A stretch of 64,000 nucleotides of DNA from Lepidodermella squamata (taxonomy: Eukaryota; Animalia; Gastrotricha), in contig JBLDXI010000003.1 in assembly GCA_047495785.1 (NCBI GenBank), positions 2,294,001-2,358,000 on the forward strand, given 5' to 3'. Position numbers and translations under genes: made by a program. Below the pieces are notes generated by a model. It did no database searches. It saw only the letters and a program-made list of their open reading frames with translations, and was not told the DNA's origin. Below, piece by piece: positions 1-64,000 of this stretch (its first letter is position 1; every line of letters starts with the position of its first letter).

Positions 1-2202
1 CTCAAATCCGCGTAGGGCAGGCTCATCATCGCCTGGGTCAGCGCTTTTTTATCGACATAGCTATTCAGGCTGATAACAGTTTGCGGGCCGTCGATGCAGG
101 AATAGGTCATGCCGCCGACTAGAAACGCATTCGGGCCAACAGTTGATAACTGGATAAATTGAGCCAGGAATTGTTTAACATTGTCGAAATCAGCCGGCGA
201 TGTAGTAGCGCTGGACAGGTCGAACGTGAAGAAGACGTCCGCTTTTTGGCCCTTATCGAAAATTTTTGTGTAGACGAAATTGACGACACTGCCCCGCGAG
301 TCGGCGCATGCGAGTGTTTGCGGTGAGCATTCGTTTGTGAATGGGTTGTACGTGAACGCCTGGCATGTTGATAACGTGTTGCAGGCGAGCGAGCAGCGTT
401 GTAGCGTCGTTATTTGCTGCTGGCCGAAGACTTCGTTGCCGAAACACTCGCCAGTTGTCCGCGAATAGTCATGCCGAGCTGAAAAAAATAAAAAATTGAG
501 ATTAAATTTTCAATTATATTAGCATATAATCATGGTCTTTGATCGTTCTTCAATAATAAAGTAAGGTAAAAAAATCATTTATTTTTAAGAAAAAGGGCTA
601 TTTTCGAGGATTGAAAATTAGCCCTGAAAATTTCGATGATTTTATAAATTTTATCTGATTTTTGGCAATTAAAACATTTTTGCATTAAGTTGGACTATTT
701 TAGCAGGTAATTTTGGAGGCTGATTTGCATAAGGAATGGCATTGAAAGTTTTCAGTTCTTTCCACCATTGGGTCTTAATTTAAAAAATATGACAAGATGG
801 CGCTTCATCTGTTTTTCAAAAATTCGAGAAAAATACATCTCGGCGCATCATTTTTATAAAGTCCAAAATTGCCCGATTTTCACCTCAAATTCAGGTGAAT
901 GGCCTGTAAAAACCAACCATGAGATTCTCATTTTTCTTTCTGTTACTGAGAGAGCAATTCTAGGAGAATGCCCACGTCTAAATTCGTCCCAAAATGATGA
1001 TTTGTTAGGGAAATATGAGGGGGTCCAGATCAACATCTGAGATCTGAGATGCACTGCTCATAATATTTCTCAAAAATTAAGTTTTGCTTCTATCGCCTTG
1101 GACCTTGCGCCATTCGAAAGCTCAATAGACGAGGAATTTCATGCAAAAAATCCTGTGTTTATATCGTTCGACGTTGCAAAGCTATTCACCTGCAAAGCCG
1201 AAAGTTTCCAAAGTTTCCCCGCGCTACGCTAGTAATCCTAAAAATCCACCTTGAAAATTATATATTTTTGCAAGGTCTTTTATTACAGCTTAGAGTTGAA
1301 TTTAAGCACTTTTCTGACTGCTCATATCGACATCAAGTTAAACGTTGGGATCGATATATTCCTAGAAGTTTCTAAATCATAGCGGAAAGAAAAGCAAAGG
1401 ACTTACTCATTTTTTCGTATGTGAATCTGTTCGGGGTAGTAACGTCAATCGCCTGGGACAGACACGCCCCTGTTCGGAGGAAGCACGTGCTTGAATCGGC
1501 TGCGTAGTCAAACGCATGACACTGGATATCAGTGAGGCATTTCGCTGAGCAAGACTCGACTGAAACGTTGACTAGCCGTTGAGTCACGGCGTCCTGGCCG
1601 CAAGTACCGGTGCGTTGCGCGAATTCGGGCACGGCGCACACGGACGGGCAGACGGGGCCGTAAATGATCGGCGTGGTGAAATGTTTCGTGAAATTGCGAG
1701 TGCCGGGCTTGAAAGAACCGCCGCTGACGGGGAAGATGAAAAACGGGCAAGTCCCGTTAGACGGGTACGCCATATCACCCAGATCGCCCGGGTTTAACGG
1801 CCGGGTGAACTCGATGACCTGTTGCGTGTCTATCATCGACACGTACTGGTCTTCGATATTCTGAACCGGGTCGTCGATGGGCTGGTTGTACCCGGTTGAT
1901 GTCGAGTCGATGAGGACAGAACGGCCGTCCTGTTCGACCCAGCCGACGACCAGGTCGGCGCCCAGCATCGACGGTCGGGTGTTGAAGCCGATACCTGACC
2001 ATGTATTCGGCTGCGTAATTGAGTGGGAGATGGAAAACCGAATTTTCCCGCGCACCGGGTCGACGTTCCAAAAAGCGAGGTAAGAACAGTCGGTCGTACA
2101 GCCGGGCGGCACGGCGAACGTGCAAGGATTATCGGCTGTTGTTACGTCGAGTAATAAAAAAAGTAGGTCAGCGACGAGAAACAAAAAAATCGGCCACCGC
2201 AT
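1..2202 (-). CDS. Secreted mosaic protein: signal peptide - DOMON - PAN/Apple - PAN/Apple - vWA (3' end outside window)
   Basis: Exon 1 is 2202-1407 (donor A|GTAAGT, phase 1); exon 2 is 478-<1 (acceptor ttttcAG|CT). Hydrophobic N-terminus. DOMON signature WSGIGF..SMLGADLVVGW..IEFTRPL. PAN 1 CSAKCLTDIQCHAFDY..CFL; PAN 2 CSLACNTLSTCQAFTY..C. vWA start ADVFFTFDLSS..FDNVKQFL..GGMTYS..LNSYVDKKALTQAMMSLPY. Confidence 0.85.
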
Positions 2203-3759
2203 CTTCTTCGCTCTAGGTCAAAGTAATAATTTTTAAGGCGGCTGGTCGATTTTTATTACGCGTGATTACGATGTGCCATTACGTCGTGTGTTAAAATTTT
2301 CCGTCTATAAAATGAATAAGGTGTGGTGAAATTTTGCAACGCAGCGTTTCGTGGCTATTATTAGTATAATATTATATGGGGCTGGGCCGTTTTGGTGTGT
2401 GTATTAATATGCGGACTAAATTAGGCGGGCAATAAAAGCCGGCGAGAGGCAGGCACATCCGGCGACGGTGCGCTGGGGTCAAGCCGCGCGGCAACACGTC
2501 GGCAAATAATCGTGGCGCCGTGAATAAATCGTGACGGCTATTTGCGCACAAGAAAGTTTAAGGCGGCGTGTTTGCCCGTTCCCAGCCACTGGTTTTAATT
2601 CGAACTCAGTGGCAGTGAGTTAAATTTCGAAATGTTTCAACACGGCAAATAGAACTCGTGTCCTCACGTGCAGGTGTGCGGGTGAAAATCATCGCACCGC
2701 CCAACCACTAGATTTGACCCGATATATTAAATAAACGTGGCGACCTGCCGTGACTCGCAAATCCACACCTACTTGCGAGCAGGCCATTTGCTCGCCGCGA
2801 GAACTTTGCTGCTGTTCGTATTTGTGTTAAGGCGGGTGCCGACGACCAGCGACGATCGATGGCCGCCGCTTTTGAGTGTTATTACCGGATTTTGAGGTGA
2901 GGCAAACGCGCGCCTGTTTAACAATGCGACGAGCGCGTCCTTATACCTAACATTACACGTGGCGCGGCGGCGTTGTGACATGAATAATTGCTGATTCAAC
3001 GCTGAAGACGAAGACGAGATGGCGAAGAAACAAACACATCAGGTGACCGTACGGAGGAATAAAGCAGGCGTCATCACGTTGAAAAACAGTGTGTGTTGTT
3101 GACCTGCGTATTTTATTTGAACGATGAGTTTTGTGAAAAACACGGGCAATTATTATCGCAAATTTTGACGTCTCTCAAAAACAATGTCAACGACGCCATT
3201 AGACGCTGCTGCTCCTTAATTTACTTTTCCGGTGTGTAATAAATTTCTGAAAAACGGTAGATTTCTCATTATAACTGCGCGCGCGCTCGCGCAATACGTA
3301 TAGGCGTATATAGGAGTTTTATTTTGTGAAACACACGCGCGCGCAGTAAATTAAGGTGGAGTTTTTATTTGCGCGCGCACGAGCCAAAAGAGCGCGCGCC
3401 CACGCGGCTGGTGACCGCGCGCGCACAAATAAACCGCAATAGGTATAGCTTGTCTCGACTATTAATAAAACGGCAAACAACGCGCTCATCATCAGCACCA
3501 CATCGAATGTCTCTGATGAGCCTTTATTACCTCAATAAATAAAATTTATTTCACTGTCTAGCGAGTGGTATCGTCGGCGCCACGAAAATTTTCGGCTGGA
3601 AGAATTGAAAAGAAAGAACAAGGCGTAGCTAGACGCGGTTCCGCATCGCTACCGTTACAAAATATTTAACCGACGTGAATAAAGTGGCGTTATGTTCTAA
3701 AACAGGATGAGGCACATCCAGGGGTTATAATTCAGTCGTTCAAAAAATTTCGAAATAAA

Positions 3760-6700
3760 ATGCGACTAGTTTTAAACTTGGCTATAATTTTAACCACCAG
3801 TATAACCGGCTATGTCCAGGGCGGCTACGACGCCCTGACCGGTAATTGCATCGGTGCTGTTCTCAAGGCTCTGAATAACCTTAAAATGGAAGAGTGCGCC
3901 GCCCAGTGCGATTTGGACTTGAAATGTCAAGGCTTCAGTTACTCGGATGAGCGAAAATCCTGCCTGCTAAAACAAAACCACGGCTGCGATCAGCCGATTC
4001 AAAACACGAATTTCATCTTCTACTCGCGGCAAATGCTACAGCCGAAAAGCGTGTCGAATGCAACGCTGAACGCGGCGTTGAAGGCGAATGAGCGTGACCT
4101 AATTTTCGGCCAACCCGAGGATGACGATGACAGCGCGCCTACGCCTCAAGTGCGGCGATCCGCATCCGGAGCTCGCATAGCCCGCGACGATTTCAGCGCG
4201 CCCTACAAACGCCGGCCTAAGAAGTTGTACTCAGACTCGGAAAGTCGGTACCTCAAGGCGATTAAAGCGCGCCTATCCGAGCCGCAGACTTGCACGAAAG
4301 GCGCGGTGTCTAACCACGGCGATGAGTTTGTTATGATGTTCATGAGCAACCGCCCGGATGATCCGCAAAACCTGCCGTTGGAAATCTACGTCACCCCGGC
4401 TCAACCCGGAAACCCGGTTAATGTTGAGGTCAGCCTGCCCGAGGTTCCAGGTGTCATGCCGCAGACTCAAGTTGCGAACTATGACGATGTGACAGTTTTT
4501 TACGTGTCCCTTGCTGCGAGGATGAATGAGACTGGGCAGTCGAATCGTGGTGTGAGGGTCAGGTCGATGACCCCTGGTGTTGAGTTGATTGTCTATGGGA
4601 TTAATAAGGACACCTATACGAATGACGGTTTCTTGGCTCTACCTCTAAGTTCGCTCGGCATGCAGTACTACATCGTCACATGGGCTCCGACTAATAAACG
4701 TAAATTAAAGATTTTAGACAATATTTATCACTGAAGTTGAATTTTAAATTAAAAAAAATTTAAATTTCGATTTCAAATTTCAAATTTCAAATTTCAGATT
4801 AATTTTATCACTGTCTATTTTCATTAAATTCACTGATTAAATTTTTCCCTGTTGAGTCATTCACAATTTGTTTCCTTTTCCAGCCAACGAATTCGGTATT
4901 GTTGCGACGGAAGACGGAACTACAGTCATGGTAGAACTATCCAAGTTTTCTTACCAACCAATCAGCGTCAACTATCAAGAACGAGAGTACACCAACGGCG
5001 ATTCGATCATTCTTCAACTCGATAAATACGAAACCTTCCTAGCAATAAACGAAAATCCGAAAGCTGACATGACTGGCACGAAAGTAACCTCGGACAAGCC
5101 CGTCTCAGTATTCAGCGGAAACACCCGAACAAGTATCGAATTCACCGAACCGAACCCGTCACGTGACCATCTCGTCGAGCAGATGCCGCCGATCGAAATT
5201 TGGGGCACACGTTACATAACAGTGTCGACCCCTGGCCGAACGGTGGGTGATTATTTCAAGGTCATTGCGAGCCAACCTAACACCAGGGTGAATCTTGTCG
5301 CCCTGGGTGAGTCGTTCATCCTACCTGAGCCGGGTAGTTTCAGGCAGATTCGAGTACCGTCTGGAAAATGCACCATCATCGAGTCGAGCAACCCCGTTCT
5401 AGTTGTGATGTTTGTGCTCAGTCAACGGTCGACTGATGACCCGGAACGAGCTGACCCGGCTATGATGATTCTACCACCTATCGAACAATTCCGCAACCAG
5501 TAAGTCGAAAATCTGAGATTTACCTAAGATTTCTTGCTCATGGTTCGGAATTCTTATTAATTTCTTTGTTTTTTGTTAGTTATGTTTTCGCGACAACTGA
5601 CTATGCCGGACGCACACCTGGTGGATCCTATACAAACTACCTCATTGTCGCTGCTCAACGAACAGCCGTCAATGGATTCTTGGTCGATGGCCGGCCAGTC
5701 CGCATTGAAAAAATGTTCAACGTCCCTAACAGCGAATACGTCACCGGCTACATCCAGGTGTCATCAGGCCACCACGTTGTAACCCACGCCTCTGAAGGCA
5801 CCCTCTTCATGGGCATCTTATACGGCGCTGGAGATCGCGAATCTTACGGCTTCCCTATCGGAATGCAGCTACGAAAGCTTCAATGCCTCAAATGCCGTCA
5901 GGATAATCCTTGCGACGGTTATGACAACAACTGCGATGGCCAGATTGATGAGCAAGTGTGCCAGGCCGGCGATCTCTCAACGTCACCGACAGGTGACTGC
6001 TGTTCGCCCAACAGCGGCATAAATATGGGCAATGCGAATCAAAACAACAACCAGAACAGGCCAGGTCTCCCGAATCTTCCGCCTCAAGTGACAATGGAAC
6101 CGGTCGTCCCAAGTGTAGCGCCTACAACGCCGGCTGTAACCTTGGGCCAGTGCATACGTAAGAACATTCCTGTAACTAACTAACCACTCCCTCATGGAAA
6201 TAGCTATATCGTTAGGAATTCTGAATCAGTAATAGGTATGATGATGTGGGATGTGGGATATGGGTGTTCTGATATGAGTTGGGATCAGGGTTAATTCCAA
6301 CCTTTAACTCTACTGTTTTTTCTCACAGCGGCTCAGCAAGCAGTTGCATGCTTCAACTCGAAACTAGCGATTTCTTGCCCGATCGGAAAGACCATCAAAG
6401 TTTTGGATGCTCACTTCGGTCGAGTTGGTTACCTCGGAGAAATGACCTGCAACGCCCCCAACCCAACAGATGCTCGCGGCATTGAAGTCAACTGCGGCTA
6501 CGACGATATCTACTCCCCTGTCTCATCACTCTGCGAGGGCCAAGGCCGCTGCGAGTTCAGTGTTAATCGGAACATGCTGGGAGACGCCTGTGTCACTAGG
6601 AGTTGTCCCCTCTGCATCCTGTACGCAATTGTCGATTACGTCTGCATCGACGCAACTGCTGCTCAATGCTCGACCCTAGCCGGGCGGACACCAGGCCTCG

Positions 6701-7695
6701 CGAATCCAAGCCGGTATACAGCCTCAAGCTGGCTCAACTCCCAAACAGCTATGGCATGTGGTGCGTCAGACGCCGGGACAGGGAGTGGCTCGCAGTCTTG
6801 CGCATCTAGTGGCGGTAGCTTCATGACCGAGTCACGTGACCTCCGCACGACAAGGCTTGACATGACCGCGCCGTACTCGGCACGATTCGCTGCGAACAAC
6901 GTCCAAGCCTGGTGCCCTCAACACTGCGACCGTAACAACTCGTTCCTTCAAATCGATATGGGAGGAGGTTACCAATTGCAAGGCTTCATCCTCCAGGGAA
7001 GACGGTTCCAGGAGCACTTTGTCAACCTCCTCGGAATTCACTACAGCAGTGACGGGAAAGTATGGACTGAGTTGAGAGATCAAGCGTCTAATGTTCTGGC
7101 AACTTCAACCGCGCCGTCTTTGTTCAAACCCATCTACTTCCCCGGACCGAGGGATGGTCGTTCTGTGGTGTATTGCGACCTGAGCCTGTACCAAATCACA
7201 GCCCGGTTTTTGCGAGCTGTTGTGTTGAATAGTGTTGGCTATCCCTGCGTTCATTTCGACGTTATGAGGTGTAATAATGTCTTGGGCTGTAATCCAAAGA
7301 GTCTGGCCCACACAAACATGCTGAACGAAATCGGAGTTCGTAACACTCAATTTACGGTGAAATGCGACCCGGGTAAGTTTATCTGAGCTGAAAGATGATT
7401 GCTGATTTATTTCGATGTTATTTTTTCAGGATGGACTTTGCCGGATGGTAGCACTCAATTTGTGTTGAACTGCAACTCGAAAGGTGACTGGGAGGGCCCG
7501 TCGAACGAATGCACTGTAGCGAGGGGTTGCGGTGACATTCCGCAAGTTTCAGGTGCTTTGCATGATGGCCAGAACACGCTGATTGGATCCCGAGTAACCT
7601 ACACATGCCAACAAGGGCGAATTGTCGGAACACCGACCATCGTCTGCCAGAACAACGCGCAATGGTCTGATGCGCCTTCGTGTCAAAATGCTTGA
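3760..7695 (+). CDS. Secreted mosaic protein: signal peptide - PAN - IgGFc-binding N-terminal domain - CDGxDNNCDG motif - Pro/Thr linker - SUEL/Gal-lectin - F5/8 type C (discoidin) - 2x Sushi/CCP
   Basis: Five exons 3760-4699, 4884-5499, 5580-6157, 6329-7372, 7430-7695, all GT-AG and phase-compatible. IgGFc-type motifs DGFLALP, FGIVATEDGT, DMTGTKVTSDKPVSVFSGN, DHLVEQMPP, ADPAMMILPP, ESYGFPIG. Lectin ACFNSKLAISCP..IKVLDAHFGR..LCEGQGRCEFSV. F5/8 AWCP..FLQIDMG..ILQGR..YSSDGKVW..ARFLR. CCP Cys/Trp pattern. Confidence 0.9.
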
Positions 7696-8699
7696 TTCAA
7701 CTTCGGTTTTGTTCAAAATTATATTCGGGCGTTGTTAATCGATTCGTTAAACCAAAACTTGCGTTGGAAAATAAATCAAAATCTCAACAAATGGCTGTTT
7801 TGTTTCACGCGAAAATTTCCAAGCGAAAATTAGGTTGCCGATTGATACTCGGCCCTTAGCCGATATTAATGAGCCGTAATTCGTCAGTATTTTAGCGAAC
7901 ACAGGGTCCCAAATTACCCATTTCCACTGACTTTCAGTGAAATCAGTGAATGCGAGAGGAAATATGCGCATTGCGCATTTGTCACCGGAATGTTGATTTT
8001 CCGCCTAGTTCCTTAGTTTGCTTGAAGCCTCTATTTTTGGCACGTCGGAAAGAAAATTCCACAACGTAAGGGTTGAAGCCTGGTTGATTCACGCCGATAA
8101 TGATCTGGCGAAAAATCCGAGTGAAAATCAGTAGCTTTAACAAGAACCATCGATAACGATATATACTTGTCGTATCGTATAAGGCAACCAGGCGATTACC
8201 GATATAGAGATATCTCAATGAGCAATTCGAAATTTGATTTTTGCCTGTTGTTTTCATCAGCCTTCAGGTTATTGAATTTGGCAACAGCAGCGGCAAAGCT
8301 GCCGCAGTAGCGCCGGGGGAACCATGTCCTATTTTTTCCAGGTCGAATTGACTGGGCCATTGTAACTGCGAGCCAATGAGGGTGGGGTATTTTTAAAGAA
8401 TTGCGGTTGTAATAGCAGTTGAAATTAAACCGATCTCTAAATTGAATTAATTGAATTTCAATCAGAGTTCTCTAATATTTCCTTTGAAATTTCATAGATT
8501 GATTGCTCGATGCTGGCAACGATCGAGTCCATTCCCGCGCAAAGCAGGCTGGCTCTCTTGTCTTCAACATGGCTATTCAACTTCTGATCCTCGGAGACAG
8601 CATCTCGAGCAATTTATATAAGATTTTTCTAGAGATTTTTATGTTCAATTTTACCCGGTATTTCTGTGACCATACCTGACTTGTATAACTTGAAAATTG

Positions 8700-8906
8700 A
8701 CCCATAAATTATGGTGCTCGAAAAATCGCCTGAAATCAGCTGGGCGGATAGGATGATTTCGGCCAGTTTTTGTACAGCCTTAACGGTGATAGGTAGATGA
8801 AGACAAACGGATTACAAAATCGCGTTCAGGGACTTCGAAAACCTCTAGAAGTGGCGTCAAATATTTTTCCTCCCGCAGATAAATAATTCCGCCATGAAAG
8901 GGTTAA
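8700..8906 (-). mobile_element. Terminal fragment of a piggyBac-like non-autonomous element (same family as 24061-24840)
   Basis: Ends ...CCATGAAAGGG-TTAA. Its reverse complement aligns by eye with the first ~200 bp of the element at 24061. Confidence 0.65.
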
Positions 8907-9491
8907 CCCAATTTAGTCATTACCTCTTTAACCTTGCGTGAAATGGATCGATATTATCCGTTTTCAAACAGGATTTGACCTATAGATTGAGAATTAATCT
9001 TCATAGCGGAATTTCTTATTTTTAGAGCCAAGCAAAAAAATCGAATTGATGAATTTTCAGCAAATTAATAAACGAGTCGAAATATCGCCAACAGGGACAG
9101 AAAATTAACGGATCTGTGAATTGGCAAAGTCTAAATTCCAACCGTGAAAGGGTTAAACATGTGTTAATTGGTGTTAGAAACTTGAGGAGTGAGACGGCTA
9201 AACAGCTATCGGCTACCTTCGAAAATCTGTTTTTCTAGCTGACACTACACCGACCAATTAAAAAAGCGAAAAGTGACATAGGTGGAGAACACAAAAAATA
9301 AACAGAAAAAAAAGCCATGCAGCTTTATTCCAAATTGCGATTAAGTACTTCGGTATTTTGAAACTGTAACAAAAAAGATCGAGGGTTATGAAATCAATCA
9401 ACCGATTATAATTGGAAACATTCAAAAAGACACAATCAAATGATAGTCAATTCAGGTGTTGAAATTCACGTTCAACATCTCGATTAATTAA

Positions 9492-12400
9492 TTAATTAGC
9501 CTGCTTCCCGGTGAGAGAGCGCAACAATTGCGAAACGCGCACGGCTCGGCAGTACTCAGCCTGCATAATCGGCGTGGTCCCATCGCAGTCGGCCATAGTC
9601 AGGAGAGCGGGAAACTTCTTGCCAAGATACTCGACAATAGCCAAGTTTCTATCACCGTTGATGCAGTACAGCAAGGCGGAGCAGCTATCTTTGTCGCAGC
9701 GAAACGGGTCAATGTGATACTTCTCAACCAACAACTTGACAAGGTCCAACGAGCCAGAACCAGCGGCGAAGTGCAGCGCGGTTGTTCCGTTGTTGTCCAC
9801 GGCGTTCAAATCGCAAGATTTCTGCAATAAAATTTCGGCGATTCTTGCATTGCCAGAATGAACGGCGGCGAGGAACGGCGTTTTGTTGTCCAGATTCAGC
9901 CTAGGCGAGTCGATAAGGTCCGGTATGATGCTGAATAAAATTTCGAGAATTTCCGAAAACATTGCGGGATCTTCCGACGGGATGGCAGCATGGTACAAGG
10001 TGTTGCCTGTAAAATCAACTGCTCGGCAATCCGCGCCGTTTTCGATTAAATACTTGACGATTTCCGGATTCCCGCGGCGGACAGCGAAGTACAACGGCGT
10101 GAGCTTGCCGTTGTCGAACTGGTTCACATCGAATGAGGCGACTTCGACGAGGTATCTCACCAATTCGAAGCCGCCGTCGTCCTTGTGATAAGGAAATCGT
10201 AACAAATTTCCACCGCAAGCCAGGTGTAGTAGGCCTCGACCCGGCGAATCGCAATCGTGAATCGAATCCGGATGCTCCTCGAGCAGCAATTTCAGCGTTT
10301 CGAGCTGCCCGCCAGCCGCCGCCGAGCACACCGCGTTTGTGTTGAATAGTATGCCGCTGTAGAGAGACAACCGATTTTTTGTGAACAGTTTAGCCTCCAT
10401 TTCTCCGGTGAGAAATTTAACGACTTCAAAATGGCCATAAGAAGCCGCCGCACAGACCGCGTCGATGTGGCCGGAGCCGTGGCAGTGGCTGGCCATGTAA
10501 CGGCCGGCACCGGGCGGGAGGCGCGGGTCCAGGCACATGGCCTTGACCACCTGCAGGTCGCCGGTGGAGACTGCTTCGAAGAAGCGATCGATTTCTCGTG
10601 GTTTTTCGTAGCTTAGTTTCGTTGAAGCCTGGATAAAAAGGAAAAATTTAAATTCAACTTGAAAAAACTTCAAGGCACGAATTTCAAAAATTTGAAAATT
10701 CAGATCCAATAAGGTTACACACATCAGTCTTTGCTATTGCTAAAAAATTATGAAATTCTAAAACAAAAGCAGGAATTTTGGAAAATTAGCGGGGGATTTT
10801 GGAGGCTCATTCGCTCAGCACTGCGGACATCCGAGATTTTAACTAGTCTTACGGCCGAACTTTGGAGAAAATCAAGAACCAATTGAATACATTAACAAGA
10901 ATAATGCGTTGAAATTATGGCCGTTTCTAATTTGAGAAATTTAAAAGTGTTTCAATTTTTTTGACCAGGAATTAATTACCGAAAATCATGAAATTTTTAA
11001 GAAAAATTCCGAAGAGAGCTCTGAAATTTCCAATACTAAAATTACAATTTTTTTTATTTCGAAAGGAAAATTAGCAAAATTGAAAGCACACTTGAACTTC
11101 GACTGGTGAACCCTTTCCTCGAATAAGTTTTTAGAGGTGCGAAATGGAGCCGAAATTAACAAATTAATAAGGGATCATCCTTTTACCGGAACCGAATTTA
11201 CTGAGAGCGAAACCTAATTTTGTAATTTTCTCAGTGGCCTGTAATCACTTTTCGAATATTTCTTGGGTATCAAGATTGACGGCAATAATTCTAAAAGATT
11301 TCCAGTAAATTCAGCGTAACATTCTCTATAAGTGTTCAATTCAAAACTCATGCTTCGCCTAAAATTCGTAGAATTATTCAAAAAAGGAATTGGCAGATTT
11401 TTACTTTGGTTGTAAAATTGCTGTAAAATTGGCTCCGCTCCCGTTATTTGGTTCCGGTAAATGATATTCTGATTAATAAGGTCCCTTGCAAGCAGAAGGC
11501 TTAAAATCAGCGCAACAAACGGCACTGAAATTCATCCGATGAACCAAATTAAGAGTACGCAGTAAAAATAGTCGAGTTATTGGGGCCACAAAAATTTTCA
11601 ATAAAAAAGCCGAAATAATATTTCATTCAATTTTTTGTTGAAAGCTTTGAAGCCTCATACTTTTTAGGGGGCGCAAGTTAAGATTAAAAATCCCAATTCC
11701 CAATTCTCAATTTTTTATGACATAAGGATGAGTAAACAATTTAAAACTAACGATTCTCCTGCCAACAGGTTCGCCGGGTACAGGTTCGGCATTTTCCAGC
11801 TGTTCAGGTTCGTCTTCGGCGATGCGAAGCTTGAGGGAAAAAAGAAACGATGCAATTTTCCGATGCACATCTGTGGCGATTAAAATTTACCTCTCTATCA
11901 ATCAACCAAATTTGTTCAAACAGCTAGTGGCCTCGGAAAGCGAAGCTCGTTCTGGGCTCTCGTTCATTTTCTTCAATGCGTCCAGTTCAGATGAGATGCT
12001 GTCGCGCAGAATATTCTTACCAGATTTCCGCGCAGCTTCCACACGCTGGCTAAACTAGAAAAAACATCACAACGTAATAATTTCCGCAAAACTCAATCTT
12101 GAGTTTACTAGGTACTTAAACGTTTTATTGAAATGTTGACCTTACTGAATCTTAAGATTCCTGACCTTTCTAAAAGGTTCCACTTTAAAATTAAAATTAA
12201 AAAATTAATCCACTAGAAGCGCCTTTTCAGACCGTTTAAAGTATGAGCCTTACTTATTAGTTGCATACGTAAAATATTTTGAGCAAAAAAACTTCAATTA
12301 TCCGCTGCTGAAACTTCTTTCAAGCAAGAATAGACAGAAACGCTTACTGAAAGTGCGAACATTCCGACCCATTTTTTTATTAGCTTCATGCTTCAGCCAT

Positions 12401-12999
12401 TTGATAAAAATAAAATGATAAAAGCGAAATTTTACAGCTATGCTGAAGTGAAATGACCCAATTTTAATTAGCTATATTTTGCCAATCATTAAAAAAAAAT
12501 AGTTAAAATTTGCGAATTTTATTTGTCGGTTAAACTCGACACTATGAATTCTATAAAATTCAACAAAAAACGCATGCAATTATTTTTAGAATTTTGTATT
12601 AATTTATCACTTGTTACCGGTGAGGGAATTACTGATTTCATCATCGGAAAAATACAACAGAAATCAATATTTTATCGAATATTTTGGCAGAATAACAAAA
12701 ATAAAAAATAAAAAATCTCAAAAAATAAATATGGGGCGATGGGTGATTTAAAGGTAAACTGAACTGGGTAAAAGTGAAGGGGAACTTACATTCAGGGCAA
12801 TCCAGCTCGACTCGAGTCTCAAACGCTCGGCATGAGCCAATCCACACGGCTCACAAAAGTCGGCGCCGCAGTGACTGCACGATTCGGATGACGCAGCTGC
12901 CTTCGTGTGCGGGCATTTCTCGCCGGGGATCAGATCGATGGATCCGTGTTTTTTCACCACATTCTCAACGGCTAGGTTGGACGGCCAAAAGAAATTCAT
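9492..12999 (-). pseudogene. TRIM-like B-box / coiled-coil / ankyrin gene, copy A (no RING exon found; frameshift in coiled-coil exon)
   Basis: Exons ~12999-12790 (CPH..CSHC..FCEPCGLAHAERLRLE), 12054-11891, 11829-11752 and 10628-9492 (about 8-9 ankyrin repeats: TPLYFAV, TPFLAAV, TALHFAA). The 12054-11891 exon is 164 nt; adding 1 nt restores LFEQIWLIDRE, matching the paralogs. Confidence 0.7.
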
Positions 13000-14775
13000 T
13001 TTATACACCAAAACAATAAAGAATGTTTTTTCTAATGTGAAACCTCTTTTTGAATTCGGAAAAATCCAGATTTTTCGCGTCTAGAAAATCAGGAAACAAT
13101 TCTAGAAGTTTTCGGGACAAGGGTGCCGATTCCCATTGACTGTGAAAATTGAAAATTTGTGGAATTTTTACGTTTCACCTAACGTTGAGCTTTTGTCACA
13201 TTTTGAGAAAAAACTTGAAATTAAAAACTTGATCTTGCGCGCAACGAAGTTTTTAACGTCATTACCTCAGGATTTCCTAGCCCAATTTCTATAAAATGTT
13301 TAGCGTTCGAAAGAGTGGAAGAAAACGCTTTTTACATCAGCCCCTAATTGCAATCGCAAACAAGAACGGCGGCGAAGCAAATTTTCAATGTTCTGATCTA
13401 CATTTAAATTTTACCACTTAAAATTACCTTAGAGATTGGTACATGAAAGTTCCAGGATTTCCCGATTATTAGTATTCCCGATTATTAGTATTCCCGATCC
13501 CCTAGGCACTAGGCCCCATGAAAATGTCACTCTCGACAAGTTAGAGAAAGCAACAGCACACTAATGCGATGCCGAGGACCTCTTTTTATAGAGCAAAATG
13601 AGCGCGTTTTACTGACCCATAAATCCGGCTAATTTCTGAATTTCCTGAATGTTAAAAAGGCCGGTCTTCTTCCAGGCAATCGGGCGAGTATAATCCCAAT
13701 TTCTTACAAAGTCTTACAAGATGAGCGCAAGAAAGGTGAAAAGACAATTGGTCCAAATTTAATTGAATAAATTCGGCCATAACTACGTGGTAAAAACTAA
13801 GAAAGAAGCGTCGCCGGTCCTATTTTCAGCGATTGCGGAGTTAATAAAGGTGTGCGAAGACTGGGGGTGAAATTGGGTGCGCACGCACAAATTGCATGGG
13901 TTCGCGTGTTTGTGTCAATTAGAGAGTAAACAGTCGTCAACCGGAAGGTGGAGGAGCGCGCGGGAGCGGGAGCGCAGGAGCTGCGCACACGCCACTTAAC
14001 GCCTGAAGTGTAAACACAAACGTGCGTTTTACAGCCTAACTAATCCGCAAATCACACCTCTTACCCTTGTAATCACCCACTTATACCTTCAAATCAACAC
14101 CAATTCGGAAATTTTTAAACATGTCACCTGGAAATTTAAATTGTCGTTTGAATTTGTTACTGACAATTACAGCGTGTTCCAAAGTAACTCCAACAAGGAA
14201 AATACACGGATATAAGGGATCACAAACTTCAAAATGAGAGGCGAAGCCATATATCATGGGCAGAAAAATCTTGGAAAAAATCGAAATGTCATGAGTACCG
14301 TCAACTGCGCAGAAGGGTCACTATGAAATGCCGAAATGGGGCGACCTCAAAATCGAAAATGCTACAGTATTGCACAAAGACCCCATCATAATTCCCATTT
14401 TGGGGAGGCGGTTTTTTTAATGCAGGCCCCCAAGTTTTAAAGAAATTGAAAATCTTTCCCCATAACGTTACTTGTATAAATTACATAGGTTTCCTGGTGT
14501 GTATTTTTTATTTCTTCGGTAAAATCGTGGACAATAAATGAGGGATTCTCCCGGTAGGTTAATTATCATGCCAAAGGTTGAATATAATATCCTACATGAA
14601 ATTGAAAAATAGTTCGGCATTTTATGGGACACGCAATAAAGGTAACACTATTTCACGCGAAATTGAACCACAGATTTACAACTTTGCCTTTTATAGCCAC
14701 GCACCACTAAAATTGAGGTTTGAGCGCTGTAAGCACACTGGAATCTTCTCCGTTTTCGATTTCGACTGTTTCTTT

Positions 14776-15427
14776 AGGTCTGCGCACATACTCGTATGAA
14801 AAAATGTGTATGTGATTTGTAATAAGTTTTTTGCCGGGGTCGTATGTGTTGGCGAAAAAAATCGCATACAGACCCGTTCACAAACTGATTTCTTTTCTCC
14901 TTGTATGTGATTTTTTCTGGTCGAAGATGCCGCTGAAAAAAATGGCCATCTTCGATGGGGCTCGAACCCCGTCCGCCTGCTAAGCAGGCCAGTATAATAG
15001 CAACTGCACTATGTTGCCATCATATTTATCTGTCGCTATAAATAGGCTAATTATTGGTTGGTAGTATCTATAAAAGCCATGCGAGTTTTCTGGGTCAAGT
15101 GCGGGCATGAGTCATTAACCTTCGACTTGTTTTTCGACGCTTTTATCAATGCATTTTTTGCCTTAAAGCCTAATTTATAGGTCACACATTAAGCTTGACG
15201 GCTTAGCCATGTCGATATAATTATCGATGTGTGCGAAGTCGTCAGAAGTTCGATTCGACGTGCCGCCATCCCTTTTTTAGACGATCTATTCGGCCAGAAA
15301 AAAAAATCACATTCAAGAAGAAAAGAAATCAGTTTGTGAACGGGTCTGTATGCTTTTTGCTGTATGTGTATGTGTTTACTCGCATACGCATGAGAAAAAA
15401 AAAAGAAACGAGTTTGTGGGAAGACCT
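14776..15427. mobile_element. PIF/Harbinger-type MITE with internal tRNA-like modules
   Basis: Termini AGGTCT...AGACCT with 3-bp TSD TTT/TTT. Imperfect ~100-bp TIRs shared with the element at 17344-18124 and a solo end at 62294-62397. Confidence 0.7.
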
Positions 15428-15777
15428 TTTAGTATAGGCGCAATGAATTATAACGAAAAATATATAATGCAAGCAACGCATAGTAAAGTTGAGCTTATTT
15501 CTCAATTTTTCAAAATTTTCAATAAACTGAAATTAAAATACAAAAAATTCAGGAAAATTATTGTAAAATTCGTGAAATTCGTAGCGCGAAATACGCGTAA
15601 TATGAAGGTCTATCAAATAATAGGCAGGATAACAACAAATCTGATTTTCTAGTGAAGACTAGAAACCAAATTAAGGGGAAATCTAGTGCTGGAGTCTCAA
15701 ATTTAGTGTTGGAACCCTAAATGTCTAGAAATCGGTAAAAAATTGCAAGTTTTTAAATGTTTTCATTTCATCGGGAT

Positions 15778-16160
15778 TTAATGAAATTTCATCGGGATAA
15801 GCAAGTCATGAGAGCAAGGTCCAGATAGCTTCGAAATCGGATCAATATCAAATTCTTCATCGATAACAGCATTCACTGATAGAATTCGTCGTTCTTCGAG
15901 TTTCATTTTCACATTTTCCAACATAGTTTCGCGAGCTTTGGTAACTGAATTTTGAACCGACTTCAATAATAATTCAAAATGAGAATCAATTTCAGCGGTT
16001 ATTTTCGACATAAATTCCTACATTTTTTGGTCACTTTCATTTCAGCTAGCTTCTTGTCGAAGGAATTCGACAAAGCCCTAGAACGTTCTGAAAACTGCAG
16101 AAAAATTGCAAAATAATTCGTAAAATTTTGAAAATATCATAACAGACGTTGATTGATAGA
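15778..16160 (-). pseudogene. Fragment of a TRIM-ANK paralog (coiled-coil exon plus end of B-box exon), copy B
   Basis: MSKITAEIDSHFELLLKSVQNS...IDPISKLSG closely matches copy C (34339-34665). Frameshifted near 16030; no ankyrin exon follows. Confidence 0.75.
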
Positions 16161-17343
16161 TAACAATATCCCTGAAAACATATTGTTAAAAATCTTCTAC
16201 GTTTAAAACTGAGTAAGACTTATTTAGGTTAAAAAGAGCGATTTAGCCTTGTCGTATTTCATGCGAAAAATGTCTATTTTTGTTTGATTAAATAATTAGA
16301 TCTGAATCGGAATGACCTTTTGAAAGGTTCCACTTCATCGCCCCAATATTAAAGCCTAAAATTACCTCAAATCATTATGCAGTCGATATTTGAACACATC
16401 TCGGTGATAGCTATGCACAAAACACACCGATACCTGTTTTCAGCTCGAAAAAATGTTATTCATAGCCCAAGTTATGTCCGGAATATTAGGAGGAATAAAA
16501 TGATTCCTGCTCACCGTCGGATAGGAGAATATGGGGCGCGCGGATCGGGGGTCGGCTTCCGCCTAACAACAGTCCCCAGTACCCGGGACCTGCCCACACC
16601 CTGTATCACCTTGTGTGGCAACACGTCGTACACGATGTCGTTCGTGTTGCGACGTAAGAGACCGCGTTAGGCAGTACTTCCATTCTGTTTGTAATAAAAT
16701 ACTTGGTACTGGTAATATAAGCTACTTTTTATTTGCGGGTAATAGCATCATTATTGCGGCGCATCCGATACCGAACGGTTGCAACGCTACCAGAATGCAG
16801 AATGCGTACTACGCACAAACGCTTCAGACAATTTCTCCGTTATCATGGCTAAATTCTTAAGATCAACCAAATTTATCCTCCTCTTCTTGATTTCACCTTC
16901 GTTCCCTTCGAGCGTAGTCTAGGATAATTCTATCAATTTTATAATTATAATATATAATATAATTTTTATTATTCAATTCTATCAATATCCATAACTCATA
17001 GGGTAAAGTCTCTGTCTCTCTCTCGCACTCTCTCTGTATAGTGACGTTGAACCATGACTATCCACCACTTACTGTTCAAACATGACCAGAGTCTGCGTTC
17101 GAATGGGCTTACTTTTTAGTTTCCCATTCCCGGAGCCTAATTTTATGCGACCCATGCAGTTATCATCACGAAAAATGCATATTACGGAAGTATGGACTAT
17201 GAGCCAATTTTTCTACTATCATGAAAATGCCAAGAGAGCACTTATTACGCGATTAGTTATAAACTATTTTGTGGTTATCCTTCTCCATTATCTCGCAGCT
17301 CACAGGCATTTCGATATATTTTTAAATTTTATTGCATGAATAA

Positions 17344-18124
17344 AGGTCTCCGCACAAACTCGGTATCTTTTTTTTTGCTTACGCATACGGCCAATTACTT
17401 ACGCATACGACGAAAAACATACGACCACATACGGACCCTATTCACAAACTCTGCATGCGTATGCGTTATGTTTTTGCTGAACGGCGTTGTCACCTAAAAA
17501 AGGCTTGCTTTGACCGGGGATCGAACCCGGGTGACTTGTTTGTGAGATCGGCATAACACCGATTACACTAACAAGACGCATGATTTTGAGTTGTAGTAAT
17601 CAGTACTTGACGGATCACGCATCGTGATACAATTATTAATTAATATAATTGGTAATTATTTATAGAGCACTTAAAATTTCTTATTTATTTATCCCAAATG
17701 ACCCCAAAAGGTACAGGGAATTAAAAAAAATTCTTCTGAATTTTTATGATTTTTCCTGAATTTCCATCGAGTTTTTGATAATTATTCAATTAGTCATAAT
17801 AATTAATATTTTCAACTTCAATGTTCGCAGAGTTGTGATGGTGGCACGATTAAAACCGGAGAAATTATCTCACTGTTTGCGTAAGTCGTTGTGGCGAGGT
17901 TGGTTATTGACTGGCCTCGACGATGGGAGGCTCGGGTTCGAACCCCGCTCACCACACGACTTTTTTAAGCGATCAGGCCTCGTTGCAAAAATACATAACG
18001 CTTACGCATTCAGAGTTTGTGAATCGGTCGTATGTGATATGTTTTTCTTAAAACATGCGAGCGAGACAAACAACTTAACGCAAAACTTGTCTACTTATTT
18101 CATGCAGAGTTTGTGCGGAGACCT
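17344..18124. mobile_element. PIF/Harbinger-type MITE with two outward-facing tRNA-like modules
   Basis: TIR AGGTCTCCGCACAAACTC...GAGTTTGTGCGGAGACCT with 3-bp TSD TAA/TAA. tRNA-like units at ~17500-17578 (-) and ~17885-17966 (+). Confidence 0.8.
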
Positions 18125-18751
18125 TAAGCGATCACGTATTTTTCTAATCGCATTTCATATTTTATCAAATATGAGCAGTTGAGCTGTTGCGACAAACTGA
18201 ACTACAACCTTGCGCGAAGCTCGCGGAATCGCTGAAGCAGATTCGCAGCTCGCAGCCACATGAGGTCAATAGTAGAATCACCCAAAGTTTACGAAGTTCA
18301 TTCGAGAATTGCTAGTATGACTTGTATCTCTGTATCCTAAGAAAGATAGCGGATTGCCTTGGTAATGTGATCTGGTTAGCGATTTAGCGATGATTGATGA
18401 TTAGCAATTAGCAACGAAACCGCTGTATTCGAGAAATGTTCGACATGCAACTCGCTTGGCATGATACGACAAAACGTGACCCACCATTTGAGTTTGGGAT
18501 TCACGATTTTTGCGCGGACTTCTTAATGAAATAGTACGTCACATTTAGTCTGATGGTGTTGAACCGACGGCCAAAGAGCAAAATGCCACGGGCTAACAGT
18601 AGTTATCAAAGAAAGCAATCATGCGCAGAAGTATAATTTACAATGCACATCCACTTGATCATTTTAGCTGGAATCTTAACTATAATAAGGTCAATCAGGA
18701 ATGCTTACGGCACTTCAATCTAATGGCGAGAATGCAGAATAACTTTCAGGG

Positions 18752-19244
18752 CAGTGTGGTCCAAAGTGTGACTCCCAAGCCATTTTGACTCTTTTGGGAT
18801 TTTTTTTTACTCATGTGTGACTCCGATTATTTTAATTACTGAGCCGAGCTTGACTCCGGAAAGAGTCACAAATAACCTAGCTAAACTTGACTCCGGCTCT
18901 GAGTTTGACTCCAAAATGAGATGCTTTGACTCCACACTCATCAAAAAAGTCCAAAAAGTCGAAGAAATATCCTCAGCTGAAGCTCGCTTCGCTCGCAGGG
19001 AGCTATTTTTCTACAAGTTACAAAGGCGCAAAAATGACGAATTTTGTTAAAAACCAGTCGAACCCCCTGAAAAGTTGCAGCGACAGGTGAATATAGAGAG
19101 AGAAATTTTCGAGCTAGAACGGGAATTGGAGTGATATTTAGACGTAACATTTACTGGTTTATCGGCGTTTTAATGGTTTCAACTCTTTGGCCCAATTTTG
19201 ACTCCGGTTGGTGACTCGCCATTTTCCGGCCGTGGACCACACTG
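18752..19244. mobile_element. hAT-type MITE
   Basis: TIR CAGTGTGGTCCA...TGGACCACACTG. 8-bp TSD TTTCAGGG/TTTCAGAG (1 mismatch). Many subterminal TTGACTCC repeats. Confidence 0.75.
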
Positions 19245-19536
19245 TTTCAGAGTTTCAGAGTAATTGAAGGCAAATAAGTGGCGCGTACTTTATGATGAGA
19301 ACGGTTTACGGGTAGATTTCTGGAGCAATGGAGCGGTTTGTTCTGCTTGTCAAGGCTAGATCCTAAATCAAAGCGCAGCTTTTTGGAGACAAATCTGATC
19401 TGCTCTCCGTATTGAAATTTAACACTTAATTGGTATCCAATAGATATAGACATTTTAAATGGAAGAAAAAAGCTAAACCATAGCAGTCAAAGCAGAATGA
19501 ACCGCCATCACTGCGCCGTAGTCGTACCGTAGTCGT

Positions 19537-19701
19537 TAGCGTCGTTGAATACAACTCGGATTAGGGCTTGTTCACGTCAGTTACAGACAGTTGACGGGTG
19601 ACAAGTTTGCTTCCGTCTTCGTTCACATAAAAACTCTGCTATCACCTTTTACTTGTCACTGACGTAAACATGCACAAATCAGAGTTATTCAACGACGCTA
19701 A
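19537..19701. mobile_element. Short palindromic MITE (second copy at ~29552-29722)
   Basis: TIR TTAGCGTCGTTGAATA...TTATTCAACGACGCTAA. Internal GTGACAAGT/ACTTGTCAC inverted pair shared by both copies. Confidence 0.65.
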
Positions 19702-20837
19702 GCCATTTCTGGGGCTTATCAATTTAGTTATCGTTACTTAGTTAATTAGTTAACCAATGGAGTTTCGCCGTCAACGAAAATTGTTAGTTCATTTCGGTTT
19801 TAAGTGATACATTTTCAGAAAACTTTGAAGACCTCTTGTTTCCTAATTCAAAGATTTATCCGCCAAATCTTCCTGGGGCGAGATCTACTTTCAATAATAT
19901 TACATGTGCATGAATATCATTCTATACTTTTTCGTAGAAATCAGAGGAACTTTTAATTTAGAATGGCTCGTTTCTAAATACGTAATAATAATTCATTAAA
20001 ATCTTATTGCAATATCTCTCGCAATTTTATATTCTGCATTGTTGATTAGGATTATTATACTTCAACTTTTACTCGAATTCGGCACTTGAGTTATAGCTTA
20101 TTGGATAAAGATTGGATATTGGATATGGATTTGGAATCGGAAATGGAAAATTACGGCGTAAGGTCGCTACTATACTATTGCAGAGTGCTGGTTCTTTCGA
20201 TATATTCAACCTGTTATCGCCATTTCTGTTAAACAAAGTGTGATGAATTGTTCTCTTAGTTTCATTTCCTTTGTTCATTTTCAATTATTTCGCTGCATTG
20301 AAAATAAAGATTTACGGCACCGAAACACGGATAATAATAGTTTTTCATTGGTCACGGCAGCTCGTTTTTGCTACCTGTTAAATCTGCAATCGAAGAATTC
20401 CAGAGAAGAAAGCGTGAAAAAATTGAAGAATTATAGGAATGATAGGCGAAAAAGCTGAATTTCTCTTTTCTCTCCAAGAGTCCAAGAACGCACGATAGCA
20501 ATCGCAGCTAATGGCAATTTTATAGCCCTTGAACCAAACATAGTAATTTGGGATGCAACCGCTCCCCAGTTGTAAACAACCGCAATGTAGCGGTATAATG
20601 ATATATAGAATTATGCACTAGTACAGGCGGTCCCTTACGTCGCAACACGAACGATGTAAATAGGTGCATCACACATTTGTTAGACAACCAGCTGACATGT
20701 TCACACCGAAGAGAATGCATAAAGATCTGCTGTCGTTACTGTTACAGCACACGTCAAGAGTAGCCTGTAATGCAGTCAACTCTTCTGTAAATCTCGTCAC
20801 GGCAAATTTTAGTTTTACAATAACTATCCACCTTCAA

Positions 20838-21461
20838 ATGTTCAGGTTAGCTGTGTTCCTCTTGCTCGCTTCAACTACTCAGGGTTTCCAGGAGGATACA
20901 AGTTTTTCTCAAGCGGTGGTAACAGCGACCATCTTCTCATCATCTTCTCCGAGAATACGGACAACCAACCGTCCATCAGCTACAACAGATAGAAAACCTC
21001 ATTTCACCTTTTGCAACAACAAGGATTTGTTCGGTTATTCTTTGTCGGCGCATCCTGAAGCAACATATGCCTGCTGCAACTATAAAGATGGAACTAGAAA
21101 TACAACAGGTGTTTATATCAAGGCAACTGGAGTATGTTGTCCAAATTCTTTGAGCGACAGTGCTGACAAATGTTGCGGTGGCTCATACTACAATTCCAGC
21201 TACCAGACCTGTTGCAACAACAAGGATTTGTTCGGTTATTCTTTGTCGGCGCATCCTGAAGCAACATATGCCTGCTGCAACTATAAAGATGGAACTAGAA
21301 ATACAACAGGTGTTTATATCAAGGCAACTGGAGTATGTTGTCCAAATTCTTTGAGCGACAGTGCTGACAAATGTTGCGGTGGCTCATACTACAATTCCAG
21401 CTACCAGACCTGTTGCAACAACAAGGTTGTGTTCGGTTATCCTTGTCCGCAGTATCCCTAA
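20838..21461 (+). CDS. Intronless secreted Cys-rich protein with di-cysteine repeats (galaxin-like)
   Basis: Signal peptide MFRLAVFLLLASTTQG, Ser/Thr-rich linker, then repeated CC motifs (CCGGSYYNSSYQTCC). Exact 201-bp (67-aa) tandem duplication. Confidence 0.7.
   Translation: MFRLAVFLLLASTTQGFQEDTSFSQAVVTATIFSSSSPRIRTTNRPSATTDRKPHFTFCNNKDLFGYSLSAHPEATYACCNYKDGTRNTTGVYIKATGVCCPNSLSDSADKCCGGSYYNSSYQTCCNNKDLFGYSLSAHPEATYACCNYKDGTRNTTGVYIKATGVCCPNSLSDSADKCCGGSYYNSSYQTCCNNKVVFGYPCPQYP
21011..21425 (+). repeat. Exact 201-bp tandem duplication inside the galaxin-like CDS
   Basis: TTGCAACAACAAGG recurs at 21011, 21212 and 21413. The two full units are identical by eye. Confidence 0.9.
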
Positions 21462-23398
21462 GCAACATTATGAAAGCTGATTAGGTTATTATTCGATATA
21501 AATACTTGATCGATATTTAATTGTTAAATATTAATATATTATTCTCAAAACCGCATCGACGCTTATTATCGATAGCCTGTCATTAATCATTATTGTTTAC
21601 TAAACAATTGTCACTATAAATAGCAGTGAATTTGAAATTAAACTGAACTCGTATCGTCATAAAACTGGGACTTATACTCTGCTTACCAACATTGGTTATT
21701 GGCCCAGAACGTTGCAACTAAGCACCATATTACCATAAGTAAACTCTTTGTTTTCTTATAATTTTGCTATAATTGCCTCGGCGATGGTTGCAAGTAACAT
21801 TACAATAAAATAAAATAAATAAATAAATAAATAAAATTTACCGCTGCATTTTTCGCTCTATTTTGTCTTATTTTCGCTACCTGCATTTTTGTGGTCATAT
21901 TCATGCGATGACTGACAACCACCACCACCTTAAAAGTGATCCTATCACTCTAACTGGCGCTGATAACTGGACAGCATGGTTCAAGCAAGTTCGCATCAAT
22001 CTCGTGTCGGCTGATCTCTGGGGTGTTGTTGCTGGAACCGACCCCGAACCCGACTGGGACCGCGTGGCTGCGCCGACGGTAGAACCGACCGCGCACGTCG
22101 CTTGGTCGAAGAAGCACCTCCGCGCAACGGGCAACGGGTCACATGATTTGCAGTATTTCCGCGTCGATTCTAGGGCTGTTTCCTGACTCGGACAAGACAA
22201 TCATGACCGCACTCAAAGCTCGGTTTGAGAATCCATCGACTGGTAACGTGATGTTTTTAACTCAACAGCTTTTCACTACTACGCTGCGTGAGGGTGAATC
22301 GCTGACAAATCACCTCCATCGTCTGAGGCGAATTCGTGATCAATTGACCGCGTTGAGCTCGAACCTGCCGGCTTCTCAATATATTGTCATTATTTTGAAT
22401 AGTCTTCCGGCCAGTTATAACCAGGTGGTAACGGCGCTGCGAATTACGAAATCTCTCGATTTAACCGATGTCGAAGCTGCTTTGGCAACCGAGGATCTAC
22501 GACGTCTTACGCTGAAATCGAACAAATCGAATGGAGCGAGCGGTACGAGTTCAGACGTGGCTTTGAAAACAGGCCACGGTAAGTTCCGTAACAATAAGAA
22601 GGCCACCATGGCATGTAGGAACTGTGGTCGGCTGGGGCATTTCGAGCGCGAATGCCGGTCTCCGAAGGAACCGCAAGCGAATTCTGGCGGCAATGGTCGT
22701 CAAAACGGCGGTTACAACGGCTACAATCGCAACAATGGCAACTACAACAACGGAGGTAATCCAGGCAAGTCGTTGGGTGGCTACTACGGTAAGCTGCGCG
22801 CCAAGATGGTGACGGACGACTACGAGGAGCACGGCTGATGGTGCACTACGACGACGAGTACGAGTCGAGCGAGCGATGGGTGCTCGACTCCGGCGCTTCG
22901 CAGCACATGACGAACAAAATCTCGATGTTCTGGTCCTACGAGGAGTTACCTGAGGGCAGCGAACCGGTCCGTGCGGCTGATGGAAAGCCGGTAGCATGTC
23001 TTGGCATTGGTACATTGGCGCGGCTGATGCTGACGTGATCCGGCCAACGAAATTCGCGGCCATCGCGGCCGAACCGATTTCTCTGTGGCACCGTCGTTTG
23101 GCGCATTGCAACGAGCAGAAATTGCGAACTATGGCGAAGCAAGTTGATGGTTTCAAGATCGACCCGAAATCGCAACTTGGTTTCTGCGAACCCTGTGTTG
23201 CTGGCAAACAGTCACGTGAACCTCATTTTTCTGTGAAGATTCGTAGCAAGCGCGTGCTGGAGCGCTGTTTCATCGATCTGTGCGGGAAATTCAGCGTCGA
23301 GTCGTTCACGCGCAAGTTGTACTTCGTTTTAATTATGGATGATTACAGCCGCTGGACTCACATTCAATTTCTGGCCAAGAAATCCGACGCTATGGCAT

Positions 23399-23896
23399 TA
23401 TAGGGCGACTTTGCAGTCATGTGATCAGGGTCAAAGTCCACCGATTTTTTTTGGTCTCGGTCGCGCGGTCGCGCAGTCGTTGTGGTGGGGCGGTCGTGTT
23501 AAAATTACTCGCTAAAAAAACAAGAGTGAAAAAATGATGCACCGCCAGTAGCCGAACTAAGGATGTTGGAAAAACAAGCCATGGTTTCTATCCACTACGC
23601 CACTAATTCATAGCAATTAGGAGTTTCTATCAGTGGATCGATTGAAGAAAATATGGGCATCAATATTTTCCCGGCCGACTGCTTCATGTTGGTGGCGTAA
23701 TGGATAGAAAACATGGCTTGTTTTTCCAACATCCTTAGTTCGGCTCCTGGTGGTGCATCATTTTTTCACTCCTGTTTATTTAGCGAGTAATTTTAACACG
23801 ACCGCCCCACCACAACGACTGCGCGACCGCGCGACCAAGACCAAACAAAATCGGTGGACTTTGACCCTGATCACATGACTGCAAAGTCGCCCTATA
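23399..23896. mobile_element. Foldback MITE (~500 bp, near-fully palindromic) inserted in the copia integrase
   Basis: TATAGGGCGACTTTGCAGTCATGTGATCAGGG...CCCTGATCACATGACTGCAAAGTCGCCCTATA. Arms of ~210 bp. Integrase resumes afterwards (KSDA|IDAFK). Exact ends and TSD are ambiguous. Confidence 0.85.
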
Positions 23897-24060
23897 ATAT
23901 TGATGCTTTTAAACTTTTTCATACTCAGATAACTGCTCGTTTGAACACTAATTTGGTTTATCTGAAGTCGGACAATGGCCACGAATTCAATGGGACTTCT
24001 CAATGGATCTTCTCAATGGGACGAATACTGTCGGCTGCATTCAATCTCTCGCGAGTTTAG

Positions 24061-24840
24061 CCCTTTCATGGCCGAATTATTTATCTCCGGTAGAAAAAAT
24101 ATTTGACAGGAGTTCTAGGGGTTTTCGAAGGCCCTGATCACGATTTTGAAGCCCGCTTGCCTCTATCCATCACCGTTAAGGCTGTGCAAAAAGTGGTCGA
24201 AATCGCCCTATCGGCCCAGCTGATTTCAGCACATTTTTCAAACACCCTAGTTTCAGCAATAGCTGCTGTCAACATTGCATTTTCGTGTTCTAAGCCTCTC
24301 CCTTAACGGTCCCTGAAATTCTCCCTTCATTATTCTGAGAAAAGAAATCAGTTAAACCCAGTTTTCAAAAATCAGCATTTCGATCAGTATTCAGCCAAGT
24401 CAGATTTTTCACACGCGGCCGTTTTGAAGCACAAAAAACCCGCATCTCGCCTGTATATCGTCTGGGCCGATAGGACGATTTCGACCACTTAACTAAAATC
24501 AAGGCAGCGCTGTTAGTTTTTGTCGAAATCAGATAAAAATTTGCACACAGGTCAATAAGACTATGCCGGACACTGTAGTATTTTTTGTATGACCGGATAA
24601 TCAGATGGGGTTACTTTAATTTCAATTTGAAAAAAATCGAAATTTCATACCTCAGTTATCAATTTTAAAATGGTCATATTTTCAAAATGGTGTAAGATAG
24701 CGGTCTGATTGTTTCAAATTCTTGTAGCCAACATCGAAAAGTAGTATTGCTATAAAGGGCGATCAAAAATAAATCAAAATGAAATGTTGGTGCACTGTCA
24801 AAGTCAAAATTCCGAAATCGTCCTTATGGCCATGAAAGGG
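24061..24840. mobile_element. piggyBac-like non-autonomous element inserted in the copia integrase
   Basis: TIR CCCTTTCATGGCC...GGCCATGAAAGGG with a 4-bp duplication TTAG on both sides. Removal restores integrase REFS-VPYVPQQN. Confidence 0.85.
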
Positions 24841-25438
24841 TTAGCGTGCCTTATGTGCCGCAACAAAACGCGATGGAGCGACAAATGCGCACTATTGTCA
24901 AGGGCGGACGGACCGCTCTGAACGAGACTGGCCTGACAAAGCGGTTATGGCCTTGCTGTTTCGAGTACGTTAATTACTGCCGCAATCGACTTCCGACTCG
25001 GGCGCTTAATGGCAAGACGCCGTTCGAAATGATGTTTGGGAGCATGCCGGATATCTCACGACTACGTCCATGGGGATGCCGCGCGTTCGCTTTCACCGAA
25101 TAATTTCGCGATAAATTGGACTCGAAAACTGAAGAATTCATCTTCGTTGGAATTCCTGAGAATTACGATGGGTATCGTTTGTTTTCGCCAGCTAATAATA
25201 CGTTTGTTAATAGAAAGTACGTTAAATTTGACGAATCACCTGTTATTCGTCAGCCTGACTTTTATCCTGGCCCACTTACTGTGGATGATGAAAACAAGAC
25301 GGCTACTCATCCAGAAGCGCCTCTTAGCGCAGCGCCGGCCGCCCCTGTTAAAAAGGCGCCGCCTGCGACACCGCTGAAAAGCACATCTTCGTCTAGTACT
25401 GCGTCTGGCGCACTTACGGCGCCGCGTAAGACTACATA

Positions 25439-26400
25439 CAGTAAAAGTTGTGTAAACCGGAGTCGTCTAAACCGGAATTTCTCTAAACCGGACGGATTTC
25501 AGTGGCTCTTGCAGAAAGTGTGCACTTTACATTATAAAGTTGTCGTCTAAACCGGACTCTGTAAACCGGACTTCTCCTAATTCGGAGCGATTTTTGACGT
25601 GGGAAGGTTAAAAAGTCCGGTTTAGACCCTTTTCCCCTTGTTTTTCGTCATTTTCAAAGCGCTTGGAACCCGGCTCTTCCGAGGCGTTAACTTTCGTGTT
25701 GCTCATGAATGACAGCCGAAGAACGGATGATCCACTGCGCCACCTCCGATTATGAGATGACGATTAAATCCTATGCTTAAATACTTTTTGTGAATAATAC
25801 GATATCACTTGTTACAAGATCTGATAGATCAGTGAATCTCTAAATTAAGGTAGAGGATTGGGATTTTTAGGAGTTTCAGGAACTTTGCGAAGTCCATTAA
25901 AATGAAAAAATGCCGGCTAAATCGTTGGCCGAACCTAGCCGAAACATTTAGTTCGACAGAGTTCGGCCAGGACTTGAAACTATATCGAAGTTGTAAAACG
26001 AATCTAAAAAATGCGGACTCCAGCAGGTTCCGATATGACTAATTAGTTCGGCCAAGCACGACTATGTCAACAATTGTTCATCCACGTTCCTCCACGCCCG
26101 AAAATGTTTGACCACATCTCCAGACGTTCGGCCAGGTTCGACCAGACAAAATGTGCTTCGGCTAGGTTCGGCCAAACAAAATTATATTCGAACGGGTTCG
26201 ACTAAGTGGTGCCGATGGGGCAGGAAATATATTTTTTTAATATCTTAAATCTGCTATCAACCGTATCATAAATCTAAGTGCAAATGTATACTTCGATTTC
26301 CTAAGCCGGACTTAGTCCGGTGGTCGTCTAGACTGGATTCGCTCTAAACCGGACGATTTTGCCTGGCGCCCTGCTAGTCCGGTTTACACGACTTTTACTG
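25439..26400. mobile_element. Tc1/mariner-pogo-type MITE inserted in the copia IN-RT linker
   Basis: TA|CAGTAAAAGTTGTGTAAACCGG...CCGGTTTACACGACTTTTACTG|TA. Subterminal CTAAACCGGA repeats. Inner tract of GTTCGGCC repeats at 25920-26200. Confidence 0.85.
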
Positions 26401-26868
26401 TATTCGACTTCGGCTACGTCTTCATCTGCACCGCGTCCTACTTCTGCGCCTGCGCCTGCGGAGTCGCGCAAATCGGCTAGGGTGCCGCCGCCGAAGGAGG
26501 AGGGTATAAATTACACGAAACTTGGTGTTCAAGGTCCGAAACCTACAGCTCTATCTACGAAGCTCATCTACGAAGACAGCAAAGTACACGTTTGATGACT
26601 GGGATGATTTCGACACATTTGGCACGGCAGCTCTTACTCTGGCACCGGAAAATGACGAGCCTACGACTGGCCCGACGGCCTTCGCGGTAACAGCTATGGA
26701 TGAGCCTGCTACGTTCGCCGAGGCAATGGACAGCGTTCACGCCGCTGAGTGGCACAAGGCCTGTCAGTCGGAGTATGACTCGCTCATCAAGAACAACACC
26801 TGGAAGCTGGTTGATCGCCCGCCGAACAAGCCAGTTCTCAAGTGTCGCTGGGTTCTTCGTGTCAAATA

Positions 26869-27300
26869 CAGGGTGTTCTTTTTAAAACCGAACATCCGCC
26901 GCGCGCGTTGGAAAATCGCAAATTTTTATGCACAAAATTAAATATCCTTTTAAAAATATTTTTATTTTATTATATTAATAATTTTTTTTAAATAAACATT
27001 TTGTTGTTACGGAAAAGCGTGCTGCGCGATGCCGCGCGTTTTCGCGTTGTGGCCGCTCCGCGCACCGCAAGTTCCCCGGCGCGCAACTTCATCCCCGTAA
27101 TTCCGCATTTTATCACCGGTGACGACACCTTTGTTAGTGTTTTTCTGATAGCATTTCAAGCATTTAATAAGGCAGCCGGCGTCATTTTTCTAAATATGGC
27201 TCGATTAGACGTATGCGCTAAGCCTAAACAAGCCATTTTTATGCCGTTTTTCGCAGATCTTAAGCGTTTAACCCCGGAAACTTTCACCTAAGTGCGGTTA
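26869..27300. mobile_element. Left end of a probable Tc1/mariner-type element truncating the copia RT
   Basis: RT similarity stops exactly at TA|CAGGGTGTTC, a mariner-like terminus. No matching right end found; the right coordinate is approximate. Confidence 0.45.
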
Positions 27301-28206
27301 TACCTTGCGGAAACAGTGTTTCTAAGTACAGTAATGTATTCTCTACAAGATTACCACAGCCGTTTTTGTAGGATGATGGTTATTTTTAGCACGTCTGCCC
27401 CAACAGCCAGCCGGTCTTTCAGGGCATAGATCTCATTATCACCATCTTCAAGGAGGTCTATGCCTTCAAATCACCCGTAAAAAACACTGTCTCTCATTGT
27501 TTTCTTGTAAAGCAGAGTAAATACTACTTAGTTACCGTTACTTTATGGAGGGTCACCGCGGTTTTTCACTTGCTGCTGCTATGGATGCATTCTGTCGATA
27601 AATGGAGTTTTTCGGGATATTCGGAACATTTACAATGTTAGCAAACAATTCAGCGGTCAAATGAGGGCTCAAATGAGTGAATTCACTAGGAGACATAAAT
27701 ACTTTGACAATGAAACTGCACTGCAAGAGGCTGTTTCATGTTGAAAATGACAGTGATATCATGTAAAGGGACGGAGTAGCGGGCGAAAGCATGTCGAATT
27801 TATTGGCATGGATGTTTCTGATGCGGAAGACACATTTCCTTACTTCGGTTCTTTGATATTTCCTCAACCTGATGTTGTGATACTACGTCGTCCGCAGTGA
27901 TGTCGTAGTTAACTTGTCTCGACTAGTCAAAGCTGATCTCAAAGGCGTTAACACCCTCATCATCAAAATTGTCTCTCAGAACTATTATTATTACACATGT
28001 TCATAACATCAAAAAGAAAGAATGCAAGGTATTTTAGATATAGGTAATGATGTAGCCGCTCAATTTATTTCATTTACTGTTATTCGTAACGTCGTCATGT
28101 TGAACTTCCTTTCTAAGGATATGTGAGCATAAATTGGTGCTTAGTTAGGGAATGCCTTCCAATTTGATCAATGGAAAAAACCATCCTTACTATGGACACC
28201 AACAGT

Positions 28207-28805
28207 ATGCGCCGCGTCATCTAAGCTGCACAGGTCTATTTGAGATCAGATCCTTAGATCGCTAAGTCTGAAGCGGCGAATTCTGAGTAAGGATTGTTGA
28301 ATACCAGTGCAATACCAGTGCATACCAGTGACAATAGAAGAATATGCATCCATAGCAAAAACCAACGATTTCAAACCTTAGCCCTAATGCGGCCGCTGAA
28401 AACCAGTAGCAGCGGCTGAAATGTGTCAACGGGTAAAGTCTTTTGCAGAATTTTAACACGATTAAAGCTATATATTCACACAATCCCGGCTGTCCTAAAA
28501 TCTTCGGCGGATCCAGTGATATCATTGAATTTTTCGCTGAAAATGCTAAACTCTCTTTCATGCTTTCAATTATGCATCAAATATAACGTTTTGTTAGACA
28601 CTCAACTTGATGTGAATCGTGCGATAAACGGATAAAGTAAGGATGTCCTTAGCAAGATGGCTTTCAAGTAAGGATGCGGTGTCACTGGTATGCTTGGTAG
28701 GAATGACTTACTCAACAATCCTTACTCAGAATTCGCCGCTTCAGACTTAGCGATCTAAGGATCTGATCTCAAATAGACCTGTGCAGCTTAGATGACGCGG
28801 CGCAT
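28207..28805. repeat. Perfect 94-bp inverted repeat with 411-bp spacer
   Basis: 28207-28300 is the reverse complement of 28712-28805. No flanking direct repeat seen. Confidence 0.9.
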
Positions 28806-29540
28806 CGTTGTTGAACGACTTCAAACGGCTAACAGCATCAGCGCGCATCCGTTGACTGACAGAAAACTCGCCGAAAGCAGGCATGCGGATAACAGCGGAA
28901 GCACGCAGGTCAGCATCTGCAGCGACCTCTTCCTCGACTTGTTGCCACCACCGGCGAGTGGCAGCGTCCGCATCGGGGTCGACGTACGGCGACATCGGTT
29001 TGACGAAATGATCAAGCAGGGCATCAGCAAGGGCAGTAGACGGCGGCAGAACACTGCCATCATCGAGCTTCATATAGGTCAGACGATCAACGGGAGTAGG
29101 ACGAAACTTATCGAGACGACGTAGGCGGGCATAAGCCTCACGGTAGCGGTGCTGGAACGACAGAGCTTCAACATATCGCAGGCTGGAGACATCCCGCCTG
29201 AACTTCTGAGCCGCTTTCGCAGCGCGGAACTGGGCATCCAAGGCGTTGATCCTATCAACAAGCCCGGTATCAACTCGATTGCCGAGTCCTCGTTCAAGAA
29301 TACGCTTTCTTTAGAGCAGGTGACGCATTTCGCGGGTCATGGAAACTTTTCTCAGCTGAGAGCGGTCGAGGAGAGGGACGTGAAGGCGGCGAGATGCGGC
29401 GATGGCCGCACCAACCTGGCGCCGATACGAATCGATCCGAAACACGGGGTCGCCGACACTAGGCAGCGGGACTTCGGATAGCAAACGAATCAGGGTACGA
29501 GAGAAGGCACAACGATCTGCTCTGGAGACATCGTATCGAG
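28806..29540 (-). mobile_element. Probable non-LTR retrotransposon ORF2 remnant (endonuclease-RT linker)
   Basis: GC-rich degraded ORF ...LTYMKLDDGSVLPPSTALADALLDHF... resembling LINE linker regions. No catalytic motif seen. Confidence 0.45.
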
Positions 29541-30864
29541 GAGCAGGGTCGAGTTGAATAACTCGGATTTCGTCTTGTCTACGTCAATTTCAAGGTAATA
29601 GGTGACAAGTTGCGGCTTTTTCAACTTGAATGAAGAGGCAAAAACGAAAGACTTTTTACTTGTCACCATTACCTTGAAATGGGCGTAAACAAGCCTAAAT
29701 CTGAGTTATTCAACGACGCTAACGATACCTTTATAGCCTTAATGCACACGTTTCTCCAATTAGTAGTGATTGTGGAAAGCGGAAAGCGTTGTGCCAGCAT
29801 GTTTAGCTTTTAACGTTTTTTTTGAATAAACAAAACATAGAAAAGTATATTTCGGACTAAGCGCAAATAAAAAACTAAATACAAATTGCAAATTATCAAG
29901 AGTTTGTTCTAGGGCAGTATTCTGTCACAAGTCTAGTTTGTAAGGAGCTGGGCCAGCGGAACCGCAGTGAGAGATGGTCTCTACTGCGCTCGTCGATAAT
30001 AGAACTTCTGGCCGTTAAAACTTCGCATTAGCTGTTGAAAACACGACTTGCACTGCTTCAGAAAAGACAGTTTTACGGCGATCCTTCGATGCAAGTTTCA
30101 TTTTATTCATCAAAACTGAATCCCTCAAAAAATAAATGAAAAATTGTCAAGTTAATTGTGGATGTTATTTCACGAGATGCTCGAATAACGGCTATGACTG
30201 ATGAAGAAAATCGCCACAAGAGAGGGCCCGAAAAAACTATAGAAGTAAAAACACAAAATAATAACTGAAAATAAGTGAACACGAAAACACCTGATTTTCT
30301 GTCGATACTGTTATGTACGCATTATTGACCGACTGGTTAAGACTGGCTCGACAGCAAAATCCCTTCACGGGAAATACTTCAAAAATTGCGGGCAAAAATT
30401 TGATATATTGCTGGCTTGCCCTAATTAAGGTTGTCGAGTTATACTTGGCCCTTCAAGGGGAAAACTTTTTTCATCCGACCAATGTCTTCTTTTATCCGAC
30501 CAATGTCTTATTTCATCCGACAAGCAAAAATGTGACTAAAATCATCCGATTTGCTTTTTCATTTTTCAAAAAATTACAGTAAAAAAGTGACAATTACAGT
30601 GAAAAAGTGAAAATGACTGCTCATTACGTAACACCCGTAATAGTGAGATCTACCAGTTGGGCATGAAGATTAAAACTTGAGACTTGAGACGTACAGCTGG
30701 CTGGAGCCCTTAATAAATTATTCAGCAAGCGGAACATATTTCACGATAGGCGAATACGGCTGCCGAAACCTTCATCAAAAAAACAATAGGAAACTTCAAT
30801 AATATTTGATTTTTATTTTTTTTCATTCTTCATAATGCTCAAAAATGTGAGGTATGAAAACAAG

Positions 30865-33800
30865 CTAGTTAATGGTCAAGTAATAGCGTTCGAGGTGGTA
30901 AACAAATGATCGTACGACAGTCCACTTTTTGGAATCGACAGCCCTTCCAATCGCCGTGATCTTCAAATTATCAGGCTTCAAGAGAGCGAGTGGGAATTTC
31001 GAACCCAAATAGTCAATAATCTCCACGGCTAAATTCAACGGCGTTCTCCCATTCTTTTCGATAAGATTGCCATCCAAGCCATATTTTTCAACCAATTTCA
31101 CTACCATGTCAACATTTTGGGACATTATAGCGAGATGCAAGGCGTTATACTGGTAGTTATCAACAGCTTTGACATCGCAACCCTGCTCTGCAAAAAGTCG
31201 AAAATGTAATGCCGACCAACCTTAACAGCTCGAAGTAACGGTGTTTGACCATCCTCTTTATTTTTCTCATCTTTCAAATCTCAAATGATTCTGTTCAATT
31301 CGCGTAAAGTCGGCAAATAATCGGGTTCATTATTGTTGCAGAAAGTTGAAATTGCGTGGAATAAATAGCCTTCCCATCGATTTTTCACGCGAGGATCAAC
31401 GCCTTTTTCGAGCAAATATTTAAGAATATCAAGCCGATTGAATTCAACGACGTCAGCTATAACTTCTTTCGCGTGTTTCAAGTCGAATTTCTGTTCTTTG
31501 ATCAAATATTTGACAGATTCCAATGACGAGCGGCATGCAAATATCAATAAAGGGCTGTCCCTTTCGCGTTCTTGTTCAGCTAGGTTCGGAAATTTTTCGC
31601 AGAAGTACTTCAAAACTTCCAGTTTTCGGCCGGCAAAAGCCGATATGAATGCGTTCGGAGACACACAAGGGATATACCTGCCCTCGGCTGTAAGATCAGC
31701 TTCCATTTCGCCAACCAGAAATTTAACGCACTCGATACTTCCTACGTAGGCAGCACCACTGACGGCTGATTCATAGTCATCGTCCATTTCGAATATTTGG
31801 TTTGATATTAAATTGCTGCATCCTGGTGGGACGCGAGGATCGAAGCAGATAGATTTGACAGTGCTGACGTCATCGGCCAAGATAGCAGATTTCAGCCGGT
31901 CGACTTCGCGTGGCACTTGCGAAAAATGAATTTTTGGCACCTGAAAAAACGACAACAAAATTAGCCTTAATATGTGAAAATTATCGCTTGAGAAATTGTA
32001 ATAAAAATCGATTTGTCCCTTGAACATTATCAGAAAACATTTGTTTCCTATAATTATTTGGAGCATTTCAGGCCTTATCACACCAATTCAATATCGATTT
32101 TTTCAATTTTTAAGATAGATTCGATTCCAGAACATTTTTGCTACACTCAAGTCGTCCCACTTTTGCATGTCACTCCACTTCTCCAAGTCAGTGAAGACAA
32201 CGATATCGAACTCCGCCTTTCGTTCCGTTGGAGCCATTTGAGAACAAAGGTTCTACTGGAGGAATTGCTGGAATCATTAGAATTGTCACCAAGACGCTGG
32301 CGAAAAAATGGACGACGGCGGTCGACCTTTCCACGGTACGAAATAGATTTTACGCGATCGGCTTTCCTCTTACGCCGTCGTTGCGGATCCTCCCTCTACC
32401 TCTACTCCTGTCAAACGAACAGGCTTCCAGTTTCAACAGCGCTCGCAAGTTTCGAAGCAGCCTAGGTTGTCGCTCTTAGTCTCAAGACGAATTTCTGACG
32501 CATGTAGCGGAACTTGCAGGAAAGGGTACATCACTCTGAATGTTAACATCTCATTCACTGTTCTCTGTTTTAGCAATCTTTCACGGTGTGTTTGTTTTCA
32601 TCGTATCGCCGATTTTTTGTACACTGGCTATCTACCAGCTGACTGGTTGCCAGTGGAATCGGCTGGGTCAAGTTCCGACCTGTTTCCACCTGTGGGTTGT
32701 CGAACTCTCAGCAGGCATCAAACATCATCGCCCGTTGCCAGGTCATCAAAGACAAAACTGATTGGGTTGCGGCGCTTCGATATGCTGGCGAAGTGCATAC
32801 CAACCCGTTATCGATGTTCAAGTTCGATGGATCACGAAAGTCTACATGCTTTCAAGAACAAAACGAATCACGCAGTCTCTCGCTCAGTTCATGTGAGGTA
32901 GAAAATGAATTTGGCCTATGCGGCTCGAACTCCATCACGCTGCAGAAAAATACATATACAAGCCGAACCTTGCTCCTTATGAAAGTTCCCTCGATAAGCG
33001 GCTGATTTGGCTTATCAATGTTTTCGTACCCTTCATTGAACAGGTTCATATGGATAATAAGGTGAAAAAATCAACCTTGTCATGCGGCGGCCCATCGTGC
33101 TCTGGTCGAAAAATCTACGAGTATGGCGAAGCTGATCAACTTTGCCTTTTGCTAAGAGGCGTTCGGCAATTTTTCCCTGCTCGTGCCAACCAGGACCATG
33201 ACGAAATGCTCTTCAATCAGTTTAGAAGAGACGGCAATTCCTCCAAATCGAACCCGACTTTTCGTGCGATACAAGGCAGGGCGAGCAAGCTCAGGATTTG
33301 CGGTGGCCACTGGAGCGCAGTGCTATCACCACCATATCAATCGCGACTGCTCGTAAATTGAAAAAGTTTTCTATGCAAAGAACGAAATTTAAGGGCCTTC
33401 ATCGAATCTATTTGCCGGATCATCTGGAATTTGACCACAAACCACAACAAGGTCACGTGGGTCGCCGGCTTTTTCACGCTCAAACTCGGTTTGAAGCCCA
33501 CCGATGCTTATTTCAGCGAATACGTTGATCCAAGATCGAGGGTGGGGGCTTGCCAACCGAAATGCCGATGTTCTCCCTACAGTTAAATTGGCCTTGTCGA
33601 AAGCTTTTATCGAACTTAATAACTGAAATTTTTTCAACCACTGTCTAAAAAGCTGGGAGATCAGCTGACCCGGCTACAGGACAAATTGTATGTGGATCGA
33701 TTGTATGTGGCGTGCTGATGAAAGTTAAATTTGACTGCGACAAATTTGACGGTTCAACATTGGATCTAAGAGCTTGAAAAGATTTAAAAAGACTGAATTT

Positions 33801-35167
33801 CGCTTCTCGACCGATTATTTAAAATTAATTCTTATTTTTGTGAGAGAACAATACTGCTCCGTTTCAGCCCAATGAATTATTTACGTTTTTGGAAAAATAA
33901 ATTTTCGAGTGAAAACATTATTCCTCGGGATCTCACGGACGCCGAGCCGCGCTTCTCGAGAAAAGCGAGAAAAAATCTCCCAGAAGAAAGATACTCATTA
34001 TTCGAAAAATAAATAATTCGAGTTTTTATAGTATGTTAAGAAAATTCTCAAATGTTCAGAGATTATTTAAAAATTTTCAATTTTTTTCAATTTTGTCAAC
34101 TAATTCCAGATCTGATAGTCACCTTACCTCAGGGATTGACGATTTGAGATTCCCATATTCCGGCTCGACATCGATTACGGCAGTTTTTCCGACCAAATCG
34201 GATGTATGTATCCCAACAGAAACTGGTCAGGTTGAAAAACTTACTTTGGTTCAAGCATAACCCGACCCGGATCTTCCTTCAACCTGAGCTAAAACATTAA
34301 AATTAAGCAAATAATCAAATTCGGGTAGCTTTAGAAACCTTTCTATCTTTTTCGCGAATTTTCGCATGAATCCCAGCAGTTTCCAGCAAGCCAAGCCCAG
34401 AGAGCTTTGAAATGGGATCGATATCGATTTCTTCATCAACAACAGCGTTCACTGTTAGATTCCGGCGCTTTTCGAGTTTCGTTTTCAAATTTTCCAAGAG
34501 TTTTACGCGAGCCTTTTCGATTGAATTTTGAATCGACTTCAATAATAATTCAAAATGTGAATCAATTTCAGCGGTTATTTTCGACATAAATTCTTTCATC
34601 TTTAGGTCACTTTCAGCCAGCTTCTCGTCAAAAGAATTAGATAATGCTACGGAACGATCTGAAAACTACAGGAAAATGTCAAAGAAGTTCGGAATAAATT
34701 GAATATAAAATTACAAACGTTGATTGATAACCAGCTCATTTCGAGTTTAAGGCGCTCAGCGTGTGCCACTGAGCATGGTTCGCAGAAGCTTTCATCGCAA
34801 TGGGGACATGTCACGTATTTGCCGCCGAAGCACGCGCCATGTGGGCATTTTTCCCCAACAAGAGAACGTCCAATGTCAGGATCCGCCAAATGGCCAGCTG
34901 TTGCGACAATTTTTTCAAGTGAGTGATTTTTGGGAAATTCTGAAACAAGTAGAATATAGGAATAAAAGAAAGGATCGCGGCTGACAGGGCACCTTTTTTC
35001 CCGTCTTGTTTCAATTTGAAATTTCTCTCATTACACACCACACATACATAGCTGTTGTCCAATGTTCTGTCCAAATAGCGGGTACATTCTGTGCAAACTG
35101 AATGACCGCAAGACGGTAAGATTATCGGCGATTCGTAAGCACTCCCACAAAAGGAGCAAGTCAGCGA
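30865..35167 (-). pseudogene. TRIM-like RING / B-box / coiled-coil / ankyrin gene, copy C (disrupted)
   Basis: RING exon 35167-34993 (CSFC..CGHSVCTEC..CVVC); B-box exon 34939-34719; coiled-coil exon 34665-34339; linker exon 34288-34128 (stop/frameshifts); ANK exon 31940-30865 with in-frame TGA at 31281-31283 (II*DL versus IPDL in paralogs) and a frameshift near 31190. Possible first exon 35681-35637. Confidence 0.85.
32100..33650 (+). mobile_element. P-element/THAP9-like transposase remnant in an intron of copy C
   Basis: FFPARANQDHDEMLFNQFRRDGNSSKSNPT resembles the P-family motif R-x-NQD-x-LE-x-x-F-x-x-IR-x-x-GG-x-x-x-NPT. ORFs are fragmented; boundaries approximate. Confidence 0.6.
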
Positions 35168-37789
35168 CTATAGATCAAAAATGTTGGGAGACAATGACAG
35201 AAGACGAAAGGTTTTACATCTAGTAACGTCCCGTCGAGTTCGATAAAATTGCCACACTTCGGAATTTTCGCCAATTTCGAATGATTGTAATCTGGATACG
35301 GACGCTTTACCAGCATGATACAATACGTAAATAAAAAATGTTAAAGCCCCTAACGAATACAAATTTACCAAGAAAAAATTAGGAAAATCCAACATTTGGA
35401 GGATTTATTTTTCCGTCAAAATCGAAAAAACTCAAACGAAAATTCGAAAAAATGCAGAAAACTGATCTCCATCCCCAAGTTTCAAAAAGTTGACTCAAAA
35501 TATAAATTTCAAGTATTGAGGAAAATGGAAAATATGGAAATATGGGAATATGGAAAATTTCGATTCGAAGGGTTCAATTCTTTGATTCTAATAGATTTAA
35601 AATCAGGATTTTCACTTTGATTTAGGAAATTCTTACCATTTGCAACCCATAGAAGAATCCAGATTTAATCCATGAGACCATTCAAGTAAAACAAAATCCA
35701 AAACGAGGGCAATTGATCACACTTTTTAATCAGATCATGGCAATGTAGCATGGTTGAAATCAGGTTCAAATAATGGTAAGAATGAGTCAAAGTCAGTCGT
35801 CATTGTCTTCAGAATCGATCTGCTTATCGGCGTAGTGGAAAATAAGTGCTTGAAGAACGCCAATATCATCTGGATTCTTCGCAATCTCAGCCAGCGGTGT
35901 GAGATTTTCTTTGTTCTTTCCCAACATCAACTCTGGACATTTCGAACATAAATAATCGGCAACAACCGCATCTCTGACCCGAAAAAGCACCGATTTGCCA
36001 TCACCACCTATCTCGGCCGGGTTGAAGTTGTATTCTTCAATCAACATTTTCACGAGTTCCAATGAGCCAGCTCCAGCAGCTACATGCAACGCATTTTCCG
36101 TTTTATTCCATAAAGCTCGCGAATTACATCCATTTTTAATGTAAAATCGTGCATTTTCAACAAAACCCATGCAACAAGCCTCGAGAAACGGCGTGTAGCC
36201 ATCAGGACCGCCCTCGACATCAATAAGATCCGGGATAACTTTGCAGAGAATTTCAAGAACCTCCAAATTGTCGCGTTTCTCGTCGTGAAAAACGTGAAAC
36301 AAAGTTTCGTTGTCGTGAGATTTCCAGCGACAGTCAGCGCCCTTTTCGATCAAATAATTTACGATATCGGGCTTCGCGAGTTGGACGGCTTTCATTATTG
36401 GGGTTTTCTTTTTCTCGCTAACACGTGAATTCACGCCGATTTTCAAATCTTCGCAAACGAATTTAACGACCTCCAAGCTGCCGTGGCAAGCGTCTTTAAG
36501 TAGCCGATTTTCGACTCCTTTCATCAAGCCTGGGTAGGTTTCAGTCAGGTATTTAACCATCTCGAGATGTCCACCTTTAGCAGCGGCAATAAGGGGGTTG
36601 AAGCAGACATCCCACATGCTTTGATAGTCAAGCAAAGGCGCTGGAAATTCCGATCCAGTAATCGAAATCAATAATTTGAGAATATCTAGTTGGCCGTGAT
36701 AGGCAGCTGAGCATAGGGCAGTTTGCTCTTCCTCGGGGTTCACGTGATTAGCTATCAATTCGGTACATCCAGCAGGTAATTTTTCGTTGAACAAAATCTG
36801 TTCAACAGTTTTCAATTGACCTTGAGCGATTGCGCCGAAGAATTTGTTGAATTCATGGGGTAAGCCATCGGATGACTAAAAAATAAAAAAATAAGCAATA
36901 AAAAAGTTCATCACTGAATTGTAACTGCTTTTAAACATATTAGGACGAATTTTATTCCGAGGATAAATCGGGCAAATTTTGATACTGACGTTTTTTATGA
37001 CTGGCTACGCTATCATCTTCCTCTGTTCTCCAAGTAAAAGGTCGAAAAGTGCTGATTGGCGATAATTTACCGGCCCACAGCCCGAGGTACACAACACGCG
37101 AATTCAATAACCAGTTCAATAACCACGCTGGCCATGGGTCATGATTGATCATAGCTGGTTGGGAAGAACTTCTTTGACCCGATAAGTGGCGTTCTTGATC
37201 CCTTGTCTTGTCCGCGAATTTTGGCAAGCTATTCTTTTCCTCAGTAATTCAACAAATTCTTATCTGTTTTTCCTATTAAAAATTACAGATTTCATCTTCA
37301 GTCGCTGCTGGTGAGACTCCGGACTCCCTGACAAACATCCACAATTCGGCCCGACTTATTACGGCATTCTTGGGCGAAAGAGGAGTATACATAAATACCA
37401 ATTCTACGCAAGTTGCAGCTAATTCTTCAACGTTGCAGCCTCAAGAGCTCTCCGATACTGCGTCGTGCAACTTCGATCTTGGCTTACATTTTATCCCCAT
37501 TCTACCGATTTGTTTGAAATTTAAAGCTTTTATTGATTTTGCGCATCCGACCACTCAACCCTTACAGTTAACGTGGTGAACAGATGGACTCGCGAAGAAA
37601 GATCCAAGACAAGTTCTTCGGCAACGGCAACAGTAAACCGGCAAAACGCTGGTGGTTATCATTGTTGAAGAAACCTTACTCATCCTTACTCAGCTTAAAC
37701 GTTTGACGTGGGACGTGAGTGTCCTTCATGTCGCAAAGAAGTTTAGTATAACTTCCAAGTTCTAGTTTTAGACTGCTGACGGATTTTAG

Positions 37790-38183
37790 GGCGCTAGGCC
37801 GCAGCTTGCTGTGTATTCGGGCCGCAATTCATCGGTATCTGAAAAGTCCCGATGTCGGCAGAAATTTCGATATTGTCAACGGCCCTGAATACTTGTCTGC
37901 CAATCGGGTACTTTCAGCTCATTGCCGCCAGTATGCTAAAGAAGTCGGCCACAGCGCTGAAGTTGCTCACCCGCCGATTTCAGCCGATGACTGTATCAAA
38001 TTGGACACGTATTTTCGAATAAAGTCTCCCGTTGTTTGCCAGCAGCGAGCGTTTTTCGTTTTAGAATACTATTTGGGGCTTCGGGGCAGGGAAAATTTGA
38101 AGCAACTTTTTAAGAATTCCCTTGTTTTTGTCATCGAAGCTGATGGCCGTGAGGCTGTCACTCTGGATCGCCAGCTCCATTGA
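37790..38183 (+). mobile_element. Crypton-type tyrosine recombinase (DUF3504-like) remnant
   Basis: IRAAIHRYLK..FDIV..ANRVL..HPPIS..FFVLEYYLGLRGRENL matches the DUF3504/CryptonA pattern. Confidence 0.75.
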
Positions 38184-38595
38184 GAATAGAGTTACCCATA
38201 GAGAACGGAGTGATCTATGGAGTTACCAGAGATGAAACACATATTGGAAACTCGAAGTTTTAATTCTTTTGCCGATTTTCGTAAATTTCCATTATGGCGG
38301 ATCTTTTTGAAACTCGCGCATACATGTTTACATGTAAAAAAGTGTTTTTCCACGCGCTATACCCACTATCACCCATCATGGAATTTTGATTTTTTTATTT
38401 TAATCGAAGGGGATTGGTTTCAACTTCAACCAGTTCAAAGGCATCCGCTGGGAAATGAACGGTTTTGACGCCATAGCGGTTTCCCCAATCACTTTTTGGG
38501 GTTCAAAAAGGGGTAATTTAGCCTTGACCCCACGGCCACATGAATGATCGGACTAATGCTTTCTAATATCACCCTGTGAAATGATTTGTTTACCA

Positions 38596-38876
38596 AAGCC
38601 ACCTTTCAAAAACTATTAATGGGTTTCGGATGCATTTTTTGGTTTACCTTTTATGCCTAAACCACCCAACCCCCAACCGCTATTTCAGCCGTCATTCCGG
38701 ATGAGAAACCGTGTTCGCGCTTCGTATGAAAAAATGGGGAAATTTCGTAGGCTGCTCTGAAATAATTTGAAAAAAAAACTTAGCAACGATTTCAGCCTTT
38801 GCACTTGGCCATATTCAATAACGGAATCCCGCAAAAATGCTTCCGAAACCCATGAATAGTTTTTGAAAGGTGGCTT
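38596..38876. mobile_element. MITE with ~45-bp TIRs
   Basis: AAGCCACCTTTCAAAAACTATT..TGGGTTTCGGA / TCCGAAACCCATGAATAGTTTTTGAAAGGTGGCTT. Confidence 0.65.
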
Positions 38877-39799
38877 AAACTAAACTCGTAAACTAAAGAT
38901 TTTAGTTAAAATGATCTTTTTACCAAATTCCACTCGACAGGCGTTTTCGAGTCAGTCTCAGGCGATTCTTCAGCATATTCAATAACGGCAAGGTGGTTTA
39001 AGTGACCCAAAACACATTTCATAAGATTGCTGTTGATGTTCAGCGACATCTGAAGGTCCGCAAGTGTACCACTCGGATCTTCCATTTCTTTAATCTGAAA
39101 AGATTTCCTTTTAATCATTGATACTTTTGGTAAGAAAATTTACTTTGCAGTCAACTAGCCAAGCTTTTTGAAACAATATGGCCGCGTTCTTAAGGCCGGC
39201 CGACGCCAGAGGCTGGTTTCTGGCTTGCAGCCGTTCCAAAACCTTATCCACAATGGCTGGCTGAAGTCGGTAAGCTTTTTTAATCGACTTAGTTCGCTCA
39301 TCAACAAGCTTGGTTACTTCATTGTGCAATTCGGTGCGATTTTTCTCGATTTCCTGCCTCATCGCTTCGATTAGATTGTCGCAATGCGCGTTGATCTCGG
39401 CTGTAATCTTCGCTTTTTCCCCTCCGAGTTTGTCAAAAGCGGCTTTCATCTTGCTTTCACTAGAGTTTTGAGCGGAGTCGAACCGATCACGGAACTAGAG
39501 GATAAAACAAATTCTTGCATTTCGATTCGAAATTCGATGAAATTAAGTGCAGATAGCAGCATTTTTAGGGGGGAAAAGCCAATTTCAAAGGAAAATTTAG
39601 TATAATTTATAGTGCTTAATACAATGCAGAACTTGAGTGTTGGTCACGATCCACTTTAAAATCAACAGGCCTGGTTTAGGAGGTCACACCCGAAGTGCAT
39701 CGTACTAAAACGATATAGTCACGGGTGCTGCTATCTACGAGAATAAGAACCGAACAGGAAAGGAAAGCCATGAACTCGAAGTCGCGGCTATTTAGGTAA

Positions 39800-40900
39800 A
39801 TTTAAAATTCAGACATGCGAGTAACTTTTCACAACGCTGGATTGGTCAAATTCGATGAGCTCTATCACCCCTGGAAGTTATTTCAGACACCCATTTGCTA
39901 CCCGTTTCTTCAAAAAAATTAAGCAACTCTGCATTTCATCAACTGGGACGGGATGGAAGGCATGTAGCTGTAAAACCACTCCCGTTGACTCGAACTATGA
40001 ATCTCACAAGACTAAAACAGCCGATCGCTCTTCGGTACGCTGGGTCTTGTTTATTCGAATCTTTTTGCTTTTTACTTTTTGCGATTCAAGTCAACGCCTT
40101 GGAAGTGGTCCATACTTACTCTGCGATTGTTTTCTACGCCGACGATACCACGATCGATACCCGATAGATTCGGAAAGTCAATCGACTTGTGTAGTCAAAT
40201 ACAGGCGAATGACGCCCCTCTCGAGCCTTGGGATAAGCTGGAAATTCGTGGCTTCGTACTCGATAGAAAACCGTTATTCAAAGAACAGATCGAATCAATT
40301 CGCAATCGTGCATGCCGTGGCCTTTAAGCGTTGCAGCTTGCGGCGAAATACATGGACAGAAAAACCTCGGTCATAATGGACAATGGAGGCCGGACAAAGA
40401 TGGAAATGGTAACACCACTGGACTTATGCTTTTCAAAGCTCAAGTCGATTCCGGCTGATGAGCGCGATAACGTTTGGTCATCTCTTGCGGAATTTGTGGC
40501 ATCAAAATCGTTCAATTTCTTGAAATTTCAGCGGAATTTCAAAGTGACTTTTTATCTTCAACGAACTAAGGTAATCAAACTGAGCCCAAAGAGATTTTTC
40601 CGTCGAAAGGAAAAAAACTGATACAGATTCACTGGAGGCTTGGAAAGCCCTAGACCTCTCTCATGCTTTCGACGGCCGCTAAAAATGGCTCTTCTGCTTC
40701 TGTATAGCGTGCCATGCGTTAATTGTAAATTACCTGCGATTAATTGTTTTGTTTCTTGTTTTATTCTCACCGTATAGAAGTGATCGAGGCGGTGTTTGCT
40801 GAACAGCTGGACTAATTGGACATGAGCATTGCCGTCAACGCCGTCAATCGATGCACGGCCCGCGACGCCGCCAACGAAGATGGCACCCAGGGCGCTCAAC
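39800..40900 (+). mobile_element. Non-LTR (LINE) reverse transcriptase remnant
   Basis: FYADDTTI near 40135 and GFVLDRKPLFKEQIESIRNRA downstream, in broken frames. Boundaries approximate. Confidence 0.65.
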
Positions 40901-41278
40901 TGTTACGGGCCATTCGGGCTAAGGAGCTGATTGTTGTTAAACCGTCGGATGAAGACAATTCGAATAACGCCGAATAATACTTCAGCCAAGTGACTCATCT
41001 CTTCTGAACTTCCGAACTTCATCTCTTTTGAATCAAATCGAATCAAATATTATCTCTTATCTCGTGTGATTTTTTGGGATGGCGTTCGTTTTGTAGGCAA
41101 ATAACTGAGCTCAAAAAAGCTCTGCAGGCGTAGGCTAATATCATTCAATCATGAATCATGTGTTTTATTAATAATGGATTCAAAACATTTACTAATAAAT
41201 GTGTTATTTTAGCGCGCTATTTATTCAAAAGACGAAAGGGCGCGAACTAAATGCAAGAATCAGTTATCAACCTAACGG

Positions 41279-41722
41279 AACCTAGCAGCGTGGTTTCATC
41301 AGCACTAACTTCCACTTGTCCTGGAACTATCATCATTTGTTATGGAGGTCATGGGACGCACCCTACCTGCTCAGGTAAGCCACCTTACCTGAATTTTTCG
41401 ATCCACACCTGTCCAGGTGATGCTGATGAAAAAATAAAAAGCACCACCGTAATCAGAATCATTTGTTACGTTATATAACAAATTCTCACGCTTGTTATGC
41501 GCTGCTGTCAGATATAACAAATGGGGTCCCCAAATCGATGCACCCGTTTTACATGGTAAAAGCTGAACTTAGCCGCAAAAGTTGGCAGCACGCCAACGGA
41601 AGGTGATGCAAATGTAATTTTTGTTTCTACCAACTAGTATTGGTCCATAACAGTCCATAACAAATGATGATAGTTCCAGGACAAGTGGAAGTTAGTGCTG
41701 ATGAAAACACGCTGCCAGGTTC
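41279..41722. mobile_element. MITE with ~67-bp TIRs
   Basis: ACCTAGCAGCGTGGTTTCATCAGCACTAACTTCCACTTGTCCTGGAACTATCATCATTTGTTATGGA and its inverted copy at ~41654-41721. Confidence 0.75.
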
Positions 41723-41792
41723 AAAGCGGTAGTTATCAGCCACTAAACTACCTCTGAGCTGTTATCTGTCTGAGCTGCTCGCTAACTTAGCT

Positions 41793-42242
41793 ATGGAGTT
41801 CCCGGAGTATCATGACGACGATGGCGTGGACTTCTCTACGATGAAGAACAGTAAAACCGTGGCCAAAAGAAAGCCGGAACTTCTTCCTGGGGCCCAGGTA
41901 CTCTTTTGACATTGAAGACAAGATTGATAAGCTAATTTGTCAGGTATCGAATGGGGTGAGCCGGTGTTCATTGCCGAAAGTCTTAATGAGTTAGAAGACT
42001 TTCTGAAGCAGGAAGGACTGACGCGGAAGATGGAAGATGGTAGTTCTCATGTCGATAACGATTGTTGCCGTCACAGCAGCAGCTGGCGGAAGAGCGGCTC
42101 AGACCAGCATAGATTGGGTTACTGTAAATACGGTGGACGGGATGCGCCGCATCGTGATACGGATGGTTGCCCCAAAAAGTACTGTATCGCCAAGTTGCCT
42201 ACGCGTTCGTTTTGGCTACCAAAAGTTTGCCTACAAAAGTAA
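41793..42242 (+). mobile_element. Possible Mutator-type transposase N-terminal zinc-finger remnant (spliced)
   Basis: ATG exon, short GT-AG intron, then ...GYCKYGG...DGCPKKY, resembling WRKY/FAR1-like DNA-binding domains. No DDE core follows. Confidence 0.35.
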
Positions 42243-43972
42243 CTTATTTCGATTTTTTGTTACGATTCAATTTTTTGCAGCCTATTCGATACCTTCTTTT
42301 AACCTTCTTTTGACTTCATTATTACTTATTTGAAACTAATTGACGACTTTGAGCTGAAAAACCTGAATGACACAACTACAACAACAACAACAACTCAGTC
42401 TCAGAAAACCTGCAATAAGTAATAATGTGCTGGATAATGTCAGCAGGAGCAGGAGCAGCAGTACGAGAATAAGATTGTTAGCAACGAAAATAGTCGATCT
42501 ATCCTAACCTTTTTCCTTGGATGGCTACCTGGCAAACTGATGGCGAGGCCTTAATTAGGGGTTAATAGATGAAGTAATGAAAAATTAGTTGGAATAAAAT
42601 GCATCAGGCATTCGCTCGCAAATTCGTGCACAATGCAAAATCCTTAGGCTAATACATCAATCCCACGGTTACCTGTGTTGGGAATTGGGCATGCTCAGCA
42701 GGACGGGATCGTCTAGCTGTAACTTGGAGTAACAACTCATTACTCATTACCCCAGGAAACCCGTGTGGTAAAAATTTCATATGGTCGATTCGAGGCCAAC
42801 TCGACTCGAATGGTCGGGCTCGATCGCAAGACTAACAACAAACAGCAAACAGCAAGACTAAAAAAGCATTTAGTTAAGCCTAGGTTTTGATCAAAATTCT
42901 GCGAATTCGGTGCAAAATAAATAAATCTCACGTTGGTGGCAATCCAATTGCTTTCCAGCCTCAGCCGTTCCGCATGAGCAAACGAGCACGAATTGCAGAA
43001 TCGCCTGGCGCAATGCGATCATTTCTTACCAGTATCAGCTTCCAAGTGGGGGCAGCGATCGCCCAACACCGCTATAACATTATTATCTGCTTTCAACATA
43101 GGTCGAGCGGCTTCGATCGCCTTCGCAAGTGCGAGGTTGCCACGTAATCCTGTAAGCAATTAGCTTTTAGTAAAACTTAGCTTTTGAAGCACTGAAATTT
43201 AGGTTCCAGCGCTTAACTTGAGCTTTTCAGATGTTGAGATTCATTATTTTCGATTTTTCATCATTTTAGATCGACAACAGTCGGGATCAATGGTTTGGGA
43301 ACGATATTGAATGAATTATAAGATTTAAAAGAGAACTAGGAACTCAAGCAACTATATTTCAGGGAAATTTAGTTTCGGAACCTTAAATCCACAGCGCAAA
43401 CTCATGAATTTTATTATCTACTCATAAAAATATACCTTTTACGGCTGAATCTTTGATAGTAACCAAATTACTTGGCTTGCCACAAATCAAGCAATTTATT
43501 TCGAAAGTAGAACATGACGGTTGGATTTGTTTTGGGATACAATTTTGACAAATCGTATGACCGCATGCTTGAAAGAAGACTGGAGCGGAGTCTGATGCGC
43601 AGCCACCGTCGCTTGAAATGAAGCTTCTCTTGCAAATGTCGCACCTCAGAGCCTGTTCAACAAAAGTTAAATTAGATGCTTAACTGGAAATTCGGAAGAT
43701 GAAATCACTCACATCTACTAAAGTACCATCGATAACGATGTGTGTGTCTATTCTCCGCCGCTTTTCCAATGAACAGCAGCAGATATTTTCAGATTTTACG
43801 CAATCCATTATTTTCGAACAGAAAGGACAGGATAAAAATTACGAAACAAGCTAAATCGAAGACAAATGTAAATAGAATGAAGCGCCTATGAAACTAGGAA
43901 GTCCCTTCTGTTTATGTAAGAGTAGAACTTGTAATATTTTGATATTGTTCTCGTTATCGTGATACGCTTCTA

Positions 43973-44760
43973 TTGCGTAGTTGTAGCTTCAAAGAGCTGA
44001 TCAAATTCGATGTTATCGAAAGTCCCCATTACAACGTTATTCTCGGCATGCCTTGGCTGAAACTTCACAACCCGTACATCAACTGGGACGAGAACACTAG
44101 TAATCACACGTCGAATTACTGCAAACATCACGGCCAAGAAAATACGGCTGCAGGCCGGTAACTCGTGGGGAGCATTTTCGAAGAAGATCCGCAGAGGACT
44201 GGAAACGCACCTGCTGCCCAGCATTTGTCCAAGAAATACCGCGAATTCAGTGTTTGGCATGCTGGCCTGATCCACAAACTATTACAACTGCCCCTGCCCC
44301 GTAACCTCGCCGGCTGGATTGTCGACAACCTCCGTGACCGAAAACTGCAGGCCCGTAAGCCTGGTCACTCTAGCAGGATCGCCACCATCAACTGCTGCGT
44401 GCCCCATCACAAATCTCCGCTCTCCCCCAGCTGTACATAGTCTACACAGCTGATGACCTACAATGCTGAGCCATCGCGCAACCGCATCACGGTGGCATAT
44501 GCCGATGACCTCACCATTAGTGCTACCGGCAAACATTTCCAACCCACCCAAGAAGCAGCTCAATCTGAAATACCACCTGGGCCCGCGACTGGCGCCGTAA
44601 ATTCAATGTAAGCAAAAGTGAATATATGGCATTCGGCCCGGTGCAAACCCAACTCAACTTATCCGTCAACGGAACCGTGGTTCCCCAGGTCACCTCCGCC
44701 CGCATCCTGGGCATTCATTTCGACCCGCGACTAACGTAGCAGACCCACATCGATCAATCA
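43973..44760 (+). mobile_element. Chimeric remnant: Ty3/gypsy protease fragment abutting a LINE reverse transcriptase fragment
   Basis: YNVILGMPWLKLHNPYINW (retropepsin C-terminal motif), followed by VWHAGLIHKL..SPLSP..AYADDLTI..ILGIHFDPRL. Confidence 0.75.
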
Positions 44761-44863
44761 CTACGCCTCTCGGAACACGCCATTTTCCCGCCGATTAGCG
44801 GTATAAATTATCGTTCACTCAAATATGCACTATGATCAAGCAGTTTGCCCAATATTTTACCAC

Positions 44864-45300
44864 TTTAGCGCTAACAGTTTATTTCCGACGTTTCGATTTC
44901 TAACAGAAATCATCTTCAGGGAGATGAAGTTGAATAGTTTAGGCGTAAAAACAAAATTAAAATCTTAAGGCGGATATTTTAAATTGATTATGAGAAACTG
45001 AAAAACGAGCTAATTCGGCTAATTTCTCTGCTTGATTGTCCGCTTGCATTTTTCATGAAAAATGGGCTCTGTAAACAGCTTGGCCTTGATGGAATCCGTT
45101 TGCTTATTCATATTAGGCTTAATCTTCCTAATTGCCAACATTTCTAAGATCAGGCAATCCCATTTGTTTCGTCCTTTCCCATTAAAATATCCGCCTTAAG
45201 ATTTTAATTTTGTTTTTACGCCTAAACTATTCAACTTCATCTCCCTGAAGATGATTTCTGTTAGAAATCGAAACGTCGGAAATAAACTGTTAGCGCTAAA
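44864..45300. repeat. Perfect 119-bp inverted repeat with 199-bp spacer
   Basis: 44864-44982 is the reverse complement of 45182-45300. No TSD seen. Confidence 0.9.
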
Positions 45301-45380
45301 TTTCATCAACCGTTTGTATTCCAAAAAACTGGTTATCAAATATTTTACCACGTGACAAATATACGATCCTACAAATATAC

Positions 45381-45678
45381 GGCTGCATTGCGGCTTTCTA
45401 CGACGATGCATTCATTCACGCTATGAAACACTATAATAGATATAACAGTTTGAATAGAAGGCGTCTTTGCCTAAAACGTACATATGAAAACAAACTGCGA
45501 CTTCAAAAATCCCTATGTACGTTTTAGGCAAAGACGCCTTCTATTCAAACTGTTATATCTATTATAGTGTTTCATAGCGTGAATGAATGCATCGCCTCCC
45601 AAATGAAGACGCAGGCTACCTAGCAATGTGTCTTCTCCCTGTCAGAGGCCAGACGTCGTAGAAAGCCGCAATGCAGCC
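45381..45678. repeat. Nested inverted repeat: 81-bp perfect hairpin (29-nt loop) plus outer 25-bp pair
   Basis: 45404-45484 pairs with 45514-45594; 45381-45405 pairs with 45654-45678. Confidence 0.9.
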
Positions 45679-45756
45679 CTCGAAGTATTAAAAGAACTTA
45701 CAATGCAAATACAAGTAGGCCCAAACTTTTGGATTACTTTATTTCATTTTAGGAGC

Positions 45757-47219
45757 ATGGCAGAGTTATTTTATGGCCGCATATTTTCAATTTTATTATT
45801 AGCGAGTTCGGTTGTCGCAGATAACAACTGTGGCACACCACCAATCATTCCAAATGGACGAGGCTATTCGGACACAGCGAAATGTGTGTCACGCAATGGC
45901 TATTCGAACACATTGTGTGCGCGCTTTTCGCTATTTGAACACACTGTGTATGCGTGATTGGCTACTTGAACACAGCGGTGTGTGCGCGGAAGTGGCTATT
46001 CGAACACACTCCTCGAAGTCGAGGAATAACGGTAATATGCTAGCGAGAAGACGGTAATTAACCGGATTTAAGACGGATTTAGCGTTTTTAGCATAATTTC
46101 AAAGACTATCCCTGCTAGTGTCATGTATTCTCGATTTTAAACCTATCCTCACCGCCCGCGCCTCCAATGGCGGGTCTCACCTCGCCGCGCGCTTCCAAGA
46201 CCGCCGGCAAGCCAAATTGAAATAAAACCGAAAGCTGACGTCCGGCGGAGACAAGTTCGAGCTATAAAATCGCTAATTATCAGTTGCAATCACGCCGCAC
46301 AGCTGCTTTTTATCGAAATTTCGGCCAGACTCGATGGCCGCGACCCAAAATCAAAGAGAGCGGCCTTTATTGCTTTATTGCTGCAACGCCTTTATTGCTG
46401 ATGCTGATGCGCGCTCGAATTTTGGACCGGGTATTTTCCCGTTATGCTGGTATTTCGAATTTTCGCAGTTTTAGCATTTTCCGGACTAACAAAAAGTTGT
46501 TAAAATCCGGATTTCGGTGATTAGCAGGTGACTTAGGATGCTGTGTTCAAATAGCCGAATGCGCGCACACACCACTTCACGCCCACTTGTGTTCGAGTAG
46601 CCAGTCACGCACACACACTGTGTTCGAATAGCCATTGCGTGACACACAATTTTGTGTCCGAATAGCCACATCCATTCCAAATTCTGACTCGTCATACCAA
46701 GTGAATTCTACTTCGATCTTAACATTTTCGTGTAAAAGTGGCTATAAGTTAGTCCCATCATGGCACGATACGACTATTTGCCTTAAAAGCGGCTGGTCAT
46801 CGCTGCCGAATTGTGCCCCGGTTGATGAGGCGCCAACTTGCGGCCAACCTTCGAAAATCAAAAATGCGAGACTTATCATATCTCAATTATCCACTAATAA
46901 CACAGCAATAGCCGGCGATTTCATCGTCTATGAATGTGATAATCGTTACCAGCTAGCAGTCGGAAGTAATCCTGTTGTTAAATGCAAATTAGATGGCACT
47001 TGGAGTGATTTGCCGCTATGTATACAATCAATCATCTGTGAGATCGAATCGACTTATCAGTACGATAACTACGCCTGGGCAGTTCCATGGGGCATCGCAA
47101 TGTCCGTTTTCGTCTTCGTCTCGCTGGTCGTCATCATTGTATTGGCTGTCTTACTATACCGGGCGAAACGGAATAGTTCGAATGAGCACCACGTTATGCA
47201 GGGATTGCGCTCGAGTTGA
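45757..47219 (+). pseudogene. Type I membrane protein (signal peptide, 2 Sushi/CCP domains, TM helix, short tail) interrupted by a MITE
   Basis: Removing 45856-46673 plus one TSD copy gives an open frame MAELFYGRIFSILLLASSVVADNNCGTPPIIPN|SDSSYQ..TFSCKSGY..C..GWSSLPNC..CGQP..YECDNRY..CKLDGTWSDLPLC..TM..YRAKRN. Confidence 0.85.
45856..46673. mobile_element. Mutator (MULE)-type non-autonomous element
   Basis: 9-bp TSD ATTCCAAAT (45847-45855 and 46674-46682). Termini GG...CC. TIRs built of GGCTATTCGAACAC subrepeats. Confidence 0.9.
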
Positions 47220-48161
47220 AATAATCCAGCGCAAGTATAATATCGAAAATATTACCCGGTCTTCACAGTATCCAGCGCTCGACAGAACCGCTGTGGCGGT
47301 GACACCTTTAATAAATAGCACGTGTCACGCCACGAATTGTTATTTCTGTCTGGCGCGTGCCAGCAATAGCCGCGCCAGAAACCTGATGCCATTCCGCCTA
47401 TAAAAAGGCCTAATTTGATACTCTTAAATCATCTACCGTTTCGGTGATCATAAAGTAGCTTAGCTTTAGCCATAATAAAATGCCTTAGTTTCGTACCTTC
47501 CGAAGTGTGTTTTTGCCCAATCGTCCTAACATCAAACAAGTCGGGTCGTCGGTCATGATCCCGTGATCGCGAGAACCCGTCACCGTTACAACCGCCATTT
47601 ATTATTGCATGCAATTATCAAGCGCCTATTTATCAAAGAAATTTCAGGTATCTTACTTTAGGGGGAACAAAATGTGGAATAATGTGGAAAGTTTTTCATT
47701 TCGAAATTTCCGCAAAATTTGTGATTGAAATAAATTGTAATACATTTTTGACGTATCTCTTTAGCAGTTTTGTACCCGACATGTTAACGATTCTAAAATT
47801 TCTATGCTGATGTTTTTTGGAAAAACAGCAAACGCGACAAAACAGCGAAAAACTGGTTATATTCGGGTTGATTAAATAAAAAAATCTGACCAGTTTTGCC
47901 CGTAACGCCGGCCAAAAGTTGTGCATCTGTTGCGCATAACTTCACAGAAAACAGATTTTCAAGTAGGTAATATTAAACTGGAGGTTTCGTAGTCCAAAAC
48001 ACCATAGAATCAAATTATATAAGTAATTCAGTCTAAAAACAAAAAATAATAAAATAAATAAGCTTATATTAGCGATCAATTTTTTCAAATGGCAGGCAAT
48101 CCTGTTTATTGGGCTAATCAAGAAGATAACAAATAACATATTATTAAAATGAGATATTATG

Positions 48162-51100
48162 TCAAAATTTATTCCGCTGTCCAGCGGTGTGATAAACCAG
48201 TGTTTGAATAACGTCCATGTGATGCGGATTCTTGGCGATCTCCGCCATCGGTGTAAGATTTTGTTTGTTCCGCTTCAAGGTTAAGTCAGGACAAGTGGAA
48301 CACAAATAATCGGCGATTGCAGCGTTTTTAACTCGGAAAAGCAACGATTCATTGTCGTCACCAACTTCCGCCGGTTTGAAGCCGTGCTCTTCGATCAGCA
48401 TTTTCACAAGTTCCAAAGAGTTGGTTCTAGCAGCCAAGTGTAATGCGTTTTCTTTGTCTATCCAAAGGGCCTTTAAATTACAACCCTTTTGTATGAAAAA
48501 TTTAGCTGCTTCGAAATTGCCCAAACAGCAAGCTTGGAGAAAGGGCGTCAAGTCATCATCTCCCTCGACATCTATGAAATCCGGGATGACTTCGGAAAGA
48601 ATTTCAAGTACCTCCAAATCTTCATGCCTCTCGCATCGGAAATAGTGGAATAATGTCTCATCGTCGTGCAAGACACGGCAATCAGCGCCCTTCTGGATCA
48701 AATACCGGACAATATCGGCTTTTGCGAGCCGAACAGCTTTCATAATCGGAGTTTTATCACCTTTGCCTCGCGAATTCACGTCGATTTTCACAGTTTCGCA
48801 CAAGTATTTCACGACCTCGAGGCTTCCATAGCAAGCATGTTGAAGCAATATATTTTCAACTCCTTTCATCAAACCTGGATACGATTTGGTCAGATATTCA
48901 ACCACCTCGAGATTTCCACCCCTAACGGCAGCAATAAGAGGATTGAAACAGGCTTTTCTAATGCTTTGGAAAGGAAGATACGAAGCTGGCATTTCCGATC
49001 CAGTTATCGAAACCAACAGTTTGAGAATATCAAGGTGGCCGTGAAAAGAAGCTGAGCATAGGGAAGTTTGCTCTTCGACAGGGTTCACGTGATTAGCTAT
49101 CAATTCGGTACATCCAGCCGGTAGTTTTTCGTTGAACAAAATCTTCTCAACAGTTTTCGATTGACCTTGAGCGATTGCGCCGAAGAATTTGTTGAATTCA
49201 TGGGGTAAGCCATCGAATGACTAAGAAATAACATATTAACAATAAAAAAATTTCTCATTCAAAGTTAAATGATTTTGATCATTTTAGGACGAATTCGGAA
49301 TTCAGATTTTCAGATGGACGCTGAGGAATATAGTGGGGTGTACTTTTTCCCGCAATTATGTTTTCATTTCATCAGATCATGGAAATAACATTTTTGTATT
49401 ATGCGGCAAATGCGACTGCAATCTATTATATTATAGGATTCAGTTCTGATATCAACATTTGGAAATCGAATGGCAGAGCGATGGTAGGCTTTCATAAGCA
49501 AATACATGAAGCTTGCTCTTTTAGGCAATCCCCAACTAACGAAGAAACTAGATAACAAGAAGCATGACGAAGTGACGAAGATCAACGGTAGTTTCCCAGT
49601 ACAGTACGCCTACGATAGAGGCACCCTTGTACCTTGTATTAACCTTGTACCTTGTATTAACCTAGTTCTACGGTAGAACTACGGTAAAGCCCTACGATAC
49701 GGTAGTTTTCCGTAACAACAATATGTGGCTATAATCACTACAATTAATTGACCGACAATAATCACTGACGCCGTCCAATTAGCTGCTACCACCAACACAT
49801 TCAACGTCAAAAATGGAGCCCTGGATATCGAACACATTGAAGATCTCAAATCAACCAAAAGTGGGCTAGACATCAATTTTTTTTTCCAGTCCCCCTTTCG
49901 CTCATGGGCAACTATACGTTGGACTTCCCAGGGCCGCGGATTGCTGCAATGTCAAAGTTATGGCGTCAAGCGACTATATTATCAATGATAAATATTACAC
50001 AAAAAACATTGTAACACAAAAAGAGGTTTTGTAAACCACTTGCTTTTTGAACTGTTCACGTTTTCTGGAGCTAGCTGAATAAATTACAGTTTCGCGGCAT
50101 CACAAATATCGTTCACTGAATGCTGTGGAAACGACTCAATTTCCTTCCAAATAATCTGGCGATTTCTGCGGAATTTCTTATAACTACTGAATTCACGTCC
50201 GAGAGGTAGCTTTTTTCGGACCGCTTTTAACCACTCGAGCTGGCGGCGGCATCGCGAAATTTTAATGCGATTACTGTCGATTTCTGTTCGAAAAATTCGC
50301 CAGCGACGAAGCCGATTACCCTCAGTTTTGGAATCGGCTGAACAAATTCAGTCTTTACGACGCAGTGCTGTTGATCGGACGGGCGTTTGAATTATTTCGG
50401 CAGTCGAATACCAGTCGCAAATGCTGAGATAAGACCCTAGGCGAAGCTTCACCTCCCGGTTATTTCGGCGATGCAACGCAGGCTGAGAACACCAACTTCT
50501 GACAACGATGCTGCGACCAAGGCATGGCTTAATGCTGATGTTGAGATGACACTCGATGATTGCCTGGACGACGTAGAAACTGTTCAAGTCGTGGCTGAAA
50601 CTGTTCAAAGCGAGAATCGTTATCAGGGCCAACGCGAAGCCGCAGCCGTGGAAACAATTGAACCACAAAGCCACGAAGAAGCGATTTCTGCAGATGAGAT
50701 ATTTCTACAATTTTTCGCCAATTCCAAATCACCAAACCAGCAATCGGCGCAACTCATCGCACAGAACATTAAGGGCAAACCCTAGCGAAAAAAGACATTG
50801 CATGGCCATGCGTTGGCAACACAAGCCAACGTTCCATGCAACGGCAACGCATGTCAATGTGATGTCAATGCATGTCAACGGACATTTGACAATGCAACCA
50901 AGATGCGTTGGCATGCATTTTCGATGCATCGACCACGCATTTTCAACACAACGGCAATGCATGGCCATGAAAATGTGTTGTAAAATTGTAAAAATTCTGA
51001 ACAGGCAGCCTGACTTTAGCCGGCCATTCAGCCGTCCTGGGGTATTTTTGTTTATATAAATGTGCATGTAGTTATTTGCAAAACCACGCGATTTGTTCGC

Positions 51101-54100
51101 GGCGCCAGCGCGCGCAAGATCGGGAAAATTTTGCTGATGAAGATCAGAGATTGGCGGCGTTTGAGGGTCAGTTACCTATTAATTATCCCGCCTTGCACAT
51201 TTTTTGGCAATTTTTTTAATAATTGCATGAAATTATAAATTTCATGTTATTAAAGTTCTTACTGCATGAAATCGCCGTCTATTCGTCTAAGCTCTCCTAC
51301 TAGTCTTGGTCTGGGAAGATCGCGCTCTCGATCTTCTCGTCCTCGGTCAAAGTCGCCGCCACTTGGTTCAAGTTCTCAACTTCGTGCTGCTCAATCGGAA
51401 TCAAAATCGGCTCGCTCTCTGTCAAATTTGCCATCTACTCGACCCAGATCGAAATCGCGAAGCAGATCGCCGTCTACTCGATCAAAGTCGTTTTCTCCTC
51501 CAACAACGGCAACTGCTCCTCCGCCAAAATCAGCACATCGGCGATCAACAGAAGGCCAGAAATTGTCATCGATTTCAAGTCTTGGCGAAGTGTCATCTGA
51601 TTCACCAACGGCTGCATCGATATTTGTCCGAGCAGAGTACTCCGATGTTGAACTTTTATCGGAGAGTTCGAGATCGAGGTCACCTTCTCCCGAAAACGAG
51701 GGTTCCCTCATTATCTCAAGATAGCATAGGAAGGGGTCGATACCACTCTCGCTCTACCGCAACAATATGTTGTAGTATTTTTATGTATTATTTGTATGCC
51801 TTAAACAGAGTTATTGATTGTTCTTGAAAAAATGGCGCGTGAACTTGATCAATTCTTCGTAATTTCCATCGACAATCGTGAATTTACCCCAGTTGAGCCA
51901 CGAGTTTTTGTGTAATTCTCACTTGAGCAACGGCGTGTTACATAGGCGCGCACGAGTTGAATAAGAACGAGCGATAAACAAATTGATACATTATATAAAA
52001 CAGAGAGTCTAGCCACCAAAATTCACCTATTTCTTCTTTAAACTGCTCATTTACATCGCTTTACAACCGTTATACTACAAAAATGGTCGAGCTAAAGTGT
52101 GTCGTATGTAATGAAAAATTTACTGACAACCGTGGCCGAGCCAACCATCACTGTTTAAAACGCCAATTGACGAAAGAGCAAGTACAACAGCTCGAGGCTG
52201 AGGCGCGGTTACGAGCTTCAAACAACTCCGAAGACATTGAGCTACAACAAGACAATTCTATCCCGGTGTCAGTTGCAGTAGTGACCCCACAGCTTTAGCA
52301 GCGGCTAGCAGTGGCGACGAACAAGTGCTCAAGCCGAAGACGGCCCGCATCCGGTTTCTCGAGGCTAAGCTGCTGCGCAAAACAAATCGCAACGACGGGG
52401 CGGTGCCTAATCCACCGCAAGATATTCCGACTGTTGAGTCTGAGCCTGAAACACTCGAGCCGGACGAGCCGCCTGCTGATGCCTCATACGTTATTTACGA
52501 GGGCATGAAAGGTACCACCAAAGGTTACCCTCTGTTGTGTTTCGCCGACGCTCATTTCCCGAACTGTTTTACCTACGCCGGCACCGAATTTTGGCGGGGT
52601 CAGGGGCGGCGGCTGTAAAGTTAAAGCATCAATCGTCGACGGCGAGGTGAAACTTCGAGGTCAACTGGAGCCGCCAAGCCATTTGCCTTGGCACGCAATG
52701 AGTGCGTAATAGTGTATAAAATTAGTGGTGCTCTGTCCTTTACCTAGGAGTGGCTCAGTGTCTCGCTGTTCCACTTCTAGATAAATTTATTACGATGCTA
52801 AGGACTTCGCGAGCGCCCTGTTTACTGGTAACTGGGCGATTACTTATCCGCGTCACCTGCTATTCCCTGCGTCATCAACTCGTGAGTTGTAACCAGAGAG
52901 CTAGTTTAGTTTTAAAACTAGCTCTATGGTTGTAACAAATCAACAAATACATCGTGTTTATCGCCGTAGTCGCAGTTGTTTAATTTCAATTTTAATAACT
53001 CCCCCACGTTTAATTATCGCTGCAGTAATGTATTAAGAGAGAAGCTTTAGCAAAAAAAACGGCTGAGGTTATTTCTTACCAATTGCATCTCGACTGGGTC
53101 CTTCGATTTGGGTTCGGTGAAGTAATTATTGGGCTTGATAACAGCAATCTGATCCACGTATCCCAGCACACACTTCATGAGGTTGTTATCGATTTTCAGC
53201 GATATCTCAGGCTCCGCTATCAGTGAGCTCGGATCTTCCATCATCCTTAGCTTTAGGTTAAATTATTTCAATATATAAAAAAGTTAATACTAAATTTTAT
53301 GATTACCTTTTTCTCAACAAGCCAAACTTTCGTAAACATTCTTGCTGATTTTTGAAGGCTATATGACATCAGGGGCGTTGACTGCTCATTTCGAGCTTTC
53401 AACTCTTCCAAGACCTTTTCGACATAATATGGCTCCAAGACGCACGATGCGTTAATCACAGTCGCCCGCTCATCAACCAAGTTGGTTAATTTTTCGAGCA
53501 ATTCAGCCCGATTCTTCTCGATAGTGAATCGCATGGTTTCAAGCAGGTAGTCGCAATGAGCGTTGATTTCCGATGCGACTTTAGCCTTCTGAGCGTGAAG
53601 TTTGTCGAAAGCGGCAGTCCTTGAGCTTGACTTGGAAATCACAGCTGAGTTGAAACGATCCGCGAACTAATATAAAAATATAAATAAATACAATATTTTT
53701 CAAATTTCCAACCCAGTAACGATCCGAAAATGTGGAATCAATTTTTATTAATTTTTGGATATTTCAGATTAAGTTAACGCCACAGTGAATGATAAATCCA
53801 AGCCCACTCAATATCAACCAACTCGTTCGGCATCTCATCACAAGTTTCTAACACCAAAGTTATGAATTCCGCCCCAGAGTTGAGAATCGACGAGTCCTTG
53901 GTTCCGAAGCGTCTGTAATATGCTGCCCAAAAATTCCGTGAGAACAAAGTTTGCGGGGAAACTAAACGATTCGCTCTCGATAAGATTTTTATCTGATATT
54001 TTTGTTAAATAAATTCCCCGTTCAAACTTGGCCATCTAAGGGCGACGGCAACTGCTTCCCTCCTGATGGCGCCATTTTCTCAAAATCTTTGACAGCAATA

Positions 54101-57100
54101 CTAATAGGTAATAAGTAACTCTTTTAAACAACTCTTTTGGGCACAAATTCTTCGTCATCCCTCAGCGCGTGTTTGAAACGTGACACGCGCAATGCAAGTG
54201 AAATGAGAAATGACACTCTTCGACTCTATAATGCTGCTCATCCTGATCGAATCGCCGTTCAAGGTAGTTGTCGCCTAATCGATCAACTCAACAATTATCG
54301 GCACATTGTCGCTACAAACAACCGTGGCCAAAAAAGTGCCGGGTCAAAAAAACAGGATTTTTGATGATACTCCTGGCTTCATTGAAACACCGATTCTGTT
54401 TGATTCTCAATTAACGTCGTCTGTGTATCGAGACTTTCCAATGGGGAGAGAAGGATTAAAGCTGTCCCCGCTGTCCACTGCCTCCTTCCTAATCGTCGAT
54501 GCACTACTTACCTACGGCTTTTCTGTCAAATTCGAGAACGTTTTCCGCGTCTCAGACCAGCAAGTTTTATGGCCGAACGAACGTCACACCGTGCCTTCCG
54601 GGAAGTCTTTGAGATGTTACCATACGAGGCTGTCTCTTCCATCTAATGCAGAATCTTCTCAAACGGGTAAGAAATACGTGGTCCAGCCACTTTTTCAGCG
54701 ATTTCCGAGGTTTCGAGATCTGTTCGTATATTTTAGGTCCACCTAAATTTTTGTGACGATTTTGGTGAATACCCCATACCACCAGCCCCGGCGCTGAGAA
54801 CAATGTTTTACTAGCCGTTAATTACAGCCGCGAATCACTGGCAGTATCGTTTCTACCGCAACGAAAGCACCGCACTTTGACTTCGAAGGTCGGTCAATCC
54901 GAATTCGAATGCAGAACCTCGATCGCTCGCAAGTCTGCAGTCTGCCATATTCCAGAGCAGATTTCTCTTAATGCGAGAGGCGAAGAAATTGTTCTGTTCA
55001 ATCCGGAGTACGCAGCGAGCGCGCGATTTTTGATATCCGGAGCCGCTAGCAACATCGAGGTCCTCACTCAAAACGACCATTGGGACAACGACGGTACCTT
55101 CAAGATTACTCCTTTGCCGAACATCTTCTACCAGGTGTACATCATTCATGTGGCGGCTGATCAAGGGAAGACGCTCAAACGTTTTCATTTTCATTTTCCC
55201 TTGGCTTGGTAGCAAAAGCCTCTCTTTTAACTTTAAGATGAAGGATAATGAACTAGCTGTTGCGGATTCTGTCAAGGGCCTTGGTATTATTGTAGACAAA
55301 GATTTGACGTTCTCCTAACACTGTATTGCCTTAGCAATGAAAGAAGGAATTAGTGGCGGCGGTCGTTTCGGCCAAGAACAAAAAGAAGGTGAGGAAATCA
55401 GCTGAAAAAATGTATTCTGTCATCTATCATATACTTTATATATAGACATCGGATGTCGACGCTGCCTCCGTCCTGATTGACGATGATACATGCCGCGTTT
55501 GTCTCAAAAGATATCACGAAAAAGACCCATGGGTCAAATGCGGCCGATGCGGGTTTTGGCTTTGCCAGCCTTGCTTTAACTTCCATAAGGTTCCCAAAAA
55601 ATTCCACAAATTGTGTACTCCTGTGCTCAAGTAATTTCTCTTACCTGCGTTGCACGTAGAAGAGGCCTTGTTCACGCTTTCAAAGCCGTAAAACATGGTT
55701 AGTAAAAACCAACCCATATAAACGCCTAGAAGCCATTCATGGCTTTAGAGTGTAACGGCGTAATTCATTTGCGCCTCAAGTCCTACAACACTGTAACTCA
55801 AGTCACGGGGACGCAAAAAGTCACACGTCCAAATATTAAAATGAATGATTGTCACGAGTTGGTGTTTGAGAAAAAATGAAGAAAAGTAGCAACGGTGATA
55901 ACCGTATCTTCACCAGTGACATGTTGTAACCGCGCGTGACAATGCTCCAAAATATCGAAATAATTCAAAGAAAATGAGTATATTTGAGATGTAACGGGGC
56001 TCAACACAGAAGTCACACGACGCTATTCGACAGTAATGCCATTATCAAACCCATGATCAGCCGCCGGGGCGCCGGCCTGATTCCATCCTTTGGTCAACAG
56101 ACAGTCGCTTCGGAGGAAGCCGGCCTGATTGCATCCTTTGGTCAGCAGTCACTCACCCCGGTACTTGTTAATATCAGTGGCCAAAATGTTTCTGTCGAAT
56201 TATTACAACATCTGCTGGCGCGGAGCAGCCGCAGGCGGGTAAGGAGACCGATGATGATGTTGATGATGACGCGACGACAACGACGACGACGACGAGCAGC
56301 CGGGCACCAGCCAAGAGCCGGCAAAGCGCAAACGAGGTCGGCCCTTTGGTTCAAATACTCCCCCTTCATCAAAACGATTAAAACAAACAAATCAACCCAA
56401 ACAACAGTAGGCTACCGCGCAACATAGTCATCGAGGACGTGGAGGCGTTTCCGTACCTTGGCAGTGTCATCAGCCTAGACGGAGCTCACGCGGATATCGC
56501 CTTTCGACTCGAGAAAGCTAGGCACGTTTTCTCCTCGCTGAAGGCGGTCTGGCATTCGAAACAGCTTAGCAAGGCGACCAAGATGTGTCTCTACAACTGC
56601 ATGGCCAAGGCAGTCTTGTTATACGGTTCAGAGTGCTGTCGAGAGTTGGGAACTGACGTGATTCATACCACAACCGTTGTCTCCAACGAATTCAAGGCAT
56701 ATACTGGCCGAAGATCTTTTCAAATGAGGAGCTCCACCGCATTTACAAATGCCGGCGAATATCGACTGACATCAGACTCCTCCGACTCCGCTGGCTAAGG
56801 CACGTACTGCGGATTGACGCCAGGCGTACTCCCAGGCGCCAGGGACTACTACTACTACTACTACTAAGTTAAAGAGTTAAAAAGCTTACATTTGATGCAA
56901 TCCAACTGCTTTCCAGCCTTAATCTCTCGGCATGAGCGGCAGAACAGGCCTCGCAGAATAGCCTGGCACAGTGCGGACAGTTTTTCGTCTTTGGGGCTCG
57001 CATATGAGGGCAGCGATCGCCCAAAACCGTAACGACTGTTTTATCTTCCGCATCCATCATAGGCCAAGCGGCTTCCACCATTTTCACTAGAGTAAGATTG

Positions 57101-57508
57101 GCACGGAAACCTTTATAATAAAAGATAGAAATGGCTATTGAACCAATAATTGATTGTCAAGCAAACTCTTTTTGCTGTCATTCCGCCTGTTGCAAATCGG
57201 GCATTTCGTCTCGGAATTACGAGGCGGATCCGATTTCGTGAGACAATCGCGACAAATCGTATGACCGCAGTCTGGATAGAAAACCGGTGGGAAGTTTCTA
57301 AAATTTGAAACGATGCCATGAGCAATTGACATGAAGCCTTTTTTGCAAAGTTGACACCTCAGAGCCTGTTTAATGAAATGAGTATATGAAATAACATGCA
57401 AGAAAAGGTAAATAAGAAGCCACGCACATTTGGTAGGCATCCATCAATGATAACGTGGCTATCGGTTTTCCGTCGCTTTGGCATGGGACAGTTGACATCA
57501 TCAGCCAT
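48162..57508 (-). CDS. TRIM-like RING / B-box / coiled-coil / ankyrin E3 ligase, copy E (apparently intact)
   Basis: Exons 57508-57428, 57365-57167 (RING CQLC..CGHTICRDC..CPIC), 57110-56890 (CPH..CPHC..FCEACSAAH), 53666-53307 (coiled coil), 53250-53080 and 49220-48162 (ankyrin repeats). All GT-AG and in phase; no stop found. Confidence 0.85.
50270..50785 (+). mobile_element. pogo/Tigger-like transposase C-terminal remnant
   Basis: FWNRLNKFSLYDAVLLIGRAFE..RKC*, then AWLNADVE..LDDVETVQVV, resembling the region after the DDE core of Tigger-type transposases. Confidence 0.45.
52480..52700 (+). mobile_element. FLYWCH-like zinc finger remnant (probable MULE)
   Basis: TTKGYPLL..FTY..FWR..GCKVKASI..H across a frameshift. 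Confidence 0.35.
54877..55212 (+). mobile_element. MULE transposase remnant
   Basis: HWDNDGTFKITPLPNIFYQVYIIH matches the MULE first-catalytic-Asp motif (DGTFK..P..F.Q.Y.IH). Confidence 0.8.
56425..56866 (+). mobile_element. 5'-truncated RTE-type LINE with (CTA)n tail
   Basis: VEAFPYLGSVIS..RLEKARHVFSSLKAVW..KMCLYN..VLLYGSEC..LRWLRHVLR, ending in an ACT microsatellite at ~56844-56866. Confidence 0.8.
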
Positions 57509-58189
57509 TTCAGAATTAGAAAAATTAACCATTTTCAGCAATTTTCTAAAACAAATCCCTAAATGGAAATAAAATTTGAAAGAAATGCAACGGGTTATCA
57601 TTAAATACCATCTAAACAATGATCTAATCTAATCTAATGATCATGGTAATTGCTTATGATTCTGTTTTCTGCCGAGAAAAGGCAACTTGCCCGGACTAAA
57701 AGGCGATGGTGTTTTTTGAATAGTCGGACGATCGATCACATGATAGAAACTGATGGGTACCCCTGCGTCAAACGACCGTTGATGACTTCAAGCTCAAGCT
57801 GTTTGCATCTGCTATTTTCATTCTTATTCATTCGTTGTATACACGTTTTGTAATGTACAGGATTGTTGAAGCAAATTTACACGAGGCACGATGACGACTT
57901 CGACAAGTTGTGGTTCGATTCTAAGAACGATTAGCCAAGTGACTTCGTATCCTATCTAGCTAGCAGCGACGAGGAAGACGAAGGCGACGAATACCGCAGA
58001 ACGAAAACAATGAATCACTTCTTGACCTCCTATCGTGCCTGCAGAGTCATCTGTGGCTTCCGCCTTCGTGACAAACGTCGAAGAGAAGAATTCAGTTCTT
58101 GACCGCGAGGATCTTGTCACTATTATGGGTCACGTTATAGGCGAATTTTATTTACTACCGATGATTTTCATCTCTAATTTCTGTATTCT

Positions 58190-58469
58190 TATTGACGACA
58201 ATCGATTTTTACCGGCCAATCGCGTTCTTCTAGCTCGCCGTCGGTTGCGAGCCAGAACTGTTCGTAAACGGGTGGGCCCTGCTCACCCTGCTATTATCAA
58301 GAAAGATATGCAGCTTCTTGGCGTGTACTTTGATCGTTCAGACCCGAAGGTTTTGCAGAAGGAGGTTTTCTTCATCTTTCACTATTATCCTTCACTACGT
58401 GGCCACGAGAATTTACATCAATTCACAAAGAATTTGCTTGTATTCGGCACCGATCCGGTTAACGGGTAA
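58190..58469 (+). mobile_element. Second Crypton/DUF3504-like remnant
   Basis: FLPANRVL..AHPAIIKKDMQLLGVYF..LQKEVFF..LRGHENL, homologous to the ORF at 37806. Confidence 0.7.
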
Positions 58470-59112
58470 TGTATGTCACCTTATCTCATGCTCTCCTCGA
58501 AAAATTCTATCGATCCTCGTTAGACTCCGGGTCCAGTCGAAAACAGAATTACGCGGCTGCCACCGCTACGGGATCACGTGGCTGCGGTGCCCCACGATAG
58601 AATGCTCGCTGAATATCATGCTGCTGAGGCAGCTAAGAAAGCAACATCGTCGAAATCTATCGAGGTTGGAATGCGGATAGGTCGAACCATTCTCAACCTG
58701 GTCAGCAATTGCCGCTATATGACTAAGAACTCGCAAAAGGACTCGAAATCGGCGAGTTTAACCACAGTCGGTGAGCGACCTCTACTCAGTTCTCCACGGC
58801 AAGAAACTAAAGAAACAAGGAACTTGGCAAGATCCTGCCAAGAACCGGACAAGGTTTTCTTGCCAAGTCGTCGCTAAGATCCGTTCTTAACAACTCTTCT
58901 TGACAAGATCTATACTAGATCGTTGTTTTTGTGAAAAAGGTCACGTATATATTAGATTTCTTAATCTAAAATCCTAAATTTTTAGTGAGCACCTTTTAAT
59001 ATGCGTTAACAGTATTCAGCTTTATTGGTAATGACAGTAAAGTTCACGCAAAATTTACCAACACATTGAAACAGCAATTTTTGGTTACAGCAACTGCTTT
59101 TGTTGAAAAGTT

Positions 59113-60318
59113 TTAATTTGCAACAATAAAAGCCAAGTCACTGAATAGCAGATATTCAGATAGCGGCTGAGGCAGCGCCAGGCTGCCGATCGCCCCTCGT
59201 CTGCGCTTCAATCCAATCGGCAAAACAGCCAAAATCGACCGTCGGCATAACGACTGAAGTGAGCCTGGCAATTGGGCCTTGAAATCAGCCAAAGCTCTCT
59301 TCAAGCCCGGATGTTTTACAGTGAAGTCCCACTCTATTTCTCCAGAATTCGACGGTTTAGCTACGTGAACCATTCTGAGAGAAACTTTTACCCGTTCCAG
59401 CCAAGATTCGTTGCCACAACCAAATGAAAACCGATTTGGATAAATATCACATTCCATTATGTGAAATTCAATAATACTGCTGAATGTCCCTTCCCAAGCT
59501 TCTAAGCGAATACCGGCTCGAATTAGGGGTAAAAAGAACGTTTCTAGACGTTTCAAGAGATTTTGATAAAACGGGAGTCTTAGCATTTTCGACTCGAAAA
59601 TTTCATGCAGAACTTGGCTATGAATCAGCACGTGATCAATTACGTTTTCAAGTATATCCGGAAATTGCGCTCCAAATTCTGGTAATTCGTCACAAATTTC
59701 GCGAATTTGCGAATTGTTTAACCGCAAATCTTTTCCAGTCGCATTTAAATAGTCGAAAATAACTCGCAACGATTGTTCAGCCCAAATTGATTCTTGCATG
59801 AATTTCAAGTCTCCCAAACCATGCGATACAGGGTCCCACTGTCCATCCATCCATTCATTCATAGCACCCATTTCTAGCAACGATCTCAAGCACGACAACA
59901 AACACTGTTTATCCTCACTTTCGGGGGCGAAATATAATCTTCTGATCAAAAAGGAACCGATACACGGCGGCAGAAAGTCGTTCATTCTATAAGCGAGTAA
60001 GGCCAGATTTTCACGGTCAAAAATTAGCCCGGCATTGTATCCTAGCAAAACACCAACACGGCGCAATTCATTATAATCAGTGGTATCGACAATTTCGCGG
60101 AATTTTTCGGCAAGTTGATTGACAAAAAATTGCCGTATTTCTTTTGAAATACCCGTTGAGGGACCTTTTTCGCGATAAACTGGTAAAAATTCTTCGATAT
60201 CAGTGCAGAGAAAATTGTCCGCTCTTTCCAGCAACGGCAGAGCTGTAGAACGAGCAGTTGCTTCGAAAGTAGAGTTATGAACGACGCAAAGCGGACCGCA
60301 AAGGCGTTCGCAAAACAT
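59113..60318 (-). CDS. SOCS-box protein (putative Elongin BC-Cullin5 substrate adaptor)
   Basis: 401-aa ORF ending PGSLQSLCRRSI..IGSLALPQPLSEYL (BC box plus LPxP Cul5 box). The N-terminus is uncertain: a TGA lies 5 codons before the ATG where the paralog at 63.4 kb has TCA. Confidence 0.75.
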   Translation of the reverse strand: MFCERLCGPLCVVHNSTFEATARSTALPLLERADNFLCTDIEEFLPVYREKGPSTGISKEIRQFFVNQLAEKFREIVDTTDYNELRRVGVLLGYNAGLIFDRENLALLAYRMNDFLPPCIGSFLIRRLYFAPESEDKQCLLSCLRSLLEMGAMNEWMDGQWDPVSHGLGDLKFMQESIWAEQSLRVIFDYLNATGKDLRLNNSQIREICDELPEFGAQFPDILENVIDHVLIHSQVLHEIFESKMLRLPFYQNLLKRLETFFLPLIRAGIRLEAWEGTFSSIIEFHIMECDIYPNRFSFGCGNESWLERVKVSLRMVHVAKPSNSGEIEWDFTVKHPGLKRALADFKAQLPGSLQSLCRRSILAVLPIGLKRRRGAIGSLALPQPLSEYLLFSDLAFIVAN

Positions 60319-60721
60319 TTCCCAAAATAATCAAAATATTACCTTTTAAAAAAGAAGGAGCCAATTAAAAATCCATTTCAATTCCAAGAATTCCTCGAGT
60401 TCCAAGGTTTACTCTATATAATATTCAAAATGTCATTTTTCAGGGTACTTATCGCCAGAGAGCATTTTTCAGAGTACTTATACTTATCTTCGATTTTTGT
60501 TATGCCAAAGTCACCCCAGTGGACGGTAAATTTTGCGATTCAGTATTCACGAACGCGAGTTTAAATTCTACAGCATGAAAAGGAGCAAACATTCCAATAT
60601 TGAAATATTGAAAACAGTAATTTCATGAATCAAATTTTGAATGATGAAACCAAATACCGCAAATTACTCCCGTGAGAGCGAAAAGCAGGATAATAAAATT
60701 AAATGAATATCGGGACACAGC

Positions 60722-62197
60722 TTATGAAGGCACTTTTTTGACAGCCTTCATCGACATGCCATTTTCCTCGCGTTTTCGCTTGAAAAACATTTCAGCTTGA
60801 CTTCGACCGATTGAAAAACGCTCGACAAACGTCCGAATCCTTTGCCTTGACAATACAGGTGACTCGTCGAACGCCTTGTTAAGAGTCGAGATTTGAGCGG
60901 CATTCAAAACCTTCTTAGGCACGAGATCGCATCGCTGCTTTAAACACTGCCTCCTAAACCAGCGCATGATGGCTTTTCGGTCGATGCTAAACTCTTCAGC
61001 CAATGACTCGAATATTTTGTAGCCAAATTTCTCGCCCTTTTCTTTTTGATCACGAAGTAGGTCGTGCATTCTTTTAAATTGCTCTGGTGAGAATAAAGTG
61101 CTACGATTCTCAGTTAGACGAGGCACGACACTGCGACGCTGCCCCACGAGATCGCATCGCTGCTTTAAACACTGCCTCCTAAACCAGCGCATGATGGCTT
61201 TTCGGTCGATGCTAAACTCTTCAGCCAATGACTCGAATATTTTGTAGCCAAATTTCTCGCCCTTTTCTTTTTGATCACGAAGTAGGTCGTGCATTCTTTT
61301 AAATTGCTCTGGTGAGAATAAAGTGCTACGATTCTCAGTTAGACGAGGCACGACACTGCGACGCTGCCCAAAGTTCTGCCTCGCAAACCAGCCTGTGATT
61401 GATCGGGGTTGGATAACGAATTCTTCTGCCAACAGCTTGTACACGTTGTCGTCAAATTTCCCGCCTTTCTCTCTTTGTTCACGCAATAAGTCTTGCAGTA
61501 CCTTGAGCTGCTCTGCTGAGAATATCTTGCTCCGAGTTACACCTGAACCAAGCTAAACAACAATTGAAAAAACATGTCCGGTCCGCCGAAATATAGAGCC
61601 GAAAACACGTTAACTTACTTTAGACCTGCGCCATTTACCGAGCCAACTAGCAATCGATTTCCTAGAAAGACTCAATCTGGCAGCCAGTCGATCGACGCGA
61701 TCAACGTTGAATATGCTATTCGTTTCATATTCCTAATTAAATGATTAAATTAGGGTGCAACTTTCAATTAAATGTAACAGTCCAACCTTTTCAAGGATGG
61801 CTTTGCATTTCTCGCTTATTCCTGTATTCGTCGGCAGATTCTCCAGGTGACAACTTTTACGAATTCTACGCCTCGCTTCACTGAACCAACGCGATACTTC
61901 AAGCGGGGTCAGACCAGCAGAGCTTGCGATTTTAGCGATCTCTTCATTCGGTGGATAAGCACTGGCTTGAAAGGCAGCGGTTAACATCTCCAGCCGTGAT
62001 CGACTCATGCGCTTTGCTTTAACGGCGCAATCTTCGTGGCGATATAGCCATCTTTCAACGCGCAATGGAGAATCTTTGATCTCGGCAGCCACGGCTCGAG
62101 ACAATGACCTACGCGATATCGCCTTATCTTTTTTCCACTCATCGAGGCGACGGCTTATAACATCAACTTGCCAGGGCTCGAAAGAGAACTTCAACAT
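60722..62197 (-). CDS. Protein with about seven divergent homeodomain-like repeats
   Basis: Exons 62197-61787, 61732-61619 and 61552-60722 (phase-0 GT-AG introns). Best repeat: LEMLTAAFQASAYPPNEEIAKIASSAGLTPLEVSRWFSEARRR. Others show FSxEQ...LAEEF..I..WF. Upstream exons are possible. Confidence 0.8.
60920..61369 (-). repeat. Exact 225-bp (75-aa) tandem duplication of one homeodomain unit
   Basis: CACGAGATCGCATCGCTGC at 60920 and 61145; the translated units are identical. Confidence 0.9.
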
Positions 62198-62293
62198 TAT
62201 TCTACAAAAATGTATTAGCAAAACGCTTATTATTTTTGATTTATCTGCCTGGAGGTTGATTCGTTCTCCCCAAGTATGTTTTTCGAGAGTTCG

Positions 62294-62397
62294 AGAAATC
62301 AGTTTGTGAGCTGGTGGGTGTATGCGATGCGCTGTGTACGTATGTTTTTCCTCGTATTCGTTAGAAAAAAATTAGAAACGAGTTTGTGCGAGAACCT
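62294..62397. mobile_element. Solo TIR of the Harbinger-type MITE family
   Basis: AGAAATCAGTTTGTGA...AGAAACGAGTTTGTGCGAGAACCT-TAA, similar to 15324-15427. Confidence 0.6.
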
Positions 62398-63284
62398 TAA
62401 CCATCGGAAACTGAGATTAAATAAAGCGTGTAATTTTTGATGGTTTTGTTGAAAATACGAAAATTAAATATTCCGATGGTTCCGAGGCTTCAAGTTGAAA
62501 TGGTTCGAGAAAAGAAAATAAGTTTCGATGGTTTCATTTTACTTCGAGAGTTGGTGAGCAATTCATCACGCCCCAGATCGTTACTTCTAGTGAGAACGCT
62601 AACAAAATGCAAGCTTTGTAAAAAGCTATCAAGTGAGCATTGACTACCTAATTAATAATTGACCGTTAAAGAAATAAAAAGGATATTTGCCGAATTTTAG
62701 CGTTTTTTCTGTATTTTTTAGCAAATCGCAAATTGAATTTCGATTTGAAAAGGGACGATTTTTGGATTCCAAGACATTAGTACTCTGTTTTTCTGGGGGA
62801 TTTCGAATTTTCAAAATTCAGACCTCTAGGAGGCTTCCGTCTACCGCAAAAAACGAAAGACCCAGAGTGTTGCCTAAGAAACCTTTAGGTTGATTTAGGT
62901 TGACGTGAAAGCACAAGCTTGATTCCATCAACATTTTTGATTAAATAGCAAGATTCCTCACGTTAGATTACCCCGAAAAAACCTGGTCTGTGCATTATAA
63001 AATAGCATCAGACCTCTCTTTGATATCGTTCGACTCCTCGTTAATTGATCTTGGAAGCGGCATCAAAACCTCACGATGTCAAAAGTTTCGTCAAACCCCA
63101 TTTTTCACTTGTTAACGGTCATTTTCGATTTTCTGATAAGGATATAATTTTTCTAATTTTAAGAGTGGAAGATACAAATGAACAAGATTCTCAGGAGTTC
63201 TGTCATTCAGTTATAATAAAAACAATTAGAGAAAACAAAATTACAGTTAAAAAAGAATTATATTTAAAGCATTTGAATATACAT

Positions 63285-63417
63285 GAATTTTCCGCTATTT
63301 CAAGCAACTGCAGAGCTGTAGAACGAGCAGTTGCTTCAAAAGTCGAGTTATGAACGATGCAAAGCGGACCGCAAAGCCGTTCACAAAACATTTCCCAAAA
63401 TAATGAAAATATTTCCT
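63285..63417 (-). pseudogene. Paralogous exon of the SOCS-box gene
   Basis: EIFSLFWEMFCERLCGPLCIVHNSTFEATARSTALQLLE is nearly identical to the start of 60318-59113 and is preceded by a ttttcAG acceptor. Similarity then breaks off. Confidence 0.6.
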
Positions 63418-63513
63418 CTGAAAAAAAGAAAAAACCAATTCAATTCCAAAGTTCCTCGAATTCAACTAAATTTACTTAATTTTCAAAATCCATTCTTTAT
63501 TTTACTTCGCTAT

Positions 63514-63677
63514 CGTTCGTGGCGCGGAAGAACCCGCACTTCGATGATTTTTTGCCCTGACTGTACCCCGCGAGTACAGCCTTGGATACTATATGCAATA
63601 CTGCGCGTTATGCTGTACTCGCGGGTACAGTCAGGGCAAAAAATCATCGAAGTGCGGGTTCTTCCGCGCCACGAACG
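63514..63677. mobile_element. 164-bp palindromic MITE
   Basis: ~66-bp TIRs CGTTCGTGGCGCGGAAGAACCCGCAC...GTGCGGGTTCTTCCGCGCCACGAACG, flanked by CTAT on both sides. Confidence 0.8.
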
Positions 63678-64000
63678 CTATAACATATCGCTAAAACAAT
63701 AAAAAAAGATACCGTCAACGGGAGAGACTTCAAGCAGTAAGGGGACATTTACACGCCAAAATGTGGTGACTTTGGCTTATCAAAAATCGAAGATGATGAG
63801 GTAAAGAACCTGTGAGTGCGGTGTACCGTTGGATAGCCTGAGGGAAGGGAAATCTGAAAATGGCTCGTTATTTCCATTTTTATTAGAAATTTTCCCTAAA
63901 CTCTAGCTTCTATTTCAAGACCCTGAATGGTTTTCTGGCCTTCTATCCAACGGTACCCCATTCATATGGTCTTTCTCTTCGATTATTGATATGTCTAAGT

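Follow-up and report, generated by a model that had tools for sequence, protein, structure and literature searches.

The TRIM proteins combine a tripartite front with a variable C-terminal domain. The coiled coil of TRIMs forms antiparallel homodimers and the C-terminal domain binds the target (PMC10728303). Lineage-specific domain swaps on TRIMs are represented by the Branchiostoma TRIM-MATH proteins, which arose by recombination, and tandem RING-B-box clusters are present in Caenorhabditis (PMC3503706). The word "ankyrin" occurs 0 times in Marin's TRIM survey (PMC3503706) and once, in an unrelated context and not among the C-terminal domains, in the description of TRIM classes I-XI (PMC10728303). 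The statement in the first-pass annotation that ankyrin repeats fall outside the classical TRIM C-terminal classes thus agrees with both sources, and the family in the window is outside every listed TRIM C-terminal class. In the literature searched, with most subscription papers beyond reach, no description of a TRIM architecture that joins RING/B-box and ankyrin repeats was found.

The TRIM-NHL proteins (class VII/subfamily C; TRIM2, TRIM3, TRIM32, Drosophila Thin/Abba and Mei-P26, and C. elegans NHL-1) have a front in common with the window family, composed of a RING with flanking helices, a B-box-1-like finger, a helix and a linker, and they also have a binding domain built of repeats. However, the C-terminal domain of TRIM-NHL proteins is an NHL propeller, whereas all copies of the window family have an ankyrin arm. 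The window family also differs in its single atypical finger, which starts with C-x-H and has no eighth ligand, and in its multi-copy arrays. Descent of the front half from Thin/NHL-1 in particular would agree with the finger of Thin. The RING-ankyrin ligases BARD1, Mind bomb, plant XB3/XBAT and KEG carry RING and ankyrins in one chain, as the window family does, but they lack a B-box and a TRIM-type coiled coil, and they arrange their domains differently and carry additional ones (BRCT, kinase, HERC or a C-terminal RING). For example, BARD1 consists of a RING, ankyrins and a C-terminal BRCT pair, whereas the window genes have no BRCT and end after the ankyrins; BARD1 was a weak generic match in our profile search for relatives. 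In the ASB (ankyrin-SOCS box), FEM1 and poxvirus ANK/F-box proteins, which are often multi-copy, the ankyrin arm is the substrate receptor for ubiquitination. However, these proteins recruit a separate cullin-RING core, whereas the window family has the RING in the same chain.

Translation of the window (the whole 64-kb stretch of DNA that was analysed) in six frames, combined with a self-search, identified five copies, A to E, of a six-exon gene on the minus strand at 9492-57532. The first-pass annotation had located this span and all five copies, the ATG of copy E (57532) lying 24 nt past the end that it quoted. The minus strand carries four ankyrin ORFs. Small exons encoding a Cys/His finger and a helical segment lie upstream of every one of them, and a RING exon lies upstream of three; a RING profile of the whole window found three RINGs only (E, D and C). 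The domain order is RING, atypical B-box-1-like finger, long helical (coiled-coil-type) segment, linker and about 10 ankyrin repeats. The introns are GT-AG and mostly 49-62 nt, intron 5 is 1.1-3.9 kb, and the phases 0,1,0,0,0 are common to E, D and C. These common phases and the open model in E uphold the earlier proposal that the ankyrin ORFs splice to the RING, finger and coil exons. The same order of four domains and the same intron phases recur in 3-4 paralogues at 25-69% identity, and thus the architecture is not a product of chance. The RING exons of E, D and C scored above Pfam cut-offs and the ankyrin exons gave E values of 1e-33 to 1e-40, with no meaningful Pfam match for exons 4 and 5. 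Searches were run exon by exon, and the joined spliced E protein was assembled solely for a reading-frame check. The window proteins were absent from a 15-billion protein collection. The window has a GC content of 43% and also contains LTR and DNA transposon remains and genes of DOMON-PAN, Sushi, lectin-F5/8 and homeodomain type; a SOCS-box gene adjoins the array. Together with the short introns and the spliceosomal signals, these transposons and genes identify the source as an invertebrate animal.

Copy E is an open frame of 2115 nt and 704 codons with a single terminal stop. Exon 1 (57428-57532; this and all exons below are on the minus strand) contains the ATG and a basic KRRK patch, and a similar exon is present in D and C. 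The patch (KRRR in D) is a possible nuclear localisation signal. Exon 2 (57167-57365) encodes the C3HC4 RING (Pfam zf-RING_UBOX 31.8 bits, above cut-off) and exon 3 (56890-57110) encodes the C-terminal helix of the RING and the B-box-1-like finger (C-x-H..C-x-H-C-x4-C-x2-C-x3-H). The long helical/coiled-coil segment is encoded by exon 4 (53307-53666) and the linker by exon 5 (53080-53250). Exon 6 (48162-49220) encodes an ankyrin arm of 352 aa, about 10 repeats by length, and the stop (Pfam Ank_2 E 3.5e-33).

Four of the five window copies are damaged. Exon models and the RING profile bore out the earlier anatomy, in which E is intact, C and D are disrupted, A is frameshifted and without a RING, and B is a fragment. 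Copy D (711 codons) is complete but for one in-frame TGA (43021-43019) at an otherwise invariant finger Cys. Its exons are exon 1 (43713-43808), the RING exon 2, which passes the Pfam cut-off (43436-43652), the finger exon 3 containing the TGA (42932-43149), the helical exon 4 (39144-39494), the linker exon 5 (38924-39094) and the open ankyrin exon 6 (35793-36875), which is 69% identical to that of E. Bypass of the TGA through the adjacent GTAAGA was rejected, as removal of the resulting 25-nt intron would change the reading frame and take out ligands, and an Rfam scan of the window found no element above threshold, SECIS included. Copy C has exon 1 (35218-35316), a RING exon 2 (34993-35167; Pfam zf-RING_5 32 bits), a finger exon 3 (34719-34939) and a helical exon 4 (34339-34665). 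Its exon 5 (34128-34288) is broken by a stop at about 34243 and loss of frame, and its ankyrin exon 6 (30865-31940) by a stop at 31283 and a frameshift near 31200. Copy B (15813-16165) is a remnant of the finger-exon end, the intron and the helical exon, with a frameshift and a stop and 80% nucleotide identity to exons 3-4 of C. In copy A the finger exon (12790-12999) begins at an in-frame ATG, with no acceptor AG before it and no RING exon upstream by the RING profile. The helical exon of A (11891-12054) measures only 164 nt and is frameshifted near 11904; it is followed by a short linker exon (11752-11829, 3' boundary tentative) and an open ankyrin exon of 378 aa (9492-10628; Pfam Ank_2 E 4e-40).

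The front half resembles that of the TRIM/RBCC proteins in several respects. The RING is an N-terminal C3HC4 RING, exon 4 supplies a coiled-coil-type segment directly after the finger, and the R-B-CC order is found in a single chain according to the open six-exon model and the introns common to the relatives described below. E, D and C retain all eight RING zinc ligands. The residue after the last RING Cys is Asn in E and C and Gly in D, the Arg/Lys linchpin being kept in most relatives, and the Pro of the last RING Cys pair is missing in D and C. A model of the RING and flanking helices of a relative (pLDDT 88) best matched TRIM2, TRIM21 and TRIM69 (Z 11.0-11.5, rmsd 1.7-2.2). In the Atlas shape search all ten matches listed were RING/TRIM-type proteins, most of them with a B-box or from NHL families and with TRIM-NHL clusters leading; an nhl-1 cluster is among these ten, with an alignment that covers the RING only. 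In addition, a RING+finger profile spanned the RING and B-box of TRIM21 (17-122), TRIM2 (17-139), TRIM3 and TRIM25.

The finger is less readily assigned. Its pattern, C-x-H..C-x-H-C-x3-F-C-x2-C-x3-H, is kept across 15 copies and leads directly into the helix, and the eighth canonical B-box ligand, the last His, is absent. An invariant His within the C-x-H-C knuckle could replace the missing ligand. Against Pfam B-box models the finger gave E values of 0.002-0.1, under every cut-off, and against B-box 1 of a Mei-P26 orthologue it gave a weak alignment (E 0.007). For an AlphaFold model of the finger alone (pLDDT 80), the PDB yielded no match with a B-box (best Z 3.2), so the B-box identity of the finger is unproven; a finger tree had not one supported branch. 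In exon 4 the helix of the finger is prolonged by about 100 residues that contain almost no proline and show a hydrophobic period of 3.65-3.7. TRIM coils mix heptads and hendecads, with which this period agrees, and the helical segment had no sequence match to a solved TRIM coiled coil. The earlier reading of RING, B-box and coil stands for the RING and the helical segment, while the finger is an atypical B-box-like one that scores under Pfam cut-offs. Since the finger is under these cut-offs and has no structural match, membership of the family in TRIM/RBCC is likely but not proven.

Relatives were found in other animals. A finger-exon profile search of 1.8 billion representatives returned six RING+finger ORFs, and the contigs of the relatives came from Logan run SRR23086389 and ENA assemblies ERZ23486764/787 and ERZ27332993/3047. 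The ENA assemblies apparently represent one animal, which is AT-richer and carries no fewer than 18 distinct copies, arranged in rows that reach about 11. A search for full-length relatives (260-810 aa) returned only ORFs of this animal, a homology search with the ankyrin exon returned only generic ankyrin proteins, and scans of JGI metagenomes and IMG/VR with the finger found no match. The matches of the P0122 scan were mainly ciliate RING-B-box-coiled-coil genes, which have an ordinary B-box 2 and were not accepted as family members. The GT donor behind the finger falls on the same base in every one of the 20 distinct relatives, and 14 of the 20 relatives' RINGs screened have an intron before the RING with its AG three codons ahead of the first Cys, as in the window. 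The helical exons of window and relatives are homologous (hhalign E 5e-4), and a profile of the first ankyrin repeats built from relatives only found four of four window copies (E 2e-10 to 5e-7). The window genes have two extra introns between helix and ankyrin arm compared with the relatives.

In the relatives L001, L005 and L008, the helical segment, linker and ankyrin repeats form one uninterrupted ORF. Together with the common introns and the homologous helical exons and first ankyrin repeats, this indicates that the fusion of a TRIM-like front to ankyrins is old and common to the window animal and the relatives. The first-pass annotation had called the family lineage-specific, which does not hold, since arrays with the same introns are found in other animals. 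The single ORF also bears on whether the RING/finger/helix exons and the ankyrin exons could be separate neighbouring genes, as the length of intron 5 and the AATAAA hexamers within it in E, D and A might suggest. However, intron 5 of C has no poly(A) hexamer, and exon 5 ends in a donor beyond which read-through meets a stop within 5-10 codons. In E and D this donor and the acceptor of the ankyrin exon match in phase 0, the ankyrin ORFs contain no Met for 77-87 codons, and conservation between paralogues begins at the acceptor. Separate genes are thus highly improbable, and the joining of these exons in one gene is well supported.

The family is under purifying selection. Synonymous sites are at or near saturation among the window copies, except between E and D. 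In this youngest pair, identity is 69% in the ankyrin arm, 63% in the finger, 55% in the helical exon, 47% in the linker and 44% in the RING, and dN/dS is 0.21, 0.18, 0.23, 0.19 and 0.46, respectively. The earlier view of the ankyrins as a variable module is not supported by these values, as the arm is the best-conserved part in this pair. Near-identity of about 250 nt, at 49050-49295 in E and 36951 to about 36700 in D (minus strand), extends from the last part of intron 5 through ankyrin codon 55. Synonymous differences are 0.06-0.21 per site in this tract vs 0.5-0.8 in the remaining exon, and the tract is probably due to gene conversion. In the ankyrin tree the copies of the ENA animal split from those of the window and L001 with support of 99/98, although the branches are long, which suggests separate expansions in the window lineage and the ENA animal. 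Tandem expansion accompanied by decay of copies supports the birth-and-death evolution proposed earlier.

We consider it probable that these genes represent a TRIM-derived RING ligase family with local birth and death, in which the usual TRIM C-terminal domain was replaced once by an ankyrin arm, in an ancestor common to at least two other animals. By analogy with TRIMs, the helical segment would form an antiparallel dimer with one RING per end, and the linker would fold back and place two ankyrin arms at mid-rod. The arms would hold a protein substrate on which the molecules cluster; RINGs brought together in this way would activate the E2-ubiquitin conjugate, and the target would be ubiquitinated. 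Each paralogue would serve as substrate receptor for a target of its own, and the targets may be proteins of the animal itself.

Two other readings of the function were weighed against this one. The genes could be diversifying intracellular immune receptors whose ankyrin arms recognise one pathogen protein each, in the manner of the PRY-SPRY domain of TRIM5 and the fish finTRIMs. The independent expansions in two animals, the decay of most window copies, the low identity among paralogues (only about 35%), the conversion-like tract in the ankyrin arm and the adjoining SOCS-box gene are consistent with this possibility. However, the ankyrin arm is the best-conserved part of the youngest pair, the copies are old by their synonymous sites, and no 30-codon window with pN > pS was found. 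Positive selection on the C-terminal domain, a hallmark of TRIM5 and the finTRIMs, was not seen in the pairwise ankyrin dN/dS, an average that could hide a few surface sites. An immune role is therefore possible but doubtful. A chiefly non-catalytic role as scaffold or adaptor, with a weakly active RING kept for dimerisation or E2 binding and a partner ligase doing the work, is unlikely. The linchpin Arg is missing in three of three window RINGs, the RING has changed fastest in the E-D pair, and copy A has lost its RING while its ankyrin exon is still open, all of which such a role would explain. However, E, D and C have intact zinc ligands, Arg/Lys is retained by most relatives, and active RINGs with other residues at the linchpin position exist. 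Since none of the window RINGs has the customary Arg/Lys behind its last Cys, ligase activity of the window copies themselves is putative, and in E, D and C it may be weak or E2-specific.

Substrate-specific ligases with an ankyrin arm remain our preferred interpretation. The finding is less surprising because other invertebrates are already known to have exchanged domains on TRIM scaffolds. A more speculative and rather doubtful proposal is that this undescribed ankyrin-armed TRIM class is a germline-encoded, multi-copy repertoire of intracellular sensor-ligases across a group of microscopic animals, with arms reshuffled by gene conversion. TRIMs are classified by their C-terminal domain, so a RING-finger-coiled coil-ankyrin family with many copies and conserved introns represents an additional class. 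It indicates that a TRIM scaffold can carry an ankyrin arm for target binding, and the family is a marker of a clade of small animals. Should the arms prove to recognise pathogens, the family would represent a new innate receptor repertoire.

Copies E and D, two of the minus-strand TRIM-like genes with an ankyrin arm, share a conversion-like tract (window 49050-49295 versus 36700-36951), which runs across the acceptor of intron 5 and takes in ankyrin repeats one and two. Upstream of copy E by 1.6 kb, and on the same strand, is a large exon (59116-60330, minus strand) with a SOCS box at its end (Pfam E 1e-7). A second copy, also on the minus strand, starts near 63403, with a related 5' piece at 63242-63489. 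A minus-strand gene with several divergent homeodomains (60725-62371) contains an exact 225-nt tandem duplication at 60920-61369.

Secreted proteins are encoded elsewhere in the window by one or more mosaic genes of DOMON-PAN-vWA-like type (1-2217, minus strand), by one or more combining PAN, IgGFc-binding-like, SUEL lectin, F5-8 and Sushi domains (3679-7700, plus strand), and by a plus-strand coding region (20664-21468) whose secreted product has 201-nt tandem repeats matching Galaxin-like repeats.

Outside the window, the animal that yielded the ENA-assembly contigs carries, on one strand of contig L002 (3908-6844 and 9184-10241), a Mei-P26 orthologue followed 2.3 kb downstream by a family member; the NHL region of this orthologue matches PDB 7nyq (E 2e-120). 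The sequences L009-L035, which lie outside the family, are spirotrich ciliate nanochromosomes; the RING-B-box 2-coiled-coil gene that they carry, of ~600 aa, is highly conserved.

Mobile-element remains include a decayed plus-strand copia-type LTR retrotransposon (21900-27000) that keeps pieces of gag, a zinc knuckle, integrase and RT and is broken by a palindromic element at 23397-23898. Two related-looking plus-strand ORF fragments (37752-38180 and 58026-58466), one within copy D intron 5, had no Pfam match at 0.01; their YxxLRGxENL motif is reminiscent of Crypton-type tyrosine recombinases. Two related inverted-repeat elements (14857-15358 and 17412-18047) lie one on each side of fragment B, and this pair may have some connection with the rearrangement from which B and copy A, with its missing RING, resulted.
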